This document shows, piece after piece, positions 1-64,000 of a DNA stretch of 64,000 nucleotides (the first letter of the stretch is position 1; each line of letters opens with the position of its first letter). Under the pieces are notes generated by a model. It worked only from the letters and a program-made list of their open reading frames with translations. It had not been told where the DNA came from and did not search any database. The stretch lies in NCBI GenBank assembly GCA_965248195.1, contig CBDFIQ010000002.1:288001-352000 (forward strand), written 5' to 3'. This DNA comes from Longimicrobiales bacterium. Its GTDB lineage: Bacteria > Gemmatimonadota > Gemmatimonadetes > Longimicrobiales > Gaopeijiaceae. The translations under genes were made by a program, and so were the position numbers.

Positions 1-1
1 C

Positions 2-859
2 ATCCTCACGGCTTCACTCCGGGCGGATATCCCGCACGCTCACGCGTGTGGGGGAATGGCGCGGTGTTCGACGTGTCGGGTACTCGTGCTCGACGGCGCC
101 GAGATGTGCGGCCCCCGCACACCGCCCGAAGAGAAGCTCGCCGAGCAACTGCACTTCGGCGACAACGTCCGTCTGGCATGTCAGACGACGGTGCACGGAG
201 ATTTGTCGATCCGGCGGCCGGTGGTCGACCGGGTGGATCTGGCGCTGGCCAATCTCCTGGATCGGAGCCAGGCCACCGAGCGGGTTGGGAAAGAACGGCG
301 TCTGGCGATCCTGTTCGCGGATATCGCCGGGTACACGTCGTTCGCGGAAAGCTTGATGCCGTACGACGTGACCCACGTGCTGAACCGGTATTTTTTCTTG
401 ATGGCCGAGGTCATTCAGTCCCACGGTGGTCACATCAGCGACTACATCGGGGACGGCCTGATGGCCCTGTTCGGCATCGATGGTGACGACGACCACGCGG
501 CCCAGGCGGTCCGGGCAGGCCTAGGCATGTTCGAGGCGCTGGAGGAGCTCAATCCCTACCTCCAGACGATGTACGGACGAGAGTTGGGCGTTCGGGTGGG
601 CGTCCACGTGGGTGAGGTCGTGGTGGGCACGATCGGCATCGCTCCGATGGAAAAACTCGCGGCCATCGGCGATCCGGTGAACTTCGCGAGCCGGATCGAA
701 GCGGCGAACAAAGAAGTCGGGACCCGCTTTCTGGTGTCGGAAGACACGGTCGGCGAGCTGGACGAGAGTTTCCAGGTCGGTCGCAGCTTCGAGCTGCCCA
801 TCAAGGGCAAGTCCGGGACGCACAGGCTGTACGAGGTCGTGGGGCTCAACTCCGGCTGA
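2..859 (+). CDS. Class III adenylate/guanylate cyclase with N-terminal 2Fe-2S ferredoxin domain (5' partial)
   Basis: Frame is open from nt 2: ILTASLRADIPHAHACGGMARCSTCR...RLACQ (ferredoxin C-x5-C-x2-C...C). Cyclase motifs follow: LFADIAGYT, YIGDGLMALFG, IGDPVNFASRIE, IKGK. Confidence 0.9.
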   Translation: MLTASLRADIPHAHACGGMARCSTCRVLVLDGAEMCGPRTPPEEKLAEQLHFGDNVRLACQTTVHGDLSIRRPVVDRVDLALANLLDRSQATERVGKERRLAILFADIAGYTSFAESLMPYDVTHVLNRYFFLMAEVIQSHGGHISDYIGDGLMALFGIDGDDDHAAQAVRAGLGMFEALEELNPYLQTMYGRELGVRVGVHVGEVVVGTIGIAPMEKLAAIGDPVNFASRIEAANKEVGTRFLVSEDTVGELDESFQVGRSFELPIKGKSGTHRLYEVVGLNSG

Positions 860-964
860 GAACGCCGGCGTCCTACTCGCCAGGCCTGTCGCTCGCCCGA
901 ATCCCCAGGTGCTTGAGCGTGCGTTGAAGACGCCGGGGTTGCACCCGGGCGCCTCGACCCCGGT

Positions 965-1897
965 TCACTCGACCGGAACCAGGATCCGACGGGCCTTCAT
1001 GTCGTAAACGTCGCCCGGTGCCAGCACGAAATACGGCTTCTCCCAGGGCTGATATGCGCGTGTGTTGTCGTGCACCGCGACCATCCACTTGCCCACTACT
1101 TCGAAGGTGTCCCCGGTAACGATGATCGCCGTGCCCTCCGAGAGACCGATGCCGAGCAGATGCGGCTTTCGCTCGATGAGCGGGATAATGTGGTCCCAGC
1201 GGTTCCGGGTGTTGATGTGCTGGTCGATCCCCACCTTGCGGAGGAACTCGAAGCCGAGCTGATGGTTCTCCTCGTCGGTCATGACGATCTGAGAGCCCCT
1301 GGTGTCGCCCCTGACGAGGTACTCCCCCAAAATCGTGGCGCCGGCCGAGCTCCCACCGACGACGCCCCCGCGCTCGACCACCTTGTGGAACTCGTCGTAG
1401 GTGCGGGTCCCCGCGTAGGAGTCGACGATGTTCCACTGGCGCCCTCCGTTGAACCACACCGCGGTGGCCTGCTCAAGCTCAGCCACGAACTCCTCGGTGT
1501 CGGCGATCGTTGGATCGTGCGTATGCAGCATCGAGACGTTCTCGAGTCCGCGGTCCCGCCAAGAACTCAACACGCGATCCTCGTCATAAGCCCGGACGTT
1601 GCCGTCCTCATCGTAGTTTCCGCCCGCCGTCGGTACGATGACGAAACGGCCGTCCTCCGCACCGCCTCCAAGCTCGATGAAGCGCTCAAAAATTCCGGTG
1701 CCGTTCAAAGGACCGCCGCCCGCGAGAACGAGGGTGCCGGTGGGCGGCCCGTACTCGGGCGTCTCTTGGGCGTGGATCTGCGCGGCGGGGATCTGGGCCG
1801 ACAGCCCGATCGTGAGCGCCAGGATCGGGACGAGCAGTTGGAGGGCTCGACTCCTCGTTGCCACACTCGTCATCGTTCTGTTTCTCATCGCTCTCAT
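965..1897 (-). CDS. Cyanophycinase / peptidase S51 with signal peptide
   Basis: LVLAGGG, VWFNGGRQ, GGSSAGA nucleophile, IDQH, GIGLSEGTA. Hydrophobic N-terminal signal. Start chosen at the ATG just past the upstream stop (alternatives 1888, 1873). Confidence 0.85.
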   Translation of the reverse strand: MRAMRNRTMTSVATRSRALQLLVPILALTIGLSAQIPAAQIHAQETPEYGPPTGTLVLAGGGPLNGTGIFERFIELGGGAEDGRFVIVPTAGGNYDEDGNVRAYDEDRVLSSWRDRGLENVSMLHTHDPTIADTEEFVAELEQATAVWFNGGRQWNIVDSYAGTRTYDEFHKVVERGGVVGGSSAGATILGEYLVRGDTRGSQIVMTDEENHQLGFEFLRKVGIDQHINTRNRWDHIIPLIERKPHLLGIGLSEGTAIIVTGDTFEVVGKWMVAVHDNTRAYQPWEKPYFVLAPGDVYDMKARRILVPVE

Positions 1898-1899
1898 CC

Positions 1900-3564
1900 T
1901 CACCGTTCTTCTCCTGAGCTCGGGTCGATCCGGCCCGCCGGGGCCCCGCTCACTTCTTTGACGAAGAAGGCCATGAAACGGGCCATCCGCTCGAGGCCCG
2001 GCGTCGAGACCATTTCCACGACTTCGCCGGTCGTGTGATACATGGGTGGCCCCTGCATCGTGGTGAACACCGGTATACCCGCCCGGCGATACGTTCCGCC
2101 CTCGCCGCTCGCCATGGTGTTGGGACCGGAAACGAAGTTGGTGCCGTAGCGCTGGATTCCCCGCTCGACGAGGCCCTCCAGGAAGGGAGCGAGATTGGTG
2201 ATGCCGGCGACGATGGGAGCCTCGTGCGAGTCCATGGTCCACTCCCGGTAGCCGTCTTCGTGGTTGCTGCGCGCCGGCGTTATGTGCCGCTGAGCGGTGT
2301 GCTCGAGATTCACCACGAGGACCGCTCTCTCGGCGATGTCCGGGTTCATGGCGACGAAGTGCCCAGGCCCGCTGAGGCCCGAGGAGTGGTGCCCAGCGCT
2401 GGCCACGAACACGATGGTGCGCTCCTGCTGCATCCCGGGCATGGCAAAGTGGCGGGCCAACGCTACGAGCACCGCCAAGCGGTCGGCATTGTCTCCGGCT
2501 CCATCGAACCAGCCGTCCGCGTGGGCGTTGAGTACGACGTATTCGTCGCTCCGTGACGTGCCCGGAATGATGGCCACGCCATTAGCCGCGGACAGGCCCG
2601 AGAACCTCTGAGATTCCAGGCGCATCTGCACGCGGAGATCGCCCAGTGTGCCCGCCTCCGCCGCGGCATTCATGACGGACTCGACAAACAGTCCGTCACG
2701 TCCACCGATATTGAAGCAGGCGCCGCCCCCACACCCGATGTCCCGCGCACGCATGTTGCCCGGTAGGTCGATGATCGTAAGGACCGCCACCGCCCCGCGG
2801 TCCAGGAGATCCTGAGCTCTCGGTCCGACCGGGCTCCGCACGAAGACCGTATGGCCCTGGGGGATCGCTTTCTGAACGGCGACTCTCCCGCGAACGTCGA
2901 TGTGGGCGAGCTCCGCGGGGCTCGCCGTACCGACGTATACGAGGGGTGCCGTAAGGCCGCCTCCCGTGAGGCCACCCTCCGCGAGGCTGCCTCCCGCGGA
3001 AAGTGGCATCGCACTTTCGAGAACCACGTCCTTGCTCCCCACCCCGAAGGCGGGGTCACCAACCAGCCGCACTTCCCAGGACAGCGGCAACCAGATCGAC
3101 GCGTCCGGTTCCTGGTCGAATGGCTGAAGTTCCACATCGTGGATGCCCGCGGCTCGGAACTCGTTCACGGCCCACTCGATGGTCTTCGACCCCGACGGAA
3201 AGCCCGTTATGCGGCCCCAGATCTGCCCCTCACCCACCTCCGCGGTCTCCTCGCTTTCCCTCGAGAAGCCGACGATGGTTTCGAGATCCGCTTGGATGGC
3301 AGATCCGGCGAGCTCCGGGTACTGGCTCTCACCCTGCGGCACCACCGCCGGGGCAGCCCCGCGGGCGTTGATTACCTGGACGGCGTGAGGCGCAAAGCCC
3401 GGTGGAAGCATCACACCGAACCATGGCCCGTCGGTGGAAGGCGCCTCTTCCGCGGGCATGTCCGCACAAGCCACGGCGCCGACCACCAGAACGCCTACCG
3501 CCAGAGCATATAGGGTGGCCCGAGTGCGAGCGGAGCCAGTGCTCACCGACCTCGTGGAATTCAT
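1900..3564 (-). CDS. M28-like metallopeptidase with PA domain, probable lipoprotein
   Basis: AHADGW, GAGDNA, NLEH and YHT motifs; lipobox-like AVAC; GGGAGGGAG RBS before ATG 3564. Confidence 0.75.
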   Translation of the reverse strand: MNSTRSVSTGSARTRATLYALAVGVLVVGAVACADMPAEEAPSTDGPWFGVMLPPGFAPHAVQVINARGAAPAVVPQGESQYPELAGSAIQADLETIVGFSRESEETAEVGEGQIWGRITGFPSGSKTIEWAVNEFRAAGIHDVELQPFDQEPDASIWLPLSWEVRLVGDPAFGVGSKDVVLESAMPLSAGGSLAEGGLTGGGLTAPLVYVGTASPAELAHIDVRGRVAVQKAIPQGHTVFVRSPVGPRAQDLLDRGAVAVLTIIDLPGNMRARDIGCGGGACFNIGGRDGLFVESVMNAAAEAGTLGDLRVQMRLESQRFSGLSAANGVAIIPGTSRSDEYVVLNAHADGWFDGAGDNADRLAVLVALARHFAMPGMQQERTIVFVASAGHHSSGLSGPGHFVAMNPDIAERAVLVVNLEHTAQRHITPARSNHEDGYREWTMDSHEAPIVAGITNLAPFLEGLVERGIQRYGTNFVSGPNTMASGEGGTYRRAGIPVFTTMQGPPMYHTTGEVVEMVSTPGLERMARFMAFFVKEVSGAPAGRIDPSSGEER

Positions 3565-3679
3565 GGCCCGACTCCCTCCCGATGTGGGCTGCGAAACGCC
3601 GTGGTCCAACCGATGTCCAACCGACGCAGCTAAGCCTACGCGCCCCGGAGGAGATTCCGCCAGCCCCCTTCGAACGGGG

Positions 3680-4897
3680 TCAAGCGACGGCGGCCCTCGG
3701 ATCCCTCACCCGCTGGAGAAGAAAGAGCCCAAGAACGAATAGGCAGGTCAGCATCAGAAAGCCGGGTCGCTGGTTCCCGCCGCCCAGCACCGTGATGTAG
3801 CCGAAGAGCGTCGGACCCAGGACAGAGGATGATTTCCCGCACAGCGCGTAGAAGCCGAACATCTCCGCTTCCTTCCCATCCGGGATCAGGGACGCCATGA
3901 AGCTTCGGCTCGCGGCCTGAACCGAGCCGAGGCCGATACCGGCGACGACCGCCATCGCGTAAAAGACGTTCGAATCCTGGACGAAGAAGGCCGCGATACT
4001 CACCATGATCCAAACGACGAGCACCGCATTCAACACCTTCTTGGGACCCCAGCGATCGGTGGGCTTGGCCAGAGAGAAGGCACCGATCAGCGCAGAGAAC
4101 TGGACGATCAAGAAGAGCACGATCGTATCTGCTTGGTCGAAGCCGAAGGTCTGCGTCGCGATGAGCCCTGCATAGACAATGATCGTGAGTACGCCGTCGA
4201 TGTAGAAGAAGAATGCGAAGAGGAAGTTTCGCAGCTCCCTCAGCCGCCACACCTCCCCGACGATCGTCTTGAAATGGGTGAGACCCCATTGAGCGGCCTC
4301 TGGAACGGTCATGTTCCCCTTCTCATCGGCGGGTAGGAAGAGGAACGCCGGTACGGAGAAGAGCAGGAAGAAGCTGGCTACCAGGAACCATACGACTTCC
4401 CACCGGTCTCCGGCGAAGGGAATTACCATGACGAGTCCGATGGTGGAGCCGAGGTAACCGACGCCGAAACCGAGACCCGACACCCATCCCTGCTTTTCGG
4501 GGGGAGCGATGTCGGGCAGGTAGGCATTGTAGAAGACCAGCGCGCTCTCGAAGCCGATGTTTGCGACGACGAAGAGGATGAACCCTTGTACCACCATCCC
4601 GGCCTCGAGCGTGGACATCATCGCGACTCCTGCGAGGCAGAGCGCTACATAGAAGAGCATGAACTTCTTGCGCGCCCCGCCCCGGTCGGAGATTGCACCC
4701 AGAAGCGGAGCCGAGGCCGCCACGATTAGCGCGGATAGGGAGACCGCGCGCCCCCACCACCAATCGCCCTGACCGCCCTCGCTACCTACCACAACGCCGA
4801 CGTAGAAGAGGGGGAAGACGGCCGTCGTCATCACGGCCGGATAAACCGAATTCGCGAAGTCGAAGAGCGCCCAGGCGCCAACCTGTTTCTTGTCCAT
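3680..4897 (-). CDS. MFS transporter (ATG22/UMF1-like)
   Basis: WALFDFANS N-terminal motif, PLLGAISD, FYNAYLPDI, QAASRS, about 12 hydrophobic segments. Confidence 0.9.
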   Translation of the reverse strand: MDKKQVGAWALFDFANSVYPAVMTTAVFPLFYVGVVVGSEGGQGDWWWGRAVSLSALIVAASAPLLGAISDRGGARKKFMLFYVALCLAGVAMMSTLEAGMVVQGFILFVVANIGFESALVFYNAYLPDIAPPEKQGWVSGLGFGVGYLGSTIGLVMVIPFAGDRWEVVWFLVASFFLLFSVPAFLFLPADEKGNMTVPEAAQWGLTHFKTIVGEVWRLRELRNFLFAFFFYIDGVLTIIVYAGLIATQTFGFDQADTIVLFLIVQFSALIGAFSLAKPTDRWGPKKVLNAVLVVWIMVSIAAFFVQDSNVFYAMAVVAGIGLGSVQAASRSFMASLIPDGKEAEMFGFYALCGKSSSVLGPTLFGYITVLGGGNQRPGFLMLTCLFVLGLFLLQRVRDPRAAVA

Positions 4898-4930
4898 GAG
4901 GTGTCTCAGGAGAGCGGCGCGCGAGACCGC

Positions 4931-6301
4931 CTACCCGGGCGACGGAGCGGTGATCACGGACGGCTCGTCCCCCAGCTTCCGCTTCAGTTCGAACGAGAGC
5001 ATCCACCAAGAGACCCCGGCCTGGAGGGCCACGGTTGCGACCGAGGCATACCAGAGGTGGCGGAGCTCGAACCAACTCTGGCCGGAGAGCCAGATCGCGG
5101 GAATGGCAAAGGTCACGAGGCGCGTGGCGCCCGCGAGGAGGGCGGGGACCGTGTTTCCGATCGCCTGAAACATGCCGGAGCACGTGAAGACGATTCCCAT
5201 CGCCACGAAGTTCCACGAGATGATCCGCAGGAACTCGGCACCTGCTTCGATCACCGCCTGGTCATCGGTGAAGAAGGCGATGAATACGCTCGGGCGTAGC
5301 TGACACAGCAGCGTCAGCAGAAGCATGATCGAGCTGAGCGTGACCATAGACGTGCGGAAGGTCTCCCGGACCCGATCGGGCTTGCCGGCACCCACGTTTT
5401 GCCCGGCGACCGGGGCGGTCGCGAACGCGATCGCCATCGCCGGAAGGAAGACCGCTTGCATGACACGCGAGCCGACTCCGAAGCCCGCCTGGGCCTCGGG
5501 TCCAAAGCCCCGGATGGTCCAATAGACGATCGCCACGTAAACGAACATGAGCGCAAACTCGCCCCCCGGCGGCAGCCCAACGGCGAGGATTCGCTTCCAG
5601 GTGGACACGTGCGGGCGGACCATGCTTCGATCGAACACCACGTATCGCTCGAGACGCTTGAAGTAGACGCTCATCATGACCACAGCGACGGCGATCGAGA
5701 TCGATGTCGAGATGCCCGCGCCGGCGACCCCGAACGGCCGGCCCGTGCCCCAGCCCGCGATCATGATCGGTGACAGGATCGCGTTCAGCACGACCGTCAG
5801 CACCTGAACGATGATCGTCGGAGTGACGATTCCGGTCCCTCGGAGCGCGGAGCCCATCGAGATCAGGGCGAACTGGAGGCCGAGGCCCGGGAGGACCCAG
5901 TAGAGGTACGTGGTTCCCGCGGTCACGGTCTCGGCGTCCGCACCGAGCGTGCCCATGTACCATCTGGCCAGGGCGTATCCCCCAACCAACACCATGGCCC
6001 CGCACACCGCAGCGAGCACCAGACTCTGGTTGAAGATCAGGTTCGCGTCGTCCCGGTCCTTTCTCCCGCTCGCCTGAGCGATGAGCGCCATCGTCCCTAC
6101 ACCGAGGACCTGAGTGATGGCCATCACGAGGAAATTCACGTTGCCCGCCGATCCCAAACCGGCGATGGCGGCGTCGCCGAGCTGGGCCACGAAGTAGAGA
6201 TCGACCAGGTAGTAAAGCGTCTGAAAGACCATGCCGATCGCGATCGGTACGGCCATGCTCATGATGTGGCCCGGGATGGGGCCCTCGGTCATGTCTCGCA
6301 T
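4931..6301 (-). CDS. MATE family efflux transporter
   Basis: MRDMTEGPI...MAVP, YYLVDLYFV, GSALRGTG, GVAGAGIST, GQNVGAG motifs. Confidence 0.9.
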   Translation of the reverse strand: MRDMTEGPIPGHIMSMAVPIAIGMVFQTLYYLVDLYFVAQLGDAAIAGLGSAGNVNFLVMAITQVLGVGTMALIAQASGRKDRDDANLIFNQSLVLAAVCGAMVLVGGYALARWYMGTLGADAETVTAGTTYLYWVLPGLGLQFALISMGSALRGTGIVTPTIIVQVLTVVLNAILSPIMIAGWGTGRPFGVAGAGISTSISIAVAVVMMSVYFKRLERYVVFDRSMVRPHVSTWKRILAVGLPPGGEFALMFVYVAIVYWTIRGFGPEAQAGFGVGSRVMQAVFLPAMAIAFATAPVAGQNVGAGKPDRVRETFRTSMVTLSSIMLLLTLLCQLRPSVFIAFFTDDQAVIEAGAEFLRIISWNFVAMGIVFTCSGMFQAIGNTVPALLAGATRLVTFAIPAIWLSGQSWFELRHLWYASVATVALQAGVSWWMLSFELKRKLGDEPSVITAPSPG

Positions 6302-6449
6302 TACTCGTCAGGTACCCTCGACTATCGAGTTCTTCGGAGGAAAGCTCGTCGAACGCCACCTCGCTGGGGAGAGCGAGGCCCAGGGCCGGGAAGAAGGGTA
6401 ACCTCCTTGGGCCTCCCGCAAAGGTTCCAGTCCGCCGGTGGTCGACTTG

Positions 6450-6473
6450 ATATGCAACCCATAGGTTGCATAT
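6450..6473. promoter_or_regulatory. Perfect palindromic operator for the ArsR-family regulator
   Basis: ATATGCAACC-CATA-GGTTGCATAT (10-bp perfect inverted repeat), overlapping TTGATA (6447-6452) and TATTAA (6471-6476), 6 nt before the ArsR ATG. Confidence 0.8.
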
Positions 6474-6479
6474 TAAAGC

Positions 6480-6794
6480 ATGTCGGATACCTTCCTCGCC
6501 ATCTCGGACTCCACCCGCCGCCGAATTCTCAATCGGCTGCGGACCCAGGGCTCGCTGTCGGTCACCGAGTTGTCCGAACCGCTGTCCATGACGAGGCAGG
6601 CCGTCACCAAGCATCTAAACGTACTCGAGCGGGCCGGACTTCTGGAACACAGTCGGCAGGGACGAAAACGCATCCATCGTTTGAAGGCCCAACCGCTCGA
6701 GGACGTCGCTGACTGGCTGGCTCCTTACGCCGCCGCTTGGGACCGACGTCTGTCACGCTTACAAACACATTTGGGGGAGGACGACTCGACATGA
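6480..6794 (+). CDS. ArsR/SmtB family transcriptional repressor
   Basis: FLAISDSTRRRIL...SVTELS...TRQAVTKHLNVLERAGL winged HTH. Confidence 0.92.
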   Translation: MSDTFLAISDSTRRRILNRLRTQGSLSVTELSEPLSMTRQAVTKHLNVLERAGLLEHSRQGRKRIHRLKAQPLEDVADWLAPYAAAWDRRLSRLQTHLGEDDST

Positions 6795-7531
6795 GCGAGA
6801 TCATCACGAGAGCGTTGGAGTTCAGCTCCGACATCGAGCGTGTGTGGAAGGCGCTTACGGACCCGAGTGAGATCGCGAAGTGGTTCTCGGACCGGGTCGG
6901 ATTCGATCCCCGGCCCGGCAGCCTCGGATGGCTCGAGTGGGACAAACACGGCCGGTATCCGCTTCGGGTCGAGGCGGTGGAGTCGCCCCATCACATTTCC
7001 TGGAGTTGGAGTCACGATCCTGATCACGATTTCGACCCCGAGAACTCCACCCTGGTCGAGTGGACGCTGAGCGAGCGAGAGGAAGGGGGCACCTTGCTCG
7101 AGCTACGCGAGTCGGGCTTTCGTACGGAGGCGGATTATCAGGAAAATCAGGGCGGGTGGACCGCGGAATTGGGGGAGCTGGCGGAGCTCCTGGAGGGTCA
7201 GCAAGCCGTTTTCGCATCCAACTCCGAGGTCGCGATTCATGTGCCCGACCTCGAAAGGGCCGAGGCCTTCTACGTCGGTGTGCTGGGCGGGCGCCTGATC
7301 AGCAAGAGCGACGCTGGCCTGGAAATCGAGAGCGGAGCTCTGAGGCTCTACGTGAACCGAGACGAGGACGCCCTGCGCTCGTTCATTCCATCGTTCGACG
7401 TCGCCGACGCGACGCGTGCCGCTCTGCAACTTCAGGTTGCCGGCTGTGAGGTGGAAGCGGGTGCCTCGGGCGGTCGCTACTTCAGGGACCCCTTCGGGCT
7501 CGTCTTTGATATCGTGGAGCGAGTCAAATAA
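6791..7531 (+). CDS. SRPBCC/AHSA1 domain fused to VOC (glyoxalase) domain
   Basis: ATGA overlap with arsR. RVWKALTDP...WF...GT.LELRESGF...GW (AHSA1), then VAIHVPDLERAEAFY...YFRDPFG (VOC). Confidence 0.85.
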   Translation: MSEIITRALEFSSDIERVWKALTDPSEIAKWFSDRVGFDPRPGSLGWLEWDKHGRYPLRVEAVESPHHISWSWSHDPDHDFDPENSTLVEWTLSEREEGGTLLELRESGFRTEADYQENQGGWTAELGELAELLEGQQAVFASNSEVAIHVPDLERAEAFYVGVLGGRLISKSDAGLEIESGALRLYVNRDEDALRSFIPSFDVADATRAALQLQVAGCEVEAGASGGRYFRDPFGLVFDIVERVK

Positions 7532-7686
7532 CCGGCAACGAGCTTTGGCCGCACGGGCCTTCATGAAAGGCGGCAGCCCCAGTATCATATGCCGCAGGGT
7601 AGGTAGATCCGAAAGTAATTAGGCTGAACCCGCGAACTGAACCGGCGGATCATCCTGATTGGTGTTAACACCCGTGGGGTCCAAGC

Positions 7687-8190
7687 TTGAGCGACGCGAT
7701 GGAGTCAGGGCCGTCGGAACCGATAGATCCGGAGACCGTTGTCGGTCATGTTCACCTCAAGGTCGCGGAGTTGGACCGATCGATCCGTTTCTACTCCGGT
7801 GTGCTCGGGTTCGAGGTGACGAATAAAATGGGCTCCCAAGCTGCGTTCCTCAGCGCCGGGGGGTACCATCACCACGTCGGTTTGAATACATGGGAGTCGA
7901 AGGGGGGGAACCCGCCGGCCGCGGGCACCACCGGGCTTTACCACGTCGCATTTTGTTATCCGAATCGGAGCGCCCTGGCGAAGGCGCTTCGGCGACTCGA
8001 TGACTTCTCGATCCCACTCGAGGGAGCGGCGGACCACGGCGTGAGCGAGGCCCTCTACCTTCGGGATCCGGATGGCAACGGCGTCGAGCTCTACTTCGAC
8101 CGACCTCGGGAGGAGTGGCCGCGGGGCCCTGATGGCGAGCTCCAGATGTTCACCAAACCGCTGGATCTCGTGGATCTGCGTCGGTCCTGA
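7687..8190 (+). CDS. VOC family protein (CatE-like/glyoxalase)
   Basis: GHVHLKV, GGYHHHVGLNTW, GLYHVA, DHGVSEALYLRDPDGNGVELY. Start may be ATG 7699. Confidence 0.9.
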   Translation: MSDAMESGPSEPIDPETVVGHVHLKVAELDRSIRFYSGVLGFEVTNKMGSQAAFLSAGGYHHHVGLNTWESKGGNPPAAGTTGLYHVAFCYPNRSALAKALRRLDDFSIPLEGAADHGVSEALYLRDPDGNGVELYFDRPREEWPRGPDGELQMFTKPLDLVDLRRS

Positions 8191-8230
8191 CGGACCTCAG
8201 GCGATTCGGAGTTCGGATCGGGCGTTTCCC

Positions 8231-8701
8231 TCATGCGTAGGGCATCGGAGGCTCTTTGCCGATCAGCCGCGCGTAGACCGCCAACGATCCGCGATGGTGA
8301 GCAGTGTGATCGACAATCCCCGACACCACCGCGAGGCGCGGCGCCCCTTCCATGATCTTCTTGTCCGGAATGGGCTCGACCAGGTCTTGATCCGAGGCCG
8401 CTCCTACCACTGCGATGGCGTTGGTGAACGCCCGATCCAGCCGCTCGAGAGCTTCTACGAGCGAGGTGACCGCCTTCGCCTTGGCGATCGAGGCGTCGAA
8501 CTCCAGATCCCAGCCGTCTCCAAACGCTCCCTCGATGAACCAGTCGATCGAGTCCGCCGCGTGAGCGACGTGGCCCGCGACCGTATAGAGCTCGGGATAG
8601 GGGGCGAACCCGCCGTCTTCCGGTGCGAAGACGGATAGGGTGGTCCTGAAGAACTTCTGGGTCGATTCGAGCTGTTGAACCAATCCTTGTGAGACGGCCA
8701 T
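8231..8701 (-). CDS. DinB/YfiT family protein
   Basis: TVAGHVAH and DHTAHHRGSLAVYARLIGKEPP His-triad pattern. Confidence 0.85.
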   Translation of the reverse strand: MAVSQGLVQQLESTQKFFRTTLSVFAPEDGGFAPYPELYTVAGHVAHAADSIDWFIEGAFGDGWDLEFDASIAKAKAVTSLVEALERLDRAFTNAIAVVGAASDQDLVEPIPDKKIMEGAPRLAVVSGIVDHTAHHRGSLAVYARLIGKEPPMPYA

Positions 8702-8737
8702 GGGGAGTTCTCCGGTATATTCGGCTTTTGTTCGGTT

Positions 8738-8766
8738 ATTTTGCCAGGACTCGGTGGGCGTGTCAA
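8738..8766 (-). promoter_or_regulatory. Candidate sigma70 promoter of the DinB-family gene
   Basis: Minus strand TTGACA (8766-8761), 17-nt spacer, CAAAAT (8743-8738). Confidence 0.5.
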
Positions 8767-8770
8767 GAAC

Positions 8771-9062
8771 TCAGCCGTAGGTCTTCCGCAGTTCCACTTT
8801 CTGCACCTTACCCGTGCCACCGATCGGCAACTCCTCGACCATGACTACGTCATCCGGAATCCACCATTCTTCAACCTTGCCCTTGAAGAATCCGAGCAAC
8901 TCCTCTTTGGAGGGTTCCGCCCCCGGGTTCGGCCTCACGATGAGGAGCGGGCGCTCGCTCCATTTTTCATCGGGAATTCCGATCACCGCCGCCTGCATTA
9001 CGTCAGGATGACTCATTGCCAAGTGCTCGAGCTCGATCGAACTGATCCACTCCCCTCCTGAC
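8771..9062 (-). pseudogene. C-terminal fragment of an acyl-CoA ligase (AMP-binding family), 5' part removed at the IS end
   Basis: Reads SGGEWISSIELEHLAMSHPDV...IPDEKWSERP...LPIGGTGKVQKVELR, beginning exactly at the IS boundary. Confidence 0.85.
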
Positions 9063-10438
9063 GGTCAAGTCCCGATTTGTGTGTAAAAGCGGAGGAAGCT
9101 CCTCGCCTTCGGCTAGGCTGCTTGGGCGACCTCCTGTTTCTGGAGGAGTGAGAGGTCGAGGTAACGCCGGTCGCCCCAGACGTGTGTGGTCCTGAGTGCG
9201 ACGGCCGTGATGAGCCTGAGGGCGCTGGCCCGGTCCGGGAAGGCGCCGGCGGCCTTGATCCTGCGTTTGATCTCGCCGTGCAGCCGCTCGAGGCTGTTGG
9301 TGGTACGCAGCCGGGGCCAGTGCGCCTCGGGGAACGCGTAGAACTGCGTCGCTGCCCCGAAGCCCCGCTCCAGGACCTCCACGGCCTCGGGCAGCTCCTT
9401 CTTCCAGCGTGCGCCGAACTCGCCCAGGAGCTTCTTCGCCTCGGCGAGTCCGGATGTCTGGAAGATCACCGAGACCTCACGCGCCACGCGCTTGCGTAGG
9501 CGGTGGGGGACCCTCGCCCCCACATTACGCTGCAGATGGACCGTACACCTCTGACGGCGTGCCTCGGGCAGGAAGCGGCGGACCGCAGCTGCCAGGCCTG
9601 CGTGCTCATCGGCGATCACGAGCTCGACACCGCCGAGGCCGCGGTCCTGGAGTTGCTCGAGGAGCTCCGACCAGCTCTGCTGCGACTCCTCAGCGCCCAG
9701 CGTGACGGCCAGGAGCCGTCGGTGACCCTCAGGGCCCACTGCATACGCCACGAGCGCACTCACGTTCTCGACTTTGCGGGCCCAGCGGGCGTCCAAGAAC
9801 GTGGCGTCCAGGTACAGATAGGGGTGAGGCCCCTCGATCGGCGCACGGCGCAGCCCTTCCACGGCCTCGTCGAGCCGTTTTGCCACACGACTCACCGTCG
9901 AGCGCCCAACACGCTCGCCCATCAGCGCCTCGGTGACGTCGCCCATCTTGCGCTGTGACACGCCGCTCACATACGCCTCGACCATCATCTCGTCGAGCTC
10001 GGGGCTCCTGCGCTGGTAGCGGCCGATCACGTCGGCCGGCGAACCGTTGTCCCGGCTCCGGGGCATGGCGACCTCGATCTGCCCCAGGCTCGTCAGCAGC
10101 CGCCTCAGGTATGTGCCGTTCCTATGGTCCTTCCGGCTTCCCACCCGCTCGAAGCGGCGTGCACCTACCATGGCCTTCAGCTCCTCTTCCAGCACCATCT
10201 CGAGCGTCAGCCGGATCGCGCCTTGAAACAGCTCGCGCAAATCATCGCGTAGCTCGTCTTGCGTGGCCCGACCGATCTCCACAATCTCTTGCATCGGAAG
10301 CTCCTCTCCGGTTCCGAGCCTGCTCTGCAGACCCGGACTCCCGGGTTCATGTGACAGTGAACAACAACAGAGGAGCTTCCGTTTTTCTTTCCCTCCTGTC
10401 CAGCTTATCCGCTTTTACACAAATCTAGGGACACTACC
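9063..10438 (-). mobile_element. IS256-family insertion sequence, copy 1 (1376 bp)
   Basis: Imperfect 31-bp terminal IRs: GGTCAAGTCCCGATTTGTGTGTAAAAGCGGA versus rev-comp GGTAGTGTCCCTAGATTTGTGTAAAAGCGGA (24/31). Ends are defined by identity with copy 2. Confidence 0.95.
9113..10294 (-). CDS. IS256-family (Mutator-type) DDE transposase
   Basis: RNG...PR.R, YLYLDA, GAEES...W, LVIADEH.GL, QRCTVH, RTTNSLERLHGEIKRR. Confidence 0.95.
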   Translation of the reverse strand: MQEIVEIGRATQDELRDDLRELFQGAIRLTLEMVLEEELKAMVGARRFERVGSRKDHRNGTYLRRLLTSLGQIEVAMPRSRDNGSPADVIGRYQRRSPELDEMMVEAYVSGVSQRKMGDVTEALMGERVGRSTVSRVAKRLDEAVEGLRRAPIEGPHPYLYLDATFLDARWARKVENVSALVAYAVGPEGHRRLLAVTLGAEESQQSWSELLEQLQDRGLGGVELVIADEHAGLAAAVRRFLPEARRQRCTVHLQRNVGARVPHRLRKRVAREVSVIFQTSGLAEAKKLLGEFGARWKKELPEAVEVLERGFGAATQFYAFPEAHWPRLRTTNSLERLHGEIKRRIKAAGAFPDRASALRLITAVALRTTHVWGDRRYLDLSLLQKQEVAQAA

Positions 10439-11947
10439 GGTGGCGTCGACACGATGGTCGATTCGGGCATCACCGTAGACTCGTGGTTTGATCGTGGCGA
10501 GAAAACTCATCTGAGTTCGTCGCAGCTAAACCCGAACAGTCAGTTTTCTCAGTACGACAGTGTGGCAACGAACGAGACCCGCTTGATGCCCGGTGCCACA
10601 ATCGATCTCGATCCTGACGTGACGATGGCTGTTGTTGCGTCGAACGGTCACGTGCGAGGGGCCGTGGGGCACTACGAGGTCGATGGACCCAGTCACAATG
10701 AGAACTTCTACTCTATCGCGCTTCTGATCAGCTACGAGGGGTTCAACTACTTCGTGGGTGGTGACCTTACCTCTGACATAGAAGAGCGGATCGTCGAGCA
10801 GGCAGCCCTCGGCGACATTGATGTCTACAAGGTGAGCCACCACGGGTCGGCCACTTCTTCGACAGCGGCGTTGCTAGAGTTGATCCGACCGGAGGTAGCC
10901 ATCATCTCGAACGGCTCGGAGAGCTGCTTCAATCATCCGAGGCAGTCGGTCCTAGACACCCTTGGTGCGATTCCGGGCATCGTGATCTTTCAAACGAACC
11001 GGCTCAAGGATGAACACCTCGACCAGTGCCAGAGCGGGGCCATCGTCAGCGGGAATGTGGCCGACGCGAATATTGCTGATCCTGAGACCGACGAGGTTGA
11101 TGGTCACGTCACGATAGTGGTGAGCGACGGGAACTACGTTGTGAGCTTGCCTGCAAGGGGAACGTCGCGGACTTTTTCGATCAACGGCACCCTCCCGACT
11201 GGACGGGTTCCCGAAAACGCCTGCGACGCCGATGCGAGACTGGAGCCGGTCAGGGCATTGGAGTGCCACTTCGCCAGGAATCTCCTGAGGCGTTTTCCTT
11301 TTCACGGTCGGTTTGGTCCTCAAACGAGGGACGCTGCCCCTGACGATGTACGCCAGCTCCTAACGCTACTGGATCGAGTTGAACCTGATGTGGCGCTGCC
11401 GACAACCTCCGGCCTTACCGAGGCGCTCTATCGGGCCAAGCCAGCACTAGAGACCCTTCTCGGAGATGAGCGCTCGCGGTTAACCTTCCGGATCACCGAA
11501 AGTCGTCACGCAACCGAAATCGCGGAATGGTCGGTGGTCAGCGGATGGAATGGCTCAAGTTCGAGCGAACGCCGCTTGCTCGAAACCGTCTGGCGGGTGG
11601 GAGACCGCTTAACGGTAAGCCTCACCCTCGCGCACTCCTCTCGATTCCGATTCCTGCCAAGGGAGGAGGGCCTTTCAATGGTCGATGGAGAAGGCCGAGT
11701 ATTGTCGTTCGAGTTCCTTGGCGCCTGGGGTTTGTGGCGTCTACTCGACCGACATGGCTTGAGCGACGAGCCGTCAAGTAACAGCACGGTGACGGTGCGT
11801 CTTGATTTCGACTTGGTGGATTTGTCTGAAGTCGAACCGGGCGTATCGGAGGCGTCCTGGGTCGTCCTTGAAGTGGAGGTGCTTGGTGCCGGTGGCGGCC
11901 AGGCGTTCGACCTGCGCCTGCCGTCCGCTGTGGGATGGAGCCGATAG
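10439..11947 (+). pseudogene. N-terminally truncated ComEC/Rec2-type MBL-fold hydrolase fused to a TssM/IcmF C-terminal-like domain
   Basis: Frame opens at the IS end (GGVDTMVD). NEN.SIALL, GGDL, KVSHHGS.TSS, PEVAIISNG and HP motifs are present, but HxHxDH is absent. C-terminal half has NLLRRFPF and GAWGLWRLL. Confidence 0.7.
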
Positions 11948-12066
11948 TACACTCTAGATTCTCTGCCCCAAAACAAGCGATTGCTACTGTCGGCGTCCAA
12001 CATCAACTCCCTCCACCCCCATTTGGTGCGTGAATGCTTTGACGGGTCCGAGCCAGCGCATCGAGA

Positions 12067-12357
12067 ATGTTTCCTTCACCCAATGATCCCACGAAACCCA
12101 TGACGCGCCACCTCGCCGACAAGTGGCTCAGGAAGGCGGAGAACCTTGCGGGGATTGAATCACAGAAGGGCTCACTCTGGCACGCAGACCGTCGAAAGTG
12201 GGCCACCGAACGGAAGCACCTATCTGACACCGATGTGGCTGCAGCCGGAGGCTGGACGAACTCACTCACGCTCAGGAAGGTCTACCAACAATCCGATGCT
12301 GAGACTATTCTACAGGTCGCTCTCAGCGGCGGTGAGTTGAGAGAAAAGCAGGGATGA
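12067..12357 (+). pseudogene. Tyrosine recombinase/integrase C-terminal remnant
   Basis: FPSP...WLRKAE.LAG...WHADRRKWAT...VAAAGGW...VYQQ (HxxR box and catalytic Tyr). The N-terminal part is missing. Confidence 0.75.
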
Positions 12358-12453
12358 GCCAACCCGTTCCTGCGCAAAACATTGCACAGCACTGCCTGTC
12401 GCTGAACGTGGCGGTGTGAGAATGACGCGCAGTTATGCGACGAAGTGACACAT

Positions 12454-12526
12454 TGGGGCGTAGCTCAATTGGCAGAGCGCCTGGCTGTTAACCAGGAGGT
12501 TGGTGGTTCGAGTCCACCCGCCCCAG
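12454..12526 (+). tRNA. tRNA-Asn (GTT), CCA not encoded
   Basis: Acceptor TGGGGCG/CGCCCCA plus discriminator G; D-arm GCTC/GAGC; anticodon arm CCTGG-CTGTTAA-CCAGG; T-arm GGTGG-TTCGAGT-CCACC. Confidence 0.97.
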
Positions 12527-12958
12527 TAGAAGTTCCGGAAAACCGCTTCCTTCCTAGCGGCCTGCAAGCGGGATATGGCGCGCCTCGAGCGAGCCTACCG
12601 GACGCTGTTCGAGGAGTGGAAACGCAGAGAAGCGAACTCGACAGGCAATAGCGGCCCGTGAAGCATGTCGGGGAGCGAAGCGCACGAGCCCGATGGCTAC
12701 CGCGACAGGCGAGGAGCCGAGCGGGAAACGCCGGATCGAGGACAAGACCAAACTCAAGAGTAGCTCTGATTCTGCCTCTGACGGGCTTCTGCTTGCGCCT
12801 ACCGGCCCTCTTTCGGATGTTGAACGCGGATCTGATCCCGGAGTGCGCCTATGTCCGATGCAGTCGCTTGTCTGTGGTGGTTCAGACGGGGTAGCCTAAC
12901 CGGGGGACACATGTTAAACTCGGAATGTAAATGCTAGGCAGAGACTGTTCGCCACGCC

Positions 12959-14334
12959 GGTCAAGTCCCGATTTGTGTGTAAAAGCGGAGGAAGCTCCTC
13001 GCCTTCGGCTAGGCTGCTTGGGCGACCTCCTGTTTCTGGAGGAGTGAGAGGTCGAGGTAACGCCGGTCGCCCCAGACGTGTGTGGTCCTGAGTGCGACGG
13101 CCGTGATGAGCCTGAGGGCGCTGGCCCGGTCCGGGAAGGCGCCGGCGGCCTTGATCCTGCGTTTGATCTCGCCGTGCAGCCGCTCGAGGCTGTTGGTGGT
13201 ACGCAGCCGGGGCCAGTGCGCCTCGGGGAACGCGTAGAACTGCGTCGCTGCCCCGAAGCCCCGCTCCAGGACCTCCACGGCCTCGGGCAGCTCCTTCTTC
13301 CAGCGTGCGCCGAACTCGCCCAGGAGCTTCTTCGCCTCGGCGAGTCCGGATGTCTGGAAGATCACCGAGACCTCACGCGCCACGCGCTTGCGTAGGCGGT
13401 GGGGGACCCTCGCCCCCACATTACGCTGCAGATGGACCGTACACCTCTGACGGCGTGCCTCGGGCAGGAAGCGGCGGACCGCAGCTGCCAGGCCTGCGTG
13501 CTCATCGGCGATCACGAGCTCGACACCGCCGAGGCCGCGGTCCTGGAGTTGCTCGAGGAGCTCCGACCAGCTCTGCTGCGACTCCTCAGCGCCCAGCGTG
13601 ACGGCCAGGAGCCGTCGGTGACCCTCAGGGCCCACTGCATACGCCACGAGCGCACTCACGTTCTCGACTTTGCGGGCCCAGCGGGCGTCCAAGAACGTGG
13701 CGTCCAGGTACAGATAGGGGTGAGGCCCCTCGATCGGCGCACGGCGCAGCCCTTCCACGGCCTCGTCGAGCCGTTTTGCCACACGACTCACCGTCGAGCG
13801 CCCAACACGCTCGCCCATCAGCGCCTCGGTGACGTCGCCCATCTTGCGCTGTGACACGCCGCTCACATACGCCTCGACCATCATCTCGTCGAGCTCGGGG
13901 CTCCTGCGCTGGTAGCGGCCGATCACGTCGGCCGGCGAACCGTTGTCCCGGCTCCGGGGCATGGCGACCTCGATCTGCCCCAGGCTCGTCAGCAGCCGCC
14001 TCAGGTATGTGCCGTTCCTATGGTCCTTCCGGCTTCCCACCCGCTCGAAGCGGCGTGCACCTACCATGGCCTTCAGCTCCTCTTCCAGCACCATCTCGAG
14101 CGTCAGCCGGATCGCGCCTTGAAACAGCTCGCGCAAATCATCGCGTAGCTCGTCTTGCGTGGCCCGACCGATCTCCACAATCTCTTGCATCGGAAGCTCC
14201 TCTCCGGTTCCGAGCCTGCTCTGCAGACCCGGACTCCCGGGTTCATGTGACAGTGAACAACAACAGAGGAGCTTCCGTTTTTCTTTCCCTCCTGTCCGGC
14301 TTATCCGCTTTTACACAAATCTAGGGACACTACC
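12959..14334 (-). mobile_element. IS256-family insertion sequence, copy 2
   Basis: Direct repeat of 9063-10438 (offset 3896). The only difference noticed is A10402 versus G14298. Confidence 0.95.
13009..14190 (-). CDS. IS256-family transposase
   Basis: Translation identical to copy 1. Confidence 0.95.
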   Translation of the reverse strand: MQEIVEIGRATQDELRDDLRELFQGAIRLTLEMVLEEELKAMVGARRFERVGSRKDHRNGTYLRRLLTSLGQIEVAMPRSRDNGSPADVIGRYQRRSPELDEMMVEAYVSGVSQRKMGDVTEALMGERVGRSTVSRVAKRLDEAVEGLRRAPIEGPHPYLYLDATFLDARWARKVENVSALVAYAVGPEGHRRLLAVTLGAEESQQSWSELLEQLQDRGLGGVELVIADEHAGLAAAVRRFLPEARRQRCTVHLQRNVGARVPHRLRKRVAREVSVIFQTSGLAEAKKLLGEFGARWKKELPEAVEVLERGFGAATQFYAFPEAHWPRLRTTNSLERLHGEIKRRIKAAGAFPDRASALRLITAVALRTTHVWGDRRYLDLSLLQKQEVAQAA

Positions 14335-15719
14335 CTAATGTACTCGTTGGCGGCGTGGGCGACCGCGTCCCGGCGTGCCGGCGAAACGACACCGGCGCAG
14401 GGAATGCCCTCCTTGACGAGGTAGTGGGTGTCGGTGGTCCCAATGGCGAAGTTGGCTGGCTCCACGTCGCCGAAGTCGGGGGGCCTTCCGGCCAGCGCCT
14501 CGTAGGCCGACGCGGTCGCTTTGACCACCGGCCAGTCGAAGTCCACCCGGTAGCCTGGCCTCCGGTCTATCTCCCCGATTGTCGCTCTGAAGTCGTTGTC
14601 CTGGGCCGCGAGCCGGTCGAGGATCACCTGTATATCCCTCCAGACGTCGTCGGGGTCGTGGTCCGGCACCAGCCGGGTGTCGAGGAACACCCGACAGAAC
14701 GCCGGCTTTTGGGAGGTCTGGGTCGTGGGCCACCCGCCCTTGACCTGGAGCACCTGATAGAAGGAGGGCCCGTAATACCGGCTCGGGGGATGGTTCGGCG
14801 CCGCCTCGGCGATGGCGGCGATGAACTTGCTGGCTTTGTGGATGGCGTTGACCCCCACGCCGGGCCGGGGAGAGCTCCCTGCGTGGGCGTTCGTGCCATA
14901 GAAGGTGATCATCGCCGACGTCCGCCCGGGCACCGTCGCGCGGATCCGCGAGCCCGTCCCCGCGCCCTCGGAGAAGGCGCCCGAGACCTCCTTGTGAAGA
15001 CCGGACTTGATGAACTGCTTGATGCCCAGCATGTAGCCCTCTTCGTCGGCCACCAGCCCGATCAGCAGGTCGCCGGGCAGCTCCACCCCCGCCTCCTTGA
15101 TGGCTTTCGCGGCCATGATCTTGGCCACGCAGCCTGACTTGTTGTCGGAGGCCCCAAGCCCATAGACGCGGCCGTCCCGGATCTCACCCGCGAAGGGATC
15201 CACAAACCAATCGTCCTCGTTGGCCGTGTCGTCGAGGTGGATGCTGTCCAGGTGGGACGTGACCATCAGGGTCGGCCCCTTCGGCGTCCGCCCCGGGAGC
15301 CTGGCGACCAGGTTGGACCGGCCCGGGTGGCCCTCGATTCCCTGGATCATCGCGTCGTCGATCCCCCACTCGCGCAACCTGCCGGCGAAGTACTCGGCTC
15401 CCGCCTGCTCGTTGGACATGGCCGTCGGGATGCGCACGAAGTCCTGGAGGACGGAAACCACCTCGTCCTCCCTGATCAGGTCGAGAACCTCCTGTTCCTC
15501 TGGGGTCAACTGGGCGGGGGGAACTTGTCGAGGGCGCGAGCCGGAGGTCGCGGCAGCCGGCTCATCGGAGATGTTTCCGTCCGGGGAAGTCCGGGGACCG
15601 GCGACAAGTCCGGCGGTCATGAACGACCCGCCGATGACCGACGCTCCTTTGAGGAAATCCCTTCGATCCAAGCCCTCGGTGCTTTGCCCGGTATTGGGAT
15701 TCGCAGTGGAAGTATCCAT
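14301..15719 (-). CDS. Tat-exported M20 family (ArgE/DapE-like) metallopeptidase; C-terminus replaced by IS sequence
   Basis: DRRDFLKG Tat motif; SHLD, GASDNKSG, ADEE and AHAANE motifs. After HAANEYIR the frame enters the IS end and stops at 14301. Confidence 0.85.
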   Translation of the reverse strand: MDTSTANPNTGQSTEGLDRRDFLKGASVIGGSFMTAGLVAGPRTSPDGNISDEPAAATSGSRPRQVPPAQLTPEEQEVLDLIREDEVVSVLQDFVRIPTAMSNEQAGAEYFAGRLREWGIDDAMIQGIEGHPGRSNLVARLPGRTPKGPTLMVTSHLDSIHLDDTANEDDWFVDPFAGEIRDGRVYGLGASDNKSGCVAKIMAAKAIKEAGVELPGDLLIGLVADEEGYMLGIKQFIKSGLHKEVSGAFSEGAGTGSRIRATVPGRTSAMITFYGTNAHAGSSPRPGVGVNAIHKASKFIAAIAEAAPNHPPSRYYGPSFYQVLQVKGGWPTTQTSQKPAFCRVFLDTRLVPDHDPDDVWRDIQVILDRLAAQDNDFRATIGEIDRRPGYRVDFDWPVVKATASAYEALAGRPPDFGDVEPANFAIGTTDTHYLVKEGIPCAGVVSPARRDAVAHAANEYIRVVSLDLCKSG

Positions 15720-15910
15720 GATCACGCCTCTCTCTTTTTGTCTACCTCGCCCGCTACCTACTTGGTTGTTGCGGTTCCAGGTCGATTTAGGACGCGCGCA
15801 CGGAGCGTCGGCGGTCTCGTCGTCCGGTGGGCGCCCTGAGGGGGGCGTCTACTCCGGCGACGGGCCAGCGTGGGTCACCAGCAAGAGGCCAGACTCTTCA
15901 TCCAGGCGAC

Positions 15911-16744
15911 TCACCTCAGTTTCGAAACGACGACCTCCCGAGTGCTCCGTAGAATCGAGTACAGCGTTCCCGGCTCGCTCCGATCCCAGGCGATACCCTG
16001 CCCCTCGGCCGTCACCGGGAGGACTTCCTGGAGGCCGAGGACCGACCCGGCTTTGGGCAGCGACAGCACGAACACCGCACCGTCGTCATGACCGGTGGCG
16101 TAGAGCCGTCCATCCTCTCCCCAGGTGCCGCCCGAGTTGCTCATCTGCTCGAATCGCTCAACCACCGCACGCGGATAGACGTATCCGGCGACCCGACGCC
16201 AGCGCTCGTCGAACTTCACCAAGTTCGTCCATGCCGGTCCCTGATCGGGGACCCCGCCGACACCAGCGTAGTGGCCGAAGGCCACCCACCAGTGCCCATC
16301 CGCGCGGTCGACCCAGGTGGCAGAGCCACCGAGGATGCCGAAGCTGTGGGATTCCACGTGCTCGAGGGTGGCGGTCTCGAACACCTCGATCGAGCTCACC
16401 ATAGGGACACCGGGGTAGTTGGAATGGGCGCAGTACAGACGGCCGTCGAGAACGATGCCGCTGTCCAGATGGATGATCGGTCCGTCCGGTGCCCCTTCCC
16501 AGCCGCCGACCCGCTCACCGCTCTGCTTGTCGTACTTTCCGATTTGTCGATTCGAGATGGCATAGAAGTGCCGATCATCAACGGCGACACCCTGCCTCGC
16601 CTCCTCAGCGCTGAACCGCCTGACCTCCTCGAAACGCCGAGACTGATCTTGCGCCTGCGCGGCGGGCGCTACCAGGAGACCGAGCGCGAGCACGAACAGT
16701 GCACGGTCGGCGTGCTCGATTGACCCGAGTCTAGCCATCGTCAT
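15911..16744 (-). CDS. Secreted hypothetical protein (beta-propeller-like)
   Basis: Signal peptide (LALGLLVAPAAQA); ARQGVAVD, HLDSG, AHSNYP, SNSGG, TGHD and GQGIAWD motifs; coding-like composition. Confidence 0.65.
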   Translation of the reverse strand: MTMARLGSIEHADRALFVLALGLLVAPAAQAQDQSRRFEEVRRFSAEEARQGVAVDDRHFYAISNRQIGKYDKQSGERVGGWEGAPDGPIIHLDSGIVLDGRLYCAHSNYPGVPMVSSIEVFETATLEHVESHSFGILGGSATWVDRADGHWWVAFGHYAGVGGVPDQGPAWTNLVKFDERWRRVAGYVYPRAVVERFEQMSNSGGTWGEDGRLYATGHDDGAVFVLSLPKAGSVLGLQEVLPVTAEGQGIAWDRSEPGTLYSILRSTREVVVSKLR

Positions 16745-16769
16745 GTCATTCCCGTCATGTGCGGGGCCG

Positions 16770-17993
16770 TCATGCGCGGGGCACCCGCGTGCCGCCGAGC
16801 ACGGTCTCGCTCGGGAAGAGTCTTTGGCGGCCGGTCCGCGTGTTCCCGTAGTTGTCGACGAATTCGAACGTGCCTTCTCGCAGTTCGAGCACCGCCACGT
16901 CGGCCGGCGCACCCACGTTGAGCGTGCCACGATCATGGAACAGCGGGAATATACGCGAGGCATTGAGGGTCGCGCGGGCGACGACCTGATCCAACGTCAT
17001 CCCGAAGTTCAGGAACTTGGACATAACGTTGGGGAAATCGATGACACTTTCCGCGGTCGGGCTCGTCGTGCTCCCGTCGGTGGAGATCGTATCTGGCCAA
17101 AAACCCGCCTGGATGATCCGGTCGAAGGTGCCCCAACCCAGATGCCCCGTCCGTCTGTTGGCGACGTCGAACCACACGCCGCGGCGGCGCGCGGCAAGCA
17201 CCGCCGGCAGGATATGATCGTCGGCGGCGATGATGCTGTTCGGCGGCGGCGCAAACATGTGGGTGACGATGTCGCCCCGCTTGAGCTGGCCGAACAGCCT
17301 GGGCAGTGCCGAGGCAGTTTGGCCCATGTGGATCATCACTGGCAGGTCGAAGGACGTGGCCACCTCCTGCGCGCGGCGCAACACCTCGACGTCGTCGGCA
17401 GCGACCCCCCTCGTGAGTCGCGCCTTGACGCCCACGACGACGTCGCGGTTGCGCGCGATGGCCTCCTGCGCCGCAACGACATCGGCCAGGCGCAGGTCCA
17501 TCGTGTCGCCACCGGGCAGGATACCGGCACGCCCGATGTTGATGAGCATGCGCCCCGGCTGCGGCGCGGACCTCGCAATGGCCACCATGTCGTCGATCTG
17601 ATCCGCGCCCGCTGATCCGGCATCGACCCATCCGGTCACACCCCCGGCCAGGCCCACCAAAGGGCCTTCTTCCTCTCGGGCATAGTGTGTATGGATGTCG
17701 AGCAGTCCTGGGACGACGACCTTCCCCGTCGCATCGATGACCTCCGCGGCATCGCCCGAGATGTCGGCCTCGACCGCTGCGATCCGGCCGTCCGTGATCG
17801 CCACGTCGCGGATTGCGTTGACCCGCAGTGAGGGGTCAATGACGCGCCCGCCCTTGACGATCAGGTCATAGTCGGCCGCGAGCAGCTCTGAGCCACGGGC
17901 TAACGCCCCGGCGCCTAGGGAGCCTACGGAGCCTAGGGCGCCTACAGCGCCGGCTGCGGCGGTTGCGGAGACGAACTGGCGCCGGTTCATCAT
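16770..17993 (-). CDS. Tat-exported amidohydrolase/deacetylase (dihydroorotase-like)
   Basis: MNRRQFV Tat signal; GGRVIDP, PGLLDIHTH, DAGSAG, GVKAR, MIH, THMF, TISTD, GAPADVAV. Confidence 0.88.
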   Translation of the reverse strand: MMNRRQFVSATAAAGAVGALGSVGSLGAGALARGSELLAADYDLIVKGGRVIDPSLRVNAIRDVAITDGRIAAVEADISGDAAEVIDATGKVVVPGLLDIHTHYAREEEGPLVGLAGGVTGWVDAGSAGADQIDDMVAIARSAPQPGRMLINIGRAGILPGGDTMDLRLADVVAAQEAIARNRDVVVGVKARLTRGVAADDVEVLRRAQEVATSFDLPVMIHMGQTASALPRLFGQLKRGDIVTHMFAPPPNSIIAADDHILPAVLAARRRGVWFDVANRRTGHLGWGTFDRIIQAGFWPDTISTDGSTTSPTAESVIDFPNVMSKFLNFGMTLDQVVARATLNASRIFPLFHDRGTLNVGAPADVAVLELREGTFEFVDNYGNTRTGRQRLFPSETVLGGTRVPRA

Positions 17994-18238
17994 TGTCTGA
18001 AGCCTCGTGTGTCTATAGCCTCGTGAGTCTGTAGCCTCTTGGCTCGGTTTAGAGAGATGCTGTGCGCAGGGCCCCGGCCTGTCAACAGGACGTTGACCGC
18101 GAAATGCCCCTTGGGGCAGGAGCGGGGCTGGTCCTGGTCCCAGCAACGGGCAACTGGACGCTCATTTGTATGTTGCGATGCGCCAGCGACGGATGGCGGA
18201 CGACATGATTCGACTCCTTACTTCCCGGAGGAGCTCTG

Positions 18239-18718
18239 ATGCGCACTCACGTTCTAATGTTGGTTGGTCTAGTGTTGGTTGGCGCCGTCAGCCTCGGTAG
18301 CGCGGCGCCCACGGCGGCCCAGGCGTTCGTTCGTGAGCAGGCGCCGACGGATCGGGCGGCCGACATTCCGGTCCAGGTCCTCGCGAAGGAAATGGACATG
18401 ATGGAGGCCGAGGGGACGTCGACAGTCCGGCTGCTCGAGGGCGGGACGCACAACGTGAACATCCGGCATGACGAGAACATCACGCGGGAGACCTCGGTGG
18501 TGCGATCTCATCCGGAGACGGTCGACGTCTGGGTAGTGCAAAGGGGCTCGGGCGTCCTGGCGACCGGGGGCGAGTTGGTCGACGGCGAGCATGTCGGTGG
18601 AGTCGAGCGGGTGATCGCTGCAGGCGATGTGATCTTCATCCCGGCTGGAACTCTCCACGGCATAAGGGAGACTCAATCGATCACCTGGCTGAACATCCGG
18701 TACGATATGGTTGACTAG
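18239..18718 (+). CDS. Secreted cupin-domain protein
   Basis: Signal peptide; H...DVWVVQRGSG...GDVIFIPAGTLH; GGAGGAG RBS. Confidence 0.8.
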   Translation: MRTHVLMLVGLVLVGAVSLGSAAPTAAQAFVREQAPTDRAADIPVQVLAKEMDMMEAEGTSTVRLLEGGTHNVNIRHDENITRETSVVRSHPETVDVWVVQRGSGVLATGGELVDGEHVGGVERVIAAGDVIFIPAGTLHGIRETQSITWLNIRYDMVD

Positions 18719-18889
18719 CTTACTCGTCCTCGATGGCTCCACGCACATGGGAACTCACTCGTGGATCTTTATCATTCAGTCTCCTAGTGGTATTTTGTAG
18801 GGTACGTAAGAACAACCCCACCCGGCCAATTCCGCCCCGCCTCTTGGCGTCCGAGTTTAGGGGAACACCCCTTGCTTCGGAGGCTTGAT

Positions 18890-19108
18890 ATGAAGAAGGC
18901 TTCTTTTCTCGTAACAGAGAGTATTCCCGGCATTGCCGCGAAAGGCGAAATCATCAAGGTGTCCGACGACGGCATACTCATCGGTCGCTGGCTGTCGCTT
19001 TCGAAGTATCCGCAGCTCATGAAGAATCGCCGTTCTCTTCGCGCCCCTTCGGGAAGTCAATATTCCCCGCCAACTCGTTCGCCGCGTCGTCCTCGGGAAT
19101 GGTGGTAA
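18890..19108 (+). CDS. Small hypothetical protein (72 aa)
   Basis: GGAGG RBS 6 nt before ATG; protein-like N-terminal two-thirds; no recognised family. Confidence 0.35.
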   Translation: MKKASFLVTESIPGIAAKGEIIKVSDDGILIGRWLSLSKYPQLMKNRRSLRAPSGSQYSPPTRSPRRPREWW

Positions 19109-19147
19109 CGAGCTTACGTAGCTCCTCGAACCGCTACCAGGATTGGT

Positions 19148-19183
19148 GCGGTGGAGCTTACCCCTTAGCGGTGGAGCTTACCC
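19148..19183. repeat. 16-bp direct repeat, 2 copies, 20-bp period
   Basis: GCGGTGGAGCTTACCC at 19148-19163 and 19168-19183. Confidence 0.9.
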
Positions 19184-19216
19184 GTAAAGGAAGGCGGGAC
19201 CTGGCGGCGGGCCGTG

Positions 19217-20128
19217 CTAATTGGCACGGGCCTCTTCGCCGGCTTGCACCTCGTACGCCTTGATCAGGGCCTGCGTGCCTTCGTCGGCACAGCCGAGCCG
19301 TTCGACGATGTTGAAGAACTGGTGGGCCAGGCTGGCACCGGGCAGCGCCAGCTTGACGTCGTTCGCGGCCTCCAGGACGATCTTGAGATCCTTCTGCTGC
19401 AGGCGCACCATGAAACCGGGGGCGAAGTCCCCCTTCAGAATGCGGGGCCCCAGATTCGTCAACTGCCACGAGCCCGCGGCGCCGCCGCTGATGGCATCCA
19501 CCACCTTGCCCACGTCCAGATCGGAGGCCGCGGCCAGCATCAGGGCCTCGGCCATGGCCAGGTTCGCTCCCGCCACCGCGATCTGATTGCAGGCCTTCGT
19601 CGTCTGGCCGGCACCGTTTCCGCCGATCAGGTTGATGTTCTTGCCCATCGCCTCGAACACGGGCAGACAGTCGTCGAACACGCTCTGCTCACCGCCCACC
19701 ATGATCGAGAGCGTGCCCTGCTGCGCGCCTACGTCGCCGCCACTCACCGGCGCGTCGAGCATGTGCACACCCTTCTCCCGAAGGGCAGCGGCGATGTCCC
19801 TTGTGACCCGGGGAGAGATCGTGCTCATGTCGGTGACCGTTGCTCCTGCACGAGCGGTCTGCAGCACACCGTCCTCGCCGAGGATCACCTTCTCCGCGTC
19901 GGGTGTGTCCGTGACCATGGTGATGATCACGTCGCTCCCGTTCGCCGCCGCCGCCGGCGTCGCCACGCGCTTGCCACCCGCGTCGACCACTTCCTGCACG
20001 CGCGGCCGGTCTGTGCGATTGTAGACTTTCAGCGAGAAGCCCGCTTTGATCAGGTTCAACGCCATCGGCGCTCCCATGATTCCGAGGCCGACGAAGCCGA
20101 TCTGTGTGCTCCCGGGCTTGGCTGGCAT
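19217..20128 (-). CDS. Beta-hydroxyacid dehydrogenase (GarR/GlxR/MmsB family)
   Basis: GFVGLGIMGAPMA, DMSTISP, LDAPVSGG, GQTTKACNQ, GF...QKDL; GAGGAG RBS before ATG 20128. Confidence 0.9.
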   Translation of the reverse strand: MPAKPGSTQIGFVGLGIMGAPMALNLIKAGFSLKVYNRTDRPRVQEVVDAGGKRVATPAAAANGSDVIITMVTDTPDAEKVILGEDGVLQTARAGATVTDMSTISPRVTRDIAAALREKGVHMLDAPVSGGDVGAQQGTLSIMVGGEQSVFDDCLPVFEAMGKNINLIGGNGAGQTTKACNQIAVAGANLAMAEALMLAAASDLDVGKVVDAISGGAAGSWQLTNLGPRILKGDFAPGFMVRLQQKDLKIVLEAANDVKLALPGASLAHQFFNIVERLGCADEGTQALIKAYEVQAGEEARAN

Positions 20129-20496
20129 GTTTGATCTCCTCAGTACGAGTAGAAGTGGTGTCGATGGTCCTGGATGTCCGCGTCCTCGTAGATCTGTGCG
20201 AACCGGAATCTGAGCAGGATATGCTTGGCGCGCACCCTCTCCTCGCCGAGCCCTCACTCCTCTCGAGTTCCTCGAGCGACTCGCTCTGCTCATCTCCCCG
20301 CCCACGAATGCTTATCCCTGCCGCGAAAGCGTGTTTGCCTCGCCTTCGAACAGCTTGGCCCTGCCTCGGTTATCGCCTTGTTAATCTTCAGCCACGTCAG
20401 CACCTTTCCTGTCCTTGTCGTTCGGAGCCGTCTAATAGACGGCCGCAGAAAGGTCACCAGTGACGTCTCCCACCACTCGAATTTCCCGGTACGGCT

Positions 20497-21930
20497 ATGG
20501 GCGTTGATGAAGCTATCAACCAGGTGATGCGACCCCTCGCAGATCTGATTTCCCAGTTCATCTTCTACGCCGTACCTGTGGCTGGAGCGGAACTGCCTCT
20601 GATCGTAGCATGGCTCATTGCTGGGGGGCTGTTTTTCACCCTTTATCTGGGCTTTATCAATGTGCGTGGGTTCAGACACGCCCTGGACCTTGTTAAGGGG
20701 CGCTACACGGATCCCTCACAGCCGGGCGAAGTCACCCCGTTTCAAGCTCTGGCTACCGCGGTGTCGGGTACCGTCGGAATCGGAAATATGGCCAGTGTGG
20801 CTGTGGCTATATCCTTGGGCGGGCCCGGAGCTACGCTATGGATGATCATCGCAGGTGTGCTCGGCATGAGCACCAAATTCGCCGAATGTACCCTGGCCGT
20901 AAAATTTCGGCGCGCTCACAGTGACGGCTCTGTCAGCGGTGGGCCCATGTATTATCTGCAAGATGGACTGGCGCTGCGAAATCTGCCTACGCTAGGCCGT
21001 GCGCTGGGGATATTTTACGCAGCCAGCATGGTGTTGGGCTGCCTGGGTATCGGTAACATGTTCCAGTCCAATCAGGCCGCCGCCATTCTGATTGACGTGA
21101 CTGGAGGCAGCACGAGCTTCTTCCAGGACAAGGCCTGGATGCTGGGTCTTGTCATGGCCGTTGTCGTGGCTCTGGTGATCGTCGGCGGGATCAAGAGCAT
21201 CGCCAGAACCACCTCAAAACTCGTCCCCTTCATGGCGGTGTTGTACATCGTGTTGGCCCTGGTGATTCTGGCAATCAACTTTGCAAGATTGCCCACTGCC
21301 ATTGTTCAAATCTGGCAGGGTGCCTTCACTCCGGAGGGCATCGCTAGCGGCTTGGTCGGGGTCATGATCATTGGCTTTCGTCGGGCGGTATTTTCCAACG
21401 AAGCTGGCCTCGGTTCCGCTGCAATCGCCCACTCTGCGGTGCGTACCGACGAGCCTGTTACGGAAGGGTTCGTCAGTTTGCTGGAGCCGTTTATCGACAC
21501 GGTAGTCATCTGCACCCTGACTGCCTTGGTTATCATAACCACCGTTTACGACCCGGCATTGGCTTCTTCAGGTATCAGCGGGATCGAATTGACCACGAGG
21601 GCATTTGCAAGCACCCTGTCCTGGTCGCCCATCCCCCTGTCCATCGCGGCAGTGCTATTCGCCTTCTCGACCATAATTTCCTGGAGCTACTACGGCTTGA
21701 AAGCGTTCACCTACCTCGCCGGACAGCATCGGCTCGTCGATGTGGGGTTCAAGTTCTTCTACTGCAGCTTTATCGTCCTTGGCAGCAGTATCCAACTCGA
21801 CGCCCTGATAGATCTGTCAGATGCCCTGGTATTCGTGGTGGCGATTCCCAACCTGCTGGGGTTGTATTTTCTCGCTCCAGTGATAAAGAGAGAAATGCTT
21901 TCCTATCGAGAGCGCCTCAAACGTTATTGA
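20497..21930 (+). CDS. Alanine/glycine:cation symporter (AGCS family)
   Basis: FQALATAVSGTVGIGN, GGPGA.LWM, GGPMYYL, RRAVFSNEAGLGSA, EPFIDT. Confidence 0.93.
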   Translation: MGVDEAINQVMRPLADLISQFIFYAVPVAGAELPLIVAWLIAGGLFFTLYLGFINVRGFRHALDLVKGRYTDPSQPGEVTPFQALATAVSGTVGIGNMASVAVAISLGGPGATLWMIIAGVLGMSTKFAECTLAVKFRRAHSDGSVSGGPMYYLQDGLALRNLPTLGRALGIFYAASMVLGCLGIGNMFQSNQAAAILIDVTGGSTSFFQDKAWMLGLVMAVVVALVIVGGIKSIARTTSKLVPFMAVLYIVLALVILAINFARLPTAIVQIWQGAFTPEGIASGLVGVMIIGFRRAVFSNEAGLGSAAIAHSAVRTDEPVTEGFVSLLEPFIDTVVICTLTALVIITTVYDPALASSGISGIELTTRAFASTLSWSPIPLSIAAVLFAFSTIISWSYYGLKAFTYLAGQHRLVDVGFKFFYCSFIVLGSSIQLDALIDLSDALVFVVAIPNLLGLYFLAPVIKREMLSYRERLKRY

Positions 21931-22012
21931 TTTCTAGCAGACCCAGAGGCGAGAGAGTTATGGTGCCTCACGGCTTTTCGCGGGGTGGACCGTCGTACCA
22001 TCCCCACATGTC

Positions 22013-23140
22013 ATGCTGATCGGAATACCGAAGGAAATAAAGCGCGAGGAGTACCGTGTGGCCCTGACGCCGGCGGGTACCGAAGCGTTGACGCACGCGG
22101 GTCACCAGGTCTTGCTGGAGGCTGGCGCAGGCCTGGGGAGCGGCTTCACGGACGACTTCTATGCAGCTGCCGGGGCGGAGCTGGTGCCCACGTCGGACGC
22201 GGTATGGGCCAGGGCAGAGATGATCATGAAGGTCAAGGAGCCCGTCGAGCCGGAGTGGGGGCACATCCGGCCGGATCAGATTCTCTTCACCTACTTCCAT
22301 TTTGCGTCTTCCGAGGAGCTGACGCGGGCGCTCATCGCCTCCAAGGCCGTCGCGATCGCCTACGAGACGGTGGAACTGCCGAGCGGTGAGCTGCCTCTTC
22401 TGACCCCCATGAGCGAGGTCGCGGGTCGGATGGCCATACAGGAAGGCGCCAAGTACCTCGAGTGCCACTCGGGTGGCGCGGGCGTCCTGCTGGGTGGAGT
22501 GCCCGGAGTGCTGCCCGGCAAGGTCGTCATCCTCGGCGGCGGCATCGTCGGAACCCACGCCGCGCTGATGGCAGCGGGCCTGGGTGCCCGTGTGGCGATC
22601 CTGGACGTATCCCTCGCTCGCCTCCGTCACCTCGAAGGCATCATGCCGGCCAACGTCAATCTGCTCTACTCCACCCGCTATGCCATCCGGAAGCAGATCC
22701 AGGACGCCGACCTGGTGGTGGGTGCGGTGCTACTCCACGGGGCCAAGGCGCCCAGCCTCATCCTCGAGGACGATCTGAAGACCATGAAGCCGGGATCCGT
22801 GATCGTTGACGTGGCCGTGGACCAGGGCGGCTGCGTGGAGACGATTCGTCCCACCACACACGACGACCCGATCTACACCGTCCACGAGGTCATCCACTAC
22901 GGTGTCGCCAACATGCCGGGCGGTGTGCCGAGAACGAGCACTCTCGCGCTGACCAACGCCACGCTACCCTATGCCATCACGCTCGCGACCAAGGGCTGGC
23001 AGGTGGCCTGCCTGGATGACCCCGCGCTCGCGCTGGGCGTGAACATCGTGGACGGAAACGTCACCTACACCGGGGTCGCCGAGGCCTTCGGGTTGGAGTG
23101 TGTGAACGTGGCCAACTTCCTCGATCTCACCAACGGCTGA
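22013..23140 (+). CDS. ald: Alanine dehydrogenase
   Basis: IGIPKEIK..EYRVALTP, KVKEP, PLLTPMSEVAGR, VDVAVDQGGC.ET, VANMPG.VPRTST.ALTNAT. Confidence 0.96.
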   Translation: MLIGIPKEIKREEYRVALTPAGTEALTHAGHQVLLEAGAGLGSGFTDDFYAAAGAELVPTSDAVWARAEMIMKVKEPVEPEWGHIRPDQILFTYFHFASSEELTRALIASKAVAIAYETVELPSGELPLLTPMSEVAGRMAIQEGAKYLECHSGGAGVLLGGVPGVLPGKVVILGGGIVGTHAALMAAGLGARVAILDVSLARLRHLEGIMPANVNLLYSTRYAIRKQIQDADLVVGAVLLHGAKAPSLILEDDLKTMKPGSVIVDVAVDQGGCVETIRPTTHDDPIYTVHEVIHYGVANMPGGVPRTSTLALTNATLPYAITLATKGWQVACLDDPALALGVNIVDGNVTYTGVAEAFGLECVNVANFLDLTNG

Positions 23141-24617
23141 TGACCACCCGCTTGTCTGTGAAAAACTCGACGGCGTCCCTTCCCTGAGCCTTCAGGTCGC
23201 CGTAGAAGGAGCCCCGGGAGCCTCCGAAGGGAAAACATGCCATCGGAGCTGCTACTCCGATATTCACACCGATCATGCTGATGCCCGCGTGGTAGCGAAA
23301 CTCCCGGGCCGTCCGACCGCTCCGGGTGAAGATCGAGGTTGCGTTCCCATACCCGATCTCGTGCATGAGCGCGATCGCGTCCTCGACCGACTCCGCACGC
23401 GTGAGGCTCGCCACAGGACCAAAGATCTCCTCCTGTCCCACGTGCATTCCCGGCTCTACGCCCTCCAAAAGGGTGGGCCCGACCCAGTGACCCTCCGGGT
23501 AGCCGTCGACCTGGAACCCCCGCCCGTCTAGCGCCACATCAGCGCCTTCCCGTTCTCCCTGGTCGATCAAGGCGACGACCCGATCTCGGTGCCGGCGTGA
23601 GATCACCGGCCCCATGAAGGTGTCCTCGTCCAACCCGTAGCCCACCGGGAGGGAAGTGGCTCGGTCGAGTAACCGCACTTTCACCCGTTCATAAGCTTCT
23701 CCCACTCCCACCAGGACGCTGTTTGCGAGGCAGCGCTGTCCCGCCGAACCAAAGATCGACGAGATGGCTGCGTCGGTGGTCAAGTCCAGATCGGCGTCAG
23801 GCAGCACGACCATGTGGTTCTTTGCTCCACCCAGGGCCTGGACCCGCTTGCCGGTCTGTCCGGCTTTCGCGTAGACGACCCGAGCGACCGCGCTGGAGCC
23901 AACGAATGAGACTCCTGATACGTCTGGGTGCTCGAGGATGGCATCTGCCGCGGAGGCGTCACCATGGACCACGTTAAGCACCCCGCTGGGGAGACCTGCC
24001 TGCACCGCCAGCTCAACGATCTTCTGGTGCGTAAGTGGATCCTGCTCGCTCGGCTTCAAGACGAACGTGTTTCCGGTTGCCACCGCGTATGGCCAGAACC
24101 ACATCGGGATCATCACCGGGAAGTTGTAGGGAGTGATCCCTGCGAAGACGCCCAACGGTTGCCGAACGGTCTCACAGTCGATTCCCCGAGCGACATCCTC
24201 GAGGGTCTCACCCATCATCAGCGTGGGGATGCCGCAGGCGTGTTCAACGTTCGCGATCCCCCGCTGGATCTCGCCCGAGGTCTCGGCGACGTTCTTGCCG
24301 TGTTCCCGGGTCAGCTCTCGCGCCAAGTCATCCCGATGTTGGTCGAGGAGCGCCTTGAGGCGGAACAAGACCTGCACGCGGTCGACGGCAGGTGTCGCCC
24401 GCCACGCCGGGAACGCCTCCTTAGCCGCCGCTACCGCGACATGTACGTCGTCACGAGTCGAGAGCGGTACGCGTCCGAGGAGCTCCCCAGTGCCCGGGTC
24501 GTGGACTGGGAGGGCGTCGGATGTGGATGACGGCATCCACTCTCCCCCGATGAAGTTGGGAATCGGGAGCTCAACGTCGCCGGTCGAGCGGCTCTGGGAA
24601 GTCTCACTATGGGCCAT
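23127..24617 (-). CDS. mmsA: CoA-acylating (methyl)malonate-semialdehyde dehydrogenase family
   Basis: ITPYNFPVMIPMW, LKPSE, SFVGSS, KRVQALGGAKNH, GSAGQRCLA, EEIFGPV, GVNIGVAAP...FPFGG. Confidence 0.9.
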   Translation of the reverse strand: MAHSETSQSRSTGDVELPIPNFIGGEWMPSSTSDALPVHDPGTGELLGRVPLSTRDDVHVAVAAAKEAFPAWRATPAVDRVQVLFRLKALLDQHRDDLARELTREHGKNVAETSGEIQRGIANVEHACGIPTLMMGETLEDVARGIDCETVRQPLGVFAGITPYNFPVMIPMWFWPYAVATGNTFVLKPSEQDPLTHQKIVELAVQAGLPSGVLNVVHGDASAADAILEHPDVSGVSFVGSSAVARVVYAKAGQTGKRVQALGGAKNHMVVLPDADLDLTTDAAISSIFGSAGQRCLANSVLVGVGEAYERVKVRLLDRATSLPVGYGLDEDTFMGPVISRRHRDRVVALIDQGEREGADVALDGRGFQVDGYPEGHWVGPTLLEGVEPGMHVGQEEIFGPVASLTRAESVEDAIALMHEIGYGNATSIFTRSGRTAREFRYHAGISMIGVNIGVAAPMACFPFGGSRGSFYGDLKAQGRDAVEFFTDKRVVISRW

Positions 24618-24667
24618 GATGGCTCCTCACTCCGGTGTAGTGGCTGGTCAAGCTAGGGTAACACGGC

Positions 24668-26188
24668 TCACTGGTCGGCAGCTTCTGGTGGACGCCAGTC
24701 CAGGACACTTTGGATGATTCGCTCAGCGTGCTCGGGCACGCCCTCCAGCTCCACCTCCATACCACTGGCCTGCACCTCGTCCACCAGCTCCCTCAACACC
24801 AGGGCTCCCGTGAAGTCGATTCGGCCAAGTCCTTCCAAGTGCAGGATCAGCGTGGTGGCCTCAGCAGCTTGGGCCACCCGCTCCTCGGCCATCTGCTCCA
24901 GGTATGCTGCCGACCCGAACCACAGCACCCCCCCCGGCTTCAGATGCACCCCCCGGGCGTCGCTCCAGGACTCGATGCCGGGCTTCAGCTCCCGCCAGAT
25001 ATGAACCGCCACCGCCGCCAGGATGCCCAGGACCACCGCCTGCTCGATATGCGGCGCTAACCACAGAGTGAGCACGAACGTGATCCACGCGACGGCCGCC
25101 TGCGGTCCCGACATGCTCCAGAGGGAGGCGAGAGGCCGTAGACGAACGAGGGGAGCCACCGCCACGATGACGATGGCGCTGAGAACCGCCCTGGGAAGCG
25201 GGGCGAGGACCTGAGCGAAGGGCAGAAAGACGAGGACGGTGGCTCCCGTCACTGCGCCGCTCCAGCGCGTGCGAGCTCCGGAGAGGTAGTTCAGGCTGCT
25301 TCGGGTAAAGGACCCCCCGACGGGGAACCCGCCGAAGAGGCCGGCCGCCACGTTGGCGGCCCCCTGGCCGATGAACTCCCGGTCCGGACTCCAGGCCATG
25401 CGCTCCTTGCTGGCGTAGACCCGAGCGATGGACGCGGTCTCGGCAAAGCCCACCAAGGCGATCACGAATCCAGGGAGGACGAGGACCGGCAGGCTCGCCC
25501 AGGGGAGGTCGAGACCGAGGGACGGAAAGCCCACCTGGATATCTCCGACCCGGGGACCTGTATACCCGGTGACGATGGAGAACGTCAGACCCGCGACTGT
25601 GGCGATGAGGACTCCGGGCACCAGAGGATGAATGCGGGGTCCCACATAAATCACGGCCACGGTCACCGCCGTGAGGACGAGTGCGGCAGCCTCCCAGGAA
25701 CCCGGATGAGCCAGCGTCCAGAATGCCCGTGAAAGCACTCCGTCACTCGGGGCCAGGACGCCGGCTGCCCCGGGAAGCTGCGAGCTGATGATCAGGATCG
25801 CCGCCCCCGAAGTGAAGCCGTCGAGCATGGGTCTCGACATCATGTAAGAGATCCACCCGCCCTTGAGCGCGCCCACTAAGACGCGGGTGATACCCACTAC
25901 CAGGGCCAGAAGCGCGGCCAGGCGGACGTAGTCGGCCGAGCCCGGCACGGCCAGGGGAACGAGGGCCCCCAACGTGAGCAGGGCCGTCACCGCCACGGGA
26001 CCGGTCTGGAGGTAAGGCGACGAAGCGAAGAACGCGGCCGCAAGGGGCGCCACGGCGGCCGCGAAGAGCCCATGCCGGCTGGGAAGACCCGCCAGCTCCG
26101 CGTACGCCATGGCCTGGGGAATGAGCACCAGTCCCACGCCGAAGCCCGACACGAAGTCCCTCGCGGAAGGCCTCTGGACAGCCTTCAA
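24668..26188 (-). CDS. SulP family anion permease with STAS domain
   Basis: LIPQAMAYAELAGLP, TGPVA, GFTSGAA, GGFPVGGSFTRS; STAS ...IDFTG. TTG start. Confidence 0.9.
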   Translation of the reverse strand: MKAVQRPSARDFVSGFGVGLVLIPQAMAYAELAGLPSRHGLFAAAVAPLAAAFFASSPYLQTGPVAVTALLTLGALVPLAVPGSADYVRLAALLALVVGITRVLVGALKGGWISYMMSRPMLDGFTSGAAILIISSQLPGAAGVLAPSDGVLSRAFWTLAHPGSWEAAALVLTAVTVAVIYVGPRIHPLVPGVLIATVAGLTFSIVTGYTGPRVGDIQVGFPSLGLDLPWASLPVLVLPGFVIALVGFAETASIARVYASKERMAWSPDREFIGQGAANVAAGLFGGFPVGGSFTRSSLNYLSGARTRWSGAVTGATVLVFLPFAQVLAPLPRAVLSAIVIVAVAPLVRLRPLASLWSMSGPQAAVAWITFVLTLWLAPHIEQAVVLGILAAVAVHIWRELKPGIESWSDARGVHLKPGGVLWFGSAAYLEQMAEERVAQAAEATTLILHLEGLGRIDFTGALVLRELVDEVQASGMEVELEGVPEHAERIIQSVLDWRPPEAADQ

Positions 26189-26299
26189 GCCGGCACCCCC
26201 ACGTCGGCTTGGGCCTCCCAGCCCAACCTCTCGCGAGACAAGAAGGGGCGGATCGACGAGCTGGTCATGGTGGCCCCATCCGCATCAGACGCCATTCCA

Positions 26300-27460
26300 T
26301 CAAGCAGAATCGGTGGGAGATGCGACACCTTCCCCGCTTCGTGAGGCAGCATCGTGCAGCATGGCCACCGTACGATAGACGACGTGAGCAAACTTGGAAT
26401 ACGGGATGTACACGAGCAGGAAGAACACGAACAGGAGGTGCACGAAGTACGTCGGGTACGCAATGGCTCCGACACCCATCAGCCTCGTGACCTGCGCGAG
26501 AAACCCCGTAAGCGTGGTCAGCAGCAGGATGTCAAGGAAGAGCCAGTCGGAATAGGTGCTCTTGCCAGCCTGAATCTTGTCGGCGATCCGGCGGTAGCCG
26601 AACCCCAGGAGCGCGACGATGACCGCGGCCCCACTGAGGTTGCCGAGGATCTTCACGGGATGCCAAAGCGGCCAGGGCGTGAGGTAGCCGAAGGCGTAGA
26701 TGCCGATCCCGACGGACGAGGTCGTCACCACGAGCCCGAGGAAGCCGTAGAACGCCAGCAGGTGGGTGCGAGCAAAAGGCTCCCGAGGCGATGGGCGGGT
26801 TCCGGGCGATTCGTCAGCACACTGCCTGAACTTACGGTGTCGGAGGATCGTCCGGAGCGTCGGCAGCAGCCGCACCGGACCTCGGTCGCGGATCATTCCA
26901 CGGTTCATCGCCCTCCAATATCGAAGTCCGCCTGTTGCCGCCGCGGTGAGTGAGAGCGCCATGGCCGCGGTGAAGACCACTTCGATGAAGACGATGGGCA
27001 TGAACTTGGAGAAGACGACGGTGCCCCCCGGCAACGCGGTAAGGTTACCGATCCCCGCGAGAATGGCACCGAAAATCAGGGCCGGGATGGCGAACAGGAG
27101 CGGCAAGAACTTCGACTCGCCCAGCATGCGACCCATCACGCGAGGCACCGCGTAGTGTTCAATGCTGTACTCCCTGAGGGCAGCCATCACCTGGGCGGGC
27201 TGCGCCTCTCTCGGACAGTACGAGGTGCAAATGGCACAATCGTGGCACGCCCATATCGAAGAATTCGACAGCGCCAGATCCTTCAGGCCCCACTGGACCC
27301 AGACCATCTCCTTGCGGGGAAACGGATTCTCGGGGGTGGAGATTGGGCAGACGATCGAGCAGGTCCCGCACTGGTAGCAGGCGGTCAGGTCGTGCGCGCC
27401 CCGACCGAGGATCTGGGACTTGAACTCTAAATCCGGCTGGATCAGCGACGTCTCTGGCAC
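26300..27460 (-). CDS. qmoC: Quinone-interacting membrane-bound oxidoreductase subunit C
   Basis: CYQCGTCSIVCP...PFPRKEM.W.QWG...CHDC..CT.YCPR, followed by a heme-b membrane domain (HPVKILGN, YFVHL, PYSKFAH..YR). Confidence 0.93.
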   Translation of the reverse strand: MPETSLIQPDLEFKSQILGRGAHDLTACYQCGTCSIVCPISTPENPFPRKEMVWVQWGLKDLALSNSSIWACHDCAICTSYCPREAQPAQVMAALREYSIEHYAVPRVMGRMLGESKFLPLLFAIPALIFGAILAGIGNLTALPGGTVVFSKFMPIVFIEVVFTAAMALSLTAAATGGLRYWRAMNRGMIRDRGPVRLLPTLRTILRHRKFRQCADESPGTRPSPREPFARTHLLAFYGFLGLVVTTSSVGIGIYAFGYLTPWPLWHPVKILGNLSGAAVIVALLGFGYRRIADKIQAGKSTYSDWLFLDILLLTTLTGFLAQVTRLMGVGAIAYPTYFVHLLFVFFLLVYIPYSKFAHVVYRTVAMLHDAASRSGEGVASPTDSA

Positions 27461-27472
27461 GCTCGACCCCCC

Positions 27473-29617
27473 TCAGAAACCCTTGAACGGGTTCGGTCCC
27501 ACCCGCTTGATGGTGTCGACGAACTCCTCCAATAGCCCCGGGATTCGATGCGAGTCCGTGATCTCCACTTCCATGAACCGCACCCGCTCGGCTTCCAAAG
27601 CCAACCGATCCAGGGTTTCGCGCACGTTTTCCATGCGGGTCTCCAAGAGCTCACTGCCACGAATGAAGTGACATTGGTAGTCCTCGCCCGCCTTGCATCC
27701 GAGTAACGCGACACCGTCGAATCCGCGAGAGACGGCATCGGCGATCAAGATGGCGTTGACGGATCCGAGGCAGCGAACTGGAATCACCCTCACGCAGGCC
27801 GGGTAGTGACGGCGCGCGATGCCCGTCATGTCCAAGGCGGGGTACGCGTCGTTCTCACAGGCGAAGACGAGAATCCGAGGTTTGTCCTCGTCGTCCTCTG
27901 GAATCTCCACGGCCTTGATCATGCTGGAGAGCATGTCGACGGAGTAGTCGTTGAAGGAGATGATCTGAACCGGGCAAGCGCCCATGCAGATGCCGCAGCG
28001 ACGACATCTGTTGGGGTCGAGCACCGGATGATTCTGATCGTCGACCTCCAAGGCGCTGAACGGACATTCTTGCGAGCACCGTCCACAGGAGGTGCACTTC
28101 TGCATGAAGAACTCCGGATACGAGAGATCGTGCACACGCGGGTGCACCGCTTCTCCCTCCGACGAAAGTTCGATGGACTGGATGGCCTTGAGGGCTGCCG
28201 CAGCACCGTCCTGCATACTGGCAGCCAGATCCGTCGCCTGGCGTACCGCACCCGCTGCGTAGATCCCCGTGCGCTCCGTTTCGTACGGGAAGCAGATAAA
28301 GTTCGAGTCGGCAAACCCGAACTGGGTGGTCGGCAACTCTCCGCCCTGAAGGTACTGGAGGTTCAGTGATTGGGACGGGGGCGAGTCAAACCCGGTCGGA
28401 ATCATGTCGGCGGACAGCACGAGCAGGTCGACCGCGATCCGCACCGGGCCTCCCAACACGGTCTTGTCGGCGTCGAACACGATCGAGCCGTCGTCGTCCT
28501 GGCCCACGTTTCGGATTTCGCCACACGAGAACAGAATCCGTGGATCCTCCTGGACACGTTTGTAGAAGTATTCGTGCTGTCCCGGCGTCTGCATGTCGCC
28601 GTAGAAGACGTACACGATCGAATCCGGACAAAGCTCGCGGAGATACAAGGCTTGCTTCAGGGCCACCAGGCTCCAGACGTTCCCTCCATACGGCAGATGG
28701 GCGTCGTCCTCGGGCGCGTCGCAGATCACGAAGGCCGCGTGTTTTACGGGACGTCCGTCCGACGGACGTCTGATGACCCGCTGCTGTGCCATCTCCTCAA
28801 CGGCCATCGTCGTGACGACGTTGGGATACGCGACCAGTCCGTAGGACTCGTGCCTGGCGGGATCGCCAGGCACCCAGCCGGTCGCGACGACGACGGCGCC
28901 CACCGTGGCCTGCTCGTCGCCATCACCGGTTCGGATCGTCGCGTCATAGTGTCCGGGTTGGCCCGACAGCTGCACGAGCTCTGCCCCGACCAGCGTGCGG
29001 ACATTGGGTAGGGAGGTCGCCTCTTGAATGCTGGCCTCGATGTCGACGGGCTCCAGGTCGCGGTAGGGCGGGCGTTTGGGAAACTGCCGATAGAGACGCG
29101 CGGCATAGCCGCCCAACTGCGCGGCCTTTTCCAAGAGGAGGACCTCGAAACCGGCCCGTCCGGCGCTCACGGCGGCGGCGAGCCCGGCGGAACCACCCCC
29201 GATGACCAGGATTCTGCGTTCGCGGGCGTCGGTGTACGGGCTCGGCGGGCTCGCTTTCTGGGCTCGGACAATGCCGATGCGAAGGTAATCATCGGCCAGA
29301 CTCTGGGTCTCCTCGTGTTTTGGAGGCTGACACCAGGCTACTTGCTCGCGGATGTTCACTCGCTCGACGAAGGCAGAATCGAAGCGGAAGACGTCGGTAT
29401 TGACGCGAGGTGAGCACGCGGCGATGACTACCCCGTCCACGCCGTTTCGCTCGATGTCTTCCTGGATGAGTCCGGCATCCTCGAGACAGAAAGCCGGAGA
29501 GGTCCGCACGACCGATACCGCGTTCTCGGGCGAGGCGATGTTGACGAGCTTTTCGGTGTCCAGGCAGTCGCTGATGCCGCACCCGCCGCACACGTACACA
29601 CCGAGCTTCTTGCTCAT
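27473..29617 (-). CDS. qmoB: QmoB (HdrA-like + ferredoxin + MvhD-like domains)
   Basis: MSKKLGVYVC.GC.I, AACSPR, NIREQVAW, GFADSNFICFPYET.RTGIY, two CxxCxxCxxxCP motifs, CENDAYPALD, RCLGS, GEDYQCHF, GPNPFKGF. Confidence 0.95.
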   Translation of the reverse strand: MSKKLGVYVCGGCGISDCLDTEKLVNIASPENAVSVVRTSPAFCLEDAGLIQEDIERNGVDGVVIAACSPRVNTDVFRFDSAFVERVNIREQVAWCQPPKHEETQSLADDYLRIGIVRAQKASPPSPYTDARERRILVIGGGSAGLAAAVSAGRAGFEVLLLEKAAQLGGYAARLYRQFPKRPPYRDLEPVDIEASIQEATSLPNVRTLVGAELVQLSGQPGHYDATIRTGDGDEQATVGAVVVATGWVPGDPARHESYGLVAYPNVVTTMAVEEMAQQRVIRRPSDGRPVKHAAFVICDAPEDDAHLPYGGNVWSLVALKQALYLRELCPDSIVYVFYGDMQTPGQHEYFYKRVQEDPRILFSCGEIRNVGQDDDGSIVFDADKTVLGGPVRIAVDLLVLSADMIPTGFDSPPSQSLNLQYLQGGELPTTQFGFADSNFICFPYETERTGIYAAGAVRQATDLAASMQDGAAAALKAIQSIELSSEGEAVHPRVHDLSYPEFFMQKCTSCGRCSQECPFSALEVDDQNHPVLDPNRCRRCGICMGACPVQIISFNDYSVDMLSSMIKAVEIPEDDEDKPRILVFACENDAYPALDMTGIARRHYPACVRVIPVRCLGSVNAILIADAVSRGFDGVALLGCKAGEDYQCHFIRGSELLETRMENVRETLDRLALEAERVRFMEVEITDSHRIPGLLEEFVDTIKRVGPNPFKGF

Positions 29618-30921
29618 CCACCAGGCCTCTGCGCGGCGCTCTGAATGGCCCCTATCGCCTTCACGGCGGCGGCCGTTGCGTCCTGCACGGCCGTGGCCAC
29701 GTCCACCGGTCCCCGGGCGCAACCGGCGGCAAAGAGACCAGGGGACGGCTGGTCGGGTAGTAGAAAGTGGTCCTCGTCGCACGCCAGGTCTGCGGTGGGC
29801 AGGCCGTTTTCGGCACTGGCCACCATCCCCGTGGCCAGCACCACCAGATCGACCGCGACCTGGCGCTTCTTCGGCGCCAGAATCTCCTCCGCCTCCACGA
29901 GCAGCTCCCCGGTTCGGGGATCGTCGGCGATCCGGCCGACCTTTCCCTTGATCACTTCCACGCCGGGGTCGGCTTGCACCTTTCGGGCGAAGAACTCGTA
30001 CGTCCCCGGCGTCCTCAGATCGATGTAGAAGATGAAGACTTTGGCGTCCGGATTTTGGTCGCGCACGTAGGTAGCCTGCTTCAACGAGCCGAGGCAGCAG
30101 ATCCCCGAGCAGTAGCCGAGGTGGGTCTCGTCTCGTTGTCCCGCACACTGGACGAACGCGACCTTGTTCACCGGCTCGCCGTTCGACAATCGGACGATCT
30201 TTCCGCCCGTCGGCCCGTTCGGCGAAGCGAGGCGTTCCATCATGACGTTGGTGATCACATCGGCGTAACGGCCGAAGCCCAGGTTGTCGATCCGCCCCGC
30301 GTCGTACGGTTTCCAGCCGGTCGCCAGTACCACGGCACCGACCTTCAAGGTGAACGTCTGCGGTTTCATGCTCAGATCGATCGCATCGTATGTGCATACG
30401 TCGACACAGCGCGCGCACTCAGCGAGCTGGCATACCGAATCGTCGATCGCGTACTTCATCGGAAACGCCAGCGGATGCGGAAGATAGATCGCCTTGGTCG
30501 TTCCCATCCCGAAGTTGAAAGCATCGGGTCGATCCGTCGGACAGACCGCCACACAGTCATTACAGGCGGTGCAGCGATCGTTGACGTAGCGCGGCTGCTG
30601 AGTGATCGTCACGTCGAGATCACCGGGCTCTCCGGATATGCTCTCGACTTCCGCTAGGGTGTAGAAGCGGATCAGACGGTTGTTTTTCAGGCGCTGAAAG
30701 TTGATCTCAAGGCCACAATAGGGTGGACACAGCTTGGGAAAATACTTGTGGAGCTGAGCGACACGCCCGCCAAGGTACGGCTCCTTTTCGATGACGACGA
30801 TGTCGTAGCCGGCCTCTGCTGCCTCCAAAGCGGCACTCATGCCAGCGATCCCTGCGCCCACGACGAGGATCGTCCGCGAGACTGACAGCGGAGGGGACGA
30901 TGACGCCGGCGTGGTTGGCAT
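29614..30921 (-). CDS. qmoA: QmoA (HdrA-like flavoprotein)
   Basis: ILVVGAGIAG, YLGGRVAQL.KYFPKLCPPYCGLEIN, VQCAGQRDE.HL.YCS.ICCLGSLKQ, FYIDLRTPG. 4-nt overlap with qmoB. Confidence 0.95.
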   Translation of the reverse strand: MPTTPASSSPPLSVSRTILVVGAGIAGMSAALEAAEAGYDIVVIEKEPYLGGRVAQLHKYFPKLCPPYCGLEINFQRLKNNRLIRFYTLAEVESISGEPGDLDVTITQQPRYVNDRCTACNDCVAVCPTDRPDAFNFGMGTTKAIYLPHPLAFPMKYAIDDSVCQLAECARCVDVCTYDAIDLSMKPQTFTLKVGAVVLATGWKPYDAGRIDNLGFGRYADVITNVMMERLASPNGPTGGKIVRLSNGEPVNKVAFVQCAGQRDETHLGYCSGICCLGSLKQATYVRDQNPDAKVFIFYIDLRTPGTYEFFARKVQADPGVEVIKGKVGRIADDPRTGELLVEAEEILAPKKRQVAVDLVVLATGMVASAENGLPTADLACDEDHFLLPDQPSPGLFAAGCARGPVDVATAVQDATAAAVKAIGAIQSAAQRPGG

Positions 30922-30948
30922 CTGCTTTGATAACCTTTGAAATGAGCT

Positions 30949-32826
30949 CTAGGAAACCACCTGGATATAGGGCTTCTTGACCATGGTCCACTCCTTGGTG
31001 GCAGGGTCCCAGGTCGAGTTGGCGAAGCACTTCCAGTTCTCCTCGTCCAGCGTGGGGTAATCGGCGCGATAGTAGTAGCCCGGCCAGCGCGTCTCTTCCC
31101 GAAACATCATGTGCCGCATGTGCGCCTCGAGACACCAGATGCGGTCCCACACCTCCCAACAGCGGAGGAGGTCGTGCAGGTCTCGTGCGCCCAGCTTCTC
31201 AAGGTCCTCCTTGAGGAGATCCAGCATCTCGAGCCCGCGCTCCAGCATCTTCCCATTCGTGAGGTAGTACGCGCCGTGACCCGCAGCGTACTCATCGGCG
31301 ATCTTCTGAAGCCGCAGCAGGGCCTGCTTCGGCAAGATGTAGTGTGGGTTGACGTCGGGCTGGGTCGACGCGCCGACCCCGCGCTCGAACACTTCGATGG
31401 GCTGCCACAACTCTTTCTTGATCTCCTCGACGCGGTCCTGCTCCAGGTTGCAGTCATCGGGGTTGTCGTGGACGTACGCGACAGCAGCCTTGCCGGCAAA
31501 GCGTCCTTCGGTATAGGACCCTGACGAAAACTTATGCGCCGACCCGCTGACGCCGTCGCCGGCCGCGAAGAGCCCGTTGATGGTTGTCATGCGATTGTAG
31601 CCCCAGAAGTACTCCGGGGGCGCCAGGTCCTCCGGGCCGCTCACCCAGGCTCCGGTGGCCGACGCATGTGAGCCCATCAGATACGGTTCGGTCAGTACGA
31701 TCTCGGAAGGGGTCTTGGCGGGGTCGATGTTTTCCGACGCCCACAGCAGGGCCTGCGACATGGTCATGTTGAGAAAGTCTTCCCAGGCCTCGCTCTCGAT
31801 CTCCCGGATCTTCTTTTTGTCGTGCTGCGCGTCGGCGAACATCTTCTGGAGGGCTTCGTCGGTCCGAAGGTAGTGAGGTCCCCCGCCAGCGAGAAAATCT
31901 TGTAATAGCTGGTGATTTCGGAGTGGTGTCGGAATGGGCTTCTGCCCGCCATACGGTTCCCAATCCTTCAAGAGGTGGGCCCACTTTTCCTCCACCTTCT
32001 CTCCGTAGGCGTTCTTGAGCACCGCTTTGAACATCAGAAACCACATCCCCACCGGGCCGTAACCATCCTTTAACCGCGCCACGACGAGGCGGTGCTCGAA
32101 CTGGCTCATTTGTGCGCCGACCTGGATCATCAGCTTGTACACGGACCCGGTGTTCCACGGCGCGTACCAGATGCGCCCGAGCCCTTCCCCGACGGAATGC
32201 GGACGAAAGACCCCGGCCGCACCTCCAGCAGCGCAGATGACCGCCTTCGCCTTGAAGACGTAGATCTTCGGCTCTCGAACGCTGAACCCGATGGCCCCCG
32301 CGATGCGCCGCGGGTCCTTGGCGTCGGTGAGCAGGTGTGACATGAAGATGCGTTCGTACACGTTCTGGTCGCCGACGGCCTTCTTGGCGGCCTCCGCCAC
32401 GATCGGCTTGTACGACTCACCATGGATCATGACCTGCCAGCGCCCTTCCCGCTTGTAGCGTCCATCCTCCGTCTTGAAGAACGGGAGTCCCCACTCTTCG
32501 AACATGTGGACGCTCGAGTCCACGTGCCGCACGATGTCATACACCAGGTCCTCTCGACTCAGCCCCATGAGGTCCTGCCGGACATACCGCACGAAGTCTT
32601 CGGGCTGGTTCTCCCCCCATTTCATCCCCATATAGCAATTGATAGCGGACAGGCCCATCGCCACCGCTCCGCTTCGCTCGACGGCGCCCTTCTCCACCAA
32701 CACGACCCGAAGCCCCTTCGAACGGGCCCAGTGGGCCGCTTCGTAGGCCGCTCCGCACCCCGCCATGCCCCCGCCTACGATCAGGACATCACACTCAACT
32801 ACCTCTGTGGTTGGCTCAACCATCAC
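30949..32826 (-). CDS. aprA: Adenylylsulfate (APS) reductase alpha subunit
   Basis: RSGAVAMGLSAIN, WQVMIHGESYKPIVAEAA, DGYGPVG.WF, TEPYLMGSH, HKFSSGS, REETRWPGYYYR.D.P. Confidence 0.98.
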   Translation of the reverse strand: MMVEPTTEVVECDVLIVGGGMAGCGAAYEAAHWARSKGLRVVLVEKGAVERSGAVAMGLSAINCYMGMKWGENQPEDFVRYVRQDLMGLSREDLVYDIVRHVDSSVHMFEEWGLPFFKTEDGRYKREGRWQVMIHGESYKPIVAEAAKKAVGDQNVYERIFMSHLLTDAKDPRRIAGAIGFSVREPKIYVFKAKAVICAAGGAAGVFRPHSVGEGLGRIWYAPWNTGSVYKLMIQVGAQMSQFEHRLVVARLKDGYGPVGMWFLMFKAVLKNAYGEKVEEKWAHLLKDWEPYGGQKPIPTPLRNHQLLQDFLAGGGPHYLRTDEALQKMFADAQHDKKKIREIESEAWEDFLNMTMSQALLWASENIDPAKTPSEIVLTEPYLMGSHASATGAWVSGPEDLAPPEYFWGYNRMTTINGLFAAGDGVSGSAHKFSSGSYTEGRFAGKAAVAYVHDNPDDCNLEQDRVEEIKKELWQPIEVFERGVGASTQPDVNPHYILPKQALLRLQKIADEYAAGHGAYYLTNGKMLERGLEMLDLLKEDLEKLGARDLHDLLRCWEVWDRIWCLEAHMRHMMFREETRWPGYYYRADYPTLDEENWKCFANSTWDPATKEWTMVKKPYIQVVS

Positions 32827-32920
32827 ACCTTGCTCCCGTAGTAAGACCGCCGTTGGTGGCCGTCGGCACGGGGTTCACAAGTCCCCATGCGCCTGGCTGT
32901 TAGTCGGATTCCGGATGACG

Positions 32921-33370
32921 CTACGCGAGGGCCGGTGTCGGCAGCTCAGGCACTCCAAGAAACTGCGCCTGCTGGGAAAGGGCCTGCCCTTTCAGATCGT
33001 CCTGCGTCGGCACCGGCATGCCGTCGTGGGGCACGATGGATCCCCAGGGTGTGGTACGAATTGGATACTTGAATCGCTTGGTCTCTCCGTTGCGGAACTT
33101 CACGGTCCACATGATCGAGTCTGTCCCGCGCATCGACGTGATGCTGGCGCCCATCGGCGCGACGTCGGCATACGCACGGATATCGATCGCCGACTGGGGG
33201 CAGGTCTTCACGCACGCATAACATTCCCAGCACTGGTCGGGTTCGATGTTGAAGGCCTTCCCGATGGACTGGTCGAGATGCATGATGTCGGAGGGGCAAA
33301 TGTAATGACAGGCGGGCTTGTCTAACGCCTTGCACCCGTCACACTTGTCCGGATTCACATAGGTCGGCAT
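32921..33370 (-). CDS. aprB: Adenylylsulfate reductase beta subunit
   Basis: MPTYV..DKCDGCK....AC.YICP, EPDQCWECY.CVK.CP, MWTVKFRNG..KRFK.PIRTT. Confidence 0.98.
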   Translation of the reverse strand: MPTYVNPDKCDGCKALDKPACHYICPSDIMHLDQSIGKAFNIEPDQCWECYACVKTCPQSAIDIRAYADVAPMGASITSMRGTDSIMWTVKFRNGETKRFKYPIRTTPWGSIVPHDGMPVPTQDDLKGQALSQQAQFLGVPELPTPALA

Positions 33371-33528
33371 CGGTCATTATCTCTGTCGGCCCGACTATGC
33401 CCGGCCGGTGGTGAGCTGAATCAGTGAAACCTCATCTCGCCTGCAGGCTGCTCACGCGGATCCCGCCGATCGGTCAAACCAGGACGTTTGAGAGTCTGCG
33501 TTCCTGTGCGTGGCGTCGAGGCGGCTAT

Positions 33529-33557
33529 ATTAGAGTCGACGGGTGACCTCTTGTCAA
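33529..33557 (-). promoter_or_regulatory. Candidate sigma70 promoter for aprBA-qmoABC
   Basis: Minus strand TTGACA (33557-33552), 17-nt spacer, TCTAAT (33534-33529). Confidence 0.6.
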
Positions 33558-33723
33558 ATAAAGGGGCTCTTCCGGGTTCGTCGTGGTGATTTTGATGGGA
33601 AAGGCCCACCCGGCCCGGCCGTCTGCGACAGGATGGCTCCCAAGGAGTGGGGGAACCTTGACACCATTTCCCCAAAAAGTTATCAGTCCGGAAATTTCAC
33701 GCAGGCCCTATCGGCTTTGCGGA

Positions 33724-33852
33724 ATGGACGAGATCGTGGTCACGGGCACGCCTGGAGGCACCCGAAGAAGGGCGATCGCAAATACGGTTGCCCGGGGTGG
33801 ATGCGGTGGCAGCCCTCGCGGCGGCGCCGATCCAAGATGTTGACGACCTCCT
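33724..33852 (+). pseudogene. Frameshifted fragment of a SusC/RagA-type TonB-dependent receptor
   Basis: DEIVVTGTPGGTRRRAIANTVAR, then after a frameshift VDAVAALAAAPIQDVDDLL. This matches the TonB-box-like/plug start of such receptors. Confidence 0.6.
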
Positions 33853-34070
33853 CGTCGTGCTCAACGGTGCCCTTGCGCTGGACGACGAGAGACCGGCGTA
33901 TGCGCTCGCCGGCACGACGATTCGCAATCAGCGGCCCTCCCCGCGCCGGTGCCGGGTGACAGAGCAGGACCGCGGTCCGCGATTGACGTGGGAGACAGTG
34001 ACACCCCGCTGCTCGATTGCCTGGGTGGTCTTACCGAGGCTCGAGAAATCCGAGAACAGAGAGGCTGGAG

Positions 34071-35801
34071 ATGGCGAAGAAAAAAATGACGCCCTCCGAG
34101 GCGCTGGTCGAGACACTCGTTGCCGAGGGAGTGGAGGACCTGTTCGGCTTGGTTGGCTCAGCGTTCATGGACGCCCTGGACCTGTTCCCTGACGCCGGTA
34201 TTCGATTCATTCCCGTGGCCCACGAGCAGGCGGCTGCGCACGCTGCTGATGGTCTGGCCAGGGTGACGGGAAGGCCCCAGGCCTGCATTGCCCAAAACGG
34301 GCCGGGCGCGGCGAATTTTGTGTCCGCCATCGCTGCAGCTTACTGGGCGCACTCTCCGGTAGTGGCCATCACTCCCGAGACGGGGTCGAGGGGGATCGGT
34401 ACCGGCGGCTTTCAGGAGCTGGACCAGATGCCCATGTTCGAGAAGCAGACCGTATATCAGGTGCGGGTCAACCGCCCCGACCGCATGGCCGAGCTGGCCA
34501 GGCGCTGCTTCTATCGGGCCAAGGCCGAGCTCGGCCCGACCCACCTGAACATTCCCCGGGACTATTTCTATGGGGACATCGAAGACGAGATCGTCGCCAC
34601 TCCGACGCTCGGGGCGGGTCGTCCGCCCAAAAAGGATATCGAAGCTGCGATCAGCTTTCTGAAGGCCGCCGATTATCCGGTCATCGTCTCGGGAGGTGGT
34701 GTCAGTCAGGGTGACGCCGTGGATGAGATCAAGGCCCTGGCCGAGTACCTGAGCGCGCCGGTGATCACCACCTACTTGCACAACGACGCGTTCCCGTACA
34801 GCCACGAGCTCGGCTGCGGACCCATCGGCTACTGTGGCTCCAAGGCAGCCATGCGGACCATCGCCAAAGCCGACGTGGTGTTGGCCTTGGGAACCAGACT
34901 GGGGATTTTCGGCCTGCTTCCCCAGTACGATATGACCTACTGGCCCGAGGAGGCCACGCTCATCCAGGTGGACAGAGACCCGAAGCAATGGGGCTTGAGC
35001 AAGATTCCGGACCTCTTTTCCGTGGCGGACGTGAAGGAGTACGCTACGGATTTGCTGCGGGAGCTGAAGAACTTCCAGCCGAACCCGGAGAGAAACGAAG
35101 AGCGCATCGCCGACGTGGCCAGGGAAAAAGAGACGTGGGACAAGGAGCTCGAAGACTGGTCGTCGTCTACGAACAAGGTGATGCATCCCCGGCGCTTCCT
35201 CTGGGAGCTGACTCGCGTTCTGCCTGAGGATGCACTGGTGACTACGGACGTCGGGAATACCTGCTCCATCACCAACGGGTACCTCAGATTCAAAGGGCCC
35301 CGACAGCACCTCCCCGCCTTGACCTGGGGCAACTGCGGTTTCGCCTACGGCTGCGCCATGGGGGCCAAAATCGGGAAGCCGGACGCCCCGGTCTTTGCCA
35401 TTCAGGGAGACGGGGCCTGGGGCATCAGCGGGTTGAGCGAGGTGATGACCGCCGTCCGGGAGGACATTCCGGTGGTCGCCATCGTGATCAACAACCACGA
35501 ATGGGGTGCGGAGAAGAAGAACCAGATCGACTTTTACGGCGACCGCTTCGTCGGCACCAACCTGCCGGACAATCCGGATTTCGCCAAAGTGGCCGAGGCG
35601 ATGGGCGCGGTGGGCTTTACCGTCGAGGATTACCGGGATGTCCAGGACGTAGTGCGGGAAGCCATGGCTTGCGGCAAGCCCTGCGTGATCAACGCGGTGG
35701 TCGAGGGCGGAGAGAAGGTGCTGGCGGAGCCTTTCCGACGGGACGCATTGGAGATGCCGACCCGCTATCTCGACAAGTACGCACACCTGAGTCTGGAATA
35801 G
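34071..35801 (+). CDS. xsc: Sulfoacetaldehyde acetyltransferase (ThDP-dependent)
   Basis: KMTPSEA.VE, FG.VGSAFMDALDLFP.AGIRF, HEQ, AAAYWAHSP, NIPRD, GSKAAM, GDGAWG, WGAEKKNQ.DFY..RF, EPFRRDAL. Confidence 0.95.
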   Translation: MAKKKMTPSEALVETLVAEGVEDLFGLVGSAFMDALDLFPDAGIRFIPVAHEQAAAHAADGLARVTGRPQACIAQNGPGAANFVSAIAAAYWAHSPVVAITPETGSRGIGTGGFQELDQMPMFEKQTVYQVRVNRPDRMAELARRCFYRAKAELGPTHLNIPRDYFYGDIEDEIVATPTLGAGRPPKKDIEAAISFLKAADYPVIVSGGGVSQGDAVDEIKALAEYLSAPVITTYLHNDAFPYSHELGCGPIGYCGSKAAMRTIAKADVVLALGTRLGIFGLLPQYDMTYWPEEATLIQVDRDPKQWGLSKIPDLFSVADVKEYATDLLRELKNFQPNPERNEERIADVAREKETWDKELEDWSSSTNKVMHPRRFLWELTRVLPEDALVTTDVGNTCSITNGYLRFKGPRQHLPALTWGNCGFAYGCAMGAKIGKPDAPVFAIQGDGAWGISGLSEVMTAVREDIPVVAIVINNHEWGAEKKNQIDFYGDRFVGTNLPDNPDFAKVAEAMGAVGFTVEDYRDVQDVVREAMACGKPCVINAVVEGGEKVLAEPFRRDALEMPTRYLDKYAHLSLE

Positions 35802-35856
35802 AATCTTCGAGGACCAACAAGGGCCCGTCTCCGGTCCGGCTTGGAGGAGAACCCGT

Positions 35857-37257
35857 ATGTTCGATACGCAAGACTTGCTGTCCAACTATGATGCCAAAGA
35901 CATCATCGAGAAGGACAAGAAGCATCTGTGGCATCACATGGTTCAGCACAAGATCTTCGAGTCGCAGGATCCGAAGATCTTCGTTGAGGGCAAGGGGGCC
36001 CGGGTCAAGGACATTGATGGAAACGAGTATCTAGACGGCGCCTCCGGCGGTGTTTGGTGCGTCAATGTCGGCTATGGGCGCGAGAGCATCGCAAGGGTCA
36101 TATATGACCAGTTGGTCAAACTTCCCTACTACGCTGGAGTAGCCGGGACGGTTCCGGCGGCCCAGTTCGCGGCGAAGCTGACCGACCTGCTGCCAGGTTT
36201 GGACCACGTCTTCTTTGTAAACAGCGGCTCCGAGGCCAACGAAAAGGCCTTCAAGATCGTCCGGCAGATCGCTCACTTGAACAAGAACACGAAGTCCAAG
36301 GTGTTGTACCGGGACCGTGACTATCACGGAACGACGATCGCCTGCCTGGCCGCGACCGGTCAGCCGGAGCGCAAGGAGGCGTACGGCCCCTTCCCGGACG
36401 GATTCGTGGGCATTCCCCATGCTCTGTGCTATCGCTGTCCCTTCGGCCTGGCCTATCCCGATTGTAACATCGAGTGCGCCCGTGCCCTGGAGGATGTGAT
36501 CCAGGAGGAGGGTCCTGAGACGGTGGGCGCCCTCATCCTCGAGCCGATCACGGCGGGTGGCGGTGTTATTCCTCCGGTCGAGGAATACTATCCCATCATC
36601 CAGGAGATCTGTGGAAAATATGGCGTTATCCTGATCATCGACGAGGTCGTGTGCGGTTTTGGACGGACCGGGACCATGTTCGGTTTCGAGCATTATGACT
36701 TCACGCCGGACATCGTGACGATGGCCAAGGGTATGGCCAGCTCCTACGCGCCGATCTCGGCTACGGCGGTGCGAAGCGAAGTCTTCGAGCAGTTCCTCCA
36801 CGATCCGAGCGACAAGTACGACTATTTCCGGGACATCAGTACGTACGGCGGCTGCACAGCGGGGTTTGCCGCCGCCCTGGAGAACCTGCGTATCCTCGAG
36901 GAGGAAGACCTGGTTGAAAATGCTCGCGTGGTCGGAGATCACCTTTGCGACCGCCTACGGGAGCTGGCCGACAATGAGTATGTCGGGGATGTCCGGGGCA
37001 AGGGACTGTTCGCGGGCGTGGAGCTCGTGGAAGACAAGTCCTCGAAGACACCTGTGAGCGAGGACGTGATGAACGCGGTCATGCGAAAGATCACCGAGAG
37101 GGGCGTGCTGGTGGGCAAGACTACCAGAAGCCTTCCCGGCCTGAACAACACCATCAACATCGCACCGCCTCTGATCGTAACGAGGGCGGATGTCGACGAG
37201 ATCGTCGATGCGGTGAAGTGGGGCATCGAGCACGGCTGCCAGGAGGTTCTGGGCTGA
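35857..37257 (+). CDS. tpa: Taurine-pyruvate aminotransferase (class III PLP)
   Basis: WHH..QHK, SGGVWCVNVGYGRESIA, NSGSEANEKAFK, YRDRDYHGTT, EPITAGGG, DEVVCG, MAKG, YFRDISTYGGC. Directly downstream of xsc. Confidence 0.9.
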   Translation: MFDTQDLLSNYDAKDIIEKDKKHLWHHMVQHKIFESQDPKIFVEGKGARVKDIDGNEYLDGASGGVWCVNVGYGRESIARVIYDQLVKLPYYAGVAGTVPAAQFAAKLTDLLPGLDHVFFVNSGSEANEKAFKIVRQIAHLNKNTKSKVLYRDRDYHGTTIACLAATGQPERKEAYGPFPDGFVGIPHALCYRCPFGLAYPDCNIECARALEDVIQEEGPETVGALILEPITAGGGVIPPVEEYYPIIQEICGKYGVILIIDEVVCGFGRTGTMFGFEHYDFTPDIVTMAKGMASSYAPISATAVRSEVFEQFLHDPSDKYDYFRDISTYGGCTAGFAAALENLRILEEEDLVENARVVGDHLCDRLRELADNEYVGDVRGKGLFAGVELVEDKSSKTPVSEDVMNAVMRKITERGVLVGKTTRSLPGLNNTINIAPPLIVTRADVDEIVDAVKWGIEHGCQEVLG

Positions 37258-37399
37258 GCCGCGTCCGTTAGGAGAGAGGTCAGGCGTGCGTCGTCGGGTT
37301 CGGGTGCTTCGTGCTGCGGGGTGACTTCCTGGAGATGGCGGGGCTTCGCCTCCTGCGTGGCGGGCAGGTCCACCTCGAAGAGCAGCACCTTAACCGGTC

Positions 37400-37769
37400 T
37401 CACCTATTAAATGCGGGGACCCTTACGAGCACGTACGTAATGTGCCCGCCTTCCGGCACCAAGTAGCTGTGAGGGGTCCCCGCCGGAATGTGGATCATAT
37501 CCCCCGTGCCCAGAGCATACCGCACTCCGCCCGCAATGCCCGTAACCCGGCCACCTGTGCGGTTGAGCATTTCGCCGCCCACGAGCAAAGTCGCTTGGCC
37601 GCTCTTTACGAACACGACGTCGAGGCCGTCCTCATGTATCTCGGGGAATCCGTCAGAGGGCGGCATCCCGCTGTTCTAGTTCCGAAGAACTCCACATGAC
37701 GAATCGCGGCGGGGCGGCCTGAAGCACCGGCGCGAGGACAGCAGCAACCGTCAAGACACGAAGTGGCAC
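37400..37769 (-). pseudogene. Secreted cupin protein, frameshifted
   Basis: GTG-start signal peptide ...FVMWSSSELEQRDAAL*, then a different frame DGFPEIHE...GDMIHIPAGTPH. Confidence 0.6.
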
Positions 37770-37792
37770 GATGATGGTCTTCTGAGTTCCGG

Positions 37793-38680
37793 CTAACGGT
37801 TGCGAGTCCTCTCGAATTCCTCCGCCAACTCCGGTGACAGCGGGTACACATCGCGGAAGCGATAGCGCTTGTCCAATAGCAGCTCGAGCTGGAACTTCTC
37901 TCGGGCTTCGCTCCGAGCCGCATACTCCAACACGTCGTCGAGGAGCTCCGGCGGGAAGAAGAAGACTCCACCGGCGTCCCCGACCACGATGTCACCCGGC
38001 AGCACCGTGACACCGCCGATCCGGACTGGCACGCTGTACTCCACGCCGAGCCAGGAAGTTGTAATCGGGTCCGAGAACCGGTGTAGAACCGGGAAACCCT
38101 CGAAGCGGTCGTCTTGCAGTCCGGCGAGGTCGCGCATGCCACCGTCGATGACGACACCCGCCACCCCACGCATCTGGATTCCGGTGGCTCCCATGTCACC
38201 GAAGAGATTGTGGCCGTCGGTGCCCCCGAGCTCGGCGACCACGACGTCGCCGGGGTGGGCTTCCTCGGACGCGCGCGCATAGTATCTGCGATCCCAGTTT
38301 CCCTCCTCGGCAAGGATATTGGCCGCTCGGACCAAGTCCGGTCGCGGGGGAAGGAACCGCATTGTTAGGGCCCGCCCCACCACACGTTCGCCGGGACGAG
38401 TGTTCGCGAATCCCCGAGCATAATTGGTGCGGTAATCGCCGACCGCTCCGAAGATGACCTCGAGAGGGATCGATCGGAGCTGATCGAGCTGTTCCTGCGT
38501 CACCTCGGGCCGGCTCGGCGCCAGGACGTCCATGATCGCGGAGTACGAGGTCCGGTTCGTCCTGAAGCCGTCGGGCGCTCGCACATCGGGCCTGAAGGTC
38601 TGGTCGAAGGGCTCCTGCGCGTACGCCCCTCCGGCCCAGATGAGCAACGTCACTAGGGTGAGAGCGTGAGTCGGGTTCAT
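37793..38680 (-). CDS. RraA/HMG-aldolase family protein with signal peptide
   Basis: VGRALTMRF.P, GDVVV, LFGD, GVVIDGGMRD, GGVTVLPGDIVVGD..GV.F.P. Confidence 0.85.
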   Translation of the reverse strand: MNPTHALTLVTLLIWAGGAYAQEPFDQTFRPDVRAPDGFRTNRTSYSAIMDVLAPSRPEVTQEQLDQLRSIPLEVIFGAVGDYRTNYARGFANTRPGERVVGRALTMRFLPPRPDLVRAANILAEEGNWDRRYYARASEEAHPGDVVVAELGGTDGHNLFGDMGATGIQMRGVAGVVIDGGMRDLAGLQDDRFEGFPVLHRFSDPITTSWLGVEYSVPVRIGGVTVLPGDIVVGDAGGVFFFPPELLDDVLEYAARSEAREKFQLELLLDKRYRFRDVYPLSPELAEEFERTRNR

Positions 38681-38872
38681 GGCAATTTCCTCCGAATCAA
38701 AGTGTAGCGTAGGGAAAGTTCACTCGGACGGTACTCGGTAACGGCCATCCAAGGCTGCGTTGAAGCGTGCGACGCCGTCAGACATGGCGGACAAAATGCG
38801 TCTATGACGTGGGAGGGTGCAAGCGGCTCGCACGCTCCCGGGCCAGTTTCTAACGGTCTAGTGTGCGACGGC

Positions 38873-40459
38873 CTAGCGCTTCCGAATCACCCGCCCCGCC
38901 AACGTGCCCATAAAAGCGCCGGAGGATAAGGCGGCCTCTCCGTTCACGAATACCTCGATCATGCCCTCGGCGAGTTGATGGGGCTCAGTGAAGGTGGCGG
39001 GGTCGTTCAAGCGGGCTAGATCGAAGATCGCGACGTCGGCGTAGGCTCCGGGGCGCAGCACCCCTCGGTCGGAGATACGCAAGACCTGCGCGGGGAGTCC
39101 CGTCATGCTCCGGATGGCAGCGGCGAGGTCCACGATCCCCTCCTCCAACACGAATTGGCGAATTTTCCTGGGAAAAGTGCCGTAGGATCTGGGATGAGGC
39201 ACACCTTCCATCCATGGCACGAGGCCACCATCCGAAGACGTCATGTTCCAGGAGGGAGCCATCAGCGTTGCGATGTCGTCTTCGTGCATGTTGTATGAGA
39301 TAATGCTGGGCCCCCCCCGCCTTAGGAGGTCGATCGCGGTGTCGATCGGGTCCTCACCACGCTCTCTTGCGAGATCTGAGAGGAGCCGCCCCTCGATAGA
39401 CTCGTCGGGGCGGAATCGTCGGAACTGGATACGGTCTGCGCCACCCCTCCTATCCAGATTCTCGACCATTGCCGTGCGGATATCGGCCATGACCCCTGGG
39501 CGGTCGAAGCGCGCCATGAGGGAATCGTTGCCACCGGCCTGGGACCACCGCGGAAGAAGGGCCGCGCCGAGACCGGTGGAGGACGCCGCGTAGGGGTACT
39601 GATCGGTGTAGACCTCGATACCCTCTTCCCGGGCGGCTTCGATTCTCTGGGTGATGACGGTTCCGAATCCCCACACTCGTGGGCCCAACGCCTTGACATG
39701 GGTGATCACGCCTGGAATCCCGGCTCTGCGGGCGACGTCGATTACCTCTTCCACCGACGCCACGAGGCCGACGCTGTAGTCGGATTCGTCGCGAATATGA
39801 CTTGTATAGGCCCCCCCGAAGGGGGCCACCACCTCTGCCAATTCAACGATCTCGTCCGGATCCGAGAAGCTCCCAGGAACGTAGAACGTCCCCGACGAAA
39901 GCCCGTATGCGCCCTCCTCCATGGCCCTTCGCACCAAGCCGCGCATCTCCTCCATCTCCGCGGCCGTAGGTGCGCGATCTGCGGCTCCCAAGATGAGCCG
40001 GCGAATCGACCCGTGGCCCACCAACTGTGCCGTGTTGACACCCAAGCCATCTCTCAGCAGCTCCCTTCTCTGACGAGCCAGGTCCACGGGGCCTCCGCCG
40101 TCGGGATTGATCACCACGGTCGTGAGCCCCTGCGCCAGCAACGGCTCACCGTGGCTGAGTCCCGCTGTCGCCAGCCCAGGCCCCGCGTGAGAGTGTGCGT
40201 CGATGAAGCCCGGGGTCACGTACAGTCCCGTGGCGTCGATCTCACGGCCAGCCGTGGCCGCGCCGAGATCTCCGACTGCCGCGATTCGGTCTCCGTCCAG
40301 GGCCACGTCGGCCAGGAACCACGGGTTGCCAGTTCCGTCGATCACCCTGCCGTTACGAATGATGACGTCATAGGTCTGAGCATGAGTGTTCGACGGAGTG
40401 GCCAGCGCCAGGAACAGCGCGAGCAGCGAGCCGACTGTGGAGAAACGAGAAATACGCAT
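38873..40459 (-). CDS. N-acyl-D-amino-acid deacylase family, exported
   Basis: NGRVIDGTG, PGFIDAHSH, QGLTT, SHIRDE, DQYPY.ASST, SSDG, HPRSYGTFPR, G.YAD..IFD. Confidence 0.92.
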   Translation of the reverse strand: MRISRFSTVGSLLALFLALATPSNTHAQTYDVIIRNGRVIDGTGNPWFLADVALDGDRIAAVGDLGAATAGREIDATGLYVTPGFIDAHSHAGPGLATAGLSHGEPLLAQGLTTVVINPDGGGPVDLARQRRELLRDGLGVNTAQLVGHGSIRRLILGAADRAPTAAEMEEMRGLVRRAMEEGAYGLSSGTFYVPGSFSDPDEIVELAEVVAPFGGAYTSHIRDESDYSVGLVASVEEVIDVARRAGIPGVITHVKALGPRVWGFGTVITQRIEAAREEGIEVYTDQYPYAASSTGLGAALLPRWSQAGGNDSLMARFDRPGVMADIRTAMVENLDRRGGADRIQFRRFRPDESIEGRLLSDLARERGEDPIDTAIDLLRRGGPSIISYNMHEDDIATLMAPSWNMTSSDGGLVPWMEGVPHPRSYGTFPRKIRQFVLEEGIVDLAAAIRSMTGLPAQVLRISDRGVLRPGAYADVAIFDLARLNDPATFTEPHQLAEGMIEVFVNGEAALSSGAFMGTLAGRVIRKR

Positions 40460-40732
40460 TTGTGTGCCCTTGGCGGATGCTGGTCCCGCAGGCCTCCTCG
40501 GGGGTGGCAGGCTCCCTCGCGGGTGGGGGAAAGGTGAGGGCCGGCGTCACAACGGGCAACATCGGGCCTCACGCGACGCCCGCGCCAAGTCGCTAGCGGT
40601 CCCAGTCCCGCCGACCTACGTTTCCGGCTCAGAGGGCTCCACGAGCGTTCTTGCGGAGAGAAACAGGGGGTCCGAGGAAAACGAGCTCTGGTGGCCACCA
40701 GAGGCGATCTCGCACCCCGAGAGGAGTGATCT

Positions 40733-42448
40733 ATGACTCGGTTCGCACATCTTTCGGTAGCAGGTCTAGCAGTTCTGGCAGCGATGATCATACTGGTACC
40801 GAGCAACCTGGCGGGCCAATCCTACCGTCCCGTCACCGACGCACGACTCGTGAGTCCCGAACCCGAGAACTGGCTTTCATATCGGGGAAATTACAACGGG
40901 TGGGGATACAGCCCGCTCGATCAAATCGACGCGTCCAACGTGCAGAATCTCACCCCGGTGTGGGCGTTCTCGACCAACACGACGGGCGGCCACGAATCCC
41001 CACCGGTCATCAATGACGGGGTGATGTTCATCACCACTCCGGGCAATCGACTGTATGCCTTGGACGCGCAGAACGGAGACCTGCTGTGGCGCTACCAGCA
41101 TGAGCTTTCTCCGGATCGGATCGCGTTGCACAACACCAACCGGGGCGTGGCCTTGTTCGGGGACAACGTGTACATGGCGACGCTGGACGCACGGGTGGTG
41201 GCGCTCGACGCCCGCTCCGGAGAGGTCGTGTGGGACACGCCGGTGGCAGACAATTCCGCAGGGTACTACATGACCCTGGCGCCCCTGGCCGCCCGGGGGA
41301 AGATCATGGTCGGAGCCTCCGGTGGCGAGCTGGGCATTCGTGGCTTTGTCGTGGCGCTCGATGCGGAGACGGGTGAGGAGGTCTGGAGGACCTATACGGT
41401 GCCTGGGCCGGGTGAGCCGGGAAACGACACGTGGCCGGGTGAGACGTGGCGTACCGGGGGAGCCGCCGTGTGGCTTCCGGGTCACTACGATCCCGACCTG
41501 GGTCTCACCTACTGGGGCACGGGCAACCCCGGCCCCTGGATTGGAGACCAGCGCCCGGGGGACAATCTGTACACCAACTCGGTGATCGCCCTCGCCATCG
41601 ACACCGGCGAGCTGGTGACTCACCACCAGTACCATTGGAACGGGTCCTGGGATTGGGATGAGGTTTCGACGCCGCTTCTCGTCGACGTGGAGCGAGACGG
41701 ACGGACGATTCCCGGACTCGTCCACCCGGGCCGGAATGGGTATCTGTGGATTCTGGAGCGCGACGCGGAGACCATCCGTTTCGTGGACGCACAGCCTTTC
41801 GTGCGCCAGAACGTCTTCACCAGCCTCGACCCGGAGACGGGTCGACCGACGTACAATGAAGATCGGAAGCCGGGTACGGGGAAGCCGGCCGAGTTCTGCC
41901 CGTCGCTGTGGGGAGGCAAGGACTGGCCGCCCGCGGCCTACAATCCCACCACTAGGTTTCTTTATATCCCTGCGAACGAGAACCTCTGCGGAACCTCCGT
42001 CGGAGTGGAAGTCGAATACCAGGCCGGCCGTCGCTTCACCGGGGCGGAAACGACCATGACCCTGGCCCCCGGTGCCGACCACATCGGTGAGCTCCAGGCG
42101 TGGGACCTGGACTCGGGTGAACGGGTGTGGACCAAGGAGTTCGACTCCCAGAACTGGGGCCCCGTGCTCACGACCGGAGGGGGCCTCGTCTTCATGGGTG
42201 GCACGAGCGATCGGTACTTCAGGGCGTTCGACGCCCGAACCGGCGAGGTGCTGTGGCAGCAGCGTACCAACTCCGGGGTCATCGGCGTGCCGTCGACCTA
42301 CGCGGTCGATGGAGTACAATACGTCGCGGTCCAGTCGGGCTGGGGCGTGGACGCTGCCTCGATGGGCCGGCGCATCGATGGGCTGCGGGGGACGAACACG
42401 TTCGTTCCGCAGGGTGGCGTGGTCTGGGTGTTCGCGCTCGAGCGGTGA
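40733..42448 (+). CDS. PQQ-dependent dehydrogenase (methanol/ethanol family-like)
   Basis: Signal peptide; YSPLDQI...NV, NRGVA, SGGE.GIRG, YWGTGNP.PW, GDNLYT.S, WDWDE, CPS..GGK.W, Trp-docking repeats, QYVAV.SGWG. Confidence 0.92.
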   Translation: MTRFAHLSVAGLAVLAAMIILVPSNLAGQSYRPVTDARLVSPEPENWLSYRGNYNGWGYSPLDQIDASNVQNLTPVWAFSTNTTGGHESPPVINDGVMFITTPGNRLYALDAQNGDLLWRYQHELSPDRIALHNTNRGVALFGDNVYMATLDARVVALDARSGEVVWDTPVADNSAGYYMTLAPLAARGKIMVGASGGELGIRGFVVALDAETGEEVWRTYTVPGPGEPGNDTWPGETWRTGGAAVWLPGHYDPDLGLTYWGTGNPGPWIGDQRPGDNLYTNSVIALAIDTGELVTHHQYHWNGSWDWDEVSTPLLVDVERDGRTIPGLVHPGRNGYLWILERDAETIRFVDAQPFVRQNVFTSLDPETGRPTYNEDRKPGTGKPAEFCPSLWGGKDWPPAAYNPTTRFLYIPANENLCGTSVGVEVEYQAGRRFTGAETTMTLAPGADHIGELQAWDLDSGERVWTKEFDSQNWGPVLTTGGGLVFMGGTSDRYFRAFDARTGEVLWQQRTNSGVIGVPSTYAVDGVQYVAVQSGWGVDAASMGRRIDGLRGTNTFVPQGGVVWVFALER

Positions 42449-42473
42449 GGTGCGGCCGGAGACGCGAACTGGG

Positions 42474-43343
42474 TTATTGCGCCGACGGCCCGTTGGCAGA
42501 GTTGGCCGACAGCGTGCCCGCGACGAACGCGTTGGTCGCTTGAAGCGTGGCCAGGATCGAAGCCCTTTCGACTCCGTCGTTGGCAGAGGCGGCACCCGTC
42601 AAGGGGATCCGGCGGCCTCGCACCACCGCCTCCACCAGCACGACGACGACATCATGCTGCGGATTACGGAGGCGGCGCGCGGCCATGAATCTGAGCACGA
42701 CGCTCAGCCCGTCGTCACGCCCGGCTCTAAGAAATTCCTGGATCACGTCGAGAGCGGCGCTCGCCGGCACCTCCAAGGAATCCTCCTCCGTTCCGGCCGC
42801 TTCGCGTTGGGCACCGATGGAGCGGTCGTTGTCGGCTATTCGTACCGAGATCCCGAACCCTCCCCGGGGGTGCTTTTCCAGTTGGAGGTCCTGGAGTTCG
42901 AGGCGCCGGTAGTCGATCTCCGATCCACCCGTCGGCTCACCACGCGTCCCTGCAAGACTGAACTCCAATAGTCCGGTGTCCGGAACCGAGGGCTCGGGAT
43001 CGGGCAGGTCGGTCGTCGGCTCTTCGGGTGCGGCGGGGGAGGGCGGCGAATCGGCCTTCTCTGACCCCAAGAGAGCCTTCAATTCCTCCCGGGACAGACG
43101 GCTCTGCACGACGGTTATCTGGTTCGACGGCACCTCGATGCCGAGTCCCCAGGTGAGCGCTGACATCACGGCTCGAGAGACCTCAGACACCGGCATCTCG
43201 GAGGTCGCAATGATGTGTACCTGGGCTCCCTTCTCCTCGTCCAGGATGACTCGCGCCGACACGACCGCCGTCAGTGAGCTCAAGAGCACTTCGACGCGTT
43301 GGACGAGCCCCCCCTCAAGATCCTGGCTGTCGCTCGGCGTCAT
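42474..43343 (-). CDS. Hypothetical protein with C-terminal ...ILATLQA.. domain
   Basis: ATGA overlap with the upstream ORF; Pro-rich linker; C-terminal domain resembles the upstream protein. Confidence 0.65.
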   Translation of the reverse strand: MTPSDSQDLEGGLVQRVEVLLSSLTAVVSARVILDEEKGAQVHIIATSEMPVSEVSRAVMSALTWGLGIEVPSNQITVVQSRLSREELKALLGSEKADSPPSPAAPEEPTTDLPDPEPSVPDTGLLEFSLAGTRGEPTGGSEIDYRRLELQDLQLEKHPRGGFGISVRIADNDRSIGAQREAAGTEEDSLEVPASAALDVIQEFLRAGRDDGLSVVLRFMAARRLRNPQHDVVVVLVEAVVRGRRIPLTGAASANDGVERASILATLQATNAFVAGTLSANSANGPSAQ

Positions 43344-43888
43344 TGTGGCCGCTCCCGCTCCTCCATACCGCGGGAGCGATCTCCCCAAGTCAGCCAATGG
43401 CTCACGATGCGGGTCGCGGCTTGGAGTGTCGCGAGAATGATCGCCAGGTCCGACATACCGACGAGTGGACACGACGCGACCAAGGGCGTCGCTTTGTCAT
43501 TCTCTGATGCCGTTACCATCACCACCGCCACGGGAAAATCGCCCACAGATACCTCGACCACGCTATCGAGAACGAGGGTGGGTTCGGAAACGCCCAGGTA
43601 GAAAATCTGTAGGCAGGCGTCGAGGGCTCTCAGGGTGGCGAGCGCGGGGACTCGGAGCCGAGCAGGGGCGTCTACAGGTCCGGAGGCCGCGCCACTGAAG
43701 GTGCGGCCCTCGCAAGTGACCTGAGCTTCCACCTGAACCAAGCCAGGCTGGACTTCCCGTACGCGATGGCCGACCAATCGGACGGACCCGTCGTAGGGCA
43801 CCGGAACCTTCCCCGCGGGGCTCCGCAGCTCTCCCGGGGGTGCGCTTGTTTCTCCAGAAACAAGACCACGGTCGTCAGAATCTAGCAT
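43340..43888 (-). CDS. Hypothetical protein sharing a domain with the downstream ORF
   Basis: VPALATLRAL...VAVVMV...PLVASC...AIILATLQAA. Confidence 0.6.
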   Translation of the reverse strand: MLDSDDRGLVSGETSAPPGELRSPAGKVPVPYDGSVRLVGHRVREVQPGLVQVEAQVTCEGRTFSGAASGPVDAPARLRVPALATLRALDACLQIFYLGVSEPTLVLDSVVEVSVGDFPVAVVMVTASENDKATPLVASCPLVGMSDLAIILATLQAATRIVSHWLTWGDRSRGMEERERPQ

Positions 43889-44084
43889 GAGCCTACCGGC
43901 CCCATCGGTACGTGAGTCCACACATTCGGCTTCTCACTGCCATCTCAAACGTTATTTAAGCAGGGGAAGTGTTCTGAAACAAATGTTGTGGGGCGCACGG
44001 CTTTTGGAAACCATCTTCTGAGTCCCGCGAGGCCGACTACGGCGGCGTCAGCGCGGGCGTCTCTCCACCAGGGAGGTGGGAAGC

Positions 44085-45383
44085 CTACCGCTCTCCGATA
44101 ATCGCGTCGTACACACCCGTTTTGAAATCCTCCCGAAAACCCTCGCCTCTCGCAGGGGAAAGCTGCGCCATCACGATCGTCACCATGTCCTCGACCGGGT
44201 CGATCCAAAAGCGCGTTCCAGCGGATCCGTCCCACCAGAATTCTCCGTCGTTCATCGGATAGGAGAACTCACGGGCGTCGATCACGATGCTGAAACCCAG
44301 CCCCCACCCGCGTCCGAGGGACCGAGGATTGAGCGGGAGGAGCGCGTCAGGCACGCGATTGACGGTCATCATCGCGACCGTTCCGGGCCGTAGGAGCCGC
44401 CGCCCGTCCAGCTCCCCTCCGTTGAGGAACATCTGAGAGAAGCGCAGAAAGTCCATCGTGGAGGCCACCAGACCGACGCCACCCTCGATCAGAAGGGGCT
44501 GTTCGGTAAATGGCACGTCCTCGATCTGATGCGGCCGGAGCTCGCCCTCGGGCGACGGGCGATAGACCGTGGCCAGGCGATCGGCCCGTTCCGGTTCGAC
44601 CCAGAACCCCGTGTCCGTCATGCCAAGCGGCTCGAACACGCGCCGTTGCAGGAAGTCCTCCAACGGCATACCCGACCAGACCTCGATGAGCCGTCCGAGA
44701 ATCGTGGTCGAGATGCCATACCGCCAGTTGGTTCCCGGATCCTCGAACAGCGGTGTGCGGGCCGCGTTGTCGACCATCTCTCGGAGCGAAATAGAGCGTG
44801 AGCGTACGCCCTCGGCCCGGTATATCGAAGAACTGCGGCTACCCATGCCGGACGTATGCAAGAAGAGGTGCTCGACCGTGATGTCACCGCGGCGCGACTG
44901 CGTCCGGTCCATGCTCGGCGAGCTTGCTTCTGCAAAGACCCTCTGATCCCCGAACTGGGGCAGGTACCGCGAGACGGGATCGTCGAGTTGGAACGCTCCC
45001 TCCTCCCACAGAATCATGGCGGCCAGGCTGGTAATGGACCGGGTCATCGAATAGAGACGGAAGATGGCGTCCTCCGGCATCGGGCGAGCGGCTTCGATGT
45101 TCGCCTGTCCCAGCGCCTCCATGTAGACCAGTCTACCGTGCCGCACAACGGCCCCGACGACGCCGGCGATATGTCCGGCGTCGATGTGGGCCTGAAGCGC
45201 GTCGGTCACTCGGCCGAGCCGTGCGCTCGAGAGCCCGACGGACTCGGGTGTTGCGGTCGGAAGGCCCTGCCCCTGTGCCGCCGCCGGGCCACCTACGGCC
45301 AGGACGCCCAGCGCGAGGGGTGCAAGTAGGGTGCAGCAGCGGCGGCCGATCAGGACATGCAGGCCGGGCGTCGGGTTCTTCAT
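44085..45383 (-). CDS. Serine hydrolase (class C beta-lactamase/esterase family), exported
   Basis: PESVGLS..RL, FRLYSMTR, LDDPVSRYLP, ITVEHL..HTSG, PG..WRYG, PLGMTDTGF, W.GSAGT.FWIDP. Confidence 0.9.
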   Translation of the reverse strand: MKNPTPGLHVLIGRRCCTLLAPLALGVLAVGGPAAAQGQGLPTATPESVGLSSARLGRVTDALQAHIDAGHIAGVVGAVVRHGRLVYMEALGQANIEAARPMPEDAIFRLYSMTRSITSLAAMILWEEGAFQLDDPVSRYLPQFGDQRVFAEASSPSMDRTQSRRGDITVEHLFLHTSGMGSRSSSIYRAEGVRSRSISLREMVDNAARTPLFEDPGTNWRYGISTTILGRLIEVWSGMPLEDFLQRRVFEPLGMTDTGFWVEPERADRLATVYRPSPEGELRPHQIEDVPFTEQPLLIEGGVGLVASTMDFLRFSQMFLNGGELDGRRLLRPGTVAMMTVNRVPDALLPLNPRSLGRGWGLGFSIVIDAREFSYPMNDGEFWWDGSAGTRFWIDPVEDMVTIVMAQLSPARGEGFREDFKTGVYDAIIGER

Positions 45384-45616
45384 CACAGGGATATGGTGGT
45401 GTGGGTGGGCATACCGCAACTGCGGGGCTTACGTGGATCCCGGGGTCATGCGGCCTCGAGGTTGCTAGGACGCCGCAGATGGTCGACTCGACGAATATTC
45501 CCCAAAAACAATTTCCTTGCGATTTTTTCGACCTCATCACAGCGTTGAATAAGAAGTTTTCCCCGGAGCCCGCCTCCCTCCTGTGGTTTTTCGTGAAGGC
45601 CCCCCAAGGAGGGAGC

Positions 45617-47068
45617 ATGCCAGAACGTTACTTTGCCAGGTTCCTCGTCGCCTCGCTCTTGCTCCCAGTCGTCGCCTGTTGGGAGCCCATTACCGCCCCG
45701 ACCGACGTCACGGCGCCGACCCTCGTCGAGGAGCCTTGCGTCGCACCTGGTACCGGCCTGATCTCGTGGTGGGCGGGCGACGGCACGTTCGAGGACATTG
45801 CGGGGCCCCTCAATGCCGCCAACGACATCGGCTTCAACTCCGCGAACGGGTTGCGAACCGCCCAACTCGACAACGGCGACGTAACGTTCGAAAGCGGTCT
45901 GGTGGGTCAGGCATTCAGCTTCACACCAATCACGGGGGCCTGGGAGGCTGAGTTCATCGAAATACCGGACGCCGTCGATCTCCAGGCTCCGGAGTTTACG
46001 ATCGACCTGTGGGCCAGGCGCACCGGGGACGGCCAGAACGCCGACGACAAAGACGCTTACGGAAATGTGCTCATCCAGAAAGCCATCAACGATCGCATCA
46101 ACGAGGGAATTTCCTACTCCATCTGGTGGAACGGGGCGGGCATTATCAAAGCTGGAGTCAACCTCGGTGGTGTCCTGTCCCGTCTGGAGAACGGAGTGGC
46201 CTCTGTTGCAGACGAGTGGGTGCACATAGCCCTCACGCTCGACGGCTCGACGCTGAGACTCTACGTCGATGGAGCCGAGGTGGATCAGGATCTCGACGCG
46301 AGCGGCGCACTAGAGTACGGCGAGGGTTCGGTCGTCATCGGTGGTACTGCTGAGTTCGCTCGTTCCGCCGGATTCCCGCGGGGCTTTCACGGATTGATCG
46401 ACGAAGTGGACCTCTTCGGCCGTGCCCTCTCCGCCGACGAAGTTAGAGATATCTACGATTCGGGCGCCCATGGTAAGTGCAAGGCCGGCGAGCCGAACCG
46501 CGAGCCGGCGAATGCGGCCCCGAGCGTGGGGCAGATCGAAGGTGGCTCGATCGACGAGGGCGAAACTTTCGAGCGCGCCGTCTCCTTTACCGACGACGAC
46601 TCAGAATCGTGGTCGGCTACCGTGGATTACGGTGACGACGACGGTGACGATTTCACCGAGGTCGGCACGAGCTTTGATTTTTCACATAGTTATGCTCAAA
46701 ACGGCGAGTACTCGCTCACGGTGACCGTGACGGACGATGCCGGCGCGACGAGTTCCTCCTCCGCTACATTCGTCGTGAATAACGTGGCCCCGTCGGTGGA
46801 CGCGGGTCCGGGCGGCGTCTTCGACGGAGGGGTCTTCGAGTACTCCGGATCCTTTGCCGATCCTGGAGCGGACGAGTGGACCGCAACGGTGGACTGGGGT
46901 GACGGCAGTCCAGTCGAGCCGTTGACGCTCGACGGCATGACCTTCGATCTGTCACACACGTTCGCAGGCGGCGGGCTCTACACCCTGAAGGTCACCGTGA
47001 CGGACAGCGATGGCGGATCGGGCGTCGGCACCGCCGAGGTACGATGCGATGGTAGCTGTGATGGGTGA
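45617..47068 (+). CDS. Lipoprotein with LamG-like and PKD-like domains
   Basis: Lipobox VVAC; GLISWW.GDG, WVHIALT.DG..LRLYVDG, F.GLIDEV (LamG); two VD(Y/W)GD...H.(Y/F)...G.Y...VTVTD repeats. Confidence 0.85.
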   Translation: MPERYFARFLVASLLLPVVACWEPITAPTDVTAPTLVEEPCVAPGTGLISWWAGDGTFEDIAGPLNAANDIGFNSANGLRTAQLDNGDVTFESGLVGQAFSFTPITGAWEAEFIEIPDAVDLQAPEFTIDLWARRTGDGQNADDKDAYGNVLIQKAINDRINEGISYSIWWNGAGIIKAGVNLGGVLSRLENGVASVADEWVHIALTLDGSTLRLYVDGAEVDQDLDASGALEYGEGSVVIGGTAEFARSAGFPRGFHGLIDEVDLFGRALSADEVRDIYDSGAHGKCKAGEPNREPANAAPSVGQIEGGSIDEGETFERAVSFTDDDSESWSATVDYGDDDGDDFTEVGTSFDFSHSYAQNGEYSLTVTVTDDAGATSSSSATFVVNNVAPSVDAGPGGVFDGGVFEYSGSFADPGADEWTATVDWGDGSPVEPLTLDGMTFDLSHTFAGGGLYTLKVTVTDSDGGSGVGTAEVRCDGSCDG

Positions 47069-47139
47069 TACTCCGCCGCTCTTTCAGTTGCCGCCTACCC
47101 ACAGGAGACAGAACGCCTGAGGGGCGGGAATCGTGACAC

Positions 47140-48141
47140 TCATGCGTCCCCCTGGGTGGAGAGTCGGCCCCTGAGGTGCCGGTGAAGCCCGCTCGCGCCC
47201 CGATGCCCGACGTTCTTCGCCGCGATTCGGTTCGCCTGGATCATCGCCGGCTGGAGTTGGTCCCCCCCCAGGAGTTGGGCGAGGAAAGTGGCTCCCCAGA
47301 CGTCCCCACAGCCCGTGGGATCCCCCACCACTTCAGGGCCGTCGGCGGGTGCCATCCCACTGAGGGTGGGGCCGGGGGTCGCCATTCGATGTCGGGTGTC
47401 GGGCCATAACAAGGGATCGCTCTTGAACGCGGCGCCCGCGATGTAACCGGCCCCATCAGGGCCGAGAGTGACGGCGATCAACTTCAGCTCGGGACCCACG
47501 ATCTTGGCCGCCAGCTCCCACGGATCCCCGATCGCCTGACCGAGCAGCGCGAACTCCTCGGCGTTCATCTGCACAGCGTCGAAGCAGCGAAGCCACGCTC
47601 CCCACGACGGCAACTCCTGGGGGATGCGAAGGCCGCCGCGGCCGACGCCTAGAAAGAGCGAATGTAAATCGGCGTAGGTAGGCCCAGTGAAAACACTTCG
47701 GAGAGACCGAGCCGTGTCCAGCTCCATCTCGAAGCCGGAGACGAAGTTCACGTAGAGGGCGTCGCACGTCCCCGCCAACGGCCCGAGCTCTGCCCACAAC
47801 CAGGGAGGCACGCCACCAGTCAGGCTCTCGGTACGCCGCTCCGGCCCCGTGTAGACGAGTTCCACCCTGTTGTTCGGCTGTGGGACGACGCGGATCCCCG
47901 TTTCTACGTCGCACCTCGGAAAGGATCGTAGAAATCTCCAGGCCGACTCGGACAGGTCGGACCCCACCTTGACGATCGGCACGATCTCCCAATCGTCCGG
48001 AAGAGCCGCCTCGAAAGCCGACAAGGCATACGCCACCCCACCCCACTCTTCCACCTGCTCGAGCCGCCCATCCCGATGTTTGATCGTGTCCCAGACGAGG
48101 GTTCCGACCACTCCGAGGCGCTTTGGAGTCCCGTCATGCAT
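47140..48141 (-). CDS. PfkB family carbohydrate kinase
   Basis: GVVGTLVWD, WGG..Y, QMNAEE, VTLG..GA, DPTGCGDVWGA. Confidence 0.85.
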   Translation of the reverse strand: MHDGTPKRLGVVGTLVWDTIKHRDGRLEQVEEWGGVAYALSAFEAALPDDWEIVPIVKVGSDLSESAWRFLRSFPRCDVETGIRVVPQPNNRVELVYTGPERRTESLTGGVPPWLWAELGPLAGTCDALYVNFVSGFEMELDTARSLRSVFTGPTYADLHSLFLGVGRGGLRIPQELPSWGAWLRCFDAVQMNAEEFALLGQAIGDPWELAAKIVGPELKLIAVTLGPDGAGYIAGAAFKSDPLLWPDTRHRMATPGPTLSGMAPADGPEVVGDPTGCGDVWGATFLAQLLGGDQLQPAMIQANRIAAKNVGHRGASGLHRHLRGRLSTQGDA

Positions 48142-48449
48142 TGTAAGTTGACCCCCGAAAGACAAGTGGCGTCGACCCCGCAGGTGGCAGCCGCTTGTCA
48201 TATGCAACGGTTACCAAACGCCGAAACTTAGCGAGCCTTGAACCCTCCGCCGTAAACACGGCGCTGCAAAGCCCCCTGACCAGGCCCCCAGCGACCAGGC
48301 CACTAGCCTGTTCGCCGGTCATCCTCGAAATCCGCATACGTCGGTTTCCGAAATTACAGATGCACGTATTGCCCGCGGCGGTGCTCCCGGAATAGGTTGC
48401 TCCTTCCCGAGCTTCAAGAGAAGGCCTACCTCCCGCCAGGAGTAGTACA

Positions 48450-48968
48450 ATGATCCCGCCCACCATGGCCTTTCTAGGCCACGTAATAGCGCGTCACGTG
48501 CAAGCGGCGACGAGCGCGCGTTTCAAAGACTTTGCCGCCGGTGCGCTGGTGCTTGCGCTCGTCGCGTGTACCGATGCGCCCGACAGCGGAGCAGGGGGCG
48601 CACCCTCCGAGGGGCCGGCTGCTGCTTCTGCTTCGGTGCGGATCGTCCAGCCGGCCGACGGCGCGACGGTGCAGGGTGGCTCGGTGTTGGTAAGGCTGGA
48701 GGTCTCGGGCTTGACCATCGCGCCTGCGGGTACGATGGAGCCGGGTACGGGGCACCATCACCTGATGGTGGACGCTGGGCTTCCGACCGCCGGCTTGCCG
48801 ATCCCGACGACCCCGGGCGTTCACATCCATATGGGTCAGGCGCAGACCGAATACGAACTCACCGGCCTCGAGGCTGGTGAGCACATGGTGATCGCCGTGG
48901 TGGGTGACGGCTCGCACATCCCCCTGACTCCCGGGGTGGTCGACACCGTGCGCTTCGTCGTCAATTAG
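48450..48968 (+). CDS. DUF4399-like lipoprotein
   Basis: Lipobox LVAC; P.DGATV, TGHHHL.VD, HIH.G.AQTE, GDG.H. Start uncertain. Confidence 0.75.
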   Translation: MIPPTMAFLGHVIARHVQAATSARFKDFAAGALVLALVACTDAPDSGAGGAPSEGPAAASASVRIVQPADGATVQGGSVLVRLEVSGLTIAPAGTMEPGTGHHHLMVDAGLPTAGLPIPTTPGVHIHMGQAQTEYELTGLEAGEHMVIAVVGDGSHIPLTPGVVDTVRFVVN

Positions 48969-48979
48969 CCAAGGCGATG

Positions 48980-49013
48980 AAAAAAACGCGGAGGGGGCGT
49001 CGCCCCCTCCGCG
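48980..49013 (-). terminator. Intrinsic terminator between convergent genes
   Basis: Inverted repeat CGCGGAGGGGGCG-T-CGCCCCCTCCGCG with A7 on its left (U-tract on the minus strand). Confidence 0.8.
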
Positions 49014-49060
49014 ATCATCCTGCTTGGTGTACGCTTAGCGCTTTAATGGGGCGAAAACCT

Positions 49061-49492
49061 CTAGCGGGTAAGGACGACCACCATCGTAGCGTCCACTTCG
49101 ACACCCTCGGTAAAGTCGAACACATCTTCTAACGTCAGCGTCAAAGTGTCGCCGACCCTAGCGATCGTAATCGTTTCCGTGTCGCCCTCGCCCGATTCGG
49201 TGATCGTCATGGTGTTGCCGAATACAGTGTAGGTTCCCGTCTCGTTCTCACTCGCCTCCCCGGGGAAGCCGAAGGCCCACGAAAACGTGCCGTCCGCGCC
49301 CAACGTGAGGGACATTGTGGTCCCCTCGTCCCTGACGTCCACTGTCAGCGTGGGGTCTGCTACGCTGGTAAAGACGATCGACGCGGCCGTCCATGTGCCC
49401 GCCAGGTCGTCTAGCTCAACGCCCGTCGCCTCAGTGCAGGCGGTCATCAAGATCAGAGCCAGCGCGGAAATAGTCAGATTTCTGATGTTCAT
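49061..49492 (-). CDS. Lipocalin-like lipoprotein
   Basis: Lipobox MTAC; LAGTW, DGTF, GTYTV.G beta-barrel pattern. Confidence 0.7.
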   Translation of the reverse strand: MNIRNLTISALALILMTACTEATGVELDDLAGTWTAASIVFTSVADPTLTVDVRDEGTTMSLTLGADGTFSWAFGFPGEASENETGTYTVFGNTMTITESGEGDTETITIARVGDTLTLTLEDVFDFTEGVEVDATMVVVLTR

Positions 49493-49805
49493 TTGTCTTC
49501 TTCCCTTTCGATTCAATGAGAACTTTTTTACCGATATGTCACTTCGTATCGATTGCGGTGAGTCCCGACGTATCACAGACCATCTGCGCACCTGAGGCGG
49601 TCCAGGCGCCTCATCAACGCTTCACACGGCAGGAAATTCACCGATATTCGGCTCATCGCATCGGAATACGGAGCCACGCGGGCGCGGCAGAAACTCTTCC
49701 CGCCGGCAAACGCCCGCTGAGTTTGTCGCAAGCACGGTGCCACGATATAACTAGCTGGCTCCGCGCAACCCCTCAGGAGACGGGCGAGATCGAGATGGGA
49801 TCACG

Positions 49806-51062
49806 ATGGCTGAACGTCGCGTCGTAGTCGTGGGTGGCGGCGTGATCGGGGTGTGCTGCGCGTACTTCCTGGCCAAGGGGGGCGCCGGCGTAATCTTGGT
49901 CGAGCGGGACGAGATCGGTGGTGGCGCGTCGTTCGGCAACGCCGGAACGATCGCGGCCGGGCATCCACCCCTCAACAAGCCGGGCAGAATCCGGCGCTCC
50001 CTGCTGGAGCTTCTCAACCCGAAGAGCCCGCTCTACATCCCGGTGCGCTGGGATCCCGGCCTATTCCGGTGGCTGTGGACGTTCCGGACGTTCTGCACCG
50101 ACCGCCACCTTTCGGTGAGCATGGGGGCGTTGGCGCCGCTCGGGCATGCCTCACTCGACCTGTTCGACGTCCTGGTCGAATCCGAGAATCTGGATTGTAA
50201 CTACGAACGTAATGGCTACTACGAGATCTGCCGCACGAAGAAGGGACTCGCCGAAGCGAGGCATGATGCGGCTATGATGCGGCAGTACGGTTATCACCCC
50301 CACGAAATTGGCGGAGACGAATTGAGGGAGATCGAGCCCGCCATCCTCGAGGGCGTCGCGGGGGGTGTTCATTTTCCGGAGGCGGCCACATGCGACCCCC
50401 ACCGCTTCGTCCTCGAGCTGGCGGACCGATCGGTACGCCATGGAGCACGGATCGAGACCGGGCGGGGCGTCTCGGAGATCCTGAGTACCGGGAGCGCGGT
50501 GAATGGTGTACGCCTCGAGGACGGCGAGATCCTGGCCGCGAGTGCGGTGGTTCTCGCGACGGGATCCTACAGCGGGGACCTGACGTGGCGGTTCGGACTC
50601 CAGATTCCGGTTCGCGCGGGGAAGGGCTACCACCGTGATCTGGAGCTCGGGGATCCTGGCGCACGCCTAGTGGGTATCGCGTGTGTTCTTGCCGAGACGT
50701 CCGTGTTTTGCACGCCGATGGTGGGGTTTACACGGTTGGCCGGCACCCTCGAGTTCTCGGGGGTCAACCACGAGATGCGACCGCGGCGGCTGGAACAACT
50801 GACCACCGCCGCCGAGGAGTACCTGGATGGTGTCCGGGGCGCTTTGATCCGCTCGGAGTGGTGCGGGCTCAGGCCCTGCACTCCGGACGGGATTCCATAC
50901 GTGGGTCCGGTTCCGGGGCAATCCGGGCTCTTTGTGGCGACAGGGCACGCGATGCTGGGGCTCACACTCGGTCCGGTGACCGGTAAATTGATCGGGGAGC
51001 ATGTGTTGGAGGGAGGCACGTCACTCCCGGCTGGCGCCCTCGGACTCGAAAGGCTGAGGTGA
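49806..51062 (+). CDS. FAD-dependent D-amino-acid dehydrogenase (DadA-like)
   Basis: VVGGGVIG, GASFGNAG, GKGY, RLAGTLE, W.GLRPCTPDG.P, ATGH.MLG.TLGP.TG. Confidence 0.9.
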   Translation: MAERRVVVVGGGVIGVCCAYFLAKGGAGVILVERDEIGGGASFGNAGTIAAGHPPLNKPGRIRRSLLELLNPKSPLYIPVRWDPGLFRWLWTFRTFCTDRHLSVSMGALAPLGHASLDLFDVLVESENLDCNYERNGYYEICRTKKGLAEARHDAAMMRQYGYHPHEIGGDELREIEPAILEGVAGGVHFPEAATCDPHRFVLELADRSVRHGARIETGRGVSEILSTGSAVNGVRLEDGEILAASAVVLATGSYSGDLTWRFGLQIPVRAGKGYHRDLELGDPGARLVGIACVLAETSVFCTPMVGFTRLAGTLEFSGVNHEMRPRRLEQLTTAAEEYLDGVRGALIRSEWCGLRPCTPDGIPYVGPVPGQSGLFVATGHAMLGLTLGPVTGKLIGEHVLEGGTSLPAGALGLERLR

Positions 51063-51228
51063 GCGGCACCGCTGATTATTGCGGCTCGGTTGCTCTCGTT
51101 CCGCGGGATCGGGGGGCCGCCAGCCAGAGCCGGTCAGAGGACCGTGGGATGATCGGCTTGGGATTTGGAAAGGGCGGCTTTATCGTTTTGAGGGCAGTAC
51201 CCCCTTACGCAGGAGAAGTGATCCGCAG

Positions 51229-52026
51229 ATGACGCCTTGGGTGACCCGGCTTCTGGTGACGAACGTGATCGTGGCTCTGGTGCTCCGGCCAGGGACCCTC
51301 CTATACGCCATCCTGACTCTGTTCCCTCCGGCCGTCGTGGGACTCGACCAGTTTTACATACCAGAAATGCCGTTCAGGCCTTGGACGCTCTTCACCTACA
51401 TGTTTTTGCACGCGGGGCTGATGCACCTGATCTTCAACATGATCGGGCTATTCTTCTTCGGCCCGCGCCTCGAAGCGCGGTTGGGGGCGAGAGGATTCTT
51501 GGGGCTCTACTTCCTGAGCGGACTAGGCGGTGCAGCGTTTTCATTCGCCTTTTCCTACGGCGCTCCCGTCGTGGGGGCGTCGGCGGCGGTCTACGGCATA
51601 ATTATTGGCTTTGCCATGTATTGGCCCCGGGAGTTGATTTACATCTATGGGATCGTGCCGGTCCAAGCTCGCTGGCTCGCAACCTTCATCGTGGCCATCA
51701 GCTTGTACAGTGGAATCTCGGGATCGGATGGCGGCACGGCACACTTCGCTCACCTGGGCGGACTCGCCGTGGGTGCAGGGTTTCTTCGTTGGCGGGACCG
51801 GCGTCTTGGCAAGGATCGCCGGGACTTTCAGCGCAAGGTCAACCACTCCCCCTCGCTGAAGGTGTCGGACCACGATGCCAGAAGCCGCTGGGCCGCTATC
51901 GACTTGGCGTCGATGCACGCCCTCAACCGGAACGAGGTCGAGGAGCTGTTGGCCCGACTCGATCGACAAGGAATGGGCGCACTTTCGTTGGAGGAGCGCC
52001 AGTTCCTCGACCGCATGTCGGGATAG
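51229..52026 (+). CDS. Rhomboid intramembrane serine protease
   Basis: PWT.FTYMFLH, HLIFNM, VGASAA, AHFAHLGG; AGGAG RBS. Confidence 0.92.
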   Translation: MTPWVTRLLVTNVIVALVLRPGTLLYAILTLFPPAVVGLDQFYIPEMPFRPWTLFTYMFLHAGLMHLIFNMIGLFFFGPRLEARLGARGFLGLYFLSGLGGAAFSFAFSYGAPVVGASAAVYGIIIGFAMYWPRELIYIYGIVPVQARWLATFIVAISLYSGISGSDGGTAHFAHLGGLAVGAGFLRWRDRRLGKDRRDFQRKVNHSPSLKVSDHDARSRWAAIDLASMHALNRNEVEELLARLDRQGMGALSLEERQFLDRMSG

Positions 52027-52048
52027 TCAGAAGTCCTTCAACAGCGTT

Positions 52049-52867
52049 CTAGACCAGGCGCTTGTAGTCGGCGAGGTGCCGGAGCGCCTCCTTGGTGAGG
52101 CCACTTTTCTCGTAGAGGCGAGAGAGGTTGTAATGGGCCGAAGCCGTGTCTGGCTCGAAGCGGAGAGCCCTCTCGTAGGCTTCTATCGCCTCTCCCACTC
52201 TCTCGAGATCCTCCAGCGCCACGCCCAGATTGAACGCCGCCAGGGCCGATTCGGGGTTTGCGGAAAGAGCCTGGCGATAGTGAACCTCGGCCGATTCGAT
52301 CTCGCCCGCCTCATGGAGGAGGCGTCCCAGGTTGAGGTGGGCGTGCACGTGGCCAGGGTTGAGCGCGATCGCACGTTCGTAGGCTTGGGTGGCACGGTCG
52401 GTCGCGACACCCTCCAGATCCAGCGCCAGGTTGTACCAATCGTCGGCCGTCATGGCCGAGAGGGGGGTGCGCTCCACCATCGCCCCCGCGATGGGTGCGA
52501 TCTTTTCCGCCAGTTCCTGGACGGAAAAGTCGAGATGCACCTGCCCGGTCCGGGGGTCCCACACGGTTTTCTCTTCTTTGACCACGACGGAGTCACCGTC
52601 GGAGGTGATGTGGAGGGCGCTGAGGGCTTGATCTTCGGGGAGCTGCCCGCGGAGCGAGTGGAGTACGCTTTTCACCCGGCGTAAGGGAATCCCTGACGTT
52701 ATCAAGTCACGTGTAGTTCTGAGGAGGATGATGTCGGCGAAGGAGAATCGATACTCGTTCCTGCCGCCGCGCTCCGGGTCGACGAGGCCCGAGCGCGCGA
52801 GCGAACGAAGGCGGGACGCCGAGACGCCGAGAATCTCGGCCACTTGTTGGGTGGTGTACCCTCTCAG
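52049..52867 (-). CDS. MerR-type HTH plus TPR protein
   Basis: (L)RGYTTQQVAEILGVS..RLR..AR.GLV.P.R.....YRFSF.D (MerR HTH), then TPRs (AH.NLG.LL, AFNLGVALED, AHYNL). Probable CTG start overlapping the ku stop; the track starts at 52843. Confidence 0.85.
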   Translation of the reverse strand: MRGYTTQQVAEILGVSASRLRSLARSGLVDPERGGRNEYRFSFADIILLRTTRDLITSGIPLRRVKSVLHSLRGQLPEDQALSALHITSDGDSVVVKEEKTVWDPRTGQVHLDFSVQELAEKIAPIAGAMVERTPLSAMTADDWYNLALDLEGVATDRATQAYERAIALNPGHVHAHLNLGRLLHEAGEIESAEVHYRQALSANPESALAAFNLGVALEDLERVGEAIEAYERALRFEPDTASAHYNLSRLYEKSGLTKEALRHLADYKRLV

Positions 52868-53712
52868 CTCGAGGCCCTCTTCCGGGCGGGCGCCTTCTTG
52901 GTCTTCCCCGAGGCGGCTTTTGCCGGTTTCCGTTCCGAACCCTCTTCCGAGAGGCTGGCCTTGAGGGCCGCCATCAGGTCGATGATCTGAGTTTGGGGCT
53001 CCTCCTGGGCCACCGTGACGATGTCTTCGCCGTCGATCTTTTGCTGGATGAGCTCGAGCATGCGCTCACGCACGTCGTCCTTGTAGTCGGTGGCCTCGAA
53101 CGCATCGGACGATGCCTGGTCCACGAGCTGGACGGCGAGCTCGAGCTCCGAGTCGCTCACCTCGCCCTCTTCTATCTCAACGTCCGAGAAGGAGCGCAGC
53201 TCGCCGGCGTAACGGAGTTGCTCCAGAAGCAGGCCCCCCTCGAAGGGGCGCACCATGACCAGATGCTGCTTGCCTCGCGTGGCGTGCTTTGCGATGGCGA
53301 CCCGGTCGGTCTGAGCCAGCGCGGCCGAGAGTAGCCGGTACGCGCGGGCGCCACCCTTGTCGGGTCCCAGGTAGTAGGCCCGATCGAAATAGAGCCGATC
53401 CACCTGGTCCGCTGGCACGAACTCCGTGATTTCGATCGAGTCCGTCTTGGGCTGTTCGACCGCCTTGAGCTCATCGGCGCTGAACAGGACATACTGGCCC
53501 TTTACGAACTCGTAACCCTTCACGATGTCTTCGCGGGGGACGATCTCGTCGTCTTTGGGGCAGATGTACTGCTGCTTCACACGGGTGCCACAGGTCTTGT
53601 GCACCATGTTGAAGGAGATGCGGGACTTGGATTCGGCCGTGGCATACAGCCTTACCGGTAACGAAACCAGCCCGAACGAAATCGTCGATGTTGCGATTGA
53701 ACGTGCGGCCAT
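52864..53712 (-). CDS. ku: Prokaryotic Ku protein (NHEJ)
   Basis: ISFGLVSLPVRLY.A, IVKGYE, I.I.EFV, YYLGP, Y.D.....I..K, IIDLMAALKASL, basic tail. Confidence 0.95.
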   Translation of the reverse strand: MAARSIATSTISFGLVSLPVRLYATAESKSRISFNMVHKTCGTRVKQQYICPKDDEIVPREDIVKGYEFVKGQYVLFSADELKAVEQPKTDSIEITEFVPADQVDRLYFDRAYYLGPDKGGARAYRLLSAALAQTDRVAIAKHATRGKQHLVMVRPFEGGLLLEQLRYAGELRSFSDVEIEEGEVSDSELELAVQLVDQASSDAFEATDYKDDVRERMLELIQQKIDGEDIVTVAQEEPQTQIIDLMAALKASLSEEGSERKPAKAASGKTKKAPARKRASS

Positions 53713-53846
53713 ATGGAAACGACTCCTTGAACCCTGGGGCGCGGGGTATAAACATATGTTCAGAACTTCGTGTGGCGCAACGGAAGTGGTCATCGCCAAC
53801 CGGGAGGGCGCTGGTGCGGTCGAGCAGGATTTCGTTAACCTGACCC

Positions 53847-56576
53847 ATGTCTACAGGGTCCCGAGACGACAAGCTCGAGCGCTACCGCGACAAGCGGTCC
53901 GCCCCTCAGACCCCCGAACCTCTGGGGGGATCGGCCCCCCAGGGCGAGCGGCGTATTTTCGTCGTCCAAAAACATCACGCCAGTTCGCTCCACTGGGACC
54001 TGCGACTCGAGATGGACGGCGTCCTGGAGTCCTGGGCCGTCCCCAAGGGGCCCTCCCCGAATTCGGCGGACAAACGGCTCGCCATGCACGTGGAGCCCCA
54101 CCCCCTGGAGTATGCGGAGTTCGAGGGGGTCATCCCCGAGGGTCAATACGGTGCCGGCCCGTCGATCTGCTGGGACAAGGGCGTCTGGATCGAGATCCCC
54201 GGTGACAAGCACGGGATCGAGCACGGCAAGCTCCTGTTCGAGCTCCGGGGCTACAAGCTCAGGGGCCGCTGGACGCTCGTTCATACCCCCAAGCGGGGTG
54301 ACAACCACTGGCTTCTCATCAAAGAGCGGGACGGCTACGTCGATGAACGTGGCACGGAGGCCTTCCCCGACGACTCGATCTACTCGGGACTACTCGTCGA
54401 CCAGCTCGCCCATCCGCAGGCGCGTGAAGCGGAGATCGTGGACAAGGCACGTGAGCTCGGGGGCCCGGGTGGCTCGTCCGAACTCCCTGGCTCGTCCTCT
54501 TTCAGCTCGATGTTGGGCAAGACGGGCGGTTTCGAGGTGATGTTGGCCACCGCACGTGAGGAGCCCTTCACGAAGGAGGGGTGGGTCTTTGAGATCAAAT
54601 ATGACGGATACCGCCTCATCGCGGACGGGGCGGGTGGCCAGCCGGTTCTGTGGTCGAGAAACGGGAACGACATCACAGAGACGTTCCCCGACATCGCCCG
54701 GGCGGTTCGAGGCCTTCCATACGACGGTATCGTCCTGGATGGAGAGGTCGTGGTGCACGACGACGCGGGCCTTCCGAGCTTCAGCCGCCTCCAGCAGAGG
54801 GGTCGGTTGCAGCGCAAGTCCGCCATCGTCCGCGCGGCGCTCGATCTTCCGGCGGCGTTCTACGCCTTCGATCTTCTGGCTTTCGGCGGACTCGACCTTC
54901 GGGATCTCCCGTTGCTCGCCCGCAAGGCCATCCTTCGGGAGGCCCTCCCCACGGTGGGTCCCATACGCTACTCGGATCACATCGAGACCGAGGGCCAGGC
55001 GATGTACGAACAGGTCACGGGCATGCGGCTCGAGGGCATCGTGGCCAAGAGGGCGGACAGTCCCTACCGGTCCAGACGCTCGACCTCGTGGTACAAGATT
55101 CGGGCCGTGCGAACCGATGACTTCGTCGTCGTGGGCTACACCGATCCCAAGGGCGGCCGGCCGGGTTTCGGGGCACTTCACCTGGCGCAATACGCGGACG
55201 GGGACGGCGGTGAGCTCGTCTATGCCGGAAGCGTCGGTACGGGTTTCAGCGACGACATGCTCGACGACATCATGGAGTCCCTTCGCGGCCTCGAGGCTTC
55301 CACCCTTGGGGATCCAGGCGGCTCCGGCGGGGATCCAGGCGGCTCCGGCGGGGATCCAGGCGGCTCCGGCGGAGATCCAGGCGGCTCCGGCGAGGATCCA
55401 GGCGCTCCCGGCGGGGACTCCAGTGTCTCGGGCCCAAAGGCGGGCCGTCCCGCGATTGCCGGGGGCGTTCCCAAGGGGTCGAATCATCACTGGGTTCGAC
55501 CGGAGCTCGTCGCCGAGGTACGCTACAAGGAGTTCACGGAGGCGGGGGTGATCCGACACCCGTCGTTCGTGCACCTTCGCGATGACAAGCGCCCGGAAGA
55601 GTGCGTCCGTCAAGCTGAAGACGGTGCAGGAGCTCGCGACGGTGGGATTGGCGCTCCCATGCCGGTCACCGACGACGACGTCGATCGTACCGTTCACTTC
55701 ACGAATCTCGACAAAGTGCTCTGGCCGGAGACGGGCTACACGAAGGGTGACCTCATCGAGTACTACCGGGCGGTGTGGAAGTGGATCGAGCCGTATTTGG
55801 CGGATCGCTGTCTCGTGCTCACCCGCTTTCCTGACGGGATCGACGGAAAGTCCTTCTATCAGAAGAACGCGCCCGATTGGGCCCCCGAGTGGGTGCGGAC
55901 GGAATCCGTCTGGAGCGAGAGTTCCGAGAAGCCGATCGACTACTTCGTGGTGGAGGACCTGGAGATGCTGCTTTATGTGGCCAATTCGGCGGCCATCCCT
56001 CTGCATGTCTGGTCCAGCAGAATCGCTACCATCAACCAGCCGGACTGGTGTATTCTGGATCTCGATCCCAAGGGCGCTCCCTTCGGGGACGTCGTAAAGG
56101 TCGCCCGCGTCATCCGTGACGTGTGCGACGAGATCGAGCTGCCCACCTACGTGAAGACGAGCGGCGCGTCGGGCCTTCACGTTCTGGTCCCACTGGGACA
56201 CCAGTGTGACTATGAGCAGTCTCGCCAGCTAGGCCACCTGTTGGCGCAAGTTGTGGTCTCCGAGCTCCCCGAAATCGCCACCATCACACGGACGATCCGA
56301 GACCGCGAGGGGAGAGTCTACGTGGACTTTCTACAGAACCGGCGCGGCCAGCTCCTCGTGGCGCCGTTCAGCGTCCGTCCGGTCCCCGAGGCCGCGGTCT
56401 CCACGCCGCTCAAGTGGAGCGAAGTGACGCAGCGGTTAGACATCCGGAAGCATACGATCAGAACGGTGCCGGCCCGTATGAAGCGGCTCAAGGGCGGCGA
56501 CCCGTTCTTGGGGGTCCTGAAAGATCGACCCGACCTCATCGGCGCGCTCGGGCGGTTGGCGCGGCGTGCGGGCTGA
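53847..56576 (+). CDS. ligD: DNA ligase D (phosphoesterase-ligase-polymerase)
   Basis: PE: FVVQKH.A..LHWDLRLE..GVL.SWAVPKGPS. Ligase: EIKYDGYR, EGIVAKR. POL: TKGDLI.YY, DLDP, KTSG..GLH, D.LQN. Confidence 0.96.
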   Translation: MSTGSRDDKLERYRDKRSAPQTPEPLGGSAPQGERRIFVVQKHHASSLHWDLRLEMDGVLESWAVPKGPSPNSADKRLAMHVEPHPLEYAEFEGVIPEGQYGAGPSICWDKGVWIEIPGDKHGIEHGKLLFELRGYKLRGRWTLVHTPKRGDNHWLLIKERDGYVDERGTEAFPDDSIYSGLLVDQLAHPQAREAEIVDKARELGGPGGSSELPGSSSFSSMLGKTGGFEVMLATAREEPFTKEGWVFEIKYDGYRLIADGAGGQPVLWSRNGNDITETFPDIARAVRGLPYDGIVLDGEVVVHDDAGLPSFSRLQQRGRLQRKSAIVRAALDLPAAFYAFDLLAFGGLDLRDLPLLARKAILREALPTVGPIRYSDHIETEGQAMYEQVTGMRLEGIVAKRADSPYRSRRSTSWYKIRAVRTDDFVVVGYTDPKGGRPGFGALHLAQYADGDGGELVYAGSVGTGFSDDMLDDIMESLRGLEASTLGDPGGSGGDPGGSGGDPGGSGGDPGGSGEDPGAPGGDSSVSGPKAGRPAIAGGVPKGSNHHWVRPELVAEVRYKEFTEAGVIRHPSFVHLRDDKRPEECVRQAEDGAGARDGGIGAPMPVTDDDVDRTVHFTNLDKVLWPETGYTKGDLIEYYRAVWKWIEPYLADRCLVLTRFPDGIDGKSFYQKNAPDWAPEWVRTESVWSESSEKPIDYFVVEDLEMLLYVANSAAIPLHVWSSRIATINQPDWCILDLDPKGAPFGDVVKVARVIRDVCDEIELPTYVKTSGASGLHVLVPLGHQCDYEQSRQLGHLLAQVVVSELPEIATITRTIRDREGRVYVDFLQNRRGQLLVAPFSVRPVPEAAVSTPLKWSEVTQRLDIRKHTIRTVPARMKRLKGGDPFLGVLKDRPDLIGALGRLARRAG
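55308..55418 (+). repeat. In-frame 21-bp tandem repeat (about 5.3 units, GDPGGSG) in ligD
   Basis: GGGGATCCAGGCGGCTCCGGC x3, then two degenerate units and a partial unit. Confidence 0.95.
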
Positions 56577-56666
56577 AAACGAGCGGATAGCAGCCGGAGC
56601 CCGAAACCAGACGCGTCGGTTTTACGTCAGAGAGTCGGGACCGGAACCCATACGAAAGGCTAGAAA

Positions 56667-57008
56667 ATGATCCAATTCGCCCTTCATCTCGTGGTCACGG
56701 CGGCCTTGCTCTCTGTCGCCGGGTACATCGTGTCCGGCATCGAGGTCGAAGACGGAGCAGCGGCCGTGATCGGCGCACTCGTCCTGGGGTTTGTCAACGC
56801 GTTCATCCGCCCCATCCTGGTCGTGCTGACCCTCCCGATCACGTTCCTGACGCTGGGGCTGTTCGTCTGGGTCGTGAACGCCTTCATGCTCAAGCTCACC
56901 GCGGCGTTCGTCCCTGGCTTCAAGGTCGAGGGCTTCTGGGCGGCGATGGTGGGTAGTTTGTTGCTCGGTATCCTCAACCTCGCCGTTGCGGCGCTTTTCG
57001 GCATTTAG
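56667..57008 (+). CDS. 4-TMS membrane protein (YvlD / Phage_holin_4_2-like)
   Basis: LGFVNAFIRPIL..LTLP.T.LTLGLF..VVNA.ML, GF.V.GFW.A. Confidence 0.85.
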   Translation: MIQFALHLVVTAALLSVAGYIVSGIEVEDGAAAVIGALVLGFVNAFIRPILVVLTLPITFLTLGLFVWVVNAFMLKLTAAFVPGFKVEGFWAAMVGSLLLGILNLAVAALFGI

Positions 57009-57025
57009 GAGAGCGGAGTGCGCCG

Positions 57026-58453
57026 CTAGCTGATGGTCCCTGACAGCGCCTTCACCAGCCGGTACAGGAACTCCTGGCCCTCATAAAACGACTCGATGAG
57101 AACGCGCTCGTCTTGACCATGATCGCGGTTGTCATCGACATCGCTGAAGATCCCGGAGACGCCGTACGTCGGGATTCCCGCCCTCCTCAAGTAGAGCCCG
57201 TCCGTAGCGCCAGTGCTCATGATCGGGACGACCGGTACGCCGGGCCACATCTCCTCGGTAATCCGCTCGATGAGCCCCAGCACGTTGGGGGTGAGAGGCG
57301 ATGGCGGGCTGGGGCTGGGTGCTGCGACGGGCGTGACCTCCACGCCGGCGCCCGCGAGCTCTCGGAGGGTGAGTAGAACCTGGGCGGGGTCATGGTTCGG
57401 CAGGATACGGCAATTGACCAAGGCACCGGCGGTTTGGGGTAACGCGTTGTCGGCGTGCCCCCCACTCAGGCGAGTGGCGACGCAGGTCGTCCTGAGACGA
57501 GCATTCAGATGTGGAAACGCTTGAAGGCGCTCCACGGCCCTTTCATTCGCTGGGTCCTCTAGCACCGAAAGGATGTCTTCAGCGATGGCCCCACCCTCTA
57601 CCGTTGCGGTTCCTCGGAAATATGCCTCCGTGACCTCGTTCAACATGACCGGGAAATGGTACTGGCGGAGGCGCATGAGCGCGCCCGCCACGTCATAGAT
57701 GGCGTTGTCCTGCCGCGGGAGAGAGCTGTGGCCACCCGAGTTGGTGGCCTTCAGCTCGAAGTCTTGGTACACCTTTTCACTGGCCTGGACGGAGTTCAAT
57801 TGGCGAACGCCATTCTTCAGGGCTCCGCCGCCGCCCTCGTTGAGCGCGTACTCTGCATCGAGATCGCGACGGTTTTCGAGGAGCCAATCGACTCCGTTGA
57901 GGGGGCCGCCCTCCTCGTCGGCGGTGAGCGCCACGATGATGTCACGATCCGGTACGAACCCTTCTTCCTTGAGCCGGATGAGGTTGGCAGTGTAAATGGC
58001 GGCTTCGTCCTTGTCGTCCTTCACACCCCGTCCGTAGTAGTAGCCGTCGGCCTCGGTGAACGTCCAAGGGTCAATCGTCCAGTCGGAGCGGAGCGCCTCC
58101 ACCACGTCGAGGTGCGCCAAGAGGAGGATGGGTGCGCGGCCCGTGTCGCGGCCGCGGAGCCTGGCGACCAAGTTGACCTTCCGATCGTCCGGGCCGACGA
58201 TGTGGACGTCCTCACGTGCGAACCCGGCGTCGAGAAGGCGACGCGCCATCGCCTCTGCCGCCGGGGCCGTCCCCTCGGACTCGACCGTATTGATCTCGAT
58301 GAGCTCCCGAAACAAATCGAGCGCCAACTGTTGATGGCGATCGAGTTGTAGCTCCTGGCTCCCTGCACTTGCCGCGGTCAGGAAGAACACGGAGGCCAAG
58401 CCGGGGAACGCGCACCGCGCCCTGCCCCACCCCCTACTGATCCAAGTCGACAT
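57026..58453 (-). CDS. M20/M25/M40 metallohydrolase, exported
   Basis: LAHLDVV, YGRG..DDK, TADEEGG, NEGGG, GGHSS.P, GATDG, HG.DER. Confidence 0.9.
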   Translation of the reverse strand: MSTWISRGWGRARCAFPGLASVFFLTAASAGSQELQLDRHQQLALDLFRELIEINTVESEGTAPAAEAMARRLLDAGFAREDVHIVGPDDRKVNLVARLRGRDTGRAPILLLAHLDVVEALRSDWTIDPWTFTEADGYYYGRGVKDDKDEAAIYTANLIRLKEEGFVPDRDIIVALTADEEGGPLNGVDWLLENRRDLDAEYALNEGGGGALKNGVRQLNSVQASEKVYQDFELKATNSGGHSSLPRQDNAIYDVAGALMRLRQYHFPVMLNEVTEAYFRGTATVEGGAIAEDILSVLEDPANERAVERLQAFPHLNARLRTTCVATRLSGGHADNALPQTAGALVNCRILPNHDPAQVLLTLRELAGAGVEVTPVAAPSPSPPSPLTPNVLGLIERITEEMWPGVPVVPIMSTGATDGLYLRRAGIPTYGVSGIFSDVDDNRDHGQDERVLIESFYEGQEFLYRLVKALSGTIS

Positions 58454-58479
58454 TGAGAACTCTCCCGTGCCTGAAATCG

Positions 58480-59193
58480 TTACGTAAGACTGTCGATCCA
58501 GGATCGCGTCGCATCCGCGAGTTCGTTTTGAACCTCGTCATCGGTGCGACCAGACCTCTTCAACACGTGAAAACCGTGATCCGCGCCCTCGACCACATGG
58601 AGCGTAGTGGTCTGTAGGAGATCTTGGCAAACCGGCTCTAGCAGATCGAGCGGGGCCAGCTTGTCCCGAGTCCCCTGCAGAAAGAGCAGTGGGACACCGA
58701 CTTTCCCTAGGTGCTCGCTTCGCTCGATGCCGGGCTTCTGGGGAGGATGGAGGGGAAAGCCAAAGAAGACGATGCCTTGGATCGTGGAGAGGGGACCCTT
58801 CGACGCGGCCAAGGACGTCATTCGGCCACCCATCGACTTGCCCCCCGCGAAAAGGGGAAGCCCGTCCGAGACCTCCGAGGCCGCACTCGCCGCCGAACGG
58901 ACCGTCTTGAGTAGAACGGGTTGATAGTCGGGGCGTCTACGTCCGTGCTCTATGTAAGGGAATTGGTACCGAAACGTGGCGATCCGCCGATCAGCCAGAC
59001 AAGCGGCCACAGCCTCCATGAAGGGATGCCGCATCCCGGCGCCGGCACCGTGCGCCAGCACCAGCAGGCAATCCGCGTCGAGGGGCCGCATGAGCAGTGC
59101 GGATACGTCCCCCGAGCTGGTTGTCGCCTCGAACCTATGCTCGGTCAGGTCGAATTGTTGTGCGGCGGGCTTGGATCCTGAAGCCACTGGCAT
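58480..59193 (-). CDS. Alpha/beta hydrolase (KANL3/Tex30-like)
   Basis: LAHGAGAGM, GGKSMGGR, GFPLHP, QGTRD, GADH.F. Confidence 0.88.
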   Translation of the reverse strand: MPVASGSKPAAQQFDLTEHRFEATTSSGDVSALLMRPLDADCLLVLAHGAGAGMRHPFMEAVAACLADRRIATFRYQFPYIEHGRRRPDYQPVLLKTVRSAASAASEVSDGLPLFAGGKSMGGRMTSLAASKGPLSTIQGIVFFGFPLHPPQKPGIERSEHLGKVGVPLLFLQGTRDKLAPLDLLEPVCQDLLQTTTLHVVEGADHGFHVLKRSGRTDDEVQNELADATRSWIDSLT

Positions 59194-59333
59194 GACTCTC
59201 CCCTCGATCGTGACCGGTCGAGGTTGAGAGGTAAGTCGACCCGCCGCAAGGCTCAGCGATCTAGGGCCCCGTGCGCATCCAGAGGCGAGGTGTAAGTTCT
59301 CCCAACCAGTCATCTCTTTCAGGAGGCCCTAAA

Positions 59334-59828
59334 ATGTCTTTCAGGAAGATCTACTCGCGTCGGGGAATGGCGACTGTCGCCCTGACCCTTACGATCGTCG
59401 CCTGCCAACCGCCCGTAGCAGACGCCGACGCAGCTCAGCCCGCTCTACAACCCGCGGTTCAACCTGCCGTTCAGCAGGGCGCGGCTCCCGAATATCTGAA
59501 TCCCAACGCTCGGGCGCCGTACTCCGAAGGCGTCCGGCACGGGGGACTGCTCTTCTTGGCAGGAAAGCTCGGAGGCGGCGGGGAGCGCGGAATTCAGCCC
59601 GAGACTCGAATTGCCCTCGAGTCCATTCAAGATGCGCTCGAACGCTTCGGATCCTCCATGGACCGAGTCTTGAAGTGCTCCGTCTTTCTGGCCGATATGG
59701 CAGAGTGGGGCGCCATGAACGAGGTCTACGCGGAATTCTTTCCAGAGAACAAGCCTGCCCGGACCGCCGTCGGGGCGGGATTGTCAGGAACCAATCGCGT
59801 GGAAATCGAATGCATAGCCGCGGCGTGA
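59334..59828 (+). CDS. RidA/YjgF family protein with N-terminal lipoprotein-like signal
   Basis: AGGAGG RBS; IVAC lipobox; PYS, LAGKLG, VFLADM...MNEVY..FF...PART.V, VEIECIA. Confidence 0.85.
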   Translation: MSFRKIYSRRGMATVALTLTIVACQPPVADADAAQPALQPAVQPAVQQGAAPEYLNPNARAPYSEGVRHGGLLFLAGKLGGGGERGIQPETRIALESIQDALERFGSSMDRVLKCSVFLADMAEWGAMNEVYAEFFPENKPARTAVGAGLSGTNRVEIECIAAA

Positions 59829-59889
59829 CGTCCGAGTTGGCGATCGGACCGACGGACCGCCGGAGAGCGGGCCTGGCCCCTCAGGACTC

Positions 59890-60438
59890 GTGAACGACGG
59901 GTCGCTGGAGCTCGCGACCCTCGGTGGGGGCTGTTACTGGTGCTTGGAGGCGGTCTTCGAGTTGCTCGAGGGCGTCGAGAGCGTGGTGTCGGGCGCCTCG
60001 GGCGGCCCCGAGCCGAATCCGACGTACGAGCAACTTTGCTCGGGGCGCACTGGGCACGCCGAGGTGGTTCAGCTTCGGGTGGACCCCTCGGTCACCAGCT
60101 TTCGGGAGATCCTCGAGGTCTTCTTCGCCACGCACGACCCCACGACATTGGATCGTCAGGGAGGCGACGTCGGGCCTCAGTACCGCTCGGCGATCTTCTA
60201 CCACTCGCCGGAGCAGAAGGAGACCGCAGAAGCGGTAATTGCAGAGTTGACCGCGGACGGTGTCTGGGGCGGTCCGATCGTCACGGAAGTCACTCCTTTC
60301 GACGCATTCTATGCGGCTAAGGAGGACCACCAGGCGTATTACCGAAGCAACGGTGGTCAGCCTTACTGTCAGGTCGTGATCGATCCCAAGGTCAGAAAGC
60401 TCCGGGAGAAGTTCGCTCACAAGCTGAAGAACGAATGA
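59890..60438 (+). CDS. msrA: Peptide-methionine (S)-S-oxide reductase
   Basis: GGCYWCLEA, PTYE..C.G.TGHAEVV, HDPT...RQG.D.G.QYRS.IF, HQ.YY, PYC. Confidence 0.92.
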   Translation: MNDGSLELATLGGGCYWCLEAVFELLEGVESVVSGASGGPEPNPTYEQLCSGRTGHAEVVQLRVDPSVTSFREILEVFFATHDPTTLDRQGGDVGPQYRSAIFYHSPEQKETAEAVIAELTADGVWGGPIVTEVTPFDAFYAAKEDHQAYYRSNGGQPYCQVVIDPKVRKLREKFAHKLKNE

Positions 60439-61316
60439 CGGTCACCCTGATCACTGGGGCGAGCACGGGGATCGGTGAAGCCACCGCGTTTCACTTTGCC
60501 CGTCTGGGCCATACGGTCTACGCCTCCATGCGGACGCCCGATGCTTCCGGCGGTGGGCTCCGACGTGCGGCGGAAGAGGAGGGGCTGGATCTGGAGCTCA
60601 TCGCGCTGGACGTCGACGACTCCGCGTCGGTGGCCTCCGCGGTCGGCTGCGTCCTCGAACGTTCCGGCCAGATCGACGTTCTCGTCAACAATGCCGGTGT
60701 CGGGAAGCTCACAAGCGTCGAGGAGGTGCCCGTCGAGGACGCCAAGGCCGTCTTCGAAACCAACGTCGTCGGGCCACTCCGGATGATGCAGGCCGTGCTT
60801 CCGGGAATGAGAGAGCGACGGAGCGGCACCATCGTGAACATCTCGTCGGTAGCGGGACGCATCGTGAGCGCCGGCCATGGCATCTATTCCGCGAGCAAGT
60901 ACGCCCTGGAAGCTTTGAGTGAGGCAGTCGCCATCGAGACGAGGCGGCTCGGGATCCGAGTCATCGTGATCGAGCCGGGGTTCATCGCGACGCCGATCCT
61001 CGATAAGGCTGGTGACATCGAGATCGGCGATGGGCCGTACGTCCCTCATTTGCGAAGGATGCAGGCGTTGTACAAACATGCGCGGGGTGGCGCGGAGCCC
61101 CCGAGCGTGGTCGCCGAGGTGATTGCCGACGCGCTCGACGACCCGAGTCCACGCTTTCGTTACCTCGCCGGGGAGCGTGCTCCACCCGTCCTCGATGGCC
61201 GCGCGCGAATGACCGACGAGGAGTGGATCGACTTGGGGCGAGAGATGACGGATGAGGAATACCGGGCCGAGAGTGGGCGGTGGTTTTCTCCGGAGGGGGG
61301 TGCAGAGACGCAATAG
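60435..61316 (+). CDS. Short-chain dehydrogenase/reductase
   Basis: ITGASTGIG, NNAG, SS, YSASK. ATGA overlap with msrA. Confidence 0.92.
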   Translation: MTVTLITGASTGIGEATAFHFARLGHTVYASMRTPDASGGGLRRAAEEEGLDLELIALDVDDSASVASAVGCVLERSGQIDVLVNNAGVGKLTSVEEVPVEDAKAVFETNVVGPLRMMQAVLPGMRERRSGTIVNISSVAGRIVSAGHGIYSASKYALEALSEAVAIETRRLGIRVIVIEPGFIATPILDKAGDIEIGDGPYVPHLRRMQALYKHARGGAEPPSVVAEVIADALDDPSPRFRYLAGERAPPVLDGRARMTDEEWIDLGREMTDEEYRAESGRWFSPEGGAETQ

Positions 61317-61328
61317 GCGGCGAGATCG

Positions 61329-64000
61329 TCACCGGGTTCCGTACCTGAGGAAAAGCACCGGTACCACCACCATGTTCAGCGCCAGGGACGTGAGGATCCC
61401 GCCCAGTACGACCACTGCCATCGGGCTCTGAATCTCGTTCCCGGGCTCCCCCCCTGAGAGCGCCAAAGGCAGGAGGGCTAGGCCCGCAGTCAGCGCCGTC
61501 ATCATGATCGGATTCAGCCGTTCCATCGAGCCCTGGATAACGGCATGGCGGAGTAGCGCTCCCTCGTAGAGCAGGTGGTTGTAGTGGCTCACCATCAGGA
61601 TCCCGTTCCTAACGGCGATCCCGAAGAGGGTGATGAACCCCACTAACGTCGCGACGTTGAGCACTCCCCCAGTCATCCACACGGCGATAATTCCGCCTAC
61701 CAAGGCCAAAGGCAGGTTCACCATGACCAGGAGAACCTGGCGAACGGAGCCGAACTCGATGAAGAGAAGCAGGAAGATAGCCGCCAGGGACAGCAGACTC
61801 ATGAGTCCGATCGTGCGCGTGGCCCCGCTCGCGGATTCGAACTGGCCGCCGTATTCAATGTAGTACCCGGGGGGTAGATCGACCGCCGTCTGTACTCCTC
61901 TTTCGATGTCTTCCACTACACTCCCTACGTCCCGGCCCGCAACGTTGGACTGAACTACGATCATGCGCTGGACGTCCTCGCGTGAGATGGCGTTGGGGCC
62001 CATGTCGAAGCGAACATCGGCCAGAGATCCGAGGGTGACCTGAGAGCCGACGGGCGTGTCGATCCTCGCGCGGCGCACGGCTTCGAGGCTCCCCCGATAT
62101 TCAGGTGCGAACCGGACCACGAGATCGAAGGCCCGCTGGCCCTCCAATACTTGGGAGACTGCCTCCCCCGCGAAAGCGACGTCGATGGCATCGGCAAGAA
62201 ACGAGGGCGTCACCCCATAACGTGCCATGGCGGGCCGGCCCATATGCACCCTCACTTGGGGGACGTCCGCTTGCTGCTCCACGGCGACGTCTACTGTGCC
62301 CTCGACCGCCTGGATCACGGTTTCGATTTCCCTGGCCAGCGCTCGTAATTCGTACAGGTCGGGCCCGAAGAGCTTCACGGCGATGCTGGCCCGCGTTCCC
62401 GAGAGCATGTGATCGATCCGGTGGCCGATCGGCTGGCCTATCGTGATCTCCGTTCCCGGTACGGCGGCCAGGTTCGCACGCAACTCTTCCAGAACCGCGT
62501 CGTAGTCGTAGCCAGCCAACTCCAGCCGCGCATCGATCTCGGCGGCGTTTACCCCTTGGGCGTGCTCATCGAGCTCGGCTCTGCCTGTGCGGCGGGCGGT
62601 CTCTACGATCACCGGATGACCCAAAAGGGTCTGCTCAATCCGCCGTCCGAGGGCGTCGGACTCGTCGAGGGAGGTGCCGGGCACGGTGAGGGCACTGATC
62701 ACGAGCGAGCCTTCCTGGAACTCCGGAAGAAACGAACGGCCCAGGAACGGCAGGACGGCTAGCGACGCAACCGAGAGTACGGCGGCACCCGTCACGACGG
62801 GCCGTGGATGTTGGAGGATTCGCTCCAAAATCGTCGCGTAGAATCGCTTCAGCGTTCGCGCTACCCAGCTGTCCTCGTCCGTCTGCATCGCCCTCGACCG
62901 AGGCAGAAGGTAGGTGGAGAGAGCAGGAGTGACGGTGAGCGCGACGATGAGAGATGCCAGGATCGAGACGATGTACGCCAATCCCAGCGGCTGGAGCATG
63001 CGGCCCTCGACGCCAGAGAGAAAGAAGAGCGGCAGGAACACCACCATGATGATCAGGGTGGCGATGACGATGCTCGCTAGGATCTCCTTGGAGGCCCCGT
63101 ATGCCACTTCGCGAACGGGCCTGCGCTCGTCGGGCGCCCTATGTTGATTCTCCCGGAGGCGTCGGAACACGTTTTCCACCACGATCACTGCGTCGTCGAC
63201 CAGTGCGCCGATTGCGATGGCCATGCCGCCCAGCGTCATCGTGTTGATCGTGATGTCCATGAGCTTCAGCGCCAACACGGCCATGATCAGAGAGAGCGGG
63301 ATCGCCAGCACGGAAATGAAGGTGGTTCTGGCGCTCCATAGGAAGAGGAAGAGGATGACGACGACCAGGATCGCTCCGTCGCGAAGCGCCTCGATCACGT
63401 TGTCGACGGCTGTCTCGATGAAGTCGGCCTGCCGAAATATGCTCCGATTGATCTCCATGCCTGCGGGTAGGATCGACTCGATATCCGAAAGCTCCTGGTC
63501 GATCCTCTGAGTGAGCTCGAGGGTGTTCGTGTCGGGTTGCTTTTGTACGGTCAGGATGACGGCCCGTTCGGCGTTGGCCGATCCTTCTCCGAGCCGGGTA
63601 GCGGCTCCGATCCGCACGTCGGCCACATCGCCGATCGTGACCGGCGTCGCTTCCCGCACCGCGACCACAGTCTGTGCGATATCGTCGAGGTGCTGAACCC
63701 GCCCGGTCCCACGGATGAGGTACTCCTGCCCCCGCTGCATGAACACACCACCCGAGGCGTTCACGTTGGAGCCTTCAGCCGCCTGCAAAACGTCCTGAAG
63801 ACTGACGTCGAAGGCGGCCAGCTTGGCTGGGCTGACCAGAACCTGATACTGTTTGACGTCCCCTCCCAGAGGAATCACTTGGGCCACGCCCGGGACCGCG
63901 AGCAGACGCCGTCGGATCGTCCAGTCGGCGACGGAACGCACATCCATGTCCGATACCGCACCTGTCCCAGTCACTGCGATCAACATGATCTCACCCATGA
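61329..64000 (-). CDS. CusA/CzcA heavy-metal RND efflux permease (5' partial)
   Basis: NTMTLGG.AIAIG.LVDDA, EGRML.PL, RRTGRAELDEHA, GFITLFGIA.RNG, RL.PI.MTAL, PMA.V..GG. Confidence 0.93.
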   Translation of the reverse strand, partial: MGEIMLIAVTGTGAVSDMDVRSVADWTIRRRLLAVPGVAQVIPLGGDVKQYQVLVSPAKLAAFDVSLQDVLQAAEGSNVNASGGVFMQRGQEYLIRGTGRVQHLDDIAQTVVAVREATPVTIGDVADVRIGAATRLGEGSANAERAVILTVQKQPDTNTLELTQRIDQELSDIESILPAGMEINRSIFRQADFIETAVDNVIEALRDGAILVVVILFLFLWSARTTFISVLAIPLSLIMAVLALKLMDITINTMTLGGMAIAIGALVDDAVIVVENVFRRLRENQHRAPDERRPVREVAYGASKEILASIVIATLIIMVVFLPLFFLSGVEGRMLQPLGLAYIVSILASLIVALTVTPALSTYLLPRSRAMQTDEDSWVARTLKRFYATILERILQHPRPVVTGAAVLSVASLAVLPFLGRSFLPEFQEGSLVISALTVPGTSLDESDALGRRIEQTLLGHPVIVETARRTGRAELDEHAQGVNAAEIDARLELAGYDYDAVLEELRANLAAVPGTEITIGQPIGHRIDHMLSGTRASIAVKLFGPDLYELRALAREIETVIQAVEGTVDVAVEQQADVPQVRVHMGRPAMARYGVTPSFLADAIDVAFAGEAVSQVLEGQRAFDLVVRFAPEYRGSLEAVRRARIDTPVGSQVTLGSLADVRFDMGPNAISREDVQRMIVVQSNVAGRDVGSVVEDIERGVQTAVDLPPGYYIEYGGQFESASGATRTIGLMSLLSLAAIFLLLFIEFGSVRQVLLVMVNLPLALVGGIIAVWMTGGVLNVATLVGFITLFGIAVRNGILMVSHYNHLLYEGALLRHAVIQGSMERLNPIMMTALTAGLALLPLALSGGEPGNEIQSPMAVVVLGGILTSLALNMVVVPVLFLRYGTR

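Follow-up and report, generated by a model that had tools for sequence, protein, structure and literature searches.

Genes and features of the locus

The window analysed here is a 64,000-nt stretch of genome G000, which is 91.8% complete, and all coordinates are positions within it. The genes in 19217..37257 are listed in Table 1, with identities scored against curated NCBIfam cut-offs and written as score/cut-off. All of them are real and intact. The gene order and strands given in the preliminary description are borne out by the gene calls and by the NCBIfam and Pfam matches, and the products named there as Tpa, Xsc, Ald, AprAB and QmoABC either exceed cut-offs or contain the domains typical for the family. 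The extent and starts needed adjustment: position 19217 is the end of a beta-hydroxyacid dehydrogenase gene not mentioned there, qmoB starts at 29617 and xsc at 34071.

Table 1. Features of the taurine locus in the window.
Feature	Position	Strand	Evidence
beta-hydroxyacid dehydrogenase, GarR/HIBADH family, 303 aa	19217..20128	-	TIGR01505 306/341, under all cut-offs
agcS, AGCS-family Na+/amino-acid symporter	20497..21930	+	TIGR00835 388/273
ald, alanine dehydrogenase	22013..23140	+	TIGR00518 512/392
mmsA, CoA-acylating (methyl)malonate-semialdehyde dehydrogenase	23127..24617	-	TIGR01722 598/449
inserted unit sulP-qmoCBA-aprAB with upstream DNA	24660..34040 (approximate ends)	-	homology, joint comparisons
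sulP, SulP/SLC26 anion transporter with STAS domain	24668..26188	-	PF00916, PF01740
qmoC, membrane subunit	26300..27460	-	NF038018 373/300
qmoB, HdrA-like with ferredoxin and C-terminal MvhD/FlpD domains	27473..29617	-	domain searches; start checked
qmoA, HdrA-like flavoprotein	29614..30921	-	domain searches
aprA, APS reductase alpha subunit	30949..32826	-	TIGR02061 967/642
aprB, APS reductase beta subunit	32921..33370	-	TIGR02060 210/136
divergent intergenic region	33371..34070		comparison with G430
xsc, sulfoacetaldehyde acetyltransferase	34071..35801	+	TIGR03457 741/676; NF005713 817/620
tpa-type taurine/hypotaurine:pyruvate aminotransferase, class-III	35857..37257	+	PRK07678 511/488

The best solved match of AprA is 2FJA/1JNR (844 bits, residues 5-624). 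QmoC has two Fe-S motifs and four membrane histidines; the eight N-terminal cysteines are kept in 43/43 aligned QmoC and His 208, 233, 341 and 359 in 42-43 of the 43. The sulP product scores under the TIGR00815 cut-off (251/380). The aminotransferase encoded directly downstream of xsc is a putative Tpa, sharing 56% identity with its best named relatives, plasmid proteins annotated as (hypotaurine-pyruvate aminotransferase) Tpa. A PDB search with Xsc gave 0 matches at 1e-60. Compared with G430, a second species, the locus genes have dN/dS values of 0.10-0.42.

Profile searches of the locus proteins found no known taurine transporter (TauABC or TRAP) within the locus. The AGCS symporter, whose gene adjoins xsc-tpa in genera g1, g2 and g58 and occurs in 13/80 metagenome xsc loci, is a candidate taurine (or beta-alanine) importer or alanine carrier. 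A promoter consensus scan of 33300-34150 found no promoter. Two outward-facing TTGACA hexamers, seen by eye and below the threshold of that scan, are conserved in G430.

The apr-qmo cassette and its linkage to xsc

By sequence comparison, an older agcS-mmsA-xsc-tpa locus has received a 9.4-kb aprBA-qmoABC-sulP cassette. In G422, G423 and G425, no cassette separates mmsA or agcS from xsc, the homology with G430 stops at 24663, and in run X7 position 21934 is joined directly to 34051/34055 with the cassette missing. Only 2/12 members of the genus carry the cassette, which was probably gained laterally, landing just upstream of xsc. SulP orthologs (68-71%) are found in unrelated contexts of three cassette-less genus members.

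The preliminary description had counted mmsA as the last gene of the aprB to sulP unit. However, all three of mmsA, ald and agcS are parts of the older locus. mmsA is divergent from xsc in G425 and missing after sulP in G430, so it is not a designed member of an apr-qmo operon and follows sulP because of where the cassette landed. The beta-hydroxyacid dehydrogenase gene, divergent from agcS and in the same place in G422, G423 and G425, is also part of the older locus. ald is a variable insertion, skipped in contigs from three other studies that join 21947/21950 to 23123.

The adjacency is neither unique nor a misassembly, possibilities that had been raised before. The gene block has a counterpart in G430 that is 91-93% identical, and a 903-nt contig from another study (run X14, record 7) spans the junction in an independent sample, from 25 nt upstream of aprB into xsc. 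The suspected Gemmatimonadota origin is supported by an AprA 97% identical to this one in a Longimicrobiales genome of the same genus. Depth over sulP-qmo is lower in sediment run X7, where depth is not a measure of copy number. In RNA run X17, apr, qmo, xsc and tpa are covered by contigs, which may stem from DNA and cannot show transcription. Among the samples with this sequence are sediment metagenomes and others with coded host labels.

A survey for co-localised genes, suggested in the preliminary description, showed a link that recurs in an independent lineage and is rare. xsc lies within 10 kb of aprA in 3/80 aprA loci, none of the Dehalococcoidia aprA loci examined has xsc within that distance, and apr/qmo occurs in 0/80 metagenome xsc loci, many of them short. 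A widespread linkage is not supported by these counts. The link arose twice, in G000/G430 and in G314/G336 from a related genus. In the first pair it is divergent and includes tpa, while in the second pta, xsc, dctP, MFS, sat and apr are co-directional, and the two links are built from different Xsc clades. A ThDP protein beside apr in locus L037 is not Xsc (25% identity). A class-level aprA search around G402 gave 9/151.

The search for dsr genes that had been proposed was made with dsrA, and none was found in G000 at E 0.001. Among relatives, dsrA is found in 0/5 genomes with the same AprA type, one of which is 100% complete, against 6/6 Gemmatimonadota with the other type. AprA groups with mostly dsr-less genomes, apart from the dsr-linked AprA of other Gemmatimonadota. 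xsc is present in 5/6 family genomes with this AprA type against 26/308 others, although these kin are not independent, and 18/23 dsrA-negative genomes with related AprA have no xsc over cut-off.

Possible fates of the sulfite

In established chemistry, Tpa transfers the amino group of taurine to pyruvate, the resulting alanine is recycled by Ald with release of ammonium, and Xsc converts sulfoacetaldehyde to acetyl phosphate and sulfite. With moderate confidence, we suggest that an aerobic marine Longimicrobiales heterotroph performs these steps and oxidises the taurine-derived sulfite via Apr and Qmo. Taurine would enter probably via the AGCS symporter, and the cassette would mainly oxidise cytoplasmic sulfite with AMP to APS, QmoABC passing two electrons to the quinone pool and then to O2; a COX1-family oxidase (oxygen reductase) is present in G000.

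The complete single-locus pathway that had been envisaged does not hold, as the locus lacks sat and searches of the genome for Pta and AckA found neither. The only Sat is a Sat-APS kinase (Sat-CysC) fusion ~585 kb away (PRK05537 930/669), lying, by eye, amid apparent sugar-nucleotide and polysaccharide genes. Since the cassette lacks sat, APS would be drained by this unlinked fusion, either to ATP and sulfate or to PAPS. A Sat-family match is found in 14/14 apr genomes tested. G000, G402 and G403 have neither a cassette sat nor another stand-alone sat and all keep the fusion, while G430, G113, G314, G336 and G300 have a stand-alone sat next to aprB. In G430, a 1.45-kb segment with sat, which would complete the route there, lies between aprB and xsc; G000 has ~94 unrelated bases at this place (33561-33655), and tblastn found no Sat-like remnant in the interval. 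A HIT-family protein follows qmoC in 7 aprA loci and is not in this stretch; it was set aside as a Sat substitute, the best match in G000 being a 27%-identity HinT-like protein.

The only PTA_PTB match in the 91.8% complete genome is a malic-enzyme fusion, and AckA and PduL were not found in it. Acetyl phosphate would therefore probably be used by acylphosphatase and acetyl-CoA synthetase (Acs), both present. Of the sox genes looked for, SoxB was not found, and a SoxC-type sulfite dehydrogenase (509/420) has a cytochrome c partner. The four PF00384 matches are two formate dehydrogenases, one QrcB/ActB-like protein and NuoG. The SoxC-type enzyme offers another possible sulfite route. It is found here and in 22/24 genomes tested, among them all 7 genomes of g2 and g58 that have xsc, and since these 7 lack both Apr and Sat, taurine use does not require Apr.

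The fate of cysH bears on the direction of Apr. cysH (PF01507) lies directly before sir in 6/6 cassette-less genus members examined and is deleted there in 2/2 carriers. Genome-wide, PF01507 has no match in G000 against 14/14 controls; in the other genomes cysH was judged from the DNA around sir, sat and aprA. The two deletions have different breakpoints, and each carrier retains some DNA missing from the other; in 2/3 gene trees the two do not group as sisters. sir itself is intact, preceded by a leader with seven Cys codons and by a terminator, as in a cysteine-attenuated cysH-sir operon. The NIR_SIR protein of G000 lies beside cysG, at the cysH position of relatives, under the named sir/cysI cut-offs, and its function as Sir is thus assigned from context. 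A Sir-type match is found in 10/10 cassette genomes tested, none with adjoining cysH in the DNA around sir.

The loss of cysH and the retention of Sir fit an oxidative and a reductive reading equally well. If Apr is oxidative, taurine sulfite would feed Sir directly and CysH would close a futile loop from sulfite over APS and PAPS back to sulfite, which could explain its loss. The loss also hints that the borrowed Apr may run in reverse. It can be speculated, more tentatively, that the cassette spreading among aerobic marine Longimicrobiales is a two-way sulfite valve, in which AprAB-QmoABC replaced CysH and sulfonate supply sets the direction. When sulfonates are scarce, SulP would import sulfate, Sat would form APS, Apr would reduce it with quinol electrons through QmoABC, and the cysteine-regulated Sir would form sulfide; under taurine excess the flow would be oxidative. 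Such a valve would account for the deletion of cysH beside a retained, cysteine-attenuated sir in both carriers, and Sat-CysC, Apr-Qmo and Sir form a complete assimilatory route. We regard it as the main rival, though less likely than oxidation. The cassette has no cysteine-rich leader, unlike the sir operon, which we count for the oxidative reading, and it twice adjoins xsc and never sir. Furthermore, the genus has only two carriers, whose deletions could reflect one earlier pseudogene that was trimmed independently in each, and cysH was checked genome-wide in G000 alone, the cassette-less comparison around sir covering this genus. The oxidised quinone pool of an aerobe also disfavours APS reduction, the potentials being about -60 mV for APS/sulfite and about -75 mV for menaquinone. 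Against the oxidative reading we count the missing cassette sat, the alternative SoxC-type route, the rarity of the link, the 18/23 related genomes without xsc over cut-off and a frameshift in the linked xsc of G336.

It is improbable that the neighbourhood is due to chance, with a mobile cassette using another sulfite source and the sulfite from Xsc leaving the cell for oxidation by the SoxC-type enzyme, as in relatives without the cassette. In other genomes the cassette does lie beside many different unrelated genes, no xsc is linked to it in G113 and G300, and a CuyA-like enzyme encoded elsewhere in G000 (382/450, under cut-off) could supply sulfite. However, two separate links to different xsc clades, the enrichment of xsc among family carriers, and the G430 Sat between aprB and xsc, only 42% identical to the clade's own, argue against it. 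Slightly less probable still is that sulfite is captured as APS mainly for PAPS, serving sulfation of polysaccharides or metabolites via the APS-kinase domain. The setting of the fusion and the loss of cysH, one competing PAPS sink, are in favour, and an alphaproteobacterium from a sponge has been suggested to do likewise (PMC10947273), but the stand-alone sat genes beside aprB speak against it and seawater sulfate already feeds PAPS via the same enzyme. Dissimilatory sulfate respiration, suggested by a full QmoABC typical of sulfate reducers (PMC10504309) and by the sat-apr-qmo-dsr clusters of other Gemmatimonadota (PMC11316326), is rejected on the absence of dsrA in G000 and in 5/5 relatives with the same, separate AprA type.

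Known systems and implications

Apr-based oxidation of taurine-derived sulfite had been noted as proposed for other marine bacteria, and this is correct. For Ca. Taurinisymbion ianthellae, a published study describes the Tpa-Xsc-Ald-AprAB-Qmo-Sat pathway with a SulP-family permease, proposes that sulfite oxidation conserves energy, and adds proteomics and the release of sulfate by the sponge holobiont given taurine (PMC10356861). The genes of Ca. Taurinisymbion, however, lie on different scaffolds (locus tags 200037, 130047, 90003/90005 and 180039), while those of G000 form one block, and it has QmoAB-HdrBC, TauABC and Pta, where G000 has a true QmoC, an AGCS carrier, no locus sat and no Pta found. 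In SAR202 and SAR11, dsr-less heterotrophs with a separate aprA clade near Rokubacteria, Apr was proposed to oxidise organosulfur-derived sulfite; the available text describes no Qmo or gene linkage (PMC5864207).

The same five genes in the same order are found in the Sat-AprBA-QmoABC systems of Chlorobaculum tepidum and Desulfovibrio (PMC3333476, PMC10504309), and QmoABC-linked sulfite oxidation was reported for the former (as cited in PMC3333476). However, these have Dsr and inorganic sulfur metabolism, while G000 yielded no dsrA and has a likely sulfonate source of sulfite. The sat-apr-qmo-dsr clusters of sediment Gemmatimonadota share phylum and gene families, but their AprA lineage differs (52-56% identity) and is tied to dsrA; taurine or sulfonates are not mentioned in the available text (PMC11316326). 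A precedent for the reductive direction is Methanothermococcus thermolithotrophicus, which uses an enzyme of the dissimilatory APS-reductase family for assimilation (PMC10322725; PDB 8A8O). That enzyme is diverged, PAPS-specific and from an anaerobic archaeon, and G000 AprA gives 350 bits to it against 844 to the A. fulgidus type; a valve would instead use canonical AprAB and QmoABC in an aerobe.

The preliminary description saw here a candidate for an undescribed system. The physical xsc-apr-qmo linkage was not found in the literature searched, but the pathway is in print (PMC10356861, PMC5864207). Its view of Apr-Qmo as repurposed for sulfonate sulfite agrees with the missing dsrA, the COX1 oxidase, the mostly dsr-less AprA clade and the recurring xsc link, while the loss of cysH opens a reductive role that it did not consider.

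Although aprA serves as a marker of sulfate reducers and sulfur oxidisers, aprBA-qmoABC also occurs, in a role not agreed upon, in a broad dsr-less clade of heterotrophs from sea and soil. A two-way valve, if true, could explain part of these many genomes. The locus further points to an AGCS-family protein as a possible taurine carrier. The genus also gives a natural contrast, with taurine loci that are nearly identical apart from the cassette, and cysH deleted where it is present and retained where it is absent, which makes both the organosulfur-to-sulfate role and the rival assimilatory role testable questions.

Gene content and assembly of the taurine locus

The genes lie in the order, and on the strands, given in the preliminary description: agcS and ald (+), then mmsA-sulP-qmoC-qmoB-qmoA-aprA-aprB (-), with xsc-tpa divergent. 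The products of aprA (profile score 967, NCBIfam cut-off 642), aprB (210/136), qmoC (373/300) and xsc (741/676) are above their cut-offs, as are those of ald, agcS and mmsA. So is the PRK07678 aminotransferase, which shares 56% identity with plasmid-borne proteins annotated as Tpa. QmoA and QmoB are HdrA-like, QmoB with an MvhD domain, and the eight N-terminal cysteines and four membrane histidines of QmoC are common to 42-43 of 43 aligned sequences. The sulP product is a Pfam sulfate permease, with a TIGR00815 score under the cut-off. MmsA and the GarR-like enzyme may have as substrates the carboxylate counterparts of taurine and isethionate (beta-alanine or 3-hydroxypropionate).

The AGCS-family symporter (73-91% identical) accompanies xsc-tpa in several genera and is found in 13 of the best 80 metagenome xsc loci. 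No TauABC or TRAP genes were seen at the AGCS-xsc-tpa loci, and the symporter is a candidate taurine carrier. G430, the other carrier of the apr-qmo genes in the genus, has a second AGCS gene adjoining a CuyA-like enzyme.

The junction with xsc is real and not a misassembly, as it is spanned (33395-34302) by a 903-nt contig that comes from another study than the best match, with 38 differences and 5 gaps. GC is even over the region, and the genome (G000; 4.86 Mb, two contigs) is 91.8% complete. Only G000 and G430, among 12 genomes of the genus, contain apr-qmo. In G422 and G423 the garR-like gene, agcS, xsc and tpa are consecutive, while G425 has garR-like, agcS, mmsA, xsc and tpa, i.e., the window without ald and without the cassette interval. 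These three assemblies are 73-90% complete; the local adjacency itself is direct evidence. Because of these layouts, and of an agcS-xsc joint in one sediment run, sulP-qmoCBA-aprAB is an inserted cassette, with the 5' ends of mmsA and xsc on its two sides.

When G000 is compared with G430, dS is 0.08-0.19 in the cassette genes, whereas ald, tpa and xsc have 0.24-0.27; dN/dS is 0.10-0.42. By these values the cassette is subject to purifying selection and looks more recent than the genes on either side; we infer that it moved by recombination. Orthologs of sulP (68-71%) lie at other places in three cassette-less genus members.

Elsewhere in the window, two IS256-family transposase genes of equal HMM score flank a 497-aa ORF without an NCBIfam match in a lower-GC stretch, a possible composite transposon, and genes for Ku and LigD (non-homologous end joining) are divergent. 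The genome also encodes a tRNA-Sec and two formate dehydrogenase alpha proteins, probable selenoproteins with one in-frame TGA each. Seventeen tRNA genes, all in one orientation, are packed into 2.3 kb and may belong to a mobile element.

Coordinates of the cassette and of other features in the window and in compared genomes
Feature	Position	Strand	Further loci
Cassette (aprBA-qmoABC-sulP)	window about 24660-34040	-	
AGCS-family symporter	window 20497-21930	+	L126-L134, L160-L196, L269
IS256-family transposases	window 9113-10294; 13009-14190		
497-aa ORF	window 10454-11947		
Ku and LigD	window 52864-56576		
Second AGCS and CuyA-like genes, G430	L125:15407-18681		
sat, G430	L033:7957-9216		
sat remnant and IS elements	L038:5944-9503		
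HIT-family protein	L056:10491-10901		L037, L040, L042, L046, L053, L055
Cys leader and terminator	G000:C2:2891527-2891643	-	L156:11479-11644, L247-L253
Formate dehydrogenase alpha genes	G000:C2 about 1602-1604 kb; 2783-2785 kb		L143, L144
tRNA array	G000:C1:1071378-1073597		
xsc to apr-qmo-sat region, alphaproteobacterium	G418:C14:399709-441000		L141, L142, L050

Distribution of the linkage and published relatives

Of the family's 314 genomes, 30 contain aprA. Six (G000, G430, G113, G314, G336, G300) have AprA scores of at least 933 bits and all belong to the clade of the window AprA; the remaining 24 reach at most 897 bits or are fragments, and only G116 among them was placed on the tree. The xsc gene is found in 31 of 314 genomes, in 5 of the 6 window-clade carriers versus 26 of 308 others, kin not being independent. 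In G314 and G336 the order is pta, xsc, dctP, MFS, sat, aprBA, qmoABC, with Xsc from a different clade and, in G336, a frameshifted xsc. Two separate xsc-cassette links are shown, and the adjacency is not unique, a doubt raised in the preliminary description. Of the best 80 aprA loci in GTDB, just 3 have xsc within 10 kb, all from this family. Neither apr nor qmo was found among the best 80 metagenome xsc loci, many of them short.

In an AprA tree of 65 sequences, rooted on four dsr-linked ones (21 near-redundant Dehalococcoidia dropped from 86), the window AprA clusters with Longimicrobiales, Ca. Marinacidobacterales and Nitrospinota, far from dsr-linked Gemmatimonadota. Among 31 genomes tested, eight have dsrA: every Gemmatimonadota genome with the other AprA type (6 of 6), plus two alphaproteobacteria of the wider clade. 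Five of the 23 dsrA-negative genomes have xsc above cut-off. In the alphaproteobacterium G418, xsc, TRAP and ackA-like genes lie about 30 kb from dsrA and an apr-qmo-sat cluster. Three proteobacterial genomes (L047, L072, L082) have tandem aprA paralogs after aprB (52-70% to the window AprA), and no qmo appears in the DNA fetched there.

Sections of PMC10356861 give proteomic and incubation support for the same route, term it infrequent and cite it in SAR11, a gutless-worm symbiont and sponge symbionts. In its Taurinisymbion, tpa, xsc, aprBA and qmoA are on four scaffolds, while the window has one block. The route is also proposed for SAR202 (a section of PMC5864207) and for other genomes (PMC10947273, PMC12019592). 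Among oxidisers, part of PMC10504309 places full QmoABC in Chlorobi. Sections of PMC11316326 report Gemmatimonadota apr-qmo only with dsr and never mention taurine, and excerpts of PMC11685487, PMC13200403 and PMC11905757 contain no Gemmatimonadota case. In the open-licence literature (supplementary gene tables: PMC10356861 only) no report was found that describes a link between xsc and apr-qmo, or the route in Longimicrobiales. What had been proposed as an undescribed system consists instead of ordinary enzymes, newly arranged, that would function like the Taurinisymbion route.

Sat, cysH and the sir operon

The proposed linkage of taurine genes and AprAB-QmoABC in one locus holds, but this member of the AprBA-QmoABC family is without a linked sat, and no sat remnant was found in the window between aprB and xsc. 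In G430, sat lies between these genes; its product is only 42% identical to the Sat encoded ahead of aprB in most of the clade, and 39-46% identical to most clade Sat proteins, which suggests replacement by a foreign gene. The only Sat of G000 is fused to APS kinase (Sat-CysC); G402 and G403, whose cassettes have lost sat, retain a Sat-CysC 73% identical to it. Sat matches occur in 14 of 14 apr genomes tested (one partial, under cut-off) and in none of 7 xsc-positive, apr-negative genomes of two other genera (g2, g58).

A Ca. Marinacidobacterales genome has a frameshifted 3' sat remnant upstream of aprB, beside IS3 and IS1380 elements, showing sat loss in progress. In seven aprA loci of several phyla, a gene near qmoC encodes a small protein of the HIT family. 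It weakly resembles ATP adenylyltransferases and is a possible APS-handling accessory.

In sir-region DNA from 15 genomes, a PF01507 cysH is immediately upstream of sir in each of the 6 cassette-less genus members among them and is deleted at that site in both carriers. G430 keeps the first cysH codons and has lost most of the spacer; G000 has lost the cysH start and keeps the spacer. This would reflect either two deletions or one earlier lesion trimmed separately. The sir tree makes the two carriers sisters (0.89); trees built from two nearby genes do not. No PF01507 protein is found in the G000 genome. A Sir-type gene is also present in the remaining 8 cassette genomes, and the fetched DNA (one contig only 2.7 kb) shows no cysH beside it.

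Upstream of sir, seven Cys codons stand in a row in a short ORF, which is followed by a GC-rich hairpin and a T run. We take this to be the form of a putative ribosome-mediated attenuator. No other run of at least six Cys codons occurs in the G000 genome (none in 3 shuffles), and Cys-rich leaders precede the (cysH)-sir operon genus-wide. Such a leader would mark the operon as cysteine-regulated assimilation. In several genus members this leader is preceded by another Cys-rich one, separated from it in G000 by some 3 kb of inserted genes; the pair has the look of cysteine attenuators arranged in tandem, in this case in Gemmatimonadota.

Proposed route and alternatives

The chemistry of Tpa, Ald and Xsc, the reversibility of Apr and Sat, and Qmo as quinone link are established (sections of PMC3333476, PMC3779200). 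We suggest that sulfite from Xsc would be oxidised to APS, with electrons travelling via QmoABC to O2; APS would be drained by Sat-CysC, and cysH would have turned redundant, or harmful because CysH would close a futile loop. Taken jointly, these steps are somewhat favoured over their negation. A COX1 oxidase is present in G000. For acetyl phosphate, a point raised in the preliminary description, neither AckA nor PduL nor a stand-alone Pta was found in the genome, which has acylphosphatase and acetyl-CoA synthetase. No soxB was found; a sulfite dehydrogenase of SoxC type, accompanied by cytochrome c, is present (509/420), and the enzyme occurs in 22 of 24 genomes tested. G000 also has a CuyA-like enzyme, under cut-off, and a siroheme reductase adjoining cysG.

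Alternatively, Apr-Qmo could also reduce APS for Sir, in place of CysH, with SulP bringing in sulfate. An Apr-like enzyme does serve assimilation in a methanogen (a section of PMC10322725); few prokaryotic SulP are characterised, and the majority of those carry other anions (PMC5840216). No Cys-rich leader was found before the cassette. We regard this reading as possible but rather unlikely. Adjacency by chance, set beside two separate links, is quite improbable, and so is a PAPS supply for sulfation, for which Sat-CysC is at hand. Sulfate respiration can be practically dismissed; no dsrA was found in G000.

The linkage, the pairs of genomes with and without the cassette, and the matched loss of cysH make the role of the cassette a testable question.
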